Shown here piece after piece: positions 1 through 64,000 of a DNA stretch of 64,000 nucleotides. Positions within the stretch are counted from its first letter, which is position 1, and every line of letters starts with the position of its first letter. The stretch comes from a bacterium (GTDB taxonomy: Bacteria; Acidobacteriota; Blastocatellia; HR10): NCBI GenBank assembly GCA_041640655.1, contig JBEPZV010000006.1, positions 23,000-86,999 on the forward strand, in the 5' to 3' direction. The notes beneath the pieces are model-generated. The model made no database searches and was not told the DNA's origin. It was given only the letters and a program-made list of their open reading frames with translations. Both the position numbers and the translations under genes were made by a program.

Positions 1-1539
1 CTGCGCGTGGGGCGCGACGCTGAGGGGCGTGAGGTCCTGGAGCGCGCTTTCGCTGGCGATCCGTTCAACGTGTGGGTGAAGAACACGCTCGATCTGCTCG
101 ATCGCATGCGAGAGTATCAGGAGACGATCACCGAGCATTTCCTCATCCGCATGGCTCCGCGCGAGAGTCCAGTCTTGGCTCCACTGATGGCCGAGCTGCT
201 CGAGCGGGCGTACGTGCAGCTCACCGAGCGGTATCGGTTTCGTCCTGAAGGGCCGATCATCGTCGAGGTGTTCCCGAACCACGAGGACTTCGCCGTGAGG
301 ACCATTGGGCTGCCGGGCTTGGGGGCGCTCGGCGCGTGCTTCGGGCGTGTGATCGCCATGGATTCGCCGTCAGCGCGCCCGCGCGGGTCGTTCAACTGGG
401 CGAGCACGGCCTGGCACGAATTCGCGCACGTGATCACGTTGCAGGCGACGGCCTATCGGATCCCGCGATGGTTCTCCGAGGGCATCTCCGTCTCCGAGGA
501 GTGGCGGGTGCGAGGGGCACCTGATGCGCTCTTCGAATCGCGGGGGGACTCCGCGGGGTGGGGGGCTCGGTGGACGCTCGAGACCGTGCGCGCCTTCGGC
601 GAGGGGCGATTCGTCCCCCTGCGGCAGTTGGAGGCGGCGTTCCTTCGCCCCTCGTCTCCGCATGCGCTCTCGCTCGCCTATTTCCAGGCGGGACTGATCG
701 TCGAATTCCTCCTGGAGCGGTTCGGCTTCGAGCGCGTGCGACATATGCTCGAGCTGTATCGGCAGGGGGAGCGCACCGAGGGTGTCTTCCAGAAGGCGCT
801 CGGCCTCACGCCGGACGAGCTCGATCGCCTCTTTCGCGAGCGCGTCGTTCAGGAGATCGGACCGTATCTGGCGCGCCTCGATGTATCGTTGCTTCAGCGA
901 TCGGAGGTCTCGGAGGAGGAATTGCGCGAGGTGCTCGCGAGGCAGCCGGAGAATTTCGTCGCGCACCTTCGTCTGGGGCACCTCTATCGAGCGCGGGGGG
1001 ATGCCGCTTCGGCTCTTGTCCATCTGCGCGAGGCTATTCGTCTTTTCCCCTTCGACACGAGACCGGGGAATGCTCGCGAGATGCTCGCGGCGATCCTCGA
1101 GGAGCGCGGCGAGGAGGCTGAGGCCTTGCGGGTGCTGCAGCCGTGGGCGGCTCGCGAGGAGGCGAATCCCGAGCTGCATTGGCGGATCTTGCGCCTGGCG
1201 CTGAAGCTGGGGCGGAAGGGGCATCGGATCCCGTGGGAGGAGATCGCCGGGGGGGCGGTCGAAGCGCTTCTGGCGCTCGCTCCTTTGGATCGCGACGTGC
1301 AGATGCAGGCTGGCGAATTCTATCTGGAACAGGGTCGGCCCGAGCGCGCCGCGCGTGCGTTCTCGGCCGCGCTGCATTTGGATCCGCCCGATCGCGCGGA
1401 GGTCCATTATCAGCTCGCGCGAGCCCTCTTGGCGAAGGGGGCGCCGGATGACGCGCGGCGCGAGGTCTTGCGCGCGTTGGAGATCGCGCCCGGATTTGAG
1501 AAGGCGCTGGCGCTTCTGCTGAAACTCATCGAGAAGTGA
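1..1539 (+). CDS. TPR-containing zinc metallopeptidase (peptidase MA-like), 5' truncated by window edge
   Basis: Frame open from base 1; HEFAH zinc motif followed by PRWFSEG (third ligand Glu); C-terminal TPR-like helical repeats (AEVHYQLARALL). Confidence 0.8.
   Translation: MRVGRDAEGREVLERAFAGDPFNVWVKNTLDLLDRMREYQETITEHFLIRMAPRESPVLAPLMAELLERAYVQLTERYRFRPEGPIIVEVFPNHEDFAVRTIGLPGLGALGACFGRVIAMDSPSARPRGSFNWASTAWHEFAHVITLQATAYRIPRWFSEGISVSEEWRVRGAPDALFESRGDSAGWGARWTLETVRAFGEGRFVPLRQLEAAFLRPSSPHALSLAYFQAGLIVEFLLERFGFERVRHMLELYRQGERTEGVFQKALGLTPDELDRLFRERVVQEIGPYLARLDVSLLQRSEVSEEELREVLARQPENFVAHLRLGHLYRARGDAASALVHLREAIRLFPFDTRPGNAREMLAAILEERGEEAEALRVLQPWAAREEANPELHWRILRLALKLGRKGHRIPWEEIAGGAVEALLALAPLDRDVQMQAGEFYLEQGRPERAARAFSAALHLDPPDRAEVHYQLARALLAKGAPDDARREVLRALEIAPGFEKALALLLKLIEK
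515..553 (+). repeat. Degenerate copy of 39-nt palindromic element, in frame inside peptidase gene
   Basis: GGGCACCTGATGCGCTCTTCGAATCGCGGGGGGACTCCG aligns ungapped with the 6272-6310 copy (30/38 core positions). Confidence 0.7.
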
Positions 1540-1556
1540 AGCGTGGGGAGGTGAAG

Positions 1557-2321
1557 ATGAGGAGATGGGGGGGCCGACGTTCGCTTCGCGCGCGTCTCTG
1601 GATCATCGGGGGCGCGATCTGTCTGCTCATGGGGGGGGCTCCATCGGGGGGCGCGTCTTCGTCGGGTCCTGATTCGGACGCGCCCTCGGATCGGTTCACA
1701 TTCGCGCGCATCCAGTACGGCGGACGGTTCTCCGCGCGCGCGTTCTTCGGAGCCGTGCCGCCGTGGGCGCACGATTATCCGCGCGGTGGACGCCATCTGA
1801 TGAAGATCCTGAGCGAGGTGAGCCTCGTGCGGGTGCATCCCGAGGAGGTGATCCTCCGTTTTGACGATCCTCGAGTGTTCAAATACCCGTTCGCCTATCT
1901 CTGCGAGGTGGGGTTCATGGATTTGAGCGATCGGGAGATCGAGGGCTTGCGGGAGTATCTGCTGCGTGGCGGCTTCCTCATTGTGGACGATTTCCGTGAG
2001 GAGTGGGCGCTGGAGAATCTCCGCGCGCATCTGCGCCGCGCCTTCCCGGAGCTGGAGCTGGAGGAGTTGGATCTCTCTCATCCCATCTTCAACTGCTTCT
2101 TCAGCATTCGGACGCTCGAGGTGACGCCCCCCTATGGCGAGGGCGTGCCCAAGTTCTTCGGCCTCTCGGACACGAAGGGGCGCTTGATGATGATCGTCAA
2201 CTACAACAACGACATCAGCGAATACTGGGAGTGGTCGGATGACCCCTTCGCGCCCATCGAGCAGACGAACGAGGCCTTCAAATTCGGCGTGAATTACGCC
2301 ATCTATGCGCTGACGCATTGA
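1557..2321 (+). CDS. DUF4159-family exported protein
   Basis: N-terminal hydrophobic signal; FTFARIQY, WAHDYP, LREYLLRGGFLIVDDF, GVNYAIYALTH motifs; GGAGG upstream of ATG 1557. Confidence 0.8.
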   Translation: MRRWGGRRSLRARLWIIGGAICLLMGGAPSGGASSSGPDSDAPSDRFTFARIQYGGRFSARAFFGAVPPWAHDYPRGGRHLMKILSEVSLVRVHPEEVILRFDDPRVFKYPFAYLCEVGFMDLSDREIEGLREYLLRGGFLIVDDFREEWALENLRAHLRRAFPELELEELDLSHPIFNCFFSIRTLEVTPPYGEGVPKFFGLSDTKGRLMMIVNYNNDISEYWEWSDDPFAPIEQTNEAFKFGVNYAIYALTH

Positions 2322-2347
2322 TGTTGCGGAGGAAGGAGATCGACGCG

Positions 2348-3376
2348 ATGCTCACCAACAAAGCCATTGATCCCACCCGCGATGAGGAGCTACTGGAGAG
2401 ACTCGTCCGGGCGAAGGCGCAGATCTTGCGAGAGATTCGGAAGGTGATCGTCGGACAGGATGAGGTGATCGAACAGGTGCTCATCTCGCTCTTCGTCGGC
2501 GGGCATTCGATCATCACGGGGGTGCCGGGGCTGGCCAAGACGCTCTTGATCAAGACCATCGCCAACGCCCTCGATCTGAAGTTCAAGCGCATTCAGTTCA
2601 CCCCGGATCTCATGCCGAGCGACATCACGGGGACGGAGGTCATCGAAGAGGATCGGACGACGGGCAAGCGGCATTTTCATTTCGTCCCGGGGCCGATCTT
2701 CGCCAACATCGTCCTGGCGGATGAGATCAATCGGACGCCACCGAAGACGCAGGCGGCGTTGTTGGAGGCCATGCAAGAGGGGGCGGTGACGGTCCAGGGG
2801 GCGACGTACGAGCTGCCGAAGCCCTTCTTCGTGCTGGCCACGCAGAATCCGATCGAGATGGAGGGGACGTATCCGTTGCCGGAGGCGCAACTGGATCGCT
2901 TCATGTTCAATATCCGGATCAGCTACCTGAGCGAAGACGACGAGGTGGAGGTCGTGCGGGCGACGACGGCGCCGCAGGAGGTCGTCGTCGAGCGGCAGAT
3001 CACGGGGCGGGAGATCGTCGAGTTCCAGCGATTGATTCGGCAGGTGCCGGCTGCCGATCCGGTCATCCGCTACGCCGTGCGCCTGGTGGGGGCCAGCCGC
3101 CCCGAGAATGGGACCTTCGATTTCGTGCGCCGCTGGGTCAATTGGGGAGCGAGCCTGCGCGCTTCGCAGTTCCTCATCCTGGGGGGGAAAGCCCGCGCCA
3201 TCTTGAACGGTCGGTACCATGTCTCGTGCGAGGATGTGCGGGCGCTGGCCTATCCCGTCTTGCGCCATCGCATCCTCGTGAACTTCCAGGCGGAATCCGA
3301 AGGTGTGACCTCGGAGGAGATCGTCCGTCGCCTGCTGGAGGCGGTGCCGGAACCGGCATCGGGACTCTCGGTATGA
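2348..3376 (+). CDS. moxR: MoxR-family AAA+ ATPase
   Basis: GVPGLAKT Walker A, RIQFTPDLMPSD, LADEINRTPPKTQAALLEAMQE, ATQNPIEMEGTYPLPEAQLDRF. Start 2348 (SD AAGGAG) or 2321. Confidence 0.95.
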   Translation: MLTNKAIDPTRDEELLERLVRAKAQILREIRKVIVGQDEVIEQVLISLFVGGHSIITGVPGLAKTLLIKTIANALDLKFKRIQFTPDLMPSDITGTEVIEEDRTTGKRHFHFVPGPIFANIVLADEINRTPPKTQAALLEAMQEGAVTVQGATYELPKPFFVLATQNPIEMEGTYPLPEAQLDRFMFNIRISYLSEDDEVEVVRATTAPQEVVVERQITGREIVEFQRLIRQVPAADPVIRYAVRLVGASRPENGTFDFVRRWVNWGASLRASQFLILGGKARAILNGRYHVSCEDVRALAYPVLRHRILVNFQAESEGVTSEEIVRRLLEAVPEPASGLSV

Positions 3377-4302
3377 ATGGCTCGGCTCAGTACGGGGTTC
3401 CCACCGCGGGGCGTCGGTTTCGATTCCTGCGCCCCGAGGTGCTGGCGAAGATCGCCTCGCTGGAGCTTCTGGCGCGCACGGTCGTGGAGGGGTTCCTGGC
3501 CGGTCTGCACCGCTCGCCGCACATTGGCTTCAGCATGGATTTCGCGGAATATCGCCCGTACATGCCCGGTGACGATCTGCGCTATCTCGACTGGAAGGTG
3601 TTGGCGCGGACCGATCGCGCCTACATCAAGAAGTTCCGTGGCGACACGAACACGCGCTTGTATGTGCTGCTGGATGTGAGCGCCTCGATGACCTATCGGC
3701 TCCCGCCGGCGATCGAGAAGCGGGAATATGCATGCTATCTGGCGGCTTCGCTCGCGTATCTGGCGACGCGACAGAACGACGCCGTCGGGGTGATCACCTT
3801 TGATCGCGGAATCGTGGACTATATTCCCGCGCGATTGCGTCCGGGCCAACTTCATCGGATCTTGAGCGCGTTGGAGCGGATGAAGCCGGGCGGGACTTCC
3901 GCGATCTCCGAGGCCCTGCGGCGCATCGCCGAACGCCTGCGGCGACGCGGCCTCGTCGTGCTGCTCTCGGACCTGTACGAGCCGCTGGAGACGCTCGGCC
4001 CCGCCCTGCGGCTCTTTCGTGCTCATGGGCAGGACCTCATCGTCTTTCAGATTCTGGACGAATCGGAAGTGGAGTTTCCGTTCACCGAGGCCGCGCGCTT
4101 TGTCGACGTAGAGACGGGAGAAGACGTGCCCGTGGCTCCCGAAGCGCTTCGGGCCAGCTATCGCGAGGCTGTGCGTCGGCATCTGGACGAGATCGAGCGC
4201 TTCTGTCGCGCGCACGGGATCGGGTATCAGCGGATGTTCACGAGGCAGCCGCTCGATGAGGCGCTCTTGGCTTACCTCGGGCGGCGGGCTCGCTGGCCGT
4301 AA
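3373..4302 (+). CDS. DUF58 / vWA-like MoxR partner
   Basis: GLHRSPHIGFSMDFAEYRPYMPGDDLRYLDWK, LDVSASM, VLLSDL; ATGA overlap with moxR stop. Confidence 0.92.
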   Translation: MNGSAQYGVPTAGRRFRFLRPEVLAKIASLELLARTVVEGFLAGLHRSPHIGFSMDFAEYRPYMPGDDLRYLDWKVLARTDRAYIKKFRGDTNTRLYVLLDVSASMTYRLPPAIEKREYACYLAASLAYLATRQNDAVGVITFDRGIVDYIPARLRPGQLHRILSALERMKPGGTSAISEALRRIAERLRRRGLVVLLSDLYEPLETLGPALRLFRAHGQDLIVFQILDESEVEFPFTEAARFVDVETGEDVPVAPEALRASYREAVRRHLDEIERFCRAHGIGYQRMFTRQPLDEALLAYLGRRARWP

Positions 4303-4318
4303 GGGGGGAGGACGCGCC

Positions 4319-6562
4319 ATGTCGTTTCTGAGTCCGTGGTTCTTGCTCGGCGCGCTCGCGCTCCTTGTGCCCGTGCTCATTCATCTGAGGCGGCGGGAGC
4401 CTCAGCAACGCGTCCCGTTCGCATCGGTCTTGTTTCTGCGCCGATTGCCTGGGCCCATCCATCGGCGCCGGCGCCTGCGGTATTGGCTGCTCTTTCTGCT
4501 GCGCTCGGGGGCATTGCTGCTGCTCGTTCTGGCGTTCGCGCGTCCGTATTGGCGCGGTCATGGAGCGGGGGAGTTGTCCGGGACGGCGCTCGTCGTGCTG
4601 CTGGACTGCTCGTTCAGCATGCGCTATGGGGCGCGCTTCGCGCGGGCGCAGGAGAGGGCCGAGGAGGTTCTGGCGCGCGCTCCTGATGGGGCCCGCGTAG
4701 GCGTGATCGGGTTCTCCACGACCGCGGAGGTCCGCGTGCCACTGGGACGTGATCGAGAGGTGGCGCGCGCGGCCGTGCGGGCGCTGCGCCCGACGTTTCG
4801 CGCGACCGATTATGCGCGCGGGCTGCAGGCGGCGCTCGCGCTTCTGGAGAATGCCGAGGAGGGGGAGAAGATCATCTACCTCATCTCGGATTTCCATCGT
4901 TCGGAACAGCGAGTGAGTGGGGGGGATCCCGGGTGGCGTCTCCCTCGCGGCGTGCGTGTGGTGCCGATTTCGGTCGCCTCTGAGGTGGGTGAGAACCGCG
5001 CCATCGTGGACGTGCGCGTGCTCTCGGGCGCGGCGCAGTCGGGACGTGGAGCCCCGTGGCGCCTCCTTGTGCGTGTGGGGAACTTTCAGAGCGCGAGGGC
5101 GCGCATGGGGATTCGCCTCTCGGTCAATGATCGGCTCGTTCAAGGGAAGGCGATCGAGCTGGATCCGGATGCCGTCGCGACGGTCGAATTCGCCGACGTC
5201 CCCCTCGATCCGGGGGACAATCGGGTTCGTCTCGAAGCGGATCCCGATCGGCTGCCCGAGGACGATCGCTTCTTCCTCGTCCTGCGGCGCGAGCTGCCGA
5301 AGCCGGTGCTCATCCTGGAGGGCTCGCGAGCGCGCGCGCCGTCGCAGCGGGCGAGCTTCTACGTGCAGCAAGCACTTCTGGCCGATGATGCTCTCGGCCC
5401 GGAGCGGGTCGTCGTGCGAACCGTCGCGGAGGCCAGGGAGGGGAACCCCGTGGCGGAAGTCGCGGAGGCGGAGGCGGTGGTGGTCGTGGATCCCATCGCC
5501 CTTGACGCGAGGTGGGCGACGGCCCTTCGCCGGTTCGTCACAGAAGGTGGAGGGGCGATTCTGGCGCTTGGTCCTCAGACGGAGGCGCGCGCGTTCAATG
5601 CGGCGTTCGGATCATGGCTGGGCGTGCGTGTGGAGGAGCCGGGAGGTTCCCTGAGAGAGCCCGCGTTGCTCGCGGAGATCGCGACCGAGCATCCGATCTT
5701 TCGTCCCTTTGCGGATCCGCGGCGGGCGAATTTCTCCCGCGTGCGATTCTCCGGATATGCCGGGTTGGTGCTCGATGAGACGGGAGGGAGCGCGCCTTCT
5801 TCGGCGATCCTCGTTCTGGCGCGGTTTTCAGATGGGCGACCGGCCATTGTGGAGATCACGCGCGGGCGGGGGAAGGTGATTTTGCTCGCCTTCGGTCTCG
5901 ATGCGCGTTGGAGCACGCTCCCGCTCACGCCGCTGTATGCTCCACTGCTGCATCAAATGCTCGGGGCGGTGAGACGACCCTCACCGCCGCCCTTTTTCCG
6001 CGTGGGGGAGAGCATCGCCGTGGAGGGGGAGGAGTTCACCGCGTCGGTCATCGTGCGAGCGCCCGATGGAGAACGTCTGCGGCTCGATGAGGTGGGGGGG
6101 ACCTGGGGATTCACTCCGGAGCGCGTGGGCTTTTATCACCTGCGGCGTCTGCGTGGGGAGGAGCCTATCGCGGTCAACGTCGAGGCGGGAGAGTCGGACG
6201 TGCGACCCATGGAGGGGGCGGAGCTGGACCACTTCCTGGCCTCCCTGGGCGGGCGGGAATCAGGGCTGCGTGGGCACCCCACGCGATCTTCGGATCGCAT
6301 GGGGACCCCGAGTGACTCTACCCTGAATGCCAGCGGTGGGCGCGCGACGGATGCGGGGGCATCCCAGGGGGATCTCGTGGCGGCGGAGCGAAGCCGGGCG
6401 TGGCGCGCGTTGCTGCTGGCTGCCATGCTGCTGCTTCTCTCGGAAGCCATCCTGGCCGAGCGCGCTCCTGGCAGGCACCCCACGCGATCCGAAGATCGCA
6501 TGGGGATCCCGAGACGGCGTCGTCCGATCGGCGCCTCTGTGCAAGAGGAAGGGAGGAGGTGA
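4319..6562 (+). CDS. BatA N-terminal domain + vWA membrane protein
   Basis: MSFLSPWFLLGALALLVPVLIHL..LLRxxALLLLVLAFARP (BatA); MIDAS-like DCSFS and LISDF; C-terminal TM segment. Confidence 0.88.
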   Translation: MSFLSPWFLLGALALLVPVLIHLRRREPQQRVPFASVLFLRRLPGPIHRRRRLRYWLLFLLRSGALLLLVLAFARPYWRGHGAGELSGTALVVLLDCSFSMRYGARFARAQERAEEVLARAPDGARVGVIGFSTTAEVRVPLGRDREVARAAVRALRPTFRATDYARGLQAALALLENAEEGEKIIYLISDFHRSEQRVSGGDPGWRLPRGVRVVPISVASEVGENRAIVDVRVLSGAAQSGRGAPWRLLVRVGNFQSARARMGIRLSVNDRLVQGKAIELDPDAVATVEFADVPLDPGDNRVRLEADPDRLPEDDRFFLVLRRELPKPVLILEGSRARAPSQRASFYVQQALLADDALGPERVVVRTVAEAREGNPVAEVAEAEAVVVVDPIALDARWATALRRFVTEGGGAILALGPQTEARAFNAAFGSWLGVRVEEPGGSLREPALLAEIATEHPIFRPFADPRRANFSRVRFSGYAGLVLDETGGSAPSSAILVLARFSDGRPAIVEITRGRGKVILLAFGLDARWSTLPLTPLYAPLLHQMLGAVRRPSPPPFFRVGESIAVEGEEFTASVIVRAPDGERLRLDEVGGTWGFTPERVGFYHLRRLRGEEPIAVNVEAGESDVRPMEGAELDHFLASLGGRESGLRGHPTRSSDRMGTPSDSTLNASGGRATDAGASQGDLVAAERSRAWRALLLAAMLLLLSEAILAERAPGRHPTRSEDRMGIPRRRRPIGASVQEEGRR
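6272..6310 (+). repeat. 39-nt palindromic element (best copy)
   Basis: GGGCACCCCACGCGATC-TTCG-GATCGCATGGGGACCCCG; near-perfect hairpin with a C(UUCG)G loop. Confidence 0.85.
6473..6511 (+). repeat. 39-nt palindromic element, loop inverted (CGAA)
   Basis: AGGCACCCCACGCGATC-CGAA-GATCGCATGGGGATCCCG; arms differ from the 6272 copy at 2 positions. Confidence 0.85.
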
Positions 6563-9500
6563 TGACGATGCATTCGTCGGAGGAACTGCTGGATCTCGTT
6601 CGTCGCCTGCGTCGGCGCTGGATGTGGGGACATCTGCTTGAGCGCGCGGCTTATGGGGCGTTGGTGGTTCTCGGGTGGATGGTTCTGGCGGGGATCGTGA
6701 CCGCGCGCGCACCCATGGCGTCGGGGACGATGATGGTCCTTCGCGTGGGCACGCTCGTTGTTCTTCTCGGGGCGGCATACGTGTGCGTCTTTCGACCGCT
6801 GCGTCGGCGTCCCGATGAGGTGACCTTCGCGCGCTTCATCGAGGAGCGCGAGCCGCGGCTGGAGGATCGGCTGGTGACTGCCGTCGAGATTCTCGCTCCA
6901 TCGAGAGCGACTGCGGCGGGGACGGTCGTCTCTTCGGGCGAACGTGCCGGCGGTTTCTCTCCGGTGATCGTTCGGCGGTTGATCACCGACGCTCTCGCGC
7001 AGTGTTCGACGGTGAGCCGGGAGAGTGTGCTGCCGACGCGCGTCTTGCGCCTTCGAGCGATCTTGGCAATCGCCCCTGTCGTTCTCTTTGGAGCGTTGGT
7101 GTTGCTTGGTCCGGGATCGTTGCGCATGGGTTGGCAGCGGCTCTATTGGCCGTGGGGGATCGCCGCGCCGCCCCATGTCGCGATTCGCGTGCATCCGGGA
7201 GATACGCGCGTTCCCCGCGGCCTGGATCAGGTCGTGACGGCCACGCTGCACAACTTCGAGGCGGAATCGGCGCGTCTGGTCTTTCGACCGCGCGGGGAAT
7301 CGAACTGGCAGGCACACGCGATGCAGCGCGTGGAGCCTCGAACCTTTCGGTTCCTCTTCTCCGACCTCCAGCGGACGGTCGAATACTACGTGGAAGCCCG
7401 CGCGGTTCGTTCTCCTGCGTTCCGGATCGAAGTCGTGGACTGGCCGCGGGTGAGTCGGCTGGAGGTGATCTACACCTATCCGGCGTACACGGGGCACGCG
7501 CCGCGAAAGGTGGATGACGGAGGGGAGATCACGGCGGTGAAGGGGACGCGCGTGACGGTGATCGCCCATCTGAATGGGCGCGTGCGCGAGGCGCGGTTGG
7601 TCTTCGATGATGGGACCTCGGTGGCGATGCAGGCGCTCCACGGGGACCCCGAAGCGCCTGAGGGGGAGGCGCGCTTCACTGCGCAGATCGTCATCCGGAG
7701 AGATGCCCGCTACCACGTTCGCGTGCGGCCATTTGTGGGGGAGGAATATGCGGCCTCGCGCGAGTACACCATCACGGCGCTTGAGGACGCGCCGCCGACG
7801 ATCGTCATCGAGAAGCCGGGGCGCGATCTGAAGGTGACGGCCATTCAGGAAGTGTTCACCGAGGCGCGCGTCGAGGATGACTATGGCATCGCCCTGGTGG
7901 AATTGCGCTACTCGATCAATGGTGAACCCGAACAGACGGTCATCCTTCACCGCGCGGGTACCCCCCGAGGGTCGGGGGCGCCTGTTCGGGTGATCACAGG
8001 CTCGCATACGTTCTTCCTGGAGGAGCTGAATCTGAAGCCCGGCGATGTGATTAGCTACTACGTCAAGGCGCGCGATACGAACACGGTGACCGGACCCGGC
8101 GAAGCGACGAGCGACATCTACTTCCTTGAAGTGCGTCCCTTCGATCGGCGATTCCGTCAGGCGCAGCAGGCGCCGACCGGTCAGGGGGCGGAGGAGCACG
8201 AGGGCGCCTTCGCCGAGCGGCAGAAAGAGATCATCGCCGCCACGTGGCGCGTCCTTCGGGAGAAGGATCGCGTCCCGGGCGAGGAGTTTCGAGCGAACGT
8301 GAATACGCTCGAGTTGGCGCAGACCAAGCTGCGCGAGGACGTGCAAGCGGTCGTGGACCGCATGTGGCGGCGATTGGGCGAGAGCCTGGAGGAGATGGAG
8401 GATTTCAAGAAGCTCTTCGAGGCGTTGAGCGCTGCCGTTCGGGAGATGGAGCGCGCCGCGGACGAGCTGCGGGCGCGCCGGTTGAGAGAGGCCTTGCCCT
8501 TCGAGCAGCGCGCGTATCAGCAACTGCTTCGCGCCGATGCGGTCTTTCGAGAGGTTCAAGTCGCTCTCGCCAATCGGGCCGAGAGTGGGGGGAGCGCGCG
8601 GGCTCAAGATTTGGCCGATCTGTTCGAGCTGGAGCTGGACAAGATGCAGAATCAGTACGAGACGATTCAGCGCGATCGCGGTCGGGCGCGCGATCGGCAG
8701 TTGGAGGAGGTGGAGCGCCGACTCCGGGAGTTAGCTGAGCGGCAGCAACGGCTCTTGGAGCAGAGCTTGCGACAAGGCGCCGCGCGGGCACCCCGTGGGG
8801 ACCCAGGGCGCTCGGGCGAGGACGGGCGCCTGGCCCAAGAGGTGCGTGAGTTGGCTCGACGCCTGGAGCGGTTGACGCGGGAGCGACCGCTGTCGGAATT
8901 GGATCGGGTGCGCCAGCAACTGGAGCGAGCCGCGCGCGAGCTGCAGCGCGCGCGCGGCGCTTCGACCGAGGGCGAGGCTGCTGCTCATCGGCAACAAGCT
9001 CTGGAGCATATGCGGACGGCGCAGCGTCAGCTCCAGTTGGCGCAACGTTCGCAGCTTGGAGAGGACGTCGCTCGGTTGCGCGAACAGGCGCGCCAAGCGC
9101 ACGAGCAGCAGGAGCGCATCGCGCGCGAGGTCGAACGTCTGGCGCGGGAAGCCGGACGGGCGACCGATGTGCTCCGGGAGCGAAAATCGGCGCTCGCCGA
9201 GGAGGTGGCGCGTTTGAGGGAGCGCATCGAGGATGCGGCGCGACGAGCCCGTCAAGAGAATAACGCGCGCGCGGCCGGGAGCCTCTCTGCGGCTGCCGAG
9301 ACCATTCGGCGTCAACGCCTTCCGGAACGGATCGCGCAGGGGAATCGCTGGCTTGAGAACCGATGGCTCGACCGTGCCACTTCGGAGGAGCGCGCCATCG
9401 GACGCGCTTTGGATGAGGTCGTTCGTCATTTGAACGAAGCCGCGCGGGATGTGAGATCGCGCCAATCGGGAGATCACGTGGCCGAAGCGTTGGATCGCGC

Positions 9501-10143
9501 GCGTCGCTTGGCCGAGAATCTCGAATCGCTTCGGGACCGACTGTCATCGCGTGAGGGCGCGCGCGCTCGTGGTGAAGAATCGCCGAGCGGGCCGCGTTCG
9601 TCCTCGCCGCAGAGGGCCGATCAATCTGGTGGGCGAGCTCGGGCGACGGCTGAACCGTCGCGGGAGGTGTCCGGGGAACGGCGCACGGGCGAGGCATGGA
9701 GGAATCCTATAGGGAGCCGGGGACCAGCTCGCGACTCCACTACCGATGCCACGGCCTTTGGACAGCCTCGACTGCGATCCGAGCGCGATCTGGGGGAAGC
9801 GCTCCGGCAACTTCGCCGCGAACTGGATGAGCGCGTGCGGGAGGCCGAAGCGTTGCGGCGTAGCCTTCTGCCTGTGCGCGATCTGGTGGATGACGCGAGC
9901 CGCCTCATCGCCGAGCTTCGACGACTCGATGCCGAGCGGCTCTTCAACGATCCTGAGGAGATCGAGCGCTTGAAGCGTCAAGTGCTCGATCCCCTGCGCC
10001 GATTGGAGTGGGAGTTGAGCCATCGGCAGCAAGAGCAACTGGGCGCAGACCGATTGCAATTGGGGGAGGAAGCAGCCGTCCCGCCAGAATACCGGCGCTT
10101 GGTCCAGGAGTACTATCGCCGGCTCGCCCGCCAGCCGAAGTGA
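6562..10143 (+). CDS. Large membrane-anchored protein with beta-rich domains and long coiled coil (DUF4175-like)
   Basis: Three N-terminal TM segments, EARVEDDYGI motif, long E/R/Q heptad region, C-terminal VPPEYRRLVQEYYRRLA; TGATG coupling to upstream gene. Confidence 0.8.
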   Translation: MTMHSSEELLDLVRRLRRRWMWGHLLERAAYGALVVLGWMVLAGIVTARAPMASGTMMVLRVGTLVVLLGAAYVCVFRPLRRRPDEVTFARFIEEREPRLEDRLVTAVEILAPSRATAAGTVVSSGERAGGFSPVIVRRLITDALAQCSTVSRESVLPTRVLRLRAILAIAPVVLFGALVLLGPGSLRMGWQRLYWPWGIAAPPHVAIRVHPGDTRVPRGLDQVVTATLHNFEAESARLVFRPRGESNWQAHAMQRVEPRTFRFLFSDLQRTVEYYVEARAVRSPAFRIEVVDWPRVSRLEVIYTYPAYTGHAPRKVDDGGEITAVKGTRVTVIAHLNGRVREARLVFDDGTSVAMQALHGDPEAPEGEARFTAQIVIRRDARYHVRVRPFVGEEYAASREYTITALEDAPPTIVIEKPGRDLKVTAIQEVFTEARVEDDYGIALVELRYSINGEPEQTVILHRAGTPRGSGAPVRVITGSHTFFLEELNLKPGDVISYYVKARDTNTVTGPGEATSDIYFLEVRPFDRRFRQAQQAPTGQGAEEHEGAFAERQKEIIAATWRVLREKDRVPGEEFRANVNTLELAQTKLREDVQAVVDRMWRRLGESLEEMEDFKKLFEALSAAVREMERAADELRARRLREALPFEQRAYQQLLRADAVFREVQVALANRAESGGSARAQDLADLFELELDKMQNQYETIQRDRGRARDRQLEEVERRLRELAERQQRLLEQSLRQGAARAPRGDPGRSGEDGRLAQEVRELARRLERLTRERPLSELDRVRQQLERAARELQRARGASTEGEAAAHRQQALEHMRTAQRQLQLAQRSQLGEDVARLREQARQAHEQQERIAREVERLAREAGRATDVLRERKSALAEEVARLRERIEDAARRARQENNARAAGSLSAAAETIRRQRLPERIAQGNRWLENRWLDRATSEERAIGRALDEVVRHLNEAARDVRSRQSGDHVAEALDRARRLAENLESLRDRLSSREGARARGEESPSGPRSSSPQRADQSGGRARATAEPSREVSGERRTGEAWRNPIGSRGPARDSTTDATAFGQPRLRSERDLGEALRQLRRELDERVREAEALRRSLLPVRDLVDDASRLIAELRRLDAERLFNDPEEIERLKRQVLDPLRRLEWELSHRQQEQLGADRLQLGEEAAVPPEYRRLVQEYYRRLARQPK

Positions 10144-10321
10144 GACTGTTCCGATGTGTCCCTCCCTGCTGAACTTGCTCAGGATGCGGGAGCGTGGGAT
10201 CTTCTTCTGATCTGGAGCCCGCAGGCGGTGCTGGTGGACGACGCTTTGCGCATCGTGCGGCTGCTTGTCCAGGACTAAGCGGTGCGAGTCGTCTTGGTTG
10301 GGTGGAGGTTTCCTTGGAGCC

Positions 10322-12034
10322 ATGGGCTCAGGTTCTCCACAAGTGGTGGGATTGAGAAAGTCACGTCTGATAACAAAAAGCATCCTTTGTTTGCTGGGTG
10401 TTCTTGCAGGGGGATGGCCTGAGGCTCTCACTATTCTCACTACACGGGACCCTGCTGATAGGTCCTTCAAGGTCATTGCTGCCGGTGCTTCTTCTCATCG
10501 TGCCCGTGAGTTGAGGAGACAGGGTGCGTCGAACCGACCGGCGAATCAAGATACTGAGGCCTTCTGGAAGCTGAAGGCGGAGGAGGGGTTCTCGTTTGCT
10601 TCTGGTGCTTGGTTGGACTTGGGTTTTGTCCAGGCCCAGACGCAGACACGGATTCTTCCCATGCGAACGATACGTATTGGGTTGAACCCAACGCGTTTCT
10701 CGGAATCGGGTGAGGTCCTCGCGGAGTTTGATACCAGTACGGCACAGAGGCACTCGCGAATCGTCCTCACGGCTACGGGACCTTTCATCTTGCTGCAGTC
10801 GACATGTGAAGAGGGCAGCATTCCCATTGCGTTCGGGGAAGCTGGGGAGGCCTTTGCCTTCACAGCGACTTTTGGGGGGATCGCCGTCGAGTTCCCCTCT
10901 GGGATCACTGTGAGTCTGATAACGAATAGCATTTGCATAGCTCCCGTTGCATCTGACGTTCTCCTTGCGGTCATGAGCATTCGACGTCGCAATCTGAACC
11001 GCGCTGGGAATCCCTTTGAGCCACCCTACTATCGGGGTGTGCTTGAGATTCAGCGCGCCACAGGCCTTGGCGAATCGGGGCTTCGGCTCATCAATGTCCT
11101 TGATCTTGAAGAATACTTGCAGGGCGTCATCACCAACGAGATGCCCGCCTCGTTTCATCCCGAGGCATTACGAGCTCAAGCGGTGGCAGCTCGCACCTAC
11201 GCTTTGGCCAATCGAGGCCGCTTCGCCAGCCGAGGGTTCGATCTTGACGATTCGACGCTCTCGCAAGTTTATCGCGGTGTGCTCTCCGAACATCCGAACG
11301 GCACGGCAGCCATTCAGAGCACGCGCGGATTGGTCGTCGTCCGGGATGGGGAACTGATTCCCACATTCTACTCGTCCTCGATGGGCGGGCATACGGAGGG
11401 CATCGAATGGATCTTCAATGCTCCGGCTGATCAACTTCCCGGGTCAAATGCTCATCCGGCGCTGCGGGCCGTTCACGATGGTGATTTCCCGGTGCCTGTG
11501 GATCTCTTGTCGGACGAAGGGGCGCTGGTGTTCTACAGCCGGAGTTGGGATCATTTCGATAGCCCGCAGCGCAGCGGAAACTCCCGCTACCGATGGGTAG
11601 TCACGCGCAGTGTGGAGTTCATTGCTGAGCGTCTGGCCAGCACTCGCGGCCTCTGGCTTGGTACGATCCTGGACGTGATCGCGACGCTGCGCAGCCCGTC
11701 AGGACGCATCGCTCAACTGCAAATCGTAGGCGAGCGCGGGACGGTGACGCTGCAGGGGTGGCGAACACTGCGGGATTTCTTCCAGCTGCTCAACAGCCCG
11801 AGTGCCATCGTCCCACGGCGAGATGCCACGGGACGGGTGACGGGCTTTGATCTCTACGGTGGGGGATGGGGGCATAATGTCGGCATGAGTCAGTATGGAG
11901 CACACGGTCGGGGCCGCAGCGGACAGACCTTTCGGGAGATTCTCGCCGCCTATTACATGGGCGCTGAAGTCGTTTCCATCGAGGTTGAGGCGTCTGAGAA
12001 GCCCAATTGGGTGATCTGGCGAGAGCGCCGGTAG
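10322..12034 (+). CDS. SpoIID/LytB-domain lytic transglycosylase
   Basis: YRGVLE, INVLDLEEYLQGVITNEMPASFHPEALRAQAVAARTYA, QVYRG, GGGWGHNVGMSQYGA. Start codon uncertain. Confidence 0.88.
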   Translation: MGSGSPQVVGLRKSRLITKSILCLLGVLAGGWPEALTILTTRDPADRSFKVIAAGASSHRARELRRQGASNRPANQDTEAFWKLKAEEGFSFASGAWLDLGFVQAQTQTRILPMRTIRIGLNPTRFSESGEVLAEFDTSTAQRHSRIVLTATGPFILLQSTCEEGSIPIAFGEAGEAFAFTATFGGIAVEFPSGITVSLITNSICIAPVASDVLLAVMSIRRRNLNRAGNPFEPPYYRGVLEIQRATGLGESGLRLINVLDLEEYLQGVITNEMPASFHPEALRAQAVAARTYALANRGRFASRGFDLDDSTLSQVYRGVLSEHPNGTAAIQSTRGLVVVRDGELIPTFYSSSMGGHTEGIEWIFNAPADQLPGSNAHPALRAVHDGDFPVPVDLLSDEGALVFYSRSWDHFDSPQRSGNSRYRWVVTRSVEFIAERLASTRGLWLGTILDVIATLRSPSGRIAQLQIVGERGTVTLQGWRTLRDFFQLLNSPSAIVPRRDATGRVTGFDLYGGGWGHNVGMSQYGAHGRGRSGQTFREILAAYYMGAEVVSIEVEASEKPNWVIWRERR

Positions 12035-12295
12035 TGAGAGAGGCGCGTTGCCTGTCGCGCCATGTCAGTATGGATAGCCATCGTCTGGAGTGCGGGGGAA
12101 CGGCGGACAAAAGCCTCGCAGGGGTTGTGTTAATTGTGCACCGGGCGAAGATCAACCATGAGAGCGCCGCAGCGTCTGACGCGCAGATGGTATCGGGCTG
12201 AAGGCCGCTCGGCTGCTTGACCTCCTCGGGCTGGCGGAAAGTTGTGGATGTGCGCCAGATGCATGGGGAAGGTGCACGATCTTTGGAAGCGCATC

Positions 12296-12323
12296 GAGTC
12301 CGATAAGAAATCTTCTGACATAA
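12296..12323 (+). other. Candidate degenerate dif-like Xer site
   Basis: 11-6-11 layout GAGTCCGATAA-GAAATC-TTCTGACATAA in an AT-rich intergenic patch between convergent genes near the skew inversion; right arm deviates from TTATGT. Confidence 0.35.
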
Positions 12324-12358
12324 AATCTATAAATAGCGCGCCATCAACGGGGAGTTGC

Positions 12359-14775
<2,417 letters not shown>

Positions 14776-14812
14776 GCTCGCCCCTCCTGCTTCTTGAACT
14801 CATGAGCGCGTG

Positions 14813-14842
14813 ACTGTATCACATCGACAATCGGCGTGTCAA
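14813..14842 (-). promoter_or_regulatory. sigma70-type promoter of metK-ahcY
   Basis: TTGACA-N18-TACAGT with TG extension on the minus strand, about 37 nt before the GTG start. Confidence 0.65.
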
Positions 14843-14871
14843 GAAAACGCTCCCGATGCCCTGCCGGTGAT

Positions 14872-15756
14872 TCACGCTCGAGGGTGGCAGCGATCGTAAA
14901 TCTGACGAAGGCGCTCGTTGGTGACATAGGTGTACACCTGGGTCGTACTGAGATCAGCATGTCCGAGCATCATCTGAACGGATCGCAGATCGGCCCCGTG
15001 CTCCAGAAGATGTGTGGCGAACGTATGGCGCAGCATATGGGGCATGACGCGCCCCAGTCCGGCCGCGCGCCCGTATCGCGCGACAATCTTCCAAAGGGCT
15101 TGACGCGTCAGCGCACGCCCTCGCGGCGAGATGAAAAGCCACGCCGAAGTCCTCTGCCCCAACCACCGCTGTCGCACCGGAAGATACCTCAGGACCCACT
15201 CGATCGCCGAGCGACCCAGCGGAACCAACCGCTCTTTGCTCCCCTTCCCCAAACAGATCACAATCCCTTGATCCACATCCACATCCGTGAGCTTCAAGGC
15301 GACCAACTCTGACGCCCTCAATCCGGTCGCATACAAGACTTCGAGAATCGCGCGATCCCGAATCCCAATATCTCGAGTCACATCAGGTTGCTCAAGTAAA
15401 AGATTAACCTCTTCGACCGTGAGGAACTTCGGGAGCATCTGCCAAGACCTTGGAGTATCAAGACCTGCCGTCGGATCGGTTTTCAAGACGCCGTCGAGGA
15501 TCAAGAACTTGAAGAAATTTCTCAACGTCGTCATGCTTCGCGCGATGCTCTTCGCATCATACCCCCGCTCCTTCATCTCCCGAAGGAAGTCCCGAACGTC
15601 CTCCCGCGAGAGGCTCGGCAAATCTCTCCCCCTCTCCCGCCTCGCCCAGGCAGCGGCCTGCTCCAGGTCACGGCGATAGGCCTCGATCGTGTTGGCCGAG
15701 AGCCCTCGCTCGACTCTCAACGACGTGAGGAACTCTCTCACGAGATCGCGCGACAT
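14872..15756 (-). CDS. xerD: Tyrosine recombinase XerD
   Basis: ERGLSANTIEAYRRDL, LYATGLRASEL, GKGSKERLVP, PHMLRHTFATHLLEHGADLRSVQMMLGHADLSTTQVYT; full R-K-H-R-H-Y set. Confidence 0.92.
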   Translation of the reverse strand: MSRDLVREFLTSLRVERGLSANTIEAYRRDLEQAAAWARRERGRDLPSLSREDVRDFLREMKERGYDAKSIARSMTTLRNFFKFLILDGVLKTDPTAGLDTPRSWQMLPKFLTVEEVNLLLEQPDVTRDIGIRDRAILEVLYATGLRASELVALKLTDVDVDQGIVICLGKGSKERLVPLGRSAIEWVLRYLPVRQRWLGQRTSAWLFISPRGRALTRQALWKIVARYGRAAGLGRVMPHMLRHTFATHLLEHGADLRSVQMMLGHADLSTTQVYTYVTNERLRQIYDRCHPRA

Positions 15757-15837
15757 CGTTCGCACCTTGACTCTCTCGCCACAGTCCCCGTAGATTTACT
15801 CACCTTAAATAGCCCATATCGAGGGACCGAGTCAACC

Positions 15838-16875
15838 ATGAGACTCTCCGACATCGCCCGATACATCGGCGCGCGGCTCGAGGGCGAGGATCTCGAAATC
15901 ACGGGGATCGCTCCGATCGCCGAAGCCCAACCCGGAGAGCTGACCTTCATCGCCAATCCCAAGTACGCTCCCCTGATCAAGACGACGCGCGCCTCGGCCG
16001 TGATCGTCGCCGAGGACTTCGCCCCCGCGCCGATCGCGCTTCTGCGAACGCCCAACCCCTATTTCGCCTTCGCTAAAGCCCTGGAGCTGTTCCACCGCCC
16101 TCTTCAACCAGAGCCCGGGATCCATCCGACGGCCCTCGTGCACCCGAGCACCAAGCTCGGCACCGGCGTCGCCATTGGCGCGTACACGGTCATCGCCGCC
16201 GAATGCGAGATCGGCGACCATGTCGTCATCTACCCCCATTGTATGATCTACCCGAACGTCCGCATCGGCGCGCATACGACCATCCATTCCCACGTGACCA
16301 TTCGCGAGAACACGCAGATCGGCGCCCGCGTCATCATCCACAACGGAGCGCGCATCGGCACCGATGGCTTCGGATACGCGCGCGATCCCGAAGGCCGATG
16401 GTATAAGATCCCTCAAACGGGACGGGTGATCATCCGAGACGGGGTCGAGATCGGCGCCAATACGACCATTGACCGCGCGGCCATTGGCGAGACGGTCATC
16501 GCCGACCACGTGAAGATCGATAATCTGGTGCAGATCGGTCATGGGTGTAAGGTGGGCGAGAACTCGCTCTTGTGCGCTCAGGTCGGACTGGCCGGAAGCA
16601 CTGAGGTCGGGCGCAACGTCATGCTCGCCGGTCAAGTGGGGGCCGCCGGCCATCTCCGCATCGGCGATAATGTGATCGCCACGGCTCAAACTGGCATCCC
16701 CTCCTCGGTCGAACCCAACCGCGTCATCTCGGGTTATCCGGCCATGGAGAATGCCCTCTGGCGGCGCGCCTCGGTCCTCTTCGCCCGCTTGCCGGAGATG
16801 TACCGCCTCTTGCGCGAGATGAAGGGACGGCTGGAGCGTCTCGAACGCCTCCATGCGCAGACAAATTCGGAGTGA
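15838..16875 (+). CDS. lpxD: UDP-3-O-acylglucosamine N-acyltransferase
   Basis: NPYFAFAKA, hexapeptide repeats, IGTDGFGYA, VEIGANTTIDRAA, KIDNLVQIGH. Confidence 0.96.
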   Translation: MRLSDIARYIGARLEGEDLEITGIAPIAEAQPGELTFIANPKYAPLIKTTRASAVIVAEDFAPAPIALLRTPNPYFAFAKALELFHRPLQPEPGIHPTALVHPSTKLGTGVAIGAYTVIAAECEIGDHVVIYPHCMIYPNVRIGAHTTIHSHVTIRENTQIGARVIIHNGARIGTDGFGYARDPEGRWYKIPQTGRVIIRDGVEIGANTTIDRAAIGETVIADHVKIDNLVQIGHGCKVGENSLLCAQVGLAGSTEVGRNVMLAGQVGAAGHLRIGDNVIATAQTGIPSSVEPNRVISGYPAMENALWRRASVLFARLPEMYRLLREMKGRLERLERLHAQTNSE

Positions 16876-16878
16876 GCC

Positions 16879-17424
16879 ATGACGCTGAAGATCGAGAACC
16901 GAACGACTGTGCGCCTCAACGTCCAGAAGCTGACCGAGCACATCCACTCTGTTCTGGAGACGATCCCTCGCGAGCATCTGCGCGGAGTGAGCAAGCTCGT
17001 TCTGGTGGATTACGTCACGGATTCGCGTCTGGACCCGCAGACCCGCCGCGAGCTCCCCGGACTCTATCATCCGCGGATGCCCGGTTCCCCACACGCCTGG
17101 CTGGAGATCGCGCTCAAGCCCCTCACCCCCGAAGGCTCGCTCTGGAAGCGCCTCTCGGCCCGTCTGGCCCTCAAGGCCAATGTGACGGCCACGCTGCTGT
17201 CGCTCATCGCCCAGCACTATTATCTGACGCTCTCGCACGGTGTGCGGAAGGGGCAATACGAACAGGCCATCCGAAGTTACGTGGATCGGCAGCTCTCGAT
17301 CTACGCCCGAACGCGCAAGGGGTGGCGAGCGCGACTCATCCGCCCTTTCCTCCCTTGGCTCGAAAAGCTCGCCCGCTGGTTGCAGAAGAAATCCCATCAG
17401 CAGGCGCGCCAAAGACGCGCCTGA
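16879..17424 (+). CDS. Hypothetical protein (181 aa)
   Basis: Starts 3 nt after the lpxD stop and fills the gap to parB with genome-typical codon usage. Confidence 0.75.
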   Translation: MTLKIENRTTVRLNVQKLTEHIHSVLETIPREHLRGVSKLVLVDYVTDSRLDPQTRRELPGLYHPRMPGSPHAWLEIALKPLTPEGSLWKRLSARLALKANVTATLLSLIAQHYYLTLSHGVRKGQYEQAIRSYVDRQLSIYARTRKGWRARLIRPFLPWLEKLARWLQKKSHQQARQRRA

Positions 17425-17427
17425 CGC

Positions 17428-18240
17428 TCAGACGGCCCGCTCGATCTCCTCGGCCACTCGGCGCAGACACTCGGCCACTTCTCCAGGAGTCACCTCCGCC
17501 TTCTTGAACCGCACCTCCAGACGGAATTCGGCCGCGCGATAGCGATAGACGAAGGGGCGAGGCCGCTTCTGCACCGCCCGCTTTTGACGCCGAACGTCAT
17601 CTCGCCGCAGCCCCTCGCGGCGGATGCGCTCAATGAGCGCTCGCATCTGCTCGACATCCTTCAATCGGGCGATCTGCAGCAGCACGGACTTCGACTGAAT
17701 GTCGGCGCGCCGACAGAGTTCCTTGATCTCCTCCGGCATCTCGGCCAACGCCAACGTCTCGGTCACCGACGATCGCGACTTCCCGATCTTGCGCGCGATC
17801 TCCTCATGCGTGTAGCCGAACCGCTCGACCAGCATCTTGAACCCCTGCGCCTCCTCAAACGGCGTCAGGTCCTTCCGCTGCAAGTTCTCGATCAGGTTGA
17901 TCTCGGCCACCGCCTGATCGTCCACGTCCATCTCAATGCACGGGACCTCGCGCAAACCGACAATCAGCGCCGCTCGATACCGCCGCTCGCCGCTGATGAT
18001 CATGAACCGCCCATCCCCCTTCGGACGCACAAGGAGCGGCTCCAGAATCCCCTTCTCCCGAATCGAGGCCACCAGATCCGAGAGATCCCCGATCTCCACC
18101 CGAGGCTGCTCCAGATTCAGATCGAGCCGATCAATGGGGATCATCCGTCCGATCGGAGCCCCTGTGCGCGAGGCCAACTGCTCGACAAAGTGCAGATCAT
18201 GCCGCAATCGGAGATTCGCCGGAAGTCCTCGCTTAGACAC
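17428..18240 (-). CDS. parB: ParB/Spo0J-family protein (atypical)
   Basis: [28 protein letters not shown]ase motif, [27 protein letters not shown]. Confidence 0.88.
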
Positions 18241-19027
18241 GCTCGATCACCTCCTCGCAGAGTCGTTCGTACTCCAGCGCCGCCGTCGACTGGGGCGCGA
18301 AGGTGAAGATCGATTCCCGATACGCCGGGCTCTCCTCCAAACGCACCGACCGCGAGATCACGGTTCGGAACACCTGATGGCCGAAGACCTGCTTGATCTG
18401 CTCCAGAGAATCGCGCGCGATGGCCGTCCGCCGATCATAGAGCGTCACGACGACCCCAAGGAGCAAGAGATTGGGATTCGGCCGCGCTTTGATCTTCTCC
18501 ACCGTCTCCAACAGATCATCCGTGCCCTCCAGAGCGAAATACGAGGATTGAATGGGGATGATCAGATGCGAGGCGGCCACCAGGGCATTCACCGTCAACA
18601 GACCGAGCGTCGGCGGCGTATCCAGGATCACGAAGTGGTACTGACCCTTGATCTGATCCAGCCGATCCTTCACCCGATAGGGCGCATCGAACTCCCCAAT
18701 TAACATGCTCTCAAATTTGGCCAAGCTGATGCGCGAGGGCAGCAGCTCCAGATTCTGAACCGGCGTCGCGCGGATCACCTGCTCGGCCGTCACCGAACGA
18801 TCCATGAGCCAATCGAAGATCGAGACCCCGACCTCACGCAGGTCCACATAGGAGAGCGAACTGTTGGCCTGCGGATCCAAATCCACCAGCAGCACGCGAT
18901 AGCCTTTGCGCGCCAGTCCGGCCGAGAGATTGATCGCCGTGGTCGTCTTCCCAACCCCGCCTTTTTGATTCGCGATCGCGATGACGACGGATCGGATCGT
19001 CTTCTCCGTCACGGCCTGTCGCCTCAC
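18233..19027 (-). CDS. parA: ParA/Soj-family ATPase
   Basis: [15 protein letters not shown] deviant Walker [25 protein letters not shown]. Confidence 0.93.
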
Positions 19028-19036
19028 CCAAAAGGC

Positions 19037-19510
19037 TCACCTCCGATACGGACCACCGGATTCCCCACCGATGTCGTCGGACCACTCCTCGGATTCGACC
19101 TCCTCATCCGAGATCACACTGCGCGAGCTGCGCATGACGTGCTCGGCCACGAAGATCGGACTGTCGGTCCGAAGCGCCAGGGCGATCGCATCGCTCGGGC
19201 GCGAATCCACAATCACCTTCTCCCCGCCGACATCCAGAATGATGACGGCATAGAAGGTGCTGTCGCGCAGATCGGTGATGATGACCCGCTCCACGGTCGC
19301 CCCGAGCTGAGCGATGACGTTCTTCAAGAGATCGTGCGTCATCGGACGCTGAGGCACCGCCTTCTCGATCTCCATCGCGATGGCATTGGCCTCGAACACC
19401 CCGATCCAGATGGGAAGCATCGCCTCGGAGGCCACATCCTTGAGGATGACCACGGGCGAATTGTTCGTCGGATCGAGGATGAGCCCCCGAACCTTCACTT
19501 CACGCTCCAT
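19037..19510 (-). CDS. Bifunctional nuclease family protein (DUF151)
   Basis: LPIWIGVFEANAI, RPMTHDLL, TFYA, DSRPSDAIALALR. Confidence 0.92.
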   Translation of the reverse strand: MEREVKVRGLILDPTNNSPVVILKDVASEAMLPIWIGVFEANAIAMEIEKAVPQRPMTHDLLKNVIAQLGATVERVIITDLRDSTFYAVIILDVGGEKVIVDSRPSDAIALALRTDSPIFVAEHVMRSSRSVISDEEVESEEWSDDIGGESGGPYRR

Positions 19511-19525
19511 AAGATGTCCCTCGCC

Positions 19526-20854
19526 TTAACGGAGAACCTCGAGGCTCCGCCCGAAGAGACTATGCGGATTCACTCTCGTGATCTCAACTTTCACGAGAGC
19601 TCCTTCGATGTTCTCTCTTGAATCCTCAAAGTTTACGACGATATTCTCGCTCGTATGACCGGACCAGTGATATTCTGACTTAGCACTCTTTCCTTCAACC
19701 AAAACTTCAACAACTCGGCCGACATATCGCTGCCACCTCTTGAGCTGAATCTCCCGCTGCCGCTGCTCAAGTCGCATCAACCGCTCCGTCTTCACCTCAT
19801 CCGGAACCTGATCCGATAACCGCGCGGCCGGCGTCCCCGGCCTCGGCGAGTACTTGAAGATGTAAAGCCCATCGAATTCCACCTCCTCGATCAACGCCAT
19901 CGTCTGCTGAAAGTCCCGCTCGGTCTCCCCAGGAAACCCCACGATGATGTCCCCCGTCACCGCGATCTCCCGCTTCGCCGAACGGATCCACTCGATGCGC
20001 CGCAGGTATTCGGTCCTCGTGTAGCCGCGGTTCATCAACGCCAGAATCCGATCCGACCCCGACTGCGGCGGCAGATGAACCCAATTGCAGAGGTTCGGAT
20101 ACTCCTCGATCATCCGCACGATCTCCGGCGTGAAATCCCTCGGATGCGAGGTCGTGAACTTCAGACGCGGGATGCCGCCGGCTTCAGCCAAGAGCCGCAG
20201 TAGCTTCGGGAAGCAGAGGCGCTGCCCGAGCTCCAGCCGCTCGCTCAGGCCATAGCTGTTGACGTTCTGCCCAAGCAGATGCACCTCCCGATACCCGGCC
20301 TCGGCCAAGGCCCGCACTTCGGCCAGGATCTTCAGCGGGGATCGGCTGCGCTCTCTGCCGCGCGTGAAGGGGACGATACAGAAGGTGCAGAACTTATCGC
20401 ACCCCTCCATGATGGTCACATAGGCGACGTGTCGCAGGCGCCGTTCAGCCGGTGAGATCTCCAGAAACTCGGGACGATTCGGCGTGCGCGTCTGCACGAG
20501 CGGACGTCCCTGCTGCAGGCGCTCGAGGATCTCTGGCAGCTCCCCGAGCGCCTGAGTCCCCAGGACGAAATCCACGCCCGGCACCCGCTCCAGCAACCGC
20601 CGTCCGTACAACTGCGCGACGCACCCTATGACCCCAATGAGCACGTCAGGGGACCGGCTCCGGAGCTGCCGAATGCGGCTGTAGACCTTCTCCTCGGGCC
20701 TCTCCCGCACCGAGCACGTGTTGAACAGGATGAGCTCGGCCTGTTGCGGATCATCGCTCCACTCATAGCCGAGACGGCGCAAGAGCGCCGCCGCCTTCTC
20801 CGAATCCACGACGTTCATCTGACATCCGAAGGTCTCGATGAAGAAGCGCTTCAT
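19526..20854 (-). CDS. miaB: tRNA methylthiotransferase MiaB
   Basis: ETFGCQMNVVDSE, NTCSVRE, GCDKFCTFCIVP, LLGQNVNSY, FTTSHPRD, C-terminal TRAM domain. Confidence 0.96.
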   Translation of the reverse strand: MKRFFIETFGCQMNVVDSEKAAALLRRLGYEWSDDPQQAELILFNTCSVRERPEEKVYSRIRQLRSRSPDVLIGVIGCVAQLYGRRLLERVPGVDFVLGTQALGELPEILERLQQGRPLVQTRTPNRPEFLEISPAERRLRHVAYVTIMEGCDKFCTFCIVPFTRGRERSRSPLKILAEVRALAEAGYREVHLLGQNVNSYGLSERLELGQRLCFPKLLRLLAEAGGIPRLKFTTSHPRDFTPEIVRMIEEYPNLCNWVHLPPQSGSDRILALMNRGYTRTEYLRRIEWIRSAKREIAVTGDIIVGFPGETERDFQQTMALIEEVEFDGLYIFKYSPRPGTPAARLSDQVPDEVKTERLMRLEQRQREIQLKRWQRYVGRVVEVLVEGKSAKSEYHWSGHTSENIVVNFEDSRENIEGALVKVEITRVNPHSLFGRSLEVLR

Positions 20855-20905
20855 TGTCGGCCCGCCGACATTCAAACTAATCTCCTGAAATGCAAGAAAA
20901 TACCA

Positions 20906-22567
20906 TCAACCCCCGATCAGCTCGCGCGCATGTCGGCGCACGGTCTCGGTGATCTCCCGCCCCCCGAGCATCCGGGCCAACTCCTCAATCCGCTCCGCCT
21001 CGCTCAGGCGCTCCACCCGAACCCGCGTCCGCCCGCCCACGGCCTCCTTCACCACGCGATAGTGCGCGTCGGCGAAACGCGCGATCTGCGGCTGATGCGT
21101 CACACACAAGACCTGATACCGCTCCCCGAGCCGCCGAAGGCGCTCCCCCACGATCTCGGCGACCCGCCCCCCAATGCCCGCGTCAATCTCATCGAAGATC
21201 AGCGTGCGCGGCCCCCGCCACCGAGCCGCCACCGTCTTCAACGCCAGCATAAGACGCGACAGCTCCCCGCCGGAAGCCGCCTTCGCCACCGGTCTGGGCT
21301 CCTCACCCACGTTCACGGCGACGAGAAACTCCGCGCGCTCGGCCCCCTCCGGGCTCGGGAACTCCTCGACCGGCTGCAGAACGACCTGAAACCGCCCCCG
21401 TTCGAAAGCCAACTCCCTGAGCTCGGCCGTCACCGCCCGCTCAAGCGCCCGAGCCGCCTGCTGCCGCCTCTGACTCAGTTCAGCCGCCACACGGCGGTAC
21501 TCCTCCTCCAGCTGCCGCCGCCGATGTTCCAGTTGCTCGCGCCGAAGATCGGCGCCCGAGAGCTCTTCATACTTGGCCTTCAAGCTCGCCCACGTCTCCA
21601 GAACTTCGCGCAGCGTCGGCCCATACTTGCGCTTCACCCGCTCCAACTCGGCCAACCTCGCCTCGACTTCCGCCAGCCGCTCAGGAGAGAAGCGGATCCC
21701 ATCCCGATACTCCCGCAGAAAATAGGCGACCTCCTCCACACAGATACGGGCTCGCTCCAGCAGCTCTACGGAGCCGCCCACCCGTTCGTCCACCTCCCGA
21801 AGCTGCTCCAGCCGCCGACAGATGCGCGCGAGCGCCCGCAGCACGGAATCCTCAGCTTCGTAAAGCTCCGCGTACGCCTCTTGCGCCAGATGAAAGAGCC
21901 TCTCGGCATTGGCCAGAAGCGCCCGCTCGCGCCCGAGCTCATCGTCTTCTCCCAAGACCGGACGCACCCGCTCGATCTCCCGAATCTGAAACTGATAGAT
22001 GTCCAGAAGGCGCAACCTCTCGGCCTCAGCCCGGGCCAGCTCCTCCAAGGCCCGCTCCGTCTCTCGATACGCCCGGGCCAGCTCCTCGACGCGCCGCCGC
22101 ATATCCTCGACCTGCGCGAAGCTGTCCAACAGACGCAACGGCGTTCCCGCCGCAAGCACCATCGGCGCTTCCCCCTGACTGTAGACGTCCACCAAATACG
22201 GGCGCACGGCTCGAACCAGCGCCTGCGTCACCAGACGATCGTTGGCGAAGATCCGACTCCGCCCAGCCGCCGTGATCTCCCGCCGGAAGATGAGCTCCTC
22301 GCCCACCTCCACGCCCGCCTCCTGAAAGCGCGCTCTCAGATCCTCAGGCAGCTCCTCGATCCGAAAGACCCCCTCGATATAGCCCTTCGCCTCCCCGGAG
22401 CGCAGAACATCGGCTCCCGCCCGCTCCCCAAGCAGCAGCGTCACCGCATCCACGATCAGCGACTTCCCCGACCCCGTCTCCCCCGTCAACAAATTCAGCC
22501 CCGGCTCGAACTCCACCTCCACGTTCTCGATCACCGCGATGTTGGCGACTCTCAAGAACCTCAACAT
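20906..22567 (-). CDS. recN: DNA repair protein RecN
   Basis: LTGETGSGKS Walker A, long coiled coil, ASGGELSRLMLA signature, IFDEIDAGIGG, VTHQPQIA. Confidence 0.95.
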   Translation of the reverse strand: MLRFLRVANIAVIENVEVEFEPGLNLLTGETGSGKSLIVDAVTLLLGERAGADVLRSGEAKGYIEGVFRIEELPEDLRARFQEAGVEVGEELIFRREITAAGRSRIFANDRLVTQALVRAVRPYLVDVYSQGEAPMVLAAGTPLRLLDSFAQVEDMRRRVEELARAYRETERALEELARAEAERLRLLDIYQFQIREIERVRPVLGEDDELGRERALLANAERLFHLAQEAYAELYEAEDSVLRALARICRRLEQLREVDERVGGSVELLERARICVEEVAYFLREYRDGIRFSPERLAEVEARLAELERVKRKYGPTLREVLETWASLKAKYEELSGADLRREQLEHRRRQLEEEYRRVAAELSQRRQQAARALERAVTAELRELAFERGRFQVVLQPVEEFPSPEGAERAEFLVAVNVGEEPRPVAKAASGGELSRLMLALKTVAARWRGPRTLIFDEIDAGIGGRVAEIVGERLRRLGERYQVLCVTHQPQIARFADAHYRVVKEAVGGRTRVRVERLSEAERIEELARMLGGREITETVRRHARELIGG

Positions 22568-22575
22568 CGGTCACA

Positions 22576-22642
22576 AGTGTATCACAGATCGCCCGGGCTG
22601 TCATCCATCTCATTGACAGTCGTTCGATCCAATCGGTACAAT
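22576..22642. promoter_or_regulatory. Divergent sigma70-type promoters for recN (-) and the tol-pal operon (+)
   Basis: Plus strand: TTGACA(22613)-N18-TACAAT(22637). Minus strand: ATGACA-N17-TACACT ending 8 nt before the recN ATG. Confidence 0.7.
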
Positions 22643-22678
22643 CACTTTTCGCGCGCAACCTCGGGACGAGGGGGACGA

Positions 22679-23368
22679 ATGCTCGGACCGACAACGGCCT
22701 TCGACGTCTCTCAGCTCATCGGGCACGCCTCGCTGCCGGCGAAGGTCGTCCTCCTTTTGCTCGCCGCGCTCTCGATCTATTCGTGGGCCGTCATTCTCAG
22801 AAAGTACGCGCTCTTTCGCCGCCTGGCCCGGCGCTCGGCGGCTTTCCTGGAGATCTTCCGAACGACGACGAACCCCCATCAGGTCTACCGACTGAGCGAG
22901 CGCTATCGGCCGAGCCCTCTGGTCGAGATCTTTCGCGCGGGCTACGAGAGCCTTCGCGAGCAGATGACCGATGAGGGCCGCGCGCTCGAGCCCCATGCGA
23001 TCGAACGCGCCCTCAAGCGAGCGGCCCTCTCGGAGATGGGGAAGCTCGAGGAGGGCATCAGCGGGCTCGCCTCCATCGCCACCTCCGCCCCTTTCATCGG
23101 TCTGTTCGGCACAGTCGTCGGCATCATCATCGCTTTCCAAGGGCTCTCGGTCGAGACGCAAACCTCGATTCAAGCCGTCGCCCCCGGCATCGCCGAGGCG
23201 CTGGTGGCCACCGCCTTGGGACTCTTCGTCGCCGTCCCGGCCTACATGGCATACAATTATTTTGTGAGCCGGTTGCGCGCCCTCTCGACGCTCATGGAGG
23301 ATTTCGCGCTCGAATTTCTGGACGTCGCCGAAAGGAGTGCGACTCGCGATGGCGTTTATCGATCATAA
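22679..23368 (+). CDS. tolQ: TolQ/ExbB proton channel protein
   Basis: LSIYSWAVI, LASIATSAPFIGLFGTVVGI, VAPGIAEALVATALGLFVAVPA; C-terminal part of ORF 20744..23368. Confidence 0.9.
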   Translation: MLGPTTAFDVSQLIGHASLPAKVVLLLLAALSIYSWAVILRKYALFRRLARRSAAFLEIFRTTTNPHQVYRLSERYRPSPLVEIFRAGYESLREQMTDEGRALEPHAIERALKRAALSEMGKLEEGISGLASIATSAPFIGLFGTVVGIIIAFQGLSVETQTSIQAVAPGIAEALVATALGLFVAVPAYMAYNYFVSRLRALSTLMEDFALEFLDVAERSATRDGVYRS

Positions 23369-23780
23369 TCGGCGCGTTCACGCCTCGCTCTCGGAGATCA
23401 ACGTGACGCCCCTGGTGGACGTCATGCTCGTGCTGCTGGTGATCTTCATGGTGACGGCCCCGCTGCTGCACACGGGGATTCAGGTGAATCTGCCGCGCAC
23501 GCGAACCGGAGAGCCGCAGGCGGCCTCCCCATACGCGCTCATCGTGACGGTGGATCGAGAGGGAAACATCTACCTGAGCTCCGGAGGGCGCACGGCCCAC
23601 ACGCCCATCCCCGCTGGCGAGCTCCCCGGCCGATTGCGGGAAGAACTGGCACGACGTCCCGAAAAACGCGTCTACGTTCGGGGCGATGGCGATACCCCCT
23701 ACCGGGTCATCGCCTATGTGCTCGGCCTCTGCAAGGAGGCCGGCGCCTCGGTGAGCCTGGTGACGGATGTCCAACGATGA
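23349..23780 (+). CDS. tolR: TolR/ExbD protein
   Basis: [35 protein letters not shown]. Confidence 0.9.
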
Positions 23781-24604
23781 TGCGATTCCGAGCACATCTT
23801 CTCGATCGGTGGCTGGCGCTCTCGCTGGCCGGCCACATCGCGCTGGGAGCCGCCCTCCTCGGGCTGAAAATCGGCGGCACTCCGCCACAGTTCCTCCTGG
23901 TCGCCGGGCCAGGAGGCGAAGGCGGGGGTCGAGGTTCCGCCATCGAGGTCGGTCTCATCCAGGGATGGGAGCTGGCCGAGCTCTTACCGCCGCAGCCGAT
24001 GGGTGCTCTCGGAGAAGAGCCCGGATTGCTCACGGCCCGGATCCAACAACGAGCGCCGATCGCAGAAAACCCGGATCTCGTCCTCCCGGGTCGCAGACGC
24101 ACCCCTCCTGAGCCGGGAACGATCACGACCGATCGCCCGGTCCTGCACCGTCCTCGCCCCTATACCGGGCGCTCCGAAGCTGGCGGGTCTTCGAGCACAA
24201 GTGCCATGGTCGGCCCAACGCTACCCACCCACTGGCAGGGCGGTGTCGGTCTCGGAGAAGGCGGCGGCTTCGGCTCTGGAAGCGGCGCGGGCATTCCGGG
24301 AGGCTCCGACTACGGTCGTCGGCTTCAGCAGGCCCTCAGTTCGTACTATCGGTTCACACCGACGGCGGCCCTCGGTCAACGCTTCGTCATCATTCGCGTT
24401 CGCATCGCCCGCAGCGGCCGCATCCTCTCGATTGTGAACGGACGCCTGGACCCGGCGGCCTTTCTCGCGCGCAGCGGCAATCCCGTCGTGGATGCGCGCG
24501 TGGAAGCCGCGCTCTTGGAGCTGGATCGGCATCCCATCCCCTTCCCCCCGGATTTCTTGCCGGGAGCTCGCGAGGCCATCGCGGAGATCTACTTCCAATA
24601 TTAG
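23777..24604 (+). CDS. TolA/TonB-like energy transducer
   Basis: N-terminal TM with SxxxH motif (SLAGH), Gly/Pro-rich linker, C-terminal RVRIARSGRI..SGNPVVD; lies between tolR and tolB. Confidence 0.7.
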   Translation: MMRFRAHLLDRWLALSLAGHIALGAALLGLKIGGTPPQFLLVAGPGGEGGGRGSAIEVGLIQGWELAELLPPQPMGALGEEPGLLTARIQQRAPIAENPDLVLPGRRRTPPEPGTITTDRPVLHRPRPYTGRSEAGGSSSTSAMVGPTLPTHWQGGVGLGEGGGFGSGSGAGIPGGSDYGRRLQQALSSYYRFTPTAALGQRFVIIRVRIARSGRILSIVNGRLDPAAFLARSGNPVVDARVEAALLELDRHPIPFPPDFLPGAREAIAEIYFQY

Positions 24605-24607
24605 CCT

Positions 24608-25933
24608 ATGCGCGCTCGTAGGACAGCATGGTGCGTTCCGTGGTTGATCGGCCTGCTTGTCTCAGCCTCGTCTTCGCAGCAACCCCAGGACCTGCGTCAG
24701 CAGATCGGCAAGATCATCGTCACACCGGGAAGCGGGCCATCGCTGGCCGTCGCCGAATGGGTGCCCCGAAATGAGCTGGCCGTCCCGGCTGCCGCGCTCA
24801 TCACGCAGGTCCTCGCGCAGGATCTGGACTTCGCCCGCATCGCCAATATCGTCGGCAAGAGCCTGCATCCCTCGAATCGGCCCGCCCAGCCCGAACAGGT
24901 CGACTTCACCGCCTGGAGTGCAGACCCCGCGCGCGCCGATTATCTCGTCTTCGGGAACGTGAGCGTCATCGGCCAGGAGCTGGTCATTGAAGCGTATCTC
25001 TATGATGTCCAAGCGCGAAACCGCCTCTACGCCCGACAATATCGCTTCCCAACGGCGCAGGCCCGACGGGCCGCGCATCAGATCGCCGATGAGATCGTCA
25101 AGACGCTCACGGGCCTGGACGGCGTCGCTACCAGCCGCATCGCCTTCGTCTCCGGCCAGGGGCGCCACAGCGAGATCTATGTCATGGACTACGATGGCGC
25201 CAATGTCCGACCGTTCACCCGCGACGGCTCGACCGCGCTCTTTCCCGCCTGGTCCCCGGATGGCCGCAAGATCGCCTACGTCTCGTTCATGACCGGGATC
25301 CCGAACATCCACATTCGCTCGTATCCCGAGGGAATCCCCCTGCCCTTCCCGACGTTCCCACAGGGGACGACGATCTCTCCCGTTTTCTCCCCCGATGGAC
25401 GGTGGATCGCCTTCTGCTCGAGCAAGGACAGCAACAGCACGCAGCTTTATGTCGCCTCAGCCGATGGCTCCGTCATCCGACAGCTCACCAATGAGCGCGG
25501 CGTGATTCACTCCTCCCCCCGATGGAATCCCAGGACGGGACGGGAGATCGCCTTCATCTCCAATCGCAGCGGGACGCCGCAGATCTACATCATTGACGCG
25601 GACGGAGCGAATCTGCGTCGCCTGCTCGATCGCGGGGGCTTCGCCGACTCCCCCGCCTGGTCTCCCGATGGCCGCTTCCTCGCCTTCGCGTGGCGGCCAC
25701 CGCAAGCCAGTCGCTTCGATATCTTCCTCATGGATGTCGCCACGCGCCAGATCGTGCAGCTGACCGATGGCCCGGGAGATAACGAGAGCCCGGCGTGGGC
25801 TCCGAACGGGCGGCATCTCGCCTTCCAATCCAACCGAACGGGCCGATTCGAGATCTATCTCATGCATATTGACGGGACAGGCGTTCGACAGATCACGCAG
25901 ATTGGAGGACGTTCGCCGACATGGGTGCGATAG
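24608..25933 (+). CDS. tolB: TolB beta-propeller protein
   Basis: Signal peptide, AHQIADEIV, SRIAFVS, repeated PxWSPDG PD40 motifs. Confidence 0.93.
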   Translation: MRARRTAWCVPWLIGLLVSASSSQQPQDLRQQIGKIIVTPGSGPSLAVAEWVPRNELAVPAAALITQVLAQDLDFARIANIVGKSLHPSNRPAQPEQVDFTAWSADPARADYLVFGNVSVIGQELVIEAYLYDVQARNRLYARQYRFPTAQARRAAHQIADEIVKTLTGLDGVATSRIAFVSGQGRHSEIYVMDYDGANVRPFTRDGSTALFPAWSPDGRKIAYVSFMTGIPNIHIRSYPEGIPLPFPTFPQGTTISPVFSPDGRWIAFCSSKDSNSTQLYVASADGSVIRQLTNERGVIHSSPRWNPRTGREIAFISNRSGTPQIYIIDADGANLRRLLDRGGFADSPAWSPDGRFLAFAWRPPQASRFDIFLMDVATRQIVQLTDGPGDNESPAWAPNGRHLAFQSNRTGRFEIYLMHIDGTGVRQITQIGGRSPTWVR

Positions 25934-25965
25934 GCATCTCACTCCAATTGAGGAGAGCGACGCTT

Positions 25966-26916
25966 ATGAGACGATACCTCTGGATTCTGATCCCCCTCGC
26001 ACTGGTCGTCTTCGGATCAGCATGCCGGCCGCAGATCTCGCTGACGGCCTCTCGCGACCGCATCAACCGCGGCGAGGAGGTCGAGTTGAGCTGGACGTCC
26101 AAGCACGCGCAGACGGTGACGATCAACGCTCGGCCGGTCGCGAAGTCCGGGACGATGAAAGTCGCCCCGACGGAGACGACCACCTATGAGGCCATCGCCC
26201 GACGCGGCAAGCGCGAAGCGCGCGCATTCGCCCGCGTCGAGGTCATCCAGCCGCGCCCGACCATCGCCCTCTCGGTCGAGCCGGCCCGGATCGAGCGCGG
26301 ACAGCGAGCGACGCTGCGCTGGTCGAGCACCGATGCGCAGACGGTCGAGATCACCGGCATCGGTCCGGTTGAGCCAAGCGGCAGCCGTTCGGTCTCGCCG
26401 CCTCAGACGACGACCTACACGGCGATCGCGCGCGGTCCCGGAGGAGAGGCCACGGCGAGCGCGACGCTCACGGTCACCGAACCTCCGCCGCCGCCACCAC
26501 CGCCTCCTCCGCCACCGCCGCCACCCCGCAATATCTCGGCCGAATTCGCCGAAGCGGTCACCGTCATCTACTTCGCCTTCGATAGCGCGGAGTTGGACGA
26601 GGAAGCCCAGACGCGGCTCCGCCGCGCCGCCGAGTGGTTGAATCGTCCGGAGAACCGCACGATCATCTTCCGCATCGAAGGCCACTGCGACGAGCGAGGC
26701 ACGGAGGAGTATAACATGGCCCTGGGCGATCGTCGCGCCAATGCCGCTCGGGACTTCCTCATCAGCCTCGGAGTCTCCCCGGATCGCATCCAGACTGTCA
26801 GCTTCGGAGAGACCCGCCCGGCCGTTCCCGAGAGCAACGAGCGCGCCTGGGCGCTGAATCGGCGCGATGAATTCGTCTATATCCAGGGTGGAGATCCCAC
26901 GCCACCCAGACGGTGA
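25966..26916 (+). CDS. pal: Pal/OmpA-family lipoprotein with two Ig-like repeats and a poly-Pro linker
   Basis: Lipobox FGSAC; YFAFDSAEL, IEGHCDERGTEEYNMALGDRRA, SFGETRP, NRR. Confidence 0.88.
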   Translation: MRRYLWILIPLALVVFGSACRPQISLTASRDRINRGEEVELSWTSKHAQTVTINARPVAKSGTMKVAPTETTTYEAIARRGKREARAFARVEVIQPRPTIALSVEPARIERGQRATLRWSSTDAQTVEITGIGPVEPSGSRSVSPPQTTTYTAIARGPGGEATASATLTVTEPPPPPPPPPPPPPPPRNISAEFAEAVTVIYFAFDSAELDEEAQTRLRRAAEWLNRPENRTIIFRIEGHCDERGTEEYNMALGDRRANAARDFLISLGVSPDRIQTVSFGETRPAVPESNERAWALNRRDEFVYIQGGDPTPPRR

Positions 26917-26925
26917 CGCTCGCGA

Positions 26926-26956
26926 CCCCCGCGCGATCCCCGCGATCGCGCGGGGG
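26926..26956. repeat. Perfect 13-bp GC hairpin after pal
   Basis: CCCCCGCGCGATC-cccgc-GATCGCGCGGGGG; no U-tract; stem resembles the 39-nt element. Confidence 0.6.
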
Positions 26957-27066
26957 CTTGCCTCTGACTCGCTCCTGTCGTAACATCTGGCGTGAAGCCG
27001 GAGTTGGCTCCGGTGGCCTCACCTCACAAGAGGCCCCCTGAGCCATCTTCCGCAAGGAGGAAACCG

Positions 27067-27924
27067 ATGATGAAGCGACGTGGTCTCTTAGTGAGCGCCG
27101 CCTTCATCAGCGCACTGCTTCTGTTCGCCTCACCGACTCAGGCCGGTAAGAAGGAGTTGGAGGCCATCGCCAAACTTCAGGCCGAAGTCCTCGTCCTTCA
27201 ACGACAGCTCCGCGACCTGCAGGAGTCCTTCGATCGTGGCACCGGTCAATGGCTGACGCTCCTTGGGCAAATCGGAGAGAATATCACGGCGCTGCAGCGA
27301 ACGCTCACGGCACTTCAGGAGACGTTCGGAGATGCACAGACGCGCCTGACGAGCCAATTCACGCACGTGGATTCCCGCTTGACGGCCCTGGAGACTCACC
27401 TGCGCACGACCTCCGAACGGCTCGTCCAACTGAACGACCAAATCGCCGCCCTGAGCCAAAATCTCGCTCACGCGCAGCAGCGGGGACCGACCGCGCTCGA
27501 TCCCACCGATCCGATCCAACTCTTCAGCGCCGCCTATGGCGAGTACCTCAAGGGGAACTACGAGCTCGCCATAGACCAATTTCGACAGTACATCGAGCGC
27601 TTCCCGACACTGGAGACGACCGATAATGCTCAGTACTGGATCGGCGAGTGCCTCTACAGCTTGGGACGCTATGAGGAGGCCATCGCCGAATTCGATACCC
27701 TGCTCCGCACCTATCCGCGCAGCGATAAGGCGCTGGCCGCTCGCCTGAAGAAAGCACTCGCTCTGTTGGAGCTCAACCGCCGCGACGAGGCTATCGCCGA
27801 GCTTCGCGCGATCGCCCAAGAGCCCGTCTCTTCCGGCGAGGTGCTCGCGGCCCGTCAGCGGTTGCAGCAACTCGGCGTCTCTCTTGAAGAACCCCGCCCG
27901 CCGAGGCGGCCGCGCCGTCGCTGA
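27067..27924 (+). CDS. cpoB: Tol-Pal accessory CpoB/YbgF
   Basis: SD AAGGAGG, signal peptide, coiled coil, TPR with NAQYWIGECLY; follows pal. Confidence 0.88.
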   Translation: MMKRRGLLVSAAFISALLLFASPTQAGKKELEAIAKLQAEVLVLQRQLRDLQESFDRGTGQWLTLLGQIGENITALQRTLTALQETFGDAQTRLTSQFTHVDSRLTALETHLRTTSERLVQLNDQIAALSQNLAHAQQRGPTALDPTDPIQLFSAAYGEYLKGNYELAIDQFRQYIERFPTLETTDNAQYWIGECLYSLGRYEEAIAEFDTLLRTYPRSDKALAARLKKALALLELNRRDEAIAELRAIAQEPVSSGEVLAARQRLQQLGVSLEEPRPPRRPRRR

Positions 27925-27947
27925 TGTCATCGAAGGAGAAGAAGCTT

Positions 27948-28364
27948 ATGTCCTTCAACAAGATCATCGTCGTCGGCAACCTGGGACGCGATCCCGAGCT
28001 TCGCTACACCCCGCAAGGCATCCCCGTGTGCACGTTCTCCGTCGCCACCAATGAGCGCCGTCGCGACAGCGCCGGAGAGCTTCAAGAACGCACGCTCTGG
28101 TTCCGCGTGACCGCGTGGCGCCGACTCGCCGAACTGACCCACCAGTATCTGAGAAAAGGAAGCCTGGTCTACGTCGAGGGACGACTCTATTTGGACGAGT
28201 ACACGGATCGGGACGGATTCCAGCGCACGCAGCTTCGCATTGAAGCTTCGGACGTGCGTTTCCTCGATCGAAAGCCAGCCGAAGCCCTTGAGGAGGGAAT
28301 CGCCGAAGAGCCCCTCAGCCCTATCTCCGGCCCTGAACCGGGCGAGGATGACGTCCCATTTTAG
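27948..28364 (+). CDS. ssb: Single-stranded DNA-binding protein
   Basis: NKIIVVGNLGRDPELRYT, KGSLVYVEGRL, C-terminal DDVPF. Confidence 0.96.
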   Translation: MSFNKIIVVGNLGRDPELRYTPQGIPVCTFSVATNERRRDSAGELQERTLWFRVTAWRRLAELTHQYLRKGSLVYVEGRLYLDEYTDRDGFQRTQLRIEASDVRFLDRKPAEALEEGIAEEPLSPISGPEPGEDDVPF

Positions 28365-28500
28365 ACGTCATGACTTCATGTGAAACTCGATCCTCGCCTC
28401 CTGACGGAAGTCGCCTCACCGGAGAGCCGGATCGAAAGAGACATCCGGGCAATAACCATCGTTCTTCGCGAGCGATACAGCGACTCGTTCCCAAAGGACT

Positions 28501-29307
28501 TCATGGTCGGGGCTCTCCCTGCCTATTCACCCCAGCCCCCTTCCCCAGCTCATGTGACGCCTCATCAGAAGCCGGATGAAGCGCAAGAGGGCCAATCCCC
28601 TCAAGGAACGACGTGAGTTCAGAAAGAGGGTGAACGACAGGAAGTGTCACAGGAGCGGACACAGGGAGCGGAAGCCACACTTCGCTACGTGCCGATTCGC
28701 CGAACGTCCTCACTCCGACCTTCTCCCTGTGCGCGAGCGCGCGCATCGGGCGCTTCGCCAGTCGCCGATCGGCCCGATGCTTCCCCAGCTTCTGTCCATT
28801 CCCGGCGACGAACGCCTTCCCCCCCACGGCGATCGCGCGCAGCGGTACCGAGAGAACACCCGAAGGAGCATCGCTCACGATCCGAAGCCAATCGGCGACA
28901 GCCCCCGGCTTTTCAGCAGCGAACGCCACATTCACCCGTACGCTCACGCCAGGACCAATCCGCGCCGGAAGCAAAGGAGCCCGCGCCACAGCGAACACCC
29001 CCTCAGTTCGAACCTCGGAGATCTTCACCGGAGCCGTCCCCACGTTCGTCAGGACGAAGGAGACCTCTCTCACACTCCCACAGGAGATGGATCCCAGGTC
29101 ACCATCCGAAGGCGAAAGGCGGAGCGCTGGAACTCCCCGTTCCTCCCCCCGCCAGAGAAGCCGCTCATCAGAGGATCGAGCGCTCCATCCGCCACGAAGT
29201 CCCTCCAGAGGAAAGCCGGAGAACGCTCCACCCCACAAGCGAAGGATCCCCGCACCCATCACCACACTCCCGCCAATGAGCACGAGCACAAGACGTCGCA
29301 CGCGCAT
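28501..29307 (-). CDS. Membrane-anchored protein with Ig-like (ASH/DUF1573-type) domain
   Basis: N-terminal hydrophobic segment; DLGSI..FVLTNVGTAPVKISEV..IGPGVSVRVNVAF..LRIVSDA pattern. Confidence 0.6.
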   Translation of the reverse strand: MRVRRLVLVLIGGSVVMGAGILRLWGGAFSGFPLEGLRGGWSARSSDERLLWRGEERGVPALRLSPSDGDLGSISCGSVREVSFVLTNVGTAPVKISEVRTEGVFAVARAPLLPARIGPGVSVRVNVAFAAEKPGAVADWLRIVSDAPSGVLSVPLRAIAVGGKAFVAGNGQKLGKHRADRRLAKRPMRALAHREKVGVRTFGESARSEVWLPLPVSAPVTLPVVHPLSELTSFLEGIGPLALHPASDEASHELGKGAGVNRQGEPRP

Positions 29308-29414
29308 AGTCGCTCCTCCTCCACAAGATTCGGACTGAGCCTATCCACTTGTCCATCCACGTCCGCATGTCGGCCTGCATCTTGACTGAATCCGGACGAA
29401 AAGTCAAGCGAAAT

Positions 29415-31346
29415 CTACAGCCCCGACCTCTGCCCGACCGCGTGCGCGCCACGCATCCCCACGTAGATGCCTCCACCGGTCGAAGCTGCAAAAACCCGAT
29501 CCCGATCATGAGGATCAAAGGCCACAATCCACGCCCGCCAGACCGCCCGATCAATCCGCCGCCACGTCTCCCCCCGATCGGATGAAAAGTACACCGCCCC
29601 CGTCCGATAGTCCGCGACCGACATCTCTCGTGGTTCATCAGGGCGAACGGCGATCGCCGTGACATCCGCATGAGGCAGTCCATGAGCACACCGCTCCCAA
29701 TCCCGGCCGCCGTTTCGCGATCGATAGAGTCCCCACGGAGTCCCGACGAAAAGAAGCTCAGGATCCTCCGGATGTTCAAGAAACACGTGAACTCTCCCCA
29801 GACGGCGAGGTAACTCACGCTCTATCCATGAGGCACCACCATCGGCGCTCATCAGAAGGCGTCCCTCTGCCCCGATCCATATTCGCCCGGTCCGCCCCAC
29901 GTGCACCACCACCCAGTCACCCCCCGAATGCACGCGCTCCCAACGGCCCTGCACCTCATCATAGCGAAAGAGTCCGCTGGCCGTGAGCGCCAGGATCTTT
30001 CCATCCCGAGTCTCGGCCAGCTGCCGAGTCTCCTCCGGTAAAGGAGGTCCTCTCCTCCAACTCCCCCCTCGATCGTCCGAGATGAAGAGTCCCATATCCG
30101 TGAGCACCCAGAGCCGTCGCCCCTCCCGCCGCGATTGCAGGATCACCCGTACCGATCCCGATACTCGCCCGCTCGGCCACCAGCTCATGCCGCCATCTTC
30201 GCTGATGAAGAGGCTGCCTTCAATCCCCCCCTTCATCACCCCACAGTAGATGCGCCCCGGGACATCTCGATCCACGAGAAGGCTCGTGACAACCCAACTG
30301 GAGAACCCTCGATTCGAAGGCTGAAACGTCATCCCCCCATCACGGCTGATCCAGATGCCCGCCTCTTCCGTAGCAATGAGAACACGCCGGGGTTCTTGAG
30401 GATGAAGGGCGATGTCCTGGACAGTCAACCTTCTATTTGTTATCAGACGCCACGTTGCCCCGCCATCTCCCGTCCGCCACAACCCCTCGGTCGTCCCCGC
30501 AAAAAGCACCATGGTCTGCCCCACCGGCCGCGCCAACACCAAAACCCGACGACTTCGTGACGGCATCGCCGTCAAGCGCACCCAGCTTCGCCCTCCATTC
30601 GCCGAACGATAGACCCCCGTACACGCGCTCAACCACATGAGCTCCGGATCCCGTTCGTCCATGAGAATGCTGAAGATCTCCGAGTCGTCCAGAATCCCCG
30701 TCTCCCGACTCCCCGCCTTCACCCACGTCCGTCCCCCATCGGTCGTCTTCCAGGGCAAATGCCATGTCCCCACATACAGGACCTGATCCGACCGTGGATG
30801 AATCGCCACGGACTCGATGTTTCGAATCTCCGGGTCTCCAGCCGGAGAGATCCGCCGCCACGATTCCCCCCGGTCCTCGCTCCGAAAGACTCCATCCAAA
30901 GCTCCGAAGATGAGAACTCGCGGAGCGCTCGGCGCTTGAGCCAGAGCCCGCACGGCATGCCCCTCCGTCCCCGACAAAAGCGCCCATGTCCGCCCGCCAT
31001 CACGACTCCGATAAATCCCCCCGTTGTTTTCAGCGAACACGGACCACCCCCCGACGTAGATCGTTTGAGAATCCTCCGCATCCACCAAGATGTCGGAGAC
31101 GCAGAATCCCGGACGATGGAATCCCGAGAGCGCCTGCCAGCTCTCCCCTCCATCCTCGGAGAGGTAAAGTTGCCCATCGCAGGTTCCGACGAAGATCCGG
31201 TGCGGATCACGAGGATCAACGGCCAGCCGCCGTGCTTCTCCGCCAAACGGCCCCACCAGGGTCCAGGACCAGGGCGTCTCCCAATCGTCCTCCACACCCG
31301 GAACCACCATCACAAGCAGAAGAATCCCCACAAGCCCTCGCCCCAT
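29415..31346 (-). CDS. Secreted BNR/Asp-box beta-propeller protein (VPS10/YCF48-like)
   Basis: Signal peptide; GPFGG start; more than 10 SxDGGxTW-type Asp-box repeats; SD GGAGGAGG. Confidence 0.88.
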   Translation of the reverse strand: MGRGLVGILLLVMVVPGVEDDWETPWSWTLVGPFGGEARRLAVDPRDPHRIFVGTCDGQLYLSEDGGESWQALSGFHRPGFCVSDILVDAEDSQTIYVGGWSVFAENNGGIYRSRDGGRTWALLSGTEGHAVRALAQAPSAPRVLIFGALDGVFRSEDRGESWRRISPAGDPEIRNIESVAIHPRSDQVLYVGTWHLPWKTTDGGRTWVKAGSRETGILDDSEIFSILMDERDPELMWLSACTGVYRSANGGRSWVRLTAMPSRSRRVLVLARPVGQTMVLFAGTTEGLWRTGDGGATWRLITNRRLTVQDIALHPQEPRRVLIATEEAGIWISRDGGMTFQPSNRGFSSWVVTSLLVDRDVPGRIYCGVMKGGIEGSLFISEDGGMSWWPSGRVSGSVRVILQSRREGRRLWVLTDMGLFISDDRGGSWRRGPPLPEETRQLAETRDGKILALTASGLFRYDEVQGRWERVHSGGDWVVVHVGRTGRIWIGAEGRLLMSADGGASWIERELPRRLGRVHVFLEHPEDPELLFVGTPWGLYRSRNGGRDWERCAHGLPHADVTAIAVRPDEPREMSVADYRTGAVYFSSDRGETWRRIDRAVWRAWIVAFDPHDRDRVFAASTGGGIYVGMRGAHAVGQRSGL

Positions 31347-31369
31347 GTCCTCCTCCGCACGCCAGAGGT

Positions 31370-32644
31370 TCACGCATAGATCCCGCGCATGCGCACGTCA
31401 TACGCCACGCGATCAATGGCCAGCATGTACGCGGCCGTTCGCAAGCTCACCCCATATCGCTCCGCGTACTGGAGCACATCGCGAAAGCTGTTGGTCATGA
31501 CCTCCTTCAGCCGATGATTCACCACGCGCTCGCTCCAGAAATACCCCATTCGATCCTGCACCCACTCGAAGTAGCTCACCGTCACCCCTCCCGCATTCGC
31601 CAGAATGTCCGGCACCACGAGAATCCCTCGCTCCTGGAGAATACGATCGGCCTGCGCCGTCGTCGGTCCATTCGCCCCCTCGCAGAGGATGCGACAGCGA
31701 ATCCGCTCGGCATTGCGAGAGGTGATCTGGTTCTCGACGGCCGCCGGGACCAGCAGCTCGCACTCCAGCTCGAGCAACTCCTCATTGGTGATCGGCTCCG
31801 CCTGCGGGTACCCCAGAAAGCTCTTCTGCTGGCGGTGGTATTCCAGGACCTCGGGGATGTTCAGGCCGTCGGGATTGAAAATCCCTCCATGAACGTCCGA
31901 GATGGCGATCACCTTGTACCCGGCCTCGTGCATGAGCCGAGCGGCGACCCCCCCGACATTGCCCGCCCCCTGAATGACGACCCGCGCCCCCTTGGGCGAG
32001 AGCCCCAGATGCCGAAAGGCCTCATTGGCCACGATCAAAAGCCCGCGTCCGGTCGCCTCGCGTCGTCCCTGCGATCCCCCCAAGCCAATCGGCTTCCCCG
32101 TCACCGACGCCGTCACCACATGGCGCGCGTGCATCGAGTACGTGTCCATGATCCAGGCCATGACCTGCTCGTCCGTATTCAAGTCCGGTGCCGGCACATC
32201 TCGCTCCGGTCCCAGGATGTCCAGAAGTTGCGCCGTATAGCGGCGGGTCAACCGTTCCAACTCCCCCCGCGACAACTCGGCCGGATTGCAGACGACGCCA
32301 CCTTTCGCCCCCCCGAAGGGGATATTCACGACCGCGCACTTCCAGGTCATCCACGCCGCCAGAGCCCGAATCTCATCCAACGTCACATCGGGCGCGAAGC
32401 GAATCCCCCCCTTGGCCGGCCCGCGCGCGAAGTTGTGCTGCACCCGATACCCGACGAAGACCTGCAAGTGCCCGTCATCCATGATCACAGGAATGTACAC
32501 GGTCACCTCCAGGCTCGGATACCGCATGAACGTATAGAGGTCCGGTTCCAGACGCAGGAGCCGCGCCGCTTGATCGAAATGATAGAGCATGGAGTCGAGC
32601 GGATTCTCCTCCTTCACGTCTTCGACCTTCTCGAATTCTCTCAT
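31370..32644 (-). CDS. gdhA: Glu/Leu/Phe/Val dehydrogenase (glutamate dehydrogenase)
   Basis: [55 protein letters not shown]. Confidence 0.93.
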
Positions 32645-32733
32645 CGTCACCCCTCGCTGCGGTGAAGATCATCCATCTCCGAGCAAGATTTTAGCACACG
32701 CCCCTGCGAAGACAACGCACGGGCTGCGCCCCA

Positions 32734-32763
32734 TTGCCCAGAGAGACCGCATCTGCCTATACT
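32734..32763 (+). promoter_or_regulatory. sigma70-type promoter of uvrA
   Basis: TTGCCC-N18-TATACT, 9 nt before the ATG, no SD. Confidence 0.55.
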
Positions 32764-32772
32764 TCTTCGCTT

Positions 32773-35598
32773 ATGGGAGAGAAGACGGCGCTCATCGTAC
32801 GCGGCGCGCGCGTGCACAATCTCAAGAACATCACCTGCCAGATCCCGCACGGGAGTCTGACGGTCATCACCGGCGTCTCTGGATCGGGGAAGTCGAGCCT
32901 GGCCTTCGACACGATCTACGCCGAAGGGCAACGCCGATACGTGGAATCGCTCTCGGCCTACGCCCGCCAATTCCTGGAGCGAATGAGGAAGCCGGACGTG
33001 GACGAGATCTCGGGCCTCTGCCCGACGATCGCCATTCACCAAAAGCCCCTCAGTCGGAATCCGCGCTCGACCGTCGCCACGCAGACGGAACTCTACGATT
33101 ACCTCCGATTGCTCTTTGCGCGGATTGGACGCGTCTTCTGCCTGAACTGCGGGATCGAAGTCACCCGCCAAACGCCCGAGACGATCGCCGATCACCTGCT
33201 ACAGTTTCCCGAAGGCCTCCGATTCTATGTCCTCTTCCCCCTCCGGCCAAAGGATCCGGTCGGCAACGGTCGCTCCCGACGCCGGCGCGATGACCTCTCG
33301 CCACAGGCGCATCTGCTCTCGCTGCGACAACGCGGCTTCACGCGCCTCTACGTGCAGGGGGATGTCCGGGAGATCACCGATCAGGAGGCGCTCCCCTCCC
33401 TGGAGGCGGCCAGCGTCCTCGTGGACCGCCTCGTCGTCCGACCCGACGTGCGATCGCGCTTGATCGACTCCCTGGAGTTATGCTATCGAGAAGGCGGTGG
33501 CATCGCCGAGATCGTCCTGCTCAGCGATCCTCCGCAAAAGCTCACGTTCACGGAGCAGTTGACGTGCCCGCGCTGCCAGGCCCGTTACCTCGATCCCGAG
33601 CCCCAACTCTTCAGCTTCAACAGCGCCTACGGCGCGTGCCCGAGTTGCCAGGGATTCGGCAATCTCATCGGGCTCGATCTGGACCTGGTCATCCCAGATC
33701 GCGGGCGCTCCCTGCAAGAGGGCGCCATCGAGCCGTGGACGAAGCCGCAATTCGAGTGGGCGCAGGCCGAGCTGCTCGCCTTCTGCCGCCGCGCCAAAAT
33801 CCCCACCGATGTCCCCTTCGCCCAACTCTCCCGAGAGCACCAGCGATGGATCCTCAACGGCAAGGATGACTTCCCCGGCGTGCGCGGCTTCTTCGAGTGG
33901 TTGGAGACCAAGAAATACAAGCTGCACGTGCGCGTCTTCTTGAGCAAATATCGCGGCTACACGACCTGCCCGACGTGCAAGGGGACGCGCCTGAAACCCG
34001 AAGCCTTGGCCGTGCGCGTCGGCGGGAAGACGCTCCCGGACATCTGCGCCATGAGCATCGGCGAGTGCGCCGCCTTCTTCCACGCCCTCACCCTCACGCC
34101 GCACGAGGACGCCATCGCCGGTCGGCTCCTGCATGAGATCCGACAGCGCCTGACGTTCCTGGTGGAGGTCGGCCTCGACTACATCACGCTTGATCGGCTC
34201 TCCTCCACCCTCTCCGGCGGAGAGGCGCAGCGCATCCAGCTCGCCACCAATCTCGGCGCTTCCCTGGTCGGCACCCTCTATGTCCTGGATGAGCCGAGCA
34301 TCGGACTGCATCCGCGCGATACCCACCGCCTCATCCGCCTCCTCAAGCGCCTGCGCGATATCGGCAACACCGTCCTGGTCGTCGAACACGACCGCGAGAT
34401 GATCCTCGCCGCCGATCACGTCATTGACCTCGGCCCGGGAGCGGGCGAGCACGGCGGCGAGGTCGTCTTCCAAGGTCCTCCCGAAGCGCTGCTCCGCAGC
34501 TCGACCTCGCTGACCGGGAAGTATCTGCGCGGTGAACTTCAAGTCCCCGTTCCTTCCATGCGCCTTCAGCCGACAGCGCGCCGCCTCTCGATTCGCGGCG
34601 CCCGCGCGCATAACCTCAAGGATATTGACCTGGACATCCCCCTGGAGATGATGGTCTGCATCACGGGCGTCTCCGGCTCCGGGAAGTCCACGCTCGTCTA
34701 CGACGTCATCTACGCCAATCTCAAAAAACAACGCGGGGAGTGGAACCAGCCCGTCGGTCCGGTCCGGAAGATCGAGGGAGGACAGTGGCTCGAAGACATC
34801 GTCCTCGTGGATCAATCCCCCATCGGACGCACCCCGCGCTCCAACCCGGCGACCTATCTGAAGGTCTTCGACGCCATCCGCGAGCTCTTCGCCGCCACGC
34901 GCGATGCCCAAGCGCGCGGCCTCACCCCCGCGCACTTCTCGTTCAATGTTCCCGGAGGCCGATGCGAAGCCTGTGAGGGCAACGGCGTCGTGACCGTCCA
35001 GATGCAATTTCTGGCCGATGTCGAACTGATCTGCGAGCAGTGCCAGGGGACGCGCTTTCAACCGGCTCTTCTGGAGGTCCGGTATCGAGGGAAGACCATC
35101 CATGATGTCCTCACCATGACCGTCCGCGAAGCTCTCCACTTCTTCGCCGATGTGCCGAAGATCACGCGGCGGTTGGAGATCCTGGATCACATCGGCCTCG
35201 GCTATATCCGCTTGGGCCAATCGGCGACAACCCTCTCCGGAGGCGAGGCCCAACGGATCAAGCTCGCCGCCCACCTGGCGAAGGAGACGAGTGCCCGAAC
35301 CCTCTATCTCTTCGACGAACCGACCACGGGCCTTCACTTCGATGACGTGCACAAGCTGATCGCCGCCTTCCGCCGATTGATCGCCGCCGGAGGCTCGGTC
35401 ATCATCATCGAGCATAATCTGGACGTCATCAAAGCGGCGGACTGGATCATTGACCTCGGCCCCGAAGGCGGAGAGCGCGGTGGATATGTCGTCGCTCAAG
35501 GCCCACCGGAGGTGATCATGCGCGTCCCCGAATCGTACACGGGTCGGTTCCTCGCCGCCCACCTGCAACGAGAGAGAGAGACAACGTCCGCATCGTGA
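32773..35598 (+). CDS. uvrA: Excinuclease ABC subunit A
   Basis: GARVHNLK, two GVSGSGKS Walker A motifs, two LSGGEAQR signatures, CxxC zinc sites, DEPTTGLH. Confidence 0.95.
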
Positions 35599-35661
35599 CG
35601 GCCACTTTTCAGGCCGCACCGCGTGTGCTAAAGTACATCCTTCAGCATGGAGACGATGCCT

Positions 35662-36159
35662 ATGAAGCGATTCCTTGTGCTCACAGCCGCACTGATCGCC
35701 CTCGGAGCGCATCCCCACCCGCCGCAGAAGCGAATACCCCTGAAGCTCCCCTCCCTCGACGGTCGCACAGTGGATCTGGCCCAATATCGAGGGCAGATCA
35801 TCGTCCTCTCCTTCGGCGCCACCTGGTGCCCCCCATGTCGCGAGGAGCTGCCCGTCCTGCAAAAAGTCGCCGATCAGTACAAGGGACGCCCCGTCGCCTT
35901 CTTCTGGGTCAGCATAGATGATCCCGATGTCTCCGCGGAACAACTGCGCCAGTTCGTCTCGCGACTCGGCGTGCGTATCCCCGTGCTTCGCGATCCCGAG
36001 GCGAGCATCCTCCAGGAGTTCAAGACCGATGGAGTTCCTGCCCTCCTGATCCTCGATCGGGACGGAACCCCCATTGGCCCCCCGCACGTGGGCTTCGCCG
36101 ATCCGGAGAGCTACAGAAGCGAGCTGACCAAAACTCTTGAGGCCCTGCTCAAGCCATGA
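35662..36159 (+). CDS. TlpA/ResA-like thiol-disulfide oxidoreductase
   Basis: Signal/TM segment, FGATWCPPCREELP, cis-Pro loop GVP. Confidence 0.88.
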   Translation: MKRFLVLTAALIALGAHPHPPQKRIPLKLPSLDGRTVDLAQYRGQIIVLSFGATWCPPCREELPVLQKVADQYKGRPVAFFWVSIDDPDVSAEQLRQFVSRLGVRIPVLRDPEASILQEFKTDGVPALLILDRDGTPIGPPHVGFADPESYRSELTKTLEALLKP

Positions 36160-37058
36160 GCCCGCCCCCCGTGGTCCTGGAGACGAATATCCCGACCTAT
36201 CCCCTCCTTCGTCGGGGGAAGGTCCGCGATATCTATGCCATTGATGAGGAGCGCCTGTTGATCGTCGCAACCGATCGCATCTCGGCGTTCGACGTCGTCC
36301 TGCCCGACGGGATCCCCGGTAAGGGAGCGATCCTCACCCAGCTCTCGGCCTTCTGGTTCCGCCTCCTGGAACCGATCGTCCCGCACCACCTCATCACGAC
36401 GGAGATCGAAACGCTCGAGGGCCTCACGGCCGCCGAGCGCGATCTCTTGCGCGCGCGTAGCATGCTCGTCTATCGTGCTCGTCCAATCCCCATCGAATGC
36501 GTCGTCCGCGGGTACCTGGCGGGATCGGCCTGGAGCGAGTACCAACACTCGGGAACCGTCTGCGGCCTCCCCCTGCCCGAAGGGCTCGTTGAAGCCGCTC
36601 GCCTCCCGGAGCCGATCTTCACCCCGGCCATCAAAGCTGCCGAAGGACACGATGTCAATATCTCCGAGGCCGAGATGGCCGATCGCATCGGGACAGAGCT
36701 GACCCGACGGCTCAAGGACCTCAGCCTGACGCTCTATAGCCGCGCTGCCGACTACGCCCTCGCCCGCGGCCTCATCCTCGCCGATACGAAGTTCGAGTTC
36801 GGATGGCGAGATGATGCGCTCCTGTGGATTGATGAAGCGCTGACGCCGGATTCCTCCCGCTTCTGGGCCGTCGAGGACTACGCGCCGGGACGTTCGCAAC
36901 CCTCCTTCGATAAGCAATTCCTCCGCGACTATCTGAATGCCATCGGATGGGACAAATCGCCTCCGGCTCCCCACCTCCCCCAGCCCATCATCGAGCAAAC
37001 GGCCGAGCGATACCGAACAGCATATCGCCTCTTGACTGGAGAGGACCTGAAGCCATGA
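36156..37058 (+). CDS. purC: SAICAR synthetase
   Basis: RGKVRDIY, ATDRISAFD, ECVVRGYL, LADTKFEFG, DEALTPDSSRFW. Confidence 0.97.
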   Translation: MSPPPVVLETNIPTYPLLRRGKVRDIYAIDEERLLIVATDRISAFDVVLPDGIPGKGAILTQLSAFWFRLLEPIVPHHLITTEIETLEGLTAAERDLLRARSMLVYRARPIPIECVVRGYLAGSAWSEYQHSGTVCGLPLPEGLVEAARLPEPIFTPAIKAAEGHDVNISEAEMADRIGTELTRRLKDLSLTLYSRAADYALARGLILADTKFEFGWRDDALLWIDEALTPDSSRFWAVEDYAPGRSQPSFDKQFLRDYLNAIGWDKSPPAPHLPQPIIEQTAERYRTAYRLLTGEDLKP

Positions 37059-37543
37059 CCGTTCTCGATGCCCTCGTTCTCTTCACCGTCGGCCTCTCAA
37101 TGCTCAGGGGCTTCGCTCGAGGACTCGTGCGAAGCCTGATCACGACCATTGCCGCAATCGGTGGTTTCTTCCTGGCCAGCTCTTCCTACCGCGGGGCCGT
37201 GCCACTTGTCCGCCCCATGGTCGAATCTGAGACGATGGCCCACCTGCTCGCCTTCCTCGGCACCTATCTGCTTGTGCTCGCCATCGGCCTCATGCTCGCT
37301 CGCATTCTTCACTCGGGCGTGCGACGAGCCCATCTGAGCTGGCTCGATCACCTGATGGGCAGCCTCTTCGGATTCCTACGCGGATGGGCGCTCTGTTCGG
37401 TCGTCTACCTCGCCCTGAGCGTCTTCCCCTGGCACCCCGATCTGCTGCGCGAGAGCCGATCCTCCCCATATCTCGAGCGCGGAGCAGCACTCATCAGCCG
37501 CTTGGCCTCCCAACACCTGCCCCGTTTTCCATCCCCACTGTAG
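37055..37543 (+). CDS. cvpA: CvpA (colicin V production) family membrane protein
   Basis: RGFARGLVR, four TM segments, LDHLMGSLFGFLRG; ATGA overlap with purC. Confidence 0.85.
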   Translation: MTVLDALVLFTVGLSMLRGFARGLVRSLITTIAAIGGFFLASSSYRGAVPLVRPMVESETMAHLLAFLGTYLLVLAIGLMLARILHSGVRRAHLSWLDHLMGSLFGFLRGWALCSVVYLALSVFPWHPDLLRESRSSPYLERGAALISRLASQHLPRFPSPL

Positions 37544-37682
37544 GCGCGTCCCCCTTTGCTCCCTCCGCGCCATACGACGGGCCACGAAGACCACTCCAAA
37601 AACCGCGAATTTAGTCCCCCCCCAGTGAGCGCGCGAACGATCCAAAAAGAATAGCAGTTATCGGACGTGAGTTTCACAAGAG

Positions 37683-38165
37683 CTAGAGCTTGTACCCGAT
37701 CCGCCGAAGCAGCTCCTTTCGCTTCCCACGCTCTTCCTCACCCTCAACCCCTTTAGCGGCCAAACCATCTACCACGCCTAAAATCCCCCGCCCTTGCTCC
37801 GTCTCCACCAGAATGACCTGCACAGGATTGGCCGTCGCGCAATGGACCGTGCACACCTCCTGACAGGCCTTGATCGCGTTGAGGACATTGATCGGATATC
37901 CCTCTCGCAACAGGAGCACGAACGTATGCCCGGCTCCCAATTGCTGCGCATTCCGAATGGCCGCGTCCCGCAACTCCGCGTCGTTTCCCTCATGCCGGAT
38001 CAAACACGGGCCGGACGCTTCGCAAAAGGCCAATCCGAATTTGAGATGTGGCGAGCTGGTCACCATCACCTCATAGAGATCCTCGACCGTCTTGATGAAA
38101 TGCGCATGCCCGACGATGATGTTGCAGCCGGGAGGAATCTCCAAGGGAACGATCTTCAATTCCAT
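37683..38165 (-). CDS. Adenosine-specific kinase family protein (DUF355)
   Basis: NIIVGHAHFIKTVEDLYE, FGLAFCEASG, YPINVLN, CATANP, GVVDG, IGYKL. Confidence 0.88.
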   Translation of the reverse strand: MELKIVPLEIPPGCNIIVGHAHFIKTVEDLYEVMVTSSPHLKFGLAFCEASGPCLIRHEGNDAELRDAAIRNAQQLGAGHTFVLLLREGYPINVLNAIKACQEVCTVHCATANPVQVILVETEQGRGILGVVDGLAAKGVEGEEERGKRKELLRRIGYKL

Positions 38166-38247
38166 GCCTCCCTCCTCGATGTGTGAGATGGAGTCATATT
38201 CTGCCCGAGCGCGACGTGCTCACGCAAGCGCCCATGCCAATGCGCCC

Positions 38248-39885
38248 TCACACCTTCAGGATCGTCCTGCTCTCAACGGCGTCGCTCCCGGAAGCAGCGA
38301 AATACGCCTCCAGAGGGACAGAGAAGCTCCGCTCGATCCTCTCTCGGAACGTGATCCCCGAGTTGTACGTGCAGAAGGGATAGATCCGCCCATCCGGCGC
38401 CGCGTAATGGATCACGCAGCGCATGACGCGATCGAGCTGATAGTTGTAAGCGTCCATGAAATGCATCCCGGCGACCATGAGTGTGCGATAGGTGAGGCGT
38501 TCCTCGTTCTCCCCGCGCCCGATGCGCTTATCCACAAGCCCCTCTAATGTCCGGAGGAACTTCGGATAGGTCAATCCCGGCGGGGCCGCTTCGGGACGGA
38601 AGAAGCGCCGGAGGACGACGTAGGCCAGGAGGGCCCGCCCCCTTCGGGACGGAACGCGCGCGATCCTCGGTGCCCATTCCCGAAAGGCCCGCAGCATCCC
38701 CTCCACATCCACGAAGCGCGTGACGGGAATCGCCGTCTTCGTGCGCGCATCCACAAAGAGGTAGGTCGCCAGCGAACAGTGGGGGTGACACGTGAGGGCG
38801 ATCGTCTCTTCCCCCTGCAATGCGCTCAGAAATTCCGAGAACGAGACGGTACACGGCGTGGGATACCAATCGTGATAGGTGTCCACGATCCCGGTCTGCT
38901 CGGCCAAGTCCTTCACCAGATCCGTGAGCGTATAGCGCATCTGCTGACGCTTCTTCTGCGCGATACGCCCGGTGAAGGTCACCGGCTGATAGGTGATCCC
39001 CGAGGCGACGTCTATGTTCTCGATGGCGAATCGCAGGATGCGGCCCACTTCGTGATCGTTCACGCCCCGCGCGACCGTCGGGACGAAGACGATCTTCAAC
39101 CCGGCTCGACGAGCCGCCTCAACGGCTCGCAGCTTCAACTCCAAAAGCGCTTGCCCCCGCGTCCGGCGATAGATCTCATCGCTCAAGCCGTCGAACTGCA
39201 GATAGAGCGTATGGAGTCCGGCCTCGGCGCACCGCTCGGCGAAATCCGGTTCGATGGCGAACCGAAGGCCATTGGTGGCGACCTGAATGTGCGAGAACCC
39301 CAGGTCTCGCGCCATCCTCACGGCTTCGAGGAAATGGGGGTAAATGGTCGGCTCCCCGCCGGAGAATTGAACGACGCGAGCCGCCACGGGGCGCATCTCG
39401 CGCAGTTGCCGAAGCATCCGAAAGACCTGCTCCAGCGACGGTTCGTACACATATCCCGCCGCGTTCGCATTGGCGAAGCAGACGGGGCAGGTCAGATTGC
39501 ACCGATTCGTCAGGTCAATATTGGCCAGCCCCGTATGGCTCACATGCATCTGACAGAGACCGCAGTCTTGCGGACACAACACGGCATCCGGCACGGCCGG
39601 ATTGGAAACCCCTCGTCCGCCCTCGAAGGCCCATTGCTCGGCCTTCAGGTAGAGGCGGACATCGGACCAGACGATGTCCTGAAACTCGCCGTGTTCGGGA
39701 CACTGCTTCGCCATGAGCACCTTCTCCTCATGCTCGAAGAGTCGTGCCGGGATGATCCGGAGACATTCCGGACAGAGAGAGGCGACGGTCTTCGGCAATC
39801 CCGTCGCCAAAGGCGCAATGGGCGCTCCGCCATGAGTTCGCTCCGGAGAGCATCTGGCCGGCCTTCTCACCTTGAGCGGTCTCAT
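38248..39885 (-). CDS. Radical SAM protein, tetraether lipid synthase (Tes/GDGT-MAS)-like
   Basis: SLCPEC..CPEHG, CPQDCGLC, LANIDLTNRCNLTCPVCFANA, CHPHC, MHFMDAYN..RCVIHY..PDGRIYPFCTYN. Confidence 0.8.
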   Translation of the reverse strand: MRPLKVRRPARCSPERTHGGAPIAPLATGLPKTVASLCPECLRIIPARLFEHEEKVLMAKQCPEHGEFQDIVWSDVRLYLKAEQWAFEGGRGVSNPAVPDAVLCPQDCGLCQMHVSHTGLANIDLTNRCNLTCPVCFANANAAGYVYEPSLEQVFRMLRQLREMRPVAARVVQFSGGEPTIYPHFLEAVRMARDLGFSHIQVATNGLRFAIEPDFAERCAEAGLHTLYLQFDGLSDEIYRRTRGQALLELKLRAVEAARRAGLKIVFVPTVARGVNDHEVGRILRFAIENIDVASGITYQPVTFTGRIAQKKRQQMRYTLTDLVKDLAEQTGIVDTYHDWYPTPCTVSFSEFLSALQGEETIALTCHPHCSLATYLFVDARTKTAIPVTRFVDVEGMLRAFREWAPRIARVPSRRGRALLAYVVLRRFFRPEAAPPGLTYPKFLRTLEGLVDKRIGRGENEERLTYRTLMVAGMHFMDAYNYQLDRVMRCVIHYAAPDGRIYPFCTYNSGITFRERIERSFSVPLEAYFAASGSDAVESRTILKV

Positions 39886-40068
39886 AGGCCTCCTCCTCGA
39901 CCACCGTTTCTCGGACGAAAAGAACCCTTTACATGAATCTCTGAAAGCAAACATCGGGCCGGAGCTCGGCCTCCCCCTCACAAGTTCCCGAGCATGAGCC
40001 CGTTACCGCCATCTCGGGGATGCTCCCGGGACGAGCTCGAGCGCGGGATTTCCCGCGCCCTTGTGTGA

Positions 40069-42012
<1,944 letters not shown>

Positions 42013-42031
42013 GGTCTCCGTCGCCAGCGCG

Positions 42032-42520
42032 CTAGGACGCCTCTCCCTCGCCCAACTCCTGGTGGAGGGTGACGAGCTTGATGATCTCGAACCGGCGCCG
42101 TCGAGCCGGTGTCTGCACGATCACCTCATCCCCCTCGCGCTTCCCCAACAGGCTCGATCCGATCGGAGAGGAGACGGAGATGACGCCGCGCTCAGGGTCC
42201 ACCTCATCGCCTAAGGCCAGGCGGTAGGTCACCTCTTCTCCGGTATCCAAGTCCAGGAGCGTGACCGTAGAACCATAGGCCACGCGATCCCGGGGAAGAG
42301 CGTTCACGTTGAGCATCGAGAGATCGGAGAGCTGTTTGCGGATCTGCGCGATGCGCGCGCGGACGAACTCCTGGCGCTGAAGCGCTGCCTGATATTCGGC
42401 GTTCTCCCGTAAGTCGCCGTGCGCCAGGGCCTTCTGCAACTCCTTCGGCAACTCAAACTTCAACTCGTTCTCCAACGCGCGCAGCTCCGCTTCAAGCCGC
42501 TCCTTGAGTTTCGCGAGCAC
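42032..42520 (-). CDS. greA: Transcription elongation factor GreA/GreB family
   Basis: ALAHGDLRENAEY, ISVSSPIGSSLLGK; GTG start with SD GGAGG; upstream TTGAAT-N16-TATACT. Confidence 0.9.
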   Translation of the reverse strand: MLAKLKERLEAELRALENELKFELPKELQKALAHGDLRENAEYQAALQRQEFVRARIAQIRKQLSDLSMLNVNALPRDRVAYGSTVTLLDLDTGEEVTYRLALGDEVDPERGVISVSSPIGSSLLGKREGDEVIVQTPARRRRFEIIKLVTLHQELGEGEAS

Positions 42521-42771
42521 GTTCGTCCCTCCTCCCGCTGCTGGATTTTTCACCTTAAGTATAGCTGGCTCGCGCGGAAATTCAAGGGATTGCCCCTCGC
42601 ACATGGTGAAGCGCCAGCACCTTGCTTGTCGTTCCTACGCGGTCTTCGCTATAGTAATTAGGCGATCTCAGAGGGGGCGAGGAAGGGGATGACGCGGAAT
42701 TCGTCCAACAGGAGGGCGAGGGGCGCACAGCGATCCGCACGCGCCTTCATCTCTGCCGGAGAGGGCGACAT

Positions 42772-43800
42772 ATGGAAGAGACGTTGACCCCCGAGCAACT
42801 GCTGGACATGTACTACTACATGAAACTGACCCGCCTGGTAGAGGAGCGTCTGCAACGCCTCTACCGACAGGGGAAGATCGTCGGTGGTCTCTATCGCAGC
42901 CTTGGGCAGGAGGGCGAGTCCGTCGCCAGCGCCTACGCGCTGGAGGAGGGGGACTTTCTGGCCGTCATGATCCGAAACCTCGGCGCGCTCTTTGTGCGCG
43001 GCGTCCGCCCGTGGGAGATCTTCACGCAATACATGGGCAAGGGGACGAGCCCCACGCGCGGCAAGGACAATATCGTCCACTTCGGGAGCGTGGAGCGCGG
43101 CATCATCCCCCCGATCAGTCATCTTGGTGATCTCATCCCGGTGATGGCCGGAATCGCCCTGGCCTCGAAGATGCAACGAAAGCGATCAGTGGCGCTCACC
43201 TATATCGGCGATGGAGGGACCAGTACGGGAGCTTTCCACGAGGGCTTGAATTTCGCCGCCGTCCTCAAGCTGCCCTTGGTCGTCATCGCCGAGGACAACG
43301 GCTATGCGTACTCCACACCCAAGCACAAGCAGATGGCTATCGAGAATATCGCCGATCGCGCCATCGGATACGGGATCTTCGGGGAGACTGTGGATGGCAA
43401 CGACGTCATCGCCGTGTATCAGGCCACCCGCCGCGCCATTCGCCGGGCCCGCGAAGGGCTGGGGCCCACGCTGCTCGAAGTCAAAACCTTCCGCATGCGC
43501 GGTCACGCCGAGCACGATGACGCATGGTACGTCCCGCGTGAGCTGCTCGAATACTGGCAGCAGCGAGATCCGATCCTCCGGCTGGAGACCTATCTGAAAG
43601 AGCACGGACTGGCCGATGAGACCACATTCGAAGCGATCACCCGTCGCATCGAGCAAGAGATCGAGGCCGATCTCCGATACGCTGAAGAATCGCCAATGCC
43701 CGATCCGCAGATCGCCCTGGAAGGCGTCTATGCTGAGCCCCCTTCACCGCAGGAGATCCCTTCGATCTCCCGCGAATCGGAGGTGAAAGCCCGATCCTAG
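42772..43800 (+). CDS. 2-oxoacid dehydrogenase E1 alpha
   Basis: GQEG, TPP motif GDGGTSTGAFHEGLN..DNGYAYST, FRMRGHAEHD. Confidence 0.92.
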   Translation: MEETLTPEQLLDMYYYMKLTRLVEERLQRLYRQGKIVGGLYRSLGQEGESVASAYALEEGDFLAVMIRNLGALFVRGVRPWEIFTQYMGKGTSPTRGKDNIVHFGSVERGIIPPISHLGDLIPVMAGIALASKMQRKRSVALTYIGDGGTSTGAFHEGLNFAAVLKLPLVVIAEDNGYAYSTPKHKQMAIENIADRAIGYGIFGETVDGNDVIAVYQATRRAIRRAREGLGPTLLEVKTFRMRGHAEHDDAWYVPRELLEYWQQRDPILRLETYLKEHGLADETTFEAITRRIEQEIEADLRYAEESPMPDPQIALEGVYAEPPSPQEIPSISRESEVKARS

Positions 43801-43815
43801 GAGGCGCATTCGCGT

Positions 43816-44790
43816 ATGCCCGTGCTGACCTATCTGGAAGCCATCCGTCAGGGACTCTGGGAAGAGATGGAGCGCGACGAGCGCGTCTTCCTTCTTGGCG
43901 AAGACATCGGCGTCTATGGGGGCGCCTTCAAAGTCACCGAGGGGTTCCTGGAGCGCTTCGGTGAGGAGCGCGTCATTGATACGCCGATTTCGGAGGCGGC
44001 CATCGTGGGCGCGGCTATCGGTGCCGCCCTCGTGGGCCTGCGCCCGGTCGCCGAGATGCAGTTCATTGATTTCATCTCCATCGCCTTCGATCAGCTCACG
44101 AACTTCGCCGCCAAGTGCCGATACCGATGGGGGGCGGCCGTCCCCATCGTCGTGCGCGGCCCCTGTGGAGGCGGCGTGCATGGCGGCCCTTTCCACTCGC
44201 AGAACGTCGAGGCCTACTTCTTCCACACGCCCGGGCTGAAGATCGTGGAGCCGGCCACGCCCTACGACGCCAAGGGACTGATCAAAGCGGCGATTCGAGA
44301 CGACGATCCCGTGCTCTATTTCGAACACAAGTATCTCTACCGCCGCATCAGAGGAGAGGTCCCCGAGGGCGACTATATCGTCCCCATCGGAAAGGCGGAT
44401 GTGAAGCGTCCAGGTCGCGACGTCACCATCCTGACCTATGGATGGATGCTTCATAAGTCGCTCGAAGCCGCGGAGATCGTCGCCTCCGAAGGCATCGAGG
44501 TCGAGGTCGTGGATCTGCGCACGCTCCTGCCTTTGGACGATGAGACGATCCTCAGCTCAGTCGCCAAGACCGGTCGCGCCGTCATCGTCCACGAGGACAC
44601 GCGCACGGGGGGGATCGCCGGGGAGATCGCCATGCGCATCAACGAGCGGATCTTCGAGTATCTGGAAGCGCCCGTTGTGCGCGTCACGGCTCCGGACACG
44701 CCAATCCCCTTCAGTCCCCCCCTGGAGGAGTTCTTCCTCCCCCAAGTTGAGGAGATCGTACAGGCTGTCCGATGGGTCGCCAATTACTGA
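43816..44790 (+). CDS. 2-oxoacid dehydrogenase E1 beta
   Basis: GEDIGVYGGAF, DTPISE, EMQFIDF, GPFHSQ, VDLRTLLPLD. Confidence 0.93.
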   Translation: MPVLTYLEAIRQGLWEEMERDERVFLLGEDIGVYGGAFKVTEGFLERFGEERVIDTPISEAAIVGAAIGAALVGLRPVAEMQFIDFISIAFDQLTNFAAKCRYRWGAAVPIVVRGPCGGGVHGGPFHSQNVEAYFFHTPGLKIVEPATPYDAKGLIKAAIRDDDPVLYFEHKYLYRRIRGEVPEGDYIVPIGKADVKRPGRDVTILTYGWMLHKSLEAAEIVASEGIEVEVVDLRTLLPLDDETILSSVAKTGRAVIVHEDTRTGGIAGEIAMRINERIFEYLEAPVVRVTAPDTPIPFSPPLEEFFLPQVEEIVQAVRWVANY

Positions 44791-44838
44791 AAGGAGAGAC
44801 TTGCGGGAGCGCGCCCGCGCGCTCCGAAGGAGGTGTCC

Positions 44839-46233
44839 ATGAAAGTCGAAGTCATCATGCCGCAGATGGGTGAGAGCATCGCCGAAGGGACTGTCACGAA
44901 ATGGCTCAAGAAGCCGGGCGATCGCGTCCGCCGCGATGAGCCGCTCTTTGAGATCTCCACCGACAAGGTGGACGCCGAGATCCCTTCTCCGGCCGAGGGC
45001 GTCCTCGCCGAGATCCTCGTTCAAGAGGGTGAGACGGTTCCTATTCAAACCGTCGTCGCTCGCATTGAGACGGATCAAGAGGCCGTCGAATCCACGCCGC
45101 GCGAGACGAAAGCGCATATCGCCCAGGCGGAGGAAGCGACCGCCGCGCAAGCCCCGACTCCGGAACCCATGCGCGTGGCTCCACCGCCTCCTGAAGAAGA
45201 GCCCTCCCCCATGCGCGAGGTCATCATCCCACCCCTCCCCTGGGAGAAACAGAAGAAGGAGATCCGCCTCACGATTCCGGCCGAGCGCATCGCATCCGGG
45301 CGAAAGGCCGTACGCTCATCCCCGGTCGTCGAGAAGCTGGCGCAGGAGTACGGCCTCGATCTCACGCAGATCGAGGGGACGGGACGTGGCGGGCGCGTCA
45401 CCAAACGCGACGTCTTGCGCTACCTGGAGGAGCATGCGATCACTCCAGAAGGGCAAGTGCGCCCGCAACCGGTTGAAGCCCCTCCACCGGAGAAGCCTGA
45501 GCTGGAGACCCCCCTCTATCCCCCCTATCTCCCCGGCGAGCGCGTCGAGATCGTCCCCATGAGCGTCATGCGGAAGAAGATCGCCGAGCACATGGTCTAC
45601 AGCAAGCGCGTCGCTCCCCATGTGACGACCTTCTTCGAGATTGACATGACGCGCGTCAGCCGACTGCGGGAACAACTCCAGGCGGATTTCGAGCAGCGGC
45701 ATGGCGTCAAACTCACCTACCTGCCCTTCATCATCCAGGCCTGTGTGAGCGCGCTGAAGGCCTTCCCTATCCTCAACGCTTCGATCGCAGGTGACAAGAT
45801 CGTCTACAAGAAGGACATCAACATCGGCATCGCCGTCGCCTTGGACTGGGGGCTCATCGTCCCCGTCATCAAGAACGCGGACACATTGAGCTTGGTCGGA
45901 TTGGCCAAGGCCGTTCACGACCTGGCCACGCGCGCTCGGAACAAGCACCTGAAACCGGAGGAGATCCAAGGAGGGACGTTCACGATCACCAATCCCGGTG
46001 TCTTCGGTTCGCTCTTCGGAACCCCGGTGATCAACCAACCACAGGTGGCCATCCTCGGCATCGGCCGCATCACCAAGCGTCCTGTCGTCGTCGAGGACGA
46101 TGCCATCGCCATTCGGGCAATGGCCTACTTCTCCCTCTCCTTCGATCATCGGCTCATTGATGGGGCCATAGCCGACCAATTCATGGCGCACGTGAAGCGG
46201 ACGCTGGAATCGTTCGAGCTGACGGGAATCTGA
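44839..46233 (+). CDS. Dihydrolipoamide acyltransferase E2
   Basis: One lipoyl domain (STDKVDAE), E3-binding GTGRGGRVTKRDV, catalytic FDHRLIDG. Confidence 0.93.
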   Translation: MKVEVIMPQMGESIAEGTVTKWLKKPGDRVRRDEPLFEISTDKVDAEIPSPAEGVLAEILVQEGETVPIQTVVARIETDQEAVESTPRETKAHIAQAEEATAAQAPTPEPMRVAPPPPEEEPSPMREVIIPPLPWEKQKKEIRLTIPAERIASGRKAVRSSPVVEKLAQEYGLDLTQIEGTGRGGRVTKRDVLRYLEEHAITPEGQVRPQPVEAPPPEKPELETPLYPPYLPGERVEIVPMSVMRKKIAEHMVYSKRVAPHVTTFFEIDMTRVSRLREQLQADFEQRHGVKLTYLPFIIQACVSALKAFPILNASIAGDKIVYKKDINIGIAVALDWGLIVPVIKNADTLSLVGLAKAVHDLATRARNKHLKPEEIQGGTFTITNPGVFGSLFGTPVINQPQVAILGIGRITKRPVVVEDDAIAIRAMAYFSLSFDHRLIDGAIADQFMAHVKRTLESFELTGI

Positions 46234-46235
46234 TC

Positions 46236-47519
46236 ATGCGCGCGCCGGACCGCTTGGACCTCGAAAGGGCCTCTCTCGGAGAGAGGAGGATCCGAAGAGC
46301 CGCACTCGAGAGCTCCGCCTCGGCATCGTCCGTCTGTCACGTCCGACGCCTGGGACTTGTCGAGTACGAAGACGGAGTGGAGGCCCAACGATTGTTGGCT
46401 GCGGCGCGAAAAGTCGACCTGATCCCTGACCAACTCTTGCTGCTAGAGCATCCGCACGTGGTGACGATCGGTCGGCGAACCCGCCATCTGAGCGCAGCCC
46501 TGAGCGACCACTTTCGCGTCCCCCCCGATGTGTTCGCTCACCTGGACGTGGAGGTGCGGGAAACAGATCGAGGCGGTGCCCTCACCTATCATGGGCCGGG
46601 GCAGCTCGTCATCTACCCGATCCTGAAACTGACCGGACGACGCCGCGACGTCCATCGTTACCTGCGCGATCTGGAGGAAGTCATCATCCGCACGCTCGGT
46701 GACTTCGGCATCTCGGCCGGGCGCTTCCCCGGACAGACGGGCGTGTGGGTGGGAGAGGAGAAGATCGCCTCCATCGGCGTCCACCTCTCGCAATGGGTCA
46801 CGACTCATGGCGTGGCTCTCAATGTGAACACGGACCTGCGCTTCTTCGACCTCATCGTCCCGTGCGGGTTGAACGATGTGCGTATGACCTCGATGGAGCG
46901 CGTGCTCGGATCGCCCGTCCCTCTGGATCGCGTGCAGGAGCGCGTGATCGTCCACTTCCAGGAGGTCTTCGAGCGTCATGCCCTCGAACGCCCCATTGAG
47001 GCCGAATCCGTTCAGGTGCTCCTCCGCACACCGGAGGGACGATACCTCCTCTTGAAACGCGTTGAGCACGAGGGGGGATTCTGGCAACCCGTCACTGGCC
47101 TGATCGAACCGGGCGAATCGCCGACTCAAGCGGCCATTCGGGAAGTTCGAGAGGAGACGGGCCTTGATCTCATGCACGAGGTCCCCGAGTCGAAGAGCCC
47201 CCGCGTGATCGACGACGAGGCGGCAAAGTCCTCTCCGCTGCTGGCGCTCCCCTATGTTCACGCCTTCGCGTTCTCCGAACCGCGCGATCCTCTGCCCCGT
47301 TTCATCCGCGAGTACTCCTTCCTGGCGATGGTCCCGGCCCTGGTCTCCATTCGCCTGAATCCCGCCGAGCATGAGGCCTTTCGCTTCGAAGAGGCGGCGA
47401 CGGCCCTGGCGCTCGTTCCATGGAAGGGCAACCGTCGCGCGCTGCTGCTGAGCGAGCGCCTGTGTCACGCCGACATCTCGCCGCGCGACCCGCTTCTCGC
47501 GAAGGCGCGGGGCCTATGA
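46236..47519 (+). CDS. lipB: Octanoyltransferase LipB fused to a C-terminal NUDIX domain
   Basis: LEHPHVVTIG, DRGGALTYHGPGQLVIYP, KIASIG, HGVALNV, PCG; then the Nudix box GLIEPGESPTQAAIREVREETG. Confidence 0.9.
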   Translation: MRAPDRLDLERASLGERRIRRAALESSASASSVCHVRRLGLVEYEDGVEAQRLLAAARKVDLIPDQLLLLEHPHVVTIGRRTRHLSAALSDHFRVPPDVFAHLDVEVRETDRGGALTYHGPGQLVIYPILKLTGRRRDVHRYLRDLEEVIIRTLGDFGISAGRFPGQTGVWVGEEKIASIGVHLSQWVTTHGVALNVNTDLRFFDLIVPCGLNDVRMTSMERVLGSPVPLDRVQERVIVHFQEVFERHALERPIEAESVQVLLRTPEGRYLLLKRVEHEGGFWQPVTGLIEPGESPTQAAIREVREETGLDLMHEVPESKSPRVIDDEAAKSSPLLALPYVHAFAFSEPRDPLPRFIREYSFLAMVPALVSIRLNPAEHEAFRFEEAATALALVPWKGNRRALLLSERLCHADISPRDPLLAKARGL

Positions 47520-50086
47520 GGATGCGCATCGAGCGGTACCTGCTGGTGGAGGTCATCCCCTATTTCGTCCTGGCTGCCCTCGTCTTCACCGTTCTCGTGC
47601 TCGCCAGCCAAATGGCCGAGTTCGCCGAGTTGTTCGTGAAGAAGGACGTGCCGCCGTCGCTTGTGCGGACGTTGCTGCTGGCCCTCATCCCACGAATCCT
47701 CATCCTGACGCTCCCGCTCTCGCTCCTGGTGGCCGTGATGATGGGGCTCGGACGCTGGCACGGTGATCAGGAGCTGACCGTCCTGCTGACGAGCGGCATC
47801 GGCCGACGCCGTCTCCTGGTGCCGCTCCTTCTGCTCGCTCTTCCGACGAGCGCGGTGACGCTCCGGCTGGCGGCCTTCGACATGCCGCACGCGCTTCGAC
47901 AGGTGAAGGCGATACGAGCCGAACTGATCCTGCAGGGGATTCGTCTTCAAATAAAACCCCGCGTGTTCGACGATCGGTTCGCGGGCAAGGTCCTCTACAT
48001 CGGCGAGATAGATCGGCAGAGGGATCTCTGGCAACACCTCTTCCTCGCTCTCGAAGAGCAGCCGCCCGATACGAAGACCCCGCGTGAGCTCACGCTCATC
48101 ACGGCCGCGCGAGGCCGATTGGAACTCGGCCGGACGCCCGAGAGCTCGCAGCTGCACTTGTACGAAGGGATCATTCACCAGCGCCGCCTCACGAGCGAGG
48201 GACCGCGCTACGATATCGAAGCCTTCGCGCGCACCACGATTCGCTTCGACGCGCAGTCGCGAGAAGCTGCGCGCCTGCGCACAGAGCCGGACATCGCCTC
48301 GTCTTCCGTGAAGAGTCGGATCCAAGAGATGACGCTCCCCGAACTCTGGGCGGCCCGGCGCGATCCGCTCCTTGCTCGGCGAGCCCTCACGGAATTCCAC
48401 AAGCGCTTGGCCGTGAGTTTCTCCCCCTTTGTCCTCATCCTCGTCGGCGTCGCCGTGGGGACGACCCGACGACGGGGCGGACGCAGCTATGGGTTCTGGC
48501 TCAGCATCCTGCTGGCGGCCTTGTACTATCTGCTGCTGCTGGGCGGCGAGAACATGGCGCGCGTCGGGCGGCTGCCCCCTCTGCTCGCGCTCTGGGGGGG
48601 GAATATCCTCCTCACCGGGTACAGCGTCCTGAAGCTCTCGGAGCGTTTCTCCCTGATTCGGACAATCGAGCGCGTGGCCGAACGAGCGCGGCTGATCTCG
48701 GCGACGGCTCCTCCGCTTCGCGTCCAACTGATCACCCAATGGGATCACTTGCGGGCGCGCGCCCGCTGGATCGGACAAGAGACGCTCATCCGTCTCTCTC
48801 GCCCCTTCCTCGCGCGCGCGGGCGCGTCTCGCTCCCTCGTCGTGGATGCGATGCGCGCCCTCGGCCACCTGGCGCGCGGCCGTCTTCGGATCGGAGATCG
48901 CTACATCGCCGCGCAGTTCCTCGGTCTGTATCTCACGACGCTCGTTGGCTTGTGGACGCTCTTCATCATCTTCACGGTCTTCGAGCTGTCATCTGACCTG
49001 ATCGCGAATCAGATCCCGGCCCGTTTCGTCGCCGAGTATCTCGTCTTCCTCACCCCCTCGGTGCTCAGCTACCTCGCTCCTCCCTCAGCGCTGATGGCGG
49101 CACTGGTGAGCATGAGCGTGTTGAGCAAATCCGGGGAACTCACGGCCTTTCGAGCCGCCGGGATCTCGATCTATCGCGCGTCGGTTCCCATTCTCGCGGC
49201 GAGCGCAGTCGTGGCGCTCGCCCTCGCCTTCTGGCAGGAGCGCATCGTACCAGAGGCGAACGCTCGGCAGGAACTGTTGCGCTTCTATATCAAGAAGGGG
49301 CGTTTCCCTTCGGACGCTGAACGCTCGCTGACCACCCCGGCGATCCGGTGGATGGCCTTCTGGTCAGACGCGAAAGAGACGACCGCTCGCTCCGCGGACC
49401 GCGTGGCGAAGGAATTCCCATCGCTCACGAGCGCTTCGGCCGGCCCGCGCGATCATGGGCGCTTCCCTCGGCAGATCGTCCGCCTCGCCTCTTTCGATCC
49501 GGCGACCCGTCGGGCCTGGGCTCCCGTGATCCTCGAATTCTCGCCGGAGAGGTTCCTGCTGCGCCGTCGGATCGAAGCCGAGGTCGCCCAGTGGGATGAA
49601 CGGCGCGCCGCCTGGCTCCTCCGCCGCGCCTCCGTCTGGGAATTCGATGGCGCCCACCTTCGGGCCGAGCACCACCTGGATCATCTCTGGCTCCCGGACG
49701 GGATGGACTCGGAACTTCTCGCTCGTCCTCCTCGGAAACCGGAGGCGATGACCTCGCGGGAACTCCGCGCGCACATTCGCGCACTGACGGAGTGGGGATT
49801 GGATCCGACGGATTTCAAAATCGCCTTGGAACGCCGATCGGCCAATGCGGCCGCGGTCCTCGTCATGGCGCTTTTCGGGATCCCCTTCGGCTTGACCTTC
49901 GGGCGGAAGGGTGCGCGCCACGCCATCGGTCTTGGGATCGCGATCGGTCTGCTCTATTGGCTCGCGCTCGGGTTCTTCGAGCAATTAGGGCGATACGAAT
50001 ACTTCTCGCCCCGCGCGGCGGCCTGGAGTCCCAACGGGTTGCTCTCGGCGCTCGGCCTCTACCTTCTTCTTCGGGTGCGGACGTGA
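47516..50086 (+). CDS. Fused LptF/LptG LPS export permease
   Basis: Two tandem YjgP/YjgQ units (DQELTVLLTSGI..EFHKRLA; SGELTAFRAAGIS..AAWSPN); ATGA overlap with lipB. Confidence 0.88.
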   Translation: MRMRIERYLLVEVIPYFVLAALVFTVLVLASQMAEFAELFVKKDVPPSLVRTLLLALIPRILILTLPLSLLVAVMMGLGRWHGDQELTVLLTSGIGRRRLLVPLLLLALPTSAVTLRLAAFDMPHALRQVKAIRAELILQGIRLQIKPRVFDDRFAGKVLYIGEIDRQRDLWQHLFLALEEQPPDTKTPRELTLITAARGRLELGRTPESSQLHLYEGIIHQRRLTSEGPRYDIEAFARTTIRFDAQSREAARLRTEPDIASSSVKSRIQEMTLPELWAARRDPLLARRALTEFHKRLAVSFSPFVLILVGVAVGTTRRRGGRSYGFWLSILLAALYYLLLLGGENMARVGRLPPLLALWGGNILLTGYSVLKLSERFSLIRTIERVAERARLISATAPPLRVQLITQWDHLRARARWIGQETLIRLSRPFLARAGASRSLVVDAMRALGHLARGRLRIGDRYIAAQFLGLYLTTLVGLWTLFIIFTVFELSSDLIANQIPARFVAEYLVFLTPSVLSYLAPPSALMAALVSMSVLSKSGELTAFRAAGISIYRASVPILAASAVVALALAFWQERIVPEANARQELLRFYIKKGRFPSDAERSLTTPAIRWMAFWSDAKETTARSADRVAKEFPSLTSASAGPRDHGRFPRQIVRLASFDPATRRAWAPVILEFSPERFLLRRRIEAEVAQWDERRAAWLLRRASVWEFDGAHLRAEHHLDHLWLPDGMDSELLARPPRKPEAMTSRELRAHIRALTEWGLDPTDFKIALERRSANAAAVLVMALFGIPFGLTFGRKGARHAIGLGIAIGLLYWLALGFFEQLGRYEYFSPRAAAWSPNGLLSALGLYLLLRVRT

Positions 50087-50091
50087 GGAGC

Positions 50092-50652
50092 TCACTTCAC
50101 GCGCTCGATGTATGTCCCCTCGGTCGTATCCACGCGGACGATGTCGCCCGGCTCGACAAAGGGAGGGACTTGAATGACCAGGCCGGTCTCCAGCGTGGCT
50201 GGCTTGTTGACGGCCGTCACGGTCGCCCCCTTCAGGCCAGGCTCCGTCTCGACCACGCGAAGATCCACGGTCGGAGGCAATTCGATGCCGATCGGCTTGC
50301 CCTGATAGAAGGCGACCTTGAGGCGCAGATTCGGGATGAGGTATTTCACGGCATCGCCCAGGACCTCTTCATCCAGGGCGATCTGTTCGAACGTCTCCGT
50401 GTTCATGAAGTAGTAGCTCGTCCCGTCGCTATAGAGGTACTCGAACTCCTGCTCCTCCAGGACCGCCTTCTCCACTGTATCGGTCGAGCGAAAGCGATGC
50501 TCGAACGAGATCCCCGTCCGCAAGTTCCGCAACTTCGTCTGCACCATCGCGCGCCAATTCCCCGGCGTCACATGCCGAAAGTCGAGGACCAGACACGGAT
50601 CCCCCTCGTGAACGATGATCATCCCGCGCCGAATCCGCGTCGCTTGTATCAT
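50092..50652 (-). CDS. efp: Elongation factor P
   Basis: [48 protein letters not shown]. Confidence 0.95.
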
Positions 50653-50693
50653 CGCGTGTCCTCCGGAAACGTGAACCGTCTTCGAGGCAGTTA

Positions 50694-50738
50694 AAATTAG
50701 CGTACGGCTTTGGACGTGGTCAAGACTTCCGCTATAAT
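50694..50738. promoter_or_regulatory. Overlapping divergent promoters of efp and purL
   Basis: Plus strand: TTGGAC-N17-TATAAT(50733). Minus strand: TTGACC-N18-TAATTT. Confidence 0.6.
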
Positions 50739-50778
50739 CTCGCGTTTGGAACCATCATCACCACAGGGCGCGGAGACC

Positions 50779-53010
50779 ATGAGCGAGCTCACGCCAGAGG
50801 AGTATCAACGGATCGTCGAGCACCTGGGGCGGGAGCCGAATCCTGTCGAGCTGGGGATGCTCGCGGCCATGTGGTCGGAGCACTGTTCGTACAAATCGTC
50901 GAAGCTCCATCTGCGCCGGTTGCCCACAAGGGGCGCGCGAATCCTTCAAGGGCCGGGCGAGAACGCTGGGGTCGTGGATATCGGCGACGGGTGGTGCGTC
51001 GTCTTCAAAATCGAGTCGCACAACCATCCGAGCTTCATCGAGCCGTATCAAGGGGCGGCCACGGGCGTCGGCGGGATTCTGCGCGACATCTTCACGATGG
51101 GGGCGCGCCCCATCGCCGTCCTGGACTCGCTGCGCTTTGGCCCCCTCACCGAACCGCGCAATCGCGCCATCATGGATGGTGTTGTGCGCGGCATCGCCGA
51201 CTACGGCAATTGCTTCGGGGTCCCCACTGTTGGAGGTGAGGTCTTCTTCGCCGAATGCTACTCGCGCAATCCCCTGGTGAACGCTATGGCCGTCGGCCTG
51301 GCGCGTCCCGACCATATCGTCTACGCCCGCGCGAGCGGTCCCGGCAACACCGTCCTCTATGTGGGCGCCAAGACCGGGCGCGACGGCATTCATGGCGCGC
51401 GCATGGCGTCCGCGCAGTTTGATCACTCGGCGCTCCAACACCGCCCAGCCGTTCAGGTGGGCGATCCCTTCCTGGAGAAGTTGCTGCTCGAAGCCTGTCT
51501 GGAGGCGTTGCGCACGCAGGCCATCATCGGCGTACAGGATATGGGGGCCGCTGGGCTCACTTGCGCCAGCTGCGAGATGGGCGCGCGCGCGCGAACGGGT
51601 ATCGAGCTGGATCTGGATCGCGTGCCACAGCGCGAGGTTGGCATGTCCGCCTACGAGATCCTCCTTTCGGAATCGCAGGAGCGCATGCTGCTGGTTGTCC
51701 GCGCCGGACACGAGCGGGAGGTGAAGGAGATCTTCGCCAAATGGGGTCTGGACGCCGTCGAGATCGGCCGCGTCACTGACGACGGCCGACTGCGCGTGTT
51801 CCATCACGGGCGGCTCGTGGCCGATCTCCCCACCCAATTGTTAGCCGAGGGGGCTCCGGTCTATCACCGGCCCATGCGGCGGGCGGAGACCGGAGATGAG
51901 GTGCCGTGGGGCGCGATTCATGCCTCCTCCGCTCCAGTGGAGCATCTGCTCCGTCAGATGCTGCGCTCGCCGAACCTGGCCTCGAAACAATGGGTCTATC
52001 GCCAGTACGACCACATGGTGCGCACGAACACGATTCTGCTGCCCGGCGCGGATGCCGCGGTGCTCAGGGTCAAGGAGACGCGAAAGGCGATCGCGCTGAC
52101 GCTCGATGGTAACGGGCGCTACTGCTACCTGAATCCCCGCGCGGGCGCGCGATTGGCCGTCGCCGAAGCCTGTCGTAACCTCGTCGTGACTGGAGCGGTG
52201 CCGATTGCGTGCACGAACTGTTTGAACTTCGCCTCCCCGGAGCATCCGGAAGTCATGTGGGCCTTCAGCGAAGTCATTGATGGGATGGCCGAGGCGTGCG
52301 CCATCTTCCAAACCCCGGTGACCGGGGGAAACGTGAGCTTCTATAACGAGACCGAAGGGCGGGGCATTTATCCCACGCCGGTCATCGGGATGCTCGGTGT
52401 GATCGAGGGCTTGAATTACGGAGGCACCGAGCAGAGGAATCGTCCGAGAATCTCCGTGCCCATCACCCCGTGGTTCAAGGATGAGGGGGATCTGATCGTC
52501 CTGCTCGGCCGCACGGGCGATGATCTGGGCGGGAGCGAATATCTGGCGTGGATCCACGGACTCGTCGGCGGGGACGCGCCAGCGCTGGATCTGCACATGG
52601 AACGAGCCGTCCAACAGGCGTGTCTGATGGCCATAGCGGAGGGGATCATCAAATCCGCCCACGATTGTTCCGATGGCGGCCTGATCATCGCCCTGGTTGA
52701 ATGTTGCTTCTCCAGCCACCGACGAGAGGCCATCGGCGCCGATCTCATCCTGACGACCGAAGGCGTTCGATCGCCGATCTCGCTGCTCTTCAGCGAGACG
52801 CCCTCGCGCATCGTGGTGACGATTGAGCCCGACCATCTGGCCGCTCTGGAGCGCATCGCGCAACAGTTCCACATTCCTTATGCCATCCTGGGACGCGTCG
52901 GAGGAACGCACTTCCGCGTCACGATTGATGGGAGGATGGCCATCAATGCTCCGATCCGCGAGTTGGAAACTATCTGGCAGAATGTCCTGCCCGAATACTT
53001 GGGCCCGTGA
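50779..53010 (+). CDS. purL: FGAM synthase subunit PurL (small type)
   Basis: [51 protein letters not shown]. Confidence 0.97.
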
Positions 53011-53190
53011 GTCACGCATCGAAAAGACGTCCGCGATTCACCTCGGCGATTCACCCCTTCGTGACCTGCGGCCTCCTCCTCCGACGTCCCGTGTCAGAAG
53101 AGCGCGCTGCGAATGTAATGCGCCTCAAACGCCCTCGCGTGGAGTGAGCCCAGATGCTTCGCGGAGATCGTCATCGGGGGAGAAGCATGG

Positions 53191-53266
53191 TGGTGGCCAG
53201 GGACGGAATCGAACCGCCGACACAGGGATTTTCAGTCCCCTGCTCTACCGACTGAGCTACCTGGCC
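53191..53266 (-). tRNA. tRNA-Phe(GAA)
   Basis: 76 nt GGCCAGGTAGCTCAGTCGGTAGAGCAGGGGACTGAAAATCCCTGTGTCGGCGGTTCGATTCCGTCCCTGGCCACCA; complete cloverleaf, CCA encoded. Confidence 0.98.
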
Positions 53267-53278
53267 AGCAGGCGATAT

Positions 53279-53308
53279 AGCTTACTCGGAGAGGGACGGC
53301 ACTGTCAA
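53279..53308 (-). promoter_or_regulatory. Promoter of tRNA-Phe
   Basis: TTGACA-N18-TAAGCT, 12 nt upstream of the mature 5' end. Confidence 0.7.
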
Positions 53309-53352
53309 CCCGGGCAACGCGCGATGGGCCGCAGCAGGCCTTGGAGGATGAG

Positions 53353-54105
53353 ATGGCGCTCAGAGAGAGCGACGCATTCGTTTTGATGACGTACCCGCTC
53401 GCGGAGGCGGATAAGATCGTCGTCCTCTTCACCCATCTGTACGGGAAGATTCGCGCCGTCGCCCGAGGGGCGCGTCGGCCGAAGAGCCGCTTCGGCGCGT
53501 GCCTGGAGCCGCTGTCCGAGGTCTTCGCGTCTTTCTACGAGAAGGAATCCCGGGAGCTGGTCGCTTTGCGGAGCTGCGAGTTGCTGTGCTCCCCCTTTGA
53601 GCGCGCGGTGACGCCCGAAGGCGAAGCGTTCCTCCACCACGTGGCCGAACTCGTTGATGCCTTTCAACCTCCGGCGGAGCCACAGCCCCCGGTTTATCGG
53701 TTGATCCGCGCGACGCGAGATGCGTTCCTTCGTGGCGCCCCATTGCCGGCTCTGGCTGTTTACTTCGAGACGTGGATGTTGAAGCTGGGCGGCTTCTTCG
53801 CCTCCCTGGAGGCATGCGCGGCTTGCGGGCGCACCCTCCGCCCGGATGAATCCCTCTGGATCACGCGCGAGGGCACCCCTCGATGCGAGCGGTGCGGCCC
53901 GCCTCTGGGCGGTCACGCGATCGCCCCCTCGCTGCGTCGCCTCTTCGCCGAGATGTTCAAGCGTCCTCCGGGCGAATGGGCGTCCCTCCCGACCGCGAGA
54001 GAGACGGCGCAACTGCGCCATCTGCTCCGACAACTCCTTCGCGATGTCCTTGAACGCGAATTGAAGACCGCGTTATTATTGGATGTTTCAAATTCGAGGG
54101 CGTGA
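53353..54105 (+). CDS. recO: DNA repair protein RecO
   Basis: EADKIVVLFT..GKIRAVARGARRPKSRFG..LEP; zinc finger CAACG..CERC. Confidence 0.93.
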   Translation: MALRESDAFVLMTYPLAEADKIVVLFTHLYGKIRAVARGARRPKSRFGACLEPLSEVFASFYEKESRELVALRSCELLCSPFERAVTPEGEAFLHHVAELVDAFQPPAEPQPPVYRLIRATRDAFLRGAPLPALAVYFETWMLKLGGFFASLEACAACGRTLRPDESLWITREGTPRCERCGPPLGGHAIAPSLRRLFAEMFKRPPGEWASLPTARETAQLRHLLRQLLRDVLERELKTALLLDVSNSRA

Positions 54106-54171
54106 GGGAAGAAGGGATACCGCGCATGAGGCATGCCCTCGAGAATACGCTCTGCGGAGAGGGAGATGCTT

Positions 54172-56883
54172 ATGGGCAAGTACGTGTATTTCTTCGGAAA
54201 TGGTCAGGCGGAAGGATCCGCGCGCCTGAGGGATTTATTGGGAGGGAAGGGGGCTGGCCTCGCTGAGATGACCAATGCGGGATTGCCGGTTCCTCCGGGA
54301 TTCACGATCACCACCGAAGCCTGTCGGATCTTCTACGAGAACGGGGGCCGCTTGCCGGCGGAGATCGAGGAGGAGATCGAGCGCGCCCTGCGGCGGCTTG
54401 AGGAGCTGCGCGGGGAGCGATTGGGCGATCGGGAGCGACCGCTGCTGGTCTCGGTGCGCTCCGGCGCCAAGTTCAGCATGCCGGGGATGATGGATACGAT
54501 CCTGAATCTGGGCCTGAACGACGTGACCGTCGAGGCTCTGGCCCGCCGCACGCGCAATCCTCGCTTCGCCTATGACTGCTATCGCCGATTCGTCCAGATG
54601 TTCGGCAATGTCGTCCTCGGCGTGGAGAAGAGGAAGTTCGAGGAACAGATCGAGGCCAAGAAGAGGGAGCGGGGCGTTCATCATGACACGGAGCTGACGG
54701 CCGAGGACCTCAAGGCGTTGGTGCGCGAGTTCAAACGGCTCATCAAAGAGGAGACCGGCAAGGACTTCCCTGAGGACCCGCACGAGCAATTGGTTCAGGC
54801 CCGCGACGCCGTCTTCCGCTCTTGGAACAACGAGCGCGCGATCACGTATCGGCAAATTCACAACATCCCGCATGATCTCGGGACGGCGGTGAACGTCCAG
54901 GCGATGGTCTTCGGCAACATGGGCGAGACCAGCGGTTCCGGCGTCGGCTTCACGCGCAATCCGGCGACCGGAGAGAAGGAGCTGTTCGGCGAATTCCTGC
55001 CGAACGCGCAGGGCGAGGACGTCGTCGCCGGGATTCGGACGCCTCTCCCCTTGCAGAAGCTGCGCGAGATTCTCCCGGACGTCTATCGTCAACTGGAGGA
55101 GATCGCCGAGCGGTTGGAGCGTCACTATCGCGATGTGCAGGATTTCGAGTTCACCGTGCAAGAAGGCCAGCTCTTCATGCTTCAGACGCGGAGCGCCAAG
55201 CGCACAGGTCTGGCGGCTATCAAGATCGCGTGCGACATGGTGGATGAAGGCCTGGTGACGCCGGAGGAATCGTTGCGGCTCATCGAAGCGCCCACACTGA
55301 ACCAACTCCTCCATCCCACGTTCGATCCGGTGCGGCGACGGGAATTCCGCGTCATTGGCCGAGGGTTGGCATCCTCTCCAGGTGCGGCGGCCGGACGGAT
55401 CGCCTTCACCGCGCGGCGCGCGGTCGAGATGCGGCGACAAGGGGAGCGGGTTGTGCTCGTGCGCATGGAGACGTCGCCCGATGACATCGCCGGCATGCAA
55501 GCCTCGGAAGGATTCCTCACTGCTCGGGGCGGCGCCACCTCGCACGCGGCCGTCGTCGGGCGCCAAATGGGCAAGCCAGCCGTCGTCGGATGCAGTGCGC
55601 TCGTCATCGACGAGGAGGCGGGCGTGGCGCGCCTGGGCGACGTTCTGCTTCGCGAGGGCGACTATATCTCCATTGATGGGACCACGGGGGAGATCTTGCT
55701 CGGCGATGTCCCCAAGGTCGAATCCGAGATCTTGCGCGTCCTCAATGGGGAGCTGACCCCGGAGCAGTCGAAGATCTATCAGTACTTCAAGCGCGTGATG
55801 GACACAGCGCGCGAGGTCAAACGGCTCGGCGTTCGCGCCAATGCCGATACGCCGGAAGATGCGCGGCTGGCGCGCGCTTTCGGCGCCGAGGGGATCGGAC
55901 TGGCGCGCACCGAACACATGTTCTTCGCGCCGGATCGCCTGCCCCACATGCAGGCGATGATCCTCGCCGCGACGGAGGCGCAACGGCGCGAGGCGCTCGC
56001 GCGTCTGCTCCCCATGCAACGCGAGGATTTCGCGGCGATCTTCCGCGCGATGGAGGGATACCCGGTCACGATCCGGCTGCTCGATCCGCCCCTACATGAA
56101 TTCCTGCCCAAGCGCGAACACCTCATGGTGGAGATCGCCGTCATGAAGGCGAGGGGGGAAACCGAAGGCTTGGAGGAGAAAGAACGCCTGCTGGCGCGCG
56201 TCGAGGAACTGCACGAGTTCAATCCCATGCTCGGATTCCGCGGCTGCCGGCTCGGGATTCTCTATCCGGAGATCACCGAGATGCAAGCCCGCGCGATCTT
56301 CGAGGCGGCCTGCCAGGTCGCGCGTGAGGGCGTGCGCGTGCACCCCGAGATCATGGTGCCGCTTGTGGGCATCGCGCGCGAGTTCGAAGCGCAGCGCGAG
56401 ATCATTGATCGCGTGGCCCGCGAAGTCATGCGGGAGACGGGGGTGACCATCTCCTATCTGGTCGGGACAATGATCGAGCTGCCGCGCGCGGCGCTCACAG
56501 CCGGAGAGATCGCGCGATCGGCCGAGTTCTTCAGCTTCGGCACGAACGACTTGACGCAAACGACCTTCGGCTTCTCGCGCGATGATACGGTGGCCGTCAT
56601 CGAGGCGTATATGAAGCGCGGGATCCTGGAGACCGACCCCTTTCTCATCCTCGATCGCACAGGCGTGGGCGAACTCATGCGCCTCGGTGTCGAACGCGGA
56701 CGCGCCGTGCGCGCCGACCTGAAGACCGGCATCTGCGGTGAGCATGGTGGCGAGCCGAGCTCCGTCGAATTCTGCCATCGCATCGGGCTGGATTACGTCA
56801 GCTGCTCTCCATATCGCGTGCCCATCGCCATTCTCGCCGCCGCGCAAGCCGCCGTCACTGAACTCGCCGCCGTCTTGGAGTGA
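54172..56883 (+). CDS. ppdK: Pyruvate, phosphate dikinase
   Basis: LLGGKGAGLAEM, VSVRSGA, GGATSHAAVV phospho-His, GIGLARTEHMF, FSFGTNDL, GICGEHGG. Confidence 0.98.
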   Translation: MGKYVYFFGNGQAEGSARLRDLLGGKGAGLAEMTNAGLPVPPGFTITTEACRIFYENGGRLPAEIEEEIERALRRLEELRGERLGDRERPLLVSVRSGAKFSMPGMMDTILNLGLNDVTVEALARRTRNPRFAYDCYRRFVQMFGNVVLGVEKRKFEEQIEAKKRERGVHHDTELTAEDLKALVREFKRLIKEETGKDFPEDPHEQLVQARDAVFRSWNNERAITYRQIHNIPHDLGTAVNVQAMVFGNMGETSGSGVGFTRNPATGEKELFGEFLPNAQGEDVVAGIRTPLPLQKLREILPDVYRQLEEIAERLERHYRDVQDFEFTVQEGQLFMLQTRSAKRTGLAAIKIACDMVDEGLVTPEESLRLIEAPTLNQLLHPTFDPVRRREFRVIGRGLASSPGAAAGRIAFTARRAVEMRRQGERVVLVRMETSPDDIAGMQASEGFLTARGGATSHAAVVGRQMGKPAVVGCSALVIDEEAGVARLGDVLLREGDYISIDGTTGEILLGDVPKVESEILRVLNGELTPEQSKIYQYFKRVMDTAREVKRLGVRANADTPEDARLARAFGAEGIGLARTEHMFFAPDRLPHMQAMILAATEAQRREALARLLPMQREDFAAIFRAMEGYPVTIRLLDPPLHEFLPKREHLMVEIAVMKARGETEGLEEKERLLARVEELHEFNPMLGFRGCRLGILYPEITEMQARAIFEAACQVAREGVRVHPEIMVPLVGIAREFEAQREIIDRVAREVMRETGVTISYLVGTMIELPRAALTAGEIARSAEFFSFGTNDLTQTTFGFSRDDTVAVIEAYMKRGILETDPFLILDRTGVGELMRLGVERGRAVRADLKTGICGEHGGEPSSVEFCHRIGLDYVSCSPYRVPIAILAAAQAAVTELAAVLE

Positions 56884-56887
56884 TCCC

Positions 56888-56920
56888 GGGAGCCCCTCGC
56901 GCTCGCGCGGGGGGCTTCCC
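56888..56920 (+). other. GC-rich hairpin after ppdK
   Basis: GGGAGCCCCTCGCG-ctcg-CGCGGGGGGCTTCCC; no U-tract, so a pause or mRNA-stability role is as likely as termination. Confidence 0.45.
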
Positions 56921-56936
56921 TCCTCACTCGCCGCGC

Positions 56937-58259
56937 ATGTGGTACGCGCTCTATAACCTGTCGCTTCTTCTGGCGACCGCGGTGCTGCTGCCCTATCTCG
57001 CCATCCGCGCCCTCGTCACCGGGAGAGAGCATCACGGATGGCGCGAACGCCTCGGCTTCCCCGCGCCGCTCCCGCGCGAGCGGCCCGTCCTCTGGATTCA
57101 CGGCGTCTCGGTCGGTGAGATCCTCGCCGCCGCACCGCTGATCGAAGCGCTCCCGCGATTCGCCCCATCGCCTGTTCACTTGGTGCTCTCCACGGTGACT
57201 GAGACGGGACAGCAGATCGCGCATCGCCGCTATGGGTCCAAAGCGACGATCGTCCGCTTCCCCCTCGACTGGCGCTTCTCGGTCACGCGGGCCTTTGAGC
57301 GGCTTCATCCGAATCTCGTTCTGATCATGGAGACTGAGATCTGGCCGAACTTCCTGCGGGAGTGCACTCGTCGCCGCGTCCCCGTCGTGCTCGCCAGTGG
57401 TCGCCTCTCGGATCGCTCGTTTCGCCGGTATCGTCGGATTCGCCCGTTCATGGCGCGCGTTCTCAAAAACTTCCGTCTGCTCCTCATGCAAAGCGAGGAG
57501 GACGCCCGGCGCATGCGCGAGCTGGGCGCTCCCGCCGAACGCGTTCGCGTTGTCGGCAATGTGAAATGGGATGCGCGCCCCACGGACGAGGAGGTGGCGA
57601 TGGCGGAAGAGCTGGCGCGCCAGCTCGGGCTCCCGAGAGAACGATCGCTCATCGTGGCGGGGAGCACGGCGGCGGGCGAGGAGGCCGTGATCGTGCGCGC
57701 CTTCGAGATCCTTCGCGCCGAGTGCGCGGACCTTCGCTCGATACGCCTGCTCATCGCTCCACGGCGTCCGGAACGATTCGACGCCGTGGAGGCATGGCTC
57801 CGCGCTTCAGGATGGCGGGTCGTTCGCCGCACACGCGCAACCGATCGCGAGAAGGCGGAACAAGCGGAGGTCATCCTCTTGGACACCTTGGGGGAGCTGG
57901 CCGCCGTCTACCGTCTGGCTCGCGTAGCGGTGATCGGAGGGAGTTTCTCTGCTTCCCTCGCTCATAACGTGATCGAGCCTCTGGCCCGCGGCGCGTGCGT
58001 CATCGTCGGCCCTCGATACAGTGACCCCTATTTCCCCGCGTATGCGGCATGTGTGTGGCGGATCTCGGCGCCCCCACGACCGGACGCTCTAGCACGCGCG
58101 CTCGCGGACGCGATGACGCGACTCCTCCGGGAAGAGGACCTGCGGGCGCGCCTGCACGAAGCGGCGCGCGCCTTCCTGGCCCAGCATCGCGGGACGGCCG
58201 AGCGGATCCTCTCGCATCTTGAGCCGATCCTCGTCGAGGCGATGGCGAGGAGACCATGA
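56937..58259 (+). CDS. waaA: Kdo transferase
   Basis: WIHGVSVGE, PLD, METEIWPN, VGNVKWD, AGST, LDTLGEL, HNVIEP. Confidence 0.93.
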   Translation: MWYALYNLSLLLATAVLLPYLAIRALVTGREHHGWRERLGFPAPLPRERPVLWIHGVSVGEILAAAPLIEALPRFAPSPVHLVLSTVTETGQQIAHRRYGSKATIVRFPLDWRFSVTRAFERLHPNLVLIMETEIWPNFLRECTRRRVPVVLASGRLSDRSFRRYRRIRPFMARVLKNFRLLLMQSEEDARRMRELGAPAERVRVVGNVKWDARPTDEEVAMAEELARQLGLPRERSLIVAGSTAAGEEAVIVRAFEILRAECADLRSIRLLIAPRRPERFDAVEAWLRASGWRVVRRTRATDREKAEQAEVILLDTLGELAAVYRLARVAVIGGSFSASLAHNVIEPLARGACVIVGPRYSDPYFPAYAACVWRISAPPRPDALARALADAMTRLLREEDLRARLHEAARAFLAQHRGTAERILSHLEPILVEAMARRP

Positions 58260-59314
58260 GCAGATGGCTCTTTCAATTGCCACGACCGATTCGAAAAGGT
58301 TTGGCCTGGCTCTTCAGGTTCGGCGTCGCCCTGCGCCTGGCGCTCTACAAGACGGGATATGTGAAGCCCAAACGGGTCAAGGCCTTCACCATCAGCGTGG
58401 GGAATCTCACCGTGGGAGGGACGGGGAAGACGCCGCTCGTCGAATATATCGCGCGGCTACTTCTGTCGGCAGGCTATCGGCCGTCTGTGATCAGTCGAGG
58501 ATATGGCCGGCGCTCTCGCGCCCCACTTGTGCTCGTCTCCGATGGCGCCCGCCTCCACGCCACGGTCCGGGAGGCTGGAGACGAACCGCTCCTCCTCGCC
58601 CGACGTCTCCCCGGAGTGATCGTCGCCGTCGGCGCTCGCCGCTATGCCGTCGCGCGCCACCTCGAGGAGCATTTCCAGCTTGATGTCCATGTGCTCGATG
58701 ACGCCTTTCAACATCTGGCGCTCGAGCGCGATCTCAACCTGCTGCTGATTGATGCCCTGGACCCCTTCGGCGACGATGAGCTTCTCCCCCTCGGACGATT
58801 GCGCGAACCCGTGAGCGAGATCGCGCGCGCTTCGGCAGTCATCGTCACGCGAGCGGACCATCCCCTTGATCCCCTGGCGCTCGAAGCGCGCGTGCGCGCG
58901 TTGGCCGGACCGATCCCGATCTTCTACAGCTACCATGAGATCGTCGAACTGCATGCCCCCCTCACCGGCGATCGGCTCCCGCCCCAGAAGCTCTACGGGC
59001 GGACAATCGGCGCCTTCTGCGCGGTGGGAAATCCCCAGCTCTTCCAGCGCGATCTGGCCCACTACCGCGCACGTATCGTTCTCTTTCGCGCCTTCCGCGA
59101 CCATCATTGGTATACCCGGCGAGACCTCGCGCGCCTGTTTCAGGAAGCGGAACAGGCCGGGGCCGAATGGCTCGTGACCACGGAGAAAGACTGGATGCGC
59201 TTGGAATCGCTCGCCCTTCCGGAGAGACCGCCGCTCTACGTCGCCCGAATTGAGGCGCGTCTGGAGGACGCTGAAGTCTTCAGGAGTTTCCTCCTGCGAC
59301 ATCTCGCGCGATAG
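58256..59314 (+). CDS. lpxK: Tetraacyldisaccharide 4'-kinase
   Basis: SVGNLTVGGTGKTP, SRGYG, GDEP, LDDAFQH, GRLRE, TTEKD. Confidence 0.96.
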   Translation: MSRWLFQLPRPIRKGLAWLFRFGVALRLALYKTGYVKPKRVKAFTISVGNLTVGGTGKTPLVEYIARLLLSAGYRPSVISRGYGRRSRAPLVLVSDGARLHATVREAGDEPLLLARRLPGVIVAVGARRYAVARHLEEHFQLDVHVLDDAFQHLALERDLNLLLIDALDPFGDDELLPLGRLREPVSEIARASAVIVTRADHPLDPLALEARVRALAGPIPIFYSYHEIVELHAPLTGDRLPPQKLYGRTIGAFCAVGNPQLFQRDLAHYRARIVLFRAFRDHHWYTRRDLARLFQEAEQAGAEWLVTTEKDWMRLESLALPERPPLYVARIEARLEDAEVFRSFLLRHLAR

Positions 59315-59322
59315 GCGCGGCC

Positions 59323-60579
59323 TTATTTCTTCCGAAGGATCTCGATGGCCCTCTTCAACGGGAGGTCTTCCGCGGGAGGTTGGGCCGGCGGATGCGCCAC
59401 AGGCTCTTCCGGCGGCAGCTCCTCACGTTCTTCCAACTCCTCCGGGGTCATCCCCCGATCGGGTCGCGGCACCTCCACGGTGGGGACAATCCCGCTGGTC
59501 GCCGACGTGCTCCCCATAATAGGTTTGCCCGAGGGCGTCGCGTACTTCACGACGGTGATATAGAGCCCGCCCCCGTCTCGCAGCGGGAAGAGCTTCTGCT
59601 CCCCCCCAGCTCCGAACGTCCGCTCGCCGACCAGCTCGCCGCGTTTGTTCTCCAGAATGGCCGCGGCGATGATCTCCGCAGCTCCCGCCGTGCTCCGATC
59701 AATGAGCGCGACCAGATCACCGCGATAGAGCTGTCGCTGGGGATCCGCGGCGAAGGTTTGCAGGACGCGTCCCTCTCGCCCGATCGTCTTCGCCAATATG
59801 CCCGAACCGATGAAATAGTTCGCGACGGTCACAGCCTCGGCCAAGCTCCCCGTGGCGACGCCGCGCAGGTCCAGGATCAACCGATTCACCCCCTGACTGA
59901 TCAAGCCCTCCAATTCCGCGCGGATGCGCGCGGATTCTCCCTCGTCCAGAGTCGCGAGCTTCAAATAGCCAAGCCCGCGCTCCAGGACCTTCGCTTCGGG
60001 TTTCGGACGCGGGAAGCGATCGAGTTGGAATTTGAAGGTCTCCGCCCGTCCCTCTCGAAAGACCCGCACCTCGACCTCCGTGCCGCGTGGTCCGACCAGC
60101 AACTCGCGCGCCTCGTAGAGGCTCATATCGCGCGTGGCGCGCGTCCCGATGTACTCGATGATGTCTCCAGGGCGGAGGCCGGCGATCTCAGCCGGCGATC
60201 CCTTCAGCACGGAGACGACGTAGGCATATCCCGCGACCTTGGAGAGGACGAGACCGCTCTCGGCCTCACCGCCTGAAGTTCCTCCGTTCAAGCGCCGGAC
60301 CTGTTCCGGTGTCAGATAGGCGCTGTAAGGATCCAGCCCCTCGGCCAATCCGCGCAGCGCCCCCACGCGCACCTTCTCCAAGTCGGGCTCATCCACGTAG
60401 TCGTTGATGATGCGCGTCAAGACCTCCTGGAAGATCGTCAACTGAGAATACGGATCGTTGTAGCTCGCGATCACCCCGCTGCGCGGCAATAACCCACCGA
60501 TCACTACGTAGAGGGCGATGACGACCGAGACGATCAGGACGCTCACCTTCAACTTCATCGCCATGCGCACGACTCCCAT
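59323..60579 (-). CDS. S41 (CtpA-like) PDZ protein lacking catalytic residues
   Basis: TM anchor, LDPYSAY, PDZ (GSPAEIAGLRPGD), LILDLR, TAGAAE and GERTFGAG; start 60579 or 60564. Confidence 0.85.
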   Translation of the reverse strand: MGVVRMAMKLKVSVLIVSVVIALYVVIGGLLPRSGVIASYNDPYSQLTIFQEVLTRIINDYVDEPDLEKVRVGALRGLAEGLDPYSAYLTPEQVRRLNGGTSGGEAESGLVLSKVAGYAYVVSVLKGSPAEIAGLRPGDIIEYIGTRATRDMSLYEARELLVGPRGTEVEVRVFREGRAETFKFQLDRFPRPKPEAKVLERGLGYLKLATLDEGESARIRAELEGLISQGVNRLILDLRGVATGSLAEAVTVANYFIGSGILAKTIGREGRVLQTFAADPQRQLYRGDLVALIDRSTAGAAEIIAAAILENKRGELVGERTFGAGGEQKLFPLRDGGGLYITVVKYATPSGKPIMGSTSATSGIVPTVEVPRPDRGMTPEELEEREELPPEEPVAHPPAQPPAEDLPLKRAIEILRKK

Positions 60580-60764
60580 CCGTATCCTTCCTCTCGACTC
60601 CATGCGGGACAATAGTACACCACACAGCCGATCTCCAGCAACTGCCTTCGACGACGGACCGAAGGCGCGGACCTCCTCATGGTGCCTCGACTTGCGTCTC
60701 ACCTCCGAAGCCGATATAGTAAAGCGCGCGATATGGGGGGCCACTCAAGGGGGTGAACCTGGGG

Positions 60765-62570
60765 ATGACAGCGGCTGAGCCGACCACGCTCAACGAACTC
60801 TTCGCTCTGGCCGTGCAGCGGTACGGATCGAGGCCGGATGTGCTCGTCTACCGATCGGGCGGTCGTTGGGCGAAGATCTCAGCCGCAGCACTCGCGGAGC
60901 AGGTGCGGACGCTCGCCTTCGGTTTCTACGCGAACGGCGTTCGCCCCGGCGATCACGTCGCGCTTCTCTCGGAGAACCGCCCAGAATGGACGCTCTCGGA
61001 CCTGGCCCTCCTGGCGCTCGGGGCCGTTGACGTCCCGATTCACGCGACGCAAGCGCCGCCGCAAGTCGCGCACATTCTGCGCGACTCGGGCGCCCGCATC
61101 CTCGTGCTCTCGACCGGGGAGCAGTGGCAGCGTCTGCGCGATGTGCTCGCCAGCGTGGAGTCGGTGGAGAAGATCATCACCTTCGAGGCGATCTCCGACG
61201 AGGATGCTCGCCTCCTCCCCTTCCCGCAACTCTTCGAGGCCGGGCAGCGATGGGCGGCGCACGAACCCGATCTCTATGATCGCCTGCGCCGCGCTGTCGG
61301 CCCGAGCGATCTGGCGACGCTGCTCTACACCTCGGGGACGACGGGCGAACCCAAGGGGGTGATGCTCACCCATGGGAACATCACCTCGAATGTCACGGCC
61401 GCTTTGCGCGTCCTCGGCTATTCCTCGCGCGATGTCGTGCTCTCGATCCTCCCCCTCTCGCACAGCTTCGAGCGCATGGCTTTCTACTGTTACCTCCACG
61501 CTGGCTTGAGCATCGCCTACGCCGAGTCCTTCGACAAAGTGGCCGAGAACCTGCGCGATATTCGTCCCACGGTTTTGGTCGGTGTGCCGCGCCTCTTCGA
61601 GAAGATGCGCGCGCGCATCCTGGAGGCGAGTCGCGCCCTGCCGGGACTCAAGCAGCATCTCGTGACCTGGGGACTTCGGACGGGGGAGCGCTTCGAGCGC
61701 GCGCGCCGCAGGGGGGATGCCCTCTCCCCATGGCTTCGATGGCAACGCGCTGTGGCCGAACGCACGGTCCTGGCGCGCATCCGGGAGCAAATCGGGTTGG
61801 ACCGCGCGCGCTCGCTCATCTCCGGAGGAGCCGCGCTCTCTCCCGACGTCGCCTATTTCTTCCTCGGCTTGGGGTTGGAGATCCTGCAAGGGTATGGCCT
61901 CACGGAAACGTCGCCCGTCGTGACGGTGAATCCTCCGGGAGCGAACAAGATCGGGACCGTCGGCCGTCCGATCCCCGGTGTGGAGGTCAAGATCGCCGAG
62001 GATGGAGAGATCCTCGTCCGCGGCCCCAACGTCATGCTCGGCTACTACAATCGCCCCGAAGAGACGGCCGCCGCCTTCACCGAGGACGGATGGCTGCGCA
62101 CGGGCGATGTGGGCTTCCTCGACGCTGACGGATACCTGGTGATCACGGATCGGAAGAAGGATTTGATGAAAACCAGCGGCGGGAAGTACGTGGCGCCGCA
62201 AGCGTTGGAGAATCGGCTCGTGGCTAGTCCGCTGATCGCCCAAGCGGTCGTCGTGGGGGATGGGCGGAAGTTCCCGGCCGCACTCATCGTCCCCAATTTT
62301 GAGGCGCTCCGGCGATATGCGGAGGCGCAGGGGATTCCTCTCCACGAGGCGCACCAGTTGTGCGCGCATCCGAAGATTCAGCGCCTTTACGAAGAGGAGG
62401 TGGAGCGCTTGATGGCCGATTTCTCTCCCCACGAGCGGGTGAAGCGGATCGCCCTGCTCGAACGCGAGCTGACGATCGCCGCGGGAGAGTTGACGCCGAC
62501 ATTGAAGGTGCGTCGCCGCATCATCGAGGAGAAATACCGCGACATCATCGAGCGCCTGTATGCGGAATAA
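60765..62570 (+). CDS. fadD: Long-chain fatty acid-CoA ligase
   Basis: YTSGTTGEPKG, LPLSHSFE, QGYGLTET, RTGD, DRKKD; upstream TTGCGT-N17-TATAGT. Confidence 0.9.
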   Translation: MTAAEPTTLNELFALAVQRYGSRPDVLVYRSGGRWAKISAAALAEQVRTLAFGFYANGVRPGDHVALLSENRPEWTLSDLALLALGAVDVPIHATQAPPQVAHILRDSGARILVLSTGEQWQRLRDVLASVESVEKIITFEAISDEDARLLPFPQLFEAGQRWAAHEPDLYDRLRRAVGPSDLATLLYTSGTTGEPKGVMLTHGNITSNVTAALRVLGYSSRDVVLSILPLSHSFERMAFYCYLHAGLSIAYAESFDKVAENLRDIRPTVLVGVPRLFEKMRARILEASRALPGLKQHLVTWGLRTGERFERARRRGDALSPWLRWQRAVAERTVLARIREQIGLDRARSLISGGAALSPDVAYFFLGLGLEILQGYGLTETSPVVTVNPPGANKIGTVGRPIPGVEVKIAEDGEILVRGPNVMLGYYNRPEETAAAFTEDGWLRTGDVGFLDADGYLVITDRKKDLMKTSGGKYVAPQALENRLVASPLIAQAVVVGDGRKFPAALIVPNFEALRRYAEAQGIPLHEAHQLCAHPKIQRLYEEEVERLMADFSPHERVKRIALLERELTIAAGELTPTLKVRRRIIEEKYRDIIERLYAE

Positions 62571-62588
62571 GTCTTCAGGAGGATCGCG

Positions 62589-64000
62589 ATGCCGAGAGGA
62601 AGGATCACGAAGGCGGCCGTCCTCGGCGCGGGCGTGATGGGATCGCAGATCGCCGCGCATATGGCGAACGCGGGCGTTGAGGTCGTGCTTCTGGACATCG
62701 TCCCCTCCTCGCTCACGGAGGAAGAGCGAGCGCGCGGCCTGACGCTAGAGAGCCCAGAGGTCCGCAATCGTTTCGCCCGCCTGGGGCTCGAACGCGCGAA
62801 ACAGCTCAAGCCGCCGGCCTTCATGGATCCGGATCGCGCGCGCCTCATCACGGTGGGGAACCTCGAGGATGATCTGCCGAAGCTCGCGACGGTGGACTGG
62901 ATCATCGAGGCCGTTGTGGAGGATCTGGAGGTCAAGCGCGCGCTCTTCCGTCGCGTGGAGGCCCACCGCCGACCCGATGCGATCGTCAGCTCGAACACCT
63001 CGGGTATTCCGATCGCGCGCTTGCAGGAAGGGCTCTCGGTCGAGTTCCGGCGCCATTTCCTCGGCACGCACTTCTTCAATCCCCCGCGGTATATGCGGCT
63101 CGTGGAGGTGATCCCGACACCGGAGACCGCGCCGGAAGTCGTGCGCACGATCGCGGACTTCTGCGATCGCGCGCTCGGCAAAGGCGTCGTCTTCGCCAAG
63201 GACACGCCCAATTTCATTGCCAATCGCATCGGCGTCTTCTCCTTCCTCCGCACACTGCGCGCGATGTTGGACTATGAGCTCACGCTTGAAGAGGTGGACG
63301 CCCTGACCGGTCCGGCCATCGGACATCCGAAGAGCGCGACCTTCCGAACGGCCGATCTGGCGGGTCTGGATGTCCTCGCGCGCGTGGTCGAGAACATCGC
63401 GGCGAATGCGCCGGAGGATGAATGGCGCGAGGTCTTCGTCCTCCCTGACTTCGTGCGGGAGATGATCCGTCGCGGCTGGATTGGGGAGAAAGCGGGATGC
63501 GGCTTCTATCGCCGCGATCCGACGACCGGAGAGATCCTGGCTCTCGACTACCGAACGCTCGAGTACCGGCCGCGCCAGAAGGCGCGCTTCCCGGCTCTCG
63601 ATCTGGCTCGCCCCATTGAGGATGTGCGCGAACGTCTGCGGACGCTCCTGCAGGGCACAGATCGCGCGGGACGGTTCCTCTGGACCATCGTGAGCGAAAC
63701 GCTGCGATACGCGGCCCATTGCCTCCCGGAGATCGCCGATGACCTCGTCCAGGTGGACCGCGCGATGCGATGGGGGTTCAATTGGGAATTGGGGCCCTTC
63801 GAGACGTGGGACGCTCTGGGTGTGCGCGCCGTCGTGGAGCGTCTGCAGCGAGAGGGGCGCGCGATCCCACCTCTGGTGCAGGCGCTGCTGGCGTCGGGGA
63901 ACGAGACCTTCTATCGCGAGGAGGCCGGACGCCGGTTCTACTTCGATCCGGCGGACGCGAGATATCGCGAGGAGGAGCAGCCTCCCGGCCTCGTGCTCCT
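62589..64000 (+). CDS. 3-hydroxyacyl-CoA dehydrogenase (FadN/FadB-like), 3' truncated by window edge
   Basis: Translated by hand (absent from the ORF track): MPRGRITKAAVLGAGVMGSQIAAH, DWIIEAVVE, SSNTSG, GTHFFNPP, KDTPNFIANRIG. Confidence 0.9.
   Translation, partial: MPRGRITKAAVLGAGVMGSQIAAHMANAGVEVVLLDIVPSSLTEEERARGLTLESPEVRNRFARLGLERAKQLKPPAFMDPDRARLITVGNLEDDLPKLATVDWIIEAVVEDLEVKRALFRRVEAHRRPDAIVSSNTSGIPIARLQEGLSVEFRRHFLGTHFFNPPRYMRLVEVIPTPETAPEVVRTIADFCDRALGKGVVFAKDTPNFIANRIGVFSFLRTLRAMLDYELTLEEVDALTGPAIGHPKSATFRTADLAGLDVLARVVENIAANAPEDEWREVFVLPDFVREMIRRGWIGEKAGCGFYRRDPTTGEILALDYRTLEYRPRQKARFPALDLARPIEDVRERLRTLLQGTDRAGRFLWTIVSETLRYAAHCLPEIADDLVQVDRAMRWGFNWELGPFETWDALGVRAVVERLQREGRAIPPLVQALLASGNETFYREEAGRRFYFDPADARYREEEQPPGLVL

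Follow-up and report, generated by a model that had tools for sequence, protein, structure and literature searches.

The motif GTCYGATAA is identical to one arm of the dif-like site of Blastocatellia, surrounds the replication terminus with a fixed polarity, is conserved among relatives and is subject to selection at the DNA level. The motif forms one arm of dif, at which chromosome dimers are resolved in the terminus, and its additional lone copies in the window are directed at dif from both sides; our analysis suggests from this that a Xer recombinase has the further task of marking the terminus region for machines that move along DNA. The stretch under study, referred to as the window, comprises 64,000 nucleotides of a 3.13-Mb draft genome (128 contigs, 3,125,879 bases) from this class of Acidobacteriota.

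The six exact copies of the motif reported in the initial annotation were all recovered, on the plus strand at 10365, 10914 and 12298 and on the minus strand at 13405, 30440 and 37658. The rarity claimed there (about 0.3 copies per window) was borne out by shuffling, which gave an expectation of 0.41 copies, and none of 100 shuffles reached six. Genome-wide, nine copies were found, six of them inside one 27.3-kb stretch. Markov models of order 2–5 predicted 7.4–10.4 copies, close to the observed number, and the probability of clustering as tight as that seen is about 2.5e-8. One-mismatch variants were not enriched in the window (20 versus 14.3 expected; 9 of 100 shuffles reached 20), so the near match at 17220 carries no weight. 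A caveat of the initial annotation, that the motif had been chosen post hoc, no longer applies: when 2,236 8-mers were compared without preselection for local over-representation at C6:30–62 kb, TCCGATAA, TCTGATAA, and GTCTGATA took the top three places, and GTCYGATAA is the foremost locally enriched word. Similarly, an unbiased scan of 15,748 8-mer pairs at five dif sites placed GTCTGATA (28:0) at rank 2 and TCTGATAA (30:1) at rank 4, amid G-rich, KOPS-like words.

The copy at 12298 belongs to a 28-bp dif-like site (12296..12323, plus strand), whose left arm GAGTCCGATAA (12296–12306), in which the copy lies, is followed by the central bases GAAATC (12307–12312) and the right arm TTCTGACATAA (12313–12323). 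The two arms of this 11+6+11 bp arrangement form a partial dyad with an imperfect inner part (ATAA versus TTCT); the dif-like sites of relatives in the genus and the class read ATAA-N6-TTAT or ATAA-N6-TTAC. The site is located in the spacer of a convergent SpoIID-domain gene and ahcY, at the point where the GC skew switches from positive to negative (at about 12–13 kb of the window) and where G-rich polar words flip their orientation. Dif-like sites of the same genus also adjoin ahcY and have an identical left arm, with right arms TTATGA, TTACGA, TTACGT, and TTCTGA. Class relatives carry full sites of the form GAGTCYGATAA-N6-TTATGT opposite dnaA. Across 20 dif-like sites of the class, the left arm G[ACG]GTCYGATAA is followed by 6 bp and by a right arm with TTATG (14/20), TTACG (4/20) or TTCTG (2/20); the right arm of the window, TTCTGA, deviates from the majority form TTATGT. 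The position of the terminus was read from relatives assembled in one or two contigs, in which the distance from dif to dnaA amounts to 54.7% (G031), 50.3% (G023), and 49.4% (G054) of the replicon; the genome of the window is a draft with dnaA on contig C3. Cognate recombinases are encoded as well, namely a XerD scoring above the model cut-off and a second Xer paralogue. Judged by its structure, its location at the terminus and these recombinases, 12296–12323 is a candidate dif, called dif below.

These results refine the earlier description. All copies do point toward one short interval, and dif lies inside it; the copy at 12298, however, is the left arm of dif and not simply another polar copy. 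The resemblance of the GATAA end to an arm of Xer/dif sites that had been remarked upon is in fact identity of the whole motif, which equals the invariant left arm of dif in the class. By analogy of position, this arm would correspond to the XerC/CodV arm of model bacteria. As in the dif/XerCD system (reviewed in PMC5357621), a 28-bp site at the terminus is accompanied by an adjoining xerD and by a second Xer paralogue in the genome. In other bacteria, the right half-site of dif is conserved and the left one less so (PMC5357621), whereas here the left arm is class-invariant and the right arm retains only its inner 5–6 bases.

The other five copies in the window are lone left-arm half-sites, and all five are oriented to dif, two to its left on the plus strand and three to its right on the minus strand. 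On the left, GTCTGATAA (10365..10373, plus strand) faces right to dif from within the 5' part of a SpoIID/LytB-domain ORF or from immediately ahead of it, and GAGTCTGATAA CG (10914..10922, plus strand) faces dif from within the SpoIID/LytB-domain gene; both are also found in the same-genus record L014. On the right, where the half-sites face left, one lies within ahcY (13405..13413, minus strand; codons CGT CTG ATA ATA), one within a BNR/Sortilin-type gene (30440..30448, minus strand) and one 17 nt downstream of the stop of an adenosine-kinase gene (37658..37666, minus strand). The same-genus genomes G004 and G001 have a copy at a dif distance comparable to that of the half-site at 30440.

The ahcY half-site reveals selection on the DNA. 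It is invariant in 6/6 genus genomes amid varying neighbouring synonymous sites, as the proposed conservation in ahcY orthologues would have it. The peptide GA[DE]A[VI]LIAS, found class-wide in AhcY, is changed to GARLI[IM][IV]AS together with the motif in the same 6/6 genus genomes and in 0/24 other class genomes; all 24 of the latter are without the motif at this place, where they encode GA[DE]A[VI]LIAS-like peptides. In ahcY of the genus, a conserved peptide has given way to the motif. The suggestion that rare codons are forced by the motif, pointing to selection on the DNA, was thereby upheld and extended.

Scanning the genome and its relatives showed copies that are clustered, polar and conserved; neither random orientation without enrichment around this locus nor a loss of the motif from close relatives was seen. 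Among the matches listed (150 of 531 in one listing; all but 12 in another), ten genera together yielded 80 copies that are close to dif without being part of it; 77 of them face dif and three are misoriented. These 80 copies are not independent events, as related genera share sites partly by descent. Opposed polar groups of sites around the terminus, with the flip at dif, were present on all replicons examined (again among the matches listed), and in G031 each of two contigs has its own dif and half-site array. In G054, the 20 copies distant from dif are randomly oriented. In a covariation test within family f5, G037 has a perfect array (9/9 copies consistent) and G017 a weak one (1/2 nearby copies consistent); the array is therefore widespread, albeit not uniform, and no alternative motif needs to be invoked. 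In G012, two left arms separated by 10 nt form a palindrome (6653/6672) and a dif-like site occurs at 17633, an ambiguous picture for which this genome was left out of the tally; G007, G013, G016, and G018 are fragmented or partly listed and were given no call.

The flanks of 56 non-dif copies show preferences for G at −2 (29 copies), A/C at −1 (42), C/T at +9 (47), and G at +10 (31); the match of these copies thus extends to the full arm. No second-arm signal was found among them at +15 to +20. A link between orientation and transcription was rejected: all six window copies are sense, but in the relatives a crude longest-ORF rule placed 29 of the 56 copies opposite to the gene strand and 15 on the same strand, and found no long ORF at the other 12. 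An origin from tandem stops (TGA TAA) at the ends of genes was discarded too, the copies being gene-internal or intergenic with none at stops. An Rfam scan at gathering thresholds of the window and two contig C1 stretches returned as structured RNA only a tRNA (53194–53266).

These data also bear on the view that the copies are functionless, either as decayed duplicates left by dif-integrating elements or as a by-product of composition, coding or tandem stops. Such elements leave dif-like repeats (review, PMC5357621), and G014 carries a pair of full dif-like sites that are separated by 15 kb and face the same way. Integration would, however, produce direct repeats, yet on the side of the right arm the copies run in the inverted direction, and relics of dif-integrating elements were rejected on this orientation. 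Furthermore, the copies have no second-arm remnant, do not serve as gene stops, are mostly antisense to ORFs and constitute the top locally enriched word, and the one in ahcY is genus-invariant at the expense of a conserved peptide. We regard a functionless origin as extremely improbable.

The xerD gene (14872..15765, minus strand), which encodes a tyrosine recombinase, lies 2.5 kb from dif and its product scores 362 bits with TIGR02225 (cut-off 329.6), while its score with the XerC model is below the cut-off of that model; in other genera, xerD immediately adjoins dif. The second Xer paralogue, with 47% identity, is located at G000:C4:4458–5372. A conserved cluster, recN-parA-parB-X-xerD, accompanies dif and includes parA (18233..19027, minus strand), parB (17428..18240, minus strand), and a gene for a hypothetical protein X of about 181 aa (16879..17424, plus strand), which belongs to no Pfam family and is kept between parB and xerD in the class. 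The genome also codes for SMC and for an FtsK that has a gamma domain. Canonical parS palindromes were detected 3–40 kb from dnaA in G000, G031, G023, G054, and G044, and none in the window. The ParB had been called atypical and considered as a reader of the motif; it is typical by family score, and a ParB centromere was rejected, given that the motif is asymmetric and not palindromic and that the parS palindromes adjoin dnaA. Among the three candidate readers originally put forward (a Xer subunit, a fork-trap protein and this ParB), the Xer subunit gained from the dif-arm identity, the terminus location and the polarity in relatives, and ParB fell away.

The conserved presence of X with parAB, xerD and dif could instead mean that a dedicated non-Xer terminus protein, for example X, reads GTCYGATAA, with the dif arm merely overlapping one of its sites. 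Other bacteria do have dedicated terminus-binding proteins, of which MatP is an example (PMC2800217). We consider this quite unlikely: Xer must in any case bind the left arm of dif, which includes the motif; the lone sites agree with dif also at the flanking positions −2 and −1 of that arm and at the start of the central region; X belongs to no DNA-binding family that could be recognised; and the parS sites of ParB are at the origin.

The polarity also recalls KOPS, the polar sequences that orient FtsK, with GGGNAGGG in E. coli (PMC2800217). GTCYGATAA might be the KOPS of this lineage, read by the FtsK gamma domain so that FtsK would be loaded and steered toward dif: it obeys the polarity rule of KOPS and other architecture-imparting sequences, which are leading-strand polar words flipping at dif (PMC2800217), in that it reads 5' to 3' toward dif on the leading strand, and a gamma-domain FtsK is present. 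KOPS are, however, G-rich, frequent and read by FtsK gamma, whereas our motif is rare, is concentrated in the tens of kb nearest dif and matches a recombinase arm exactly. Its nine copies in 3.13 Mb are about the chance number and six of them fall within 27 kb, well short of genome-wide frequency on the leading strand, and the 9/9 base identity with the dif arm would be left unexplained. Moreover, a separate G-rich class with the classical look of KOPS is equally polar at dif (GGGGGAGG 35:0, GGGTGGGG 30:1, GGGTGAGG 38:4), and GTCYGATAA is therefore probably not the FtsK guide. A KOPS role appears very unlikely to us.

Our hypothesis, which we hold to have a somewhat better than even chance, is that the lone left-arm half-sites bind single Xer monomers whose outer face meets the traffic from origin to terminus. 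We infer the binding recombinase, the occupancy of lone half-sites and the target motor. Each half-site would bind one monomer of the left-arm-reading Xer recombinase. With all copies facing dif, the outer face of each bound monomer would be turned to the origin and would be the first to be met by machines moving from ori to ter. Candidate machines are SMC-ScpAB from ori-proximal parS, which would come from the origin side owing to that position of parS, KOPS-guided FtsK, and replication forks. Since such traffic would meet the outer face first, the sites of the array would block or unload it in an orientation-specific way and, on each replicon, mark off a terminus zone around dif measuring tens of kb.

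According to PMC2800217, a half-site occupied by one monomer of XerD or Cre halts FtsK 3- to 5-fold better from the outer face, a direction-dependent obstacle to a translocase like the one proposed here, and E. coli XerC alone is too weak on its half-site to halt FtsK. A lone XerC-type site may thus be poorly occupied unless the lineage differs. The XerD/Cre half-sites were an in vitro construct, in which XerC alone gave no block (PMC2800217), whereas the present array is natural and seems, from its sequence, to turn its outer face to the origin. An outer-face block would impede FtsK as it travels to dif, an effect that seems at odds with the task of this motor. A more far-reaching version, possible in our view but doubtful, is a bacterial counterpart of the convergent-CTCF rule: origin-facing Xer monomers would serve as one-sided boundary or unloading elements for SMC, perhaps also FtsK, and define the terminus domain of each replicon, with the left-arm specificity frozen across the class because the whole set of sites depends on it and with the partner arm drifting.

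A left-arm recombinase on half-sites could also serve as a scaffold bringing a type II topoisomerase to several places around dif for decatenation. In E. coli, it is XerC at the XerC box, rather than XerD, that directs Topo IV to dif (PMC4865107). A strict polarity has no clear reason under such recruitment. Furthermore, a single GyrA/ParC-family gene was found in this genome, which is 90% complete; there may therefore be no separate Topo IV, which weakens the recruitment reading. We rate it as very improbable.

For Xer monomers as markers of the terminus, the closest known case is B. subtilis, where Karaboja et al. are said to have found in 2021 that XerD-binding sites of the terminus unload SMC. 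PMC9226527 describes B. subtilis XerD unloading SMC at extra terminus sites, which consist of a bona fide XerD arm, a 5–6 bp spacer and, from a second XerD arm, its inner 5 bp, and which are bound without XerC. Extra Xer-type sites beyond dif, confined to the terminus, are common to both systems; in B. subtilis they are used for a non-recombination task, and the same role is proposed here. The present sites differ in being lone left (XerC-type) arms without a second arm and in facing dif from both sides (77/80 listed). The comparison drawn in the initial annotation is thus sound as an analogy but not with respect to arm type and structure.

Opposed polar groups are likewise a feature of replication fork traps, the other candidate named at the outset. 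Those of Tus/Ter and RTP/Ter comprise a handful of asymmetric sites in two opposed groups around the terminus. In such a trap, polar barriers formed by a Xer monomer or another protein would admit forks to the dif zone and bar their exit. The geometry of two opposed groups flanking the terminus on all replicons examined (among the matches listed) matches that of the Ter sites of Tus (E. coli) and RTP (B. subtilis), and the GC skew switches at dif. Here, by contrast, homologues of Tus (PF05472) or RTP (PF02334) were found in 0/7 genus genomes, with the E. coli and B. subtilis controls matched, and the sites match the arm of a recombination site, an identity that would then be coincidence or a second job of Xer. 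We know of no tyrosine recombinase that arrests forks. We consider a fork trap unlikely.

A literature search, conducted largely without subscription journals, yielded no published description of polar half-dif arrays. To our knowledge, little is known about how the terminus is marked and organised in bacteria beyond a few model species, and Acidobacteriota are a phylum with almost no chromosome biology. The present analysis adds a class-wide sequence signal from this phylum, a recombinase-arm motif with near-perfect polarity around dif on each replicon and with visible selection at the DNA level. As a practical matter, the motif is a marker for dif and the terminus in draft genomes of Blastocatellia. 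If Xer monomers stop or unload SMC, FtsK or forks one-way, the second job of Xer, so far documented for XerD in Firmicutes, would reach another phylum and the other arm. The array would then show in nature the half-site polarity known from in vitro work and be an easily testable system, since inverting a 9-bp site should alter the outcome.

All six matches of GTCYGATAA recorded in the window by the initial annotation were exact (10365-10373, 10914-10922, and 12298-12306 on the plus strand; 13405-13413, 30440-30448, and 37658-37666 on the minus strand). The expected number was 0.41, and none of 100 shuffles attained six copies. Nothing significant was gained by allowing one mismatch (20 variants observed, 14.3 expected). 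Across the 128-contig draft of the window's genome, G000 (3,125,879 bases), nine copies were found, six in the window and three on contig C1, and Markov models of order 2–5 predicted 7.4–10.4. Thus, the motif is not over-represented overall, and it is its clustering that is extreme (chance probability of about 2.5e-8). As a guard against post-hoc motif choice, all 2,236 8-mers occurring four or more times in positions 30-62 kb of C6, the contig on which the window spans 23000-86999, were ranked by local enrichment; TCCGATAA, TCTGATAA, and GTCTGATA took ranks one to three.

In class-level relatives, the innermost copy invariably formed the left arm of a 28-bp site built like dif, the chromosome dimer resolution site at the replication terminus. 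Such sites lie immediately 3' of xerD in genome G015 (GAGTCCGATAA-TAGGTA-TTATGTATCAC) and 3' of xerD in G019 (GAGTCTGATAA-TGAACA-TTATGTGAAAA), and are likewise present in record L016 (GAGTCTGATAA-TGTACA-TTATGTAGATC), on contigs 1 and 2 of G031 (GAGTCTGATAA-TCAACC-TTATGTCAGAA and GAGTCTGATAA-TATAGA-TTATGTTTCTA), and in G054 (GAGTCCGATAA-CAAATC-TTATGTAACAG). The window's site at 12296-12323, which contains the 12298 copy, reads GAGTCCGATAA-GAAATC-TTCTGACATAA, and its right arm departs from the majority pattern. The right arms of the homologous sites next to ahcY, in five further genomes of the genus and in the same-genus record L014, are TTATGA, TTATGA, TTACGA, TTACGT, and TTCTGA. Among 20 dif-like sites compared, the left arm was invariant at nine positions and the right arm was conserved only in its inner five or six bases. 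This reverses the arm conservation described in sections of the review PMC5357621 for other bacteria, where the right half-site is conserved, the left less so, and a XerC homologue occupies the left. As a XerC homologue binds the left arm by convention, we infer by analogy that GTCYGATAA is the XerC-type arm.

Further dif-like loci were observed. On contig C1 of G000, two full left arms form a direct repeat with a spacing of 4 kb (213458 and 217494; 8458 and 12494 of record L145). They share about 20 nt of upstream sequence (GGAAGCSCATYGAGTCCGATAA) and lie between convergent genes where the GC skew switches locally, with GTAATG-TTACG following one copy; the pair may represent a second replicon's dif or flank an insert. 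G014 carries two complete dif-like sites in direct orientation 15 kb apart (C1:308969 and 324151; L112), the signature expected of a dif-integrated element. In G012, two left arms form a near-perfect palindrome, GAGTCTGATAA-N10-TTATCGGACTC (C172:6651-6682; L012), 11 kb from a separate dif-like site.

The position of dif relative to dnaA was determined on long contigs. On contig 1 of the two-contig genome G031 (2,639,773 bases; dnaA at 397), dif lies at 1,443,705, 54.7% of the contig from dnaA. Similarly, the distance is 50.3% on contig 1 of G023, also in two contigs (2,659,040 bases; dnaA 391, dif 1,338,588), and 49.4% on the single contig of G054 (9,536,885 bases; dnaA 5,074,436, dif 358,692). 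On contig C2 of G044 (7,921,682 bases), dnaA is at 5,872,232 and dif at 1,804,215. Contig 2 of G031 (1,075,403 bases) carries a separate dif, at 212,258, and a separate half-site array. Canonical parS palindromes, the binding sites of ParB, were found 3-40 kb from dnaA in G031, G023, G054, and G044, and none at the terminus of these four genomes.

The GC skew of the window changes sign at 12-13 kb, from positive on the left to negative on the right. Genes run on the plus strand up to the SpoIID/LytB-domain gene (10265-12034) and on the minus strand from ahcY (12359-13627) onward, followed on that strand by metK, the gene of a tyrosine recombinase (14872-15765), parB, parA, a nuclease gene, miaB, and recN. 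A curated NCBIfam model identifies the recombinase as XerD (362 bits, cut-off 329.6), and the named relatives of its gene assign the organism to the class Blastocatellia of the Acidobacteriota; a second Xer paralogue is on contig C4. The dnaA gene is on a separate contig, C3, and a perfect parS-like palindrome lies 3 kb upstream of it. Immediately to the left of the terminus, the plus strand carries a BatA/MoxR-type cluster (1536-10143) encoding DUF4159, an AAA_3 MoxR ATPase, DUF58, a VWA/BatA protein, and DUF4175.

The distance from ahcY to dif varies between families, being a few kb from xerD/dif in several (loci in G017, G037, G025, G010, G008, G014, G034, and G042) and large in family f7, so the order xerD-metK-ahcY-dif of the window is an old, variable synteny. 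The chromosomal parA-parB operon (17428-19027) sits at the terminus, as part of a recN-parA-parB-X-xerD(-dif) cluster that is conserved (also L102, L108, L111, L016, and L025). The canonical parS palindromes near dnaA are on the far side of the replicon, and an operon opposite its own centromere is unusual. A 526-aa ORF at 15832-17412 (minus strand) is probably spurious; the plus strand there encodes LpxD (15838-16875) and then protein X (16879-17424, about 181 aa), a conserved hypothetical protein between parB and xerD, also present at L005:4396-5049 and L009:7591-8217. Copies of the protein from two families are 59% identical, and identity to the window's copy is 40%. No Pfam family matched protein X, and its nearest protein-atlas clusters are unnamed, with Acidobacteriota as the commonest known phylum.

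The convergent orientation that the initial annotation had reported for the window recurred in the relatives. The tally took in non-dif copies no more than about 100 kb from dif, or those among the matches listed or in the stretch fetched, with a single genome per genus. Copies pointing at dif numbered 5/5 in G000 and, among the matches listed, 10/10 in G015, 7/7 in G019, 7/7 and 6/6 on contigs 1 and 2 of G031, 13/14 in G054, 5/5 in G044, 10/10 in G014, 4/5 in L025, 9/9 in G037, and 1/2 in G017. Overall, 77 of the 80 non-dif copies among the matches listed pointed at dif; these are not independent events, because some sites are inherited between genera, as copies in parA and glpX have flanks common to different families. 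G012, which is ambiguous, was kept outside the tally, as were near-duplicates (same-genus G001-G004, G006, L014, L026, G023, and G027), which showed the same convergent order. Contig 1 of G023 carries 16 copies over its whole 2.66 Mb, ordered eight plus, then eight minus. In G054, the 20 copies distant from dif were randomly oriented; polarity in that genome is a property of the terminus zone.

Orientation linked to transcription was ruled out by a split of 15 sense and 29 antisense among 56 non-dif copies, with 12 lying in no ORF of 150 aa or more (crude longest-ORF rule). Gene stop codons as the source of copies were also ruled out, the copies not lying at stops. The same 56 copies showed no TTAT signal of a second arm at +15 to +20. 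They share the outer arm and first central bases, with G at −2 in 29, A/C at −1 in 42, C/T at +9 in 47, and G at +10 in 31. Rfam returned no RNA family at the motif sites.

Selection on the DNA rather than the protein, suspected earlier from the codons that the motif imposes, was borne out in ahcY, where CGT CTG ATA AT is kept in all six genomes of the genus while neighboring synonymous sites vary (GGC/GGT, GCA/GCG, ATA/ATG, ATT/GTG/GTA/ATA, GCC/GCG/GCT/GCA, and TCC/TCA/TCG). The peptide at the motif is GARLI[IM][IV]AS in these six genomes; the 24 other genomes of the class examined all have GA[DE]A[VI]LIAS-like peptides and no motif. Judging from these sequences, three or four residues of AhcY were changed to accommodate the motif, which has been kept ever since. 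A rival reading takes the copies for non-functional relics.

To characterize orientation bias toward dif, an unbiased scan was made of 15,748 8-mer pairs across the 385 kb surrounding five dif sites (one each in G000, G015, and G019, and one on each G031 contig). GGGGGAGG ranked first (35:0), ahead of GTCTGATA (28:0), GGGTGGGG (30:1), TCTGATAA (30:1), and GGGTGAGG (38:4), in that order, and more G-rich words came next; G-rich GGGCAGGG scored 31:4. In contig C6 alone, GGGGGAGG was oriented 14:0 toward dif. The G-rich 8-mers GGGGGAGG, GGGTGGGG, GGGTGAGG, and GGGCAGGG point at dif from both sides and are a candidate family of KOPS, the polar words that orient FtsK toward dif, for the class. Classical-looking KOPS-like sequences are therefore present besides GTCYGATAA, and FtsK with a gamma domain is encoded. 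GTCYGATAA thus forms a class apart, and that it is itself a KOPS guiding FtsK is unlikely.

A Xer recombinase must read GAGTCYGATAA at dif, so the most parsimonious assumption is that this protein also reads the lone copies; the rival is a dedicated protein other than Xer. From sequence, we consider it quite probable that Xer binds the lone half-sites, one monomer on each. As all copies point at dif, the outer face of a bound monomer would be turned toward the origin. In passages of PMC2800217, a half-site occupied by a single XerD or Cre monomer blocks FtsK in vitro 3- to 5-fold better from the monomer's outer face than from its inner face; XerC alone gave no stop, which its authors attribute to weak binding. 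Recruitment of a topoisomerase via XerC is a further rival reading, based on part of PMC4865107, but just one GyrA/ParC-family gene was found. A replication fork trap would also be polar, but neither Tus nor RTP was found in any of seven genomes of the genus.

The nearest known systems are the B. subtilis XerD terminus sites, KOPS, and Ter fork traps, and the array fails one defining feature of each. It shares terminus confinement with the first but uses the other arm, without a second arm; it shares polarity with KOPS but is rare and not G-rich; and it shares polarity with Ter sites, but no Tus/RTP is encoded here. A full-text literature search found no description of polar half-dif arrays. 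In B. subtilis, XerD at additional terminus sites unloads SMC and XerC is not needed, according to portions of PMC9226527. SMC is encoded here and parS is origin-proximal, so loop extruders on either arm would come upon the array from the direction of the origin. SMC would be the likeliest target, with FtsK or forks possible, and we hold any single target with less confidence than Xer binding itself. On balance, we slightly favor the reading that the half-sites are oriented roadblocks or unloaders, each a single Xer monomer, for traffic from origin to terminus.
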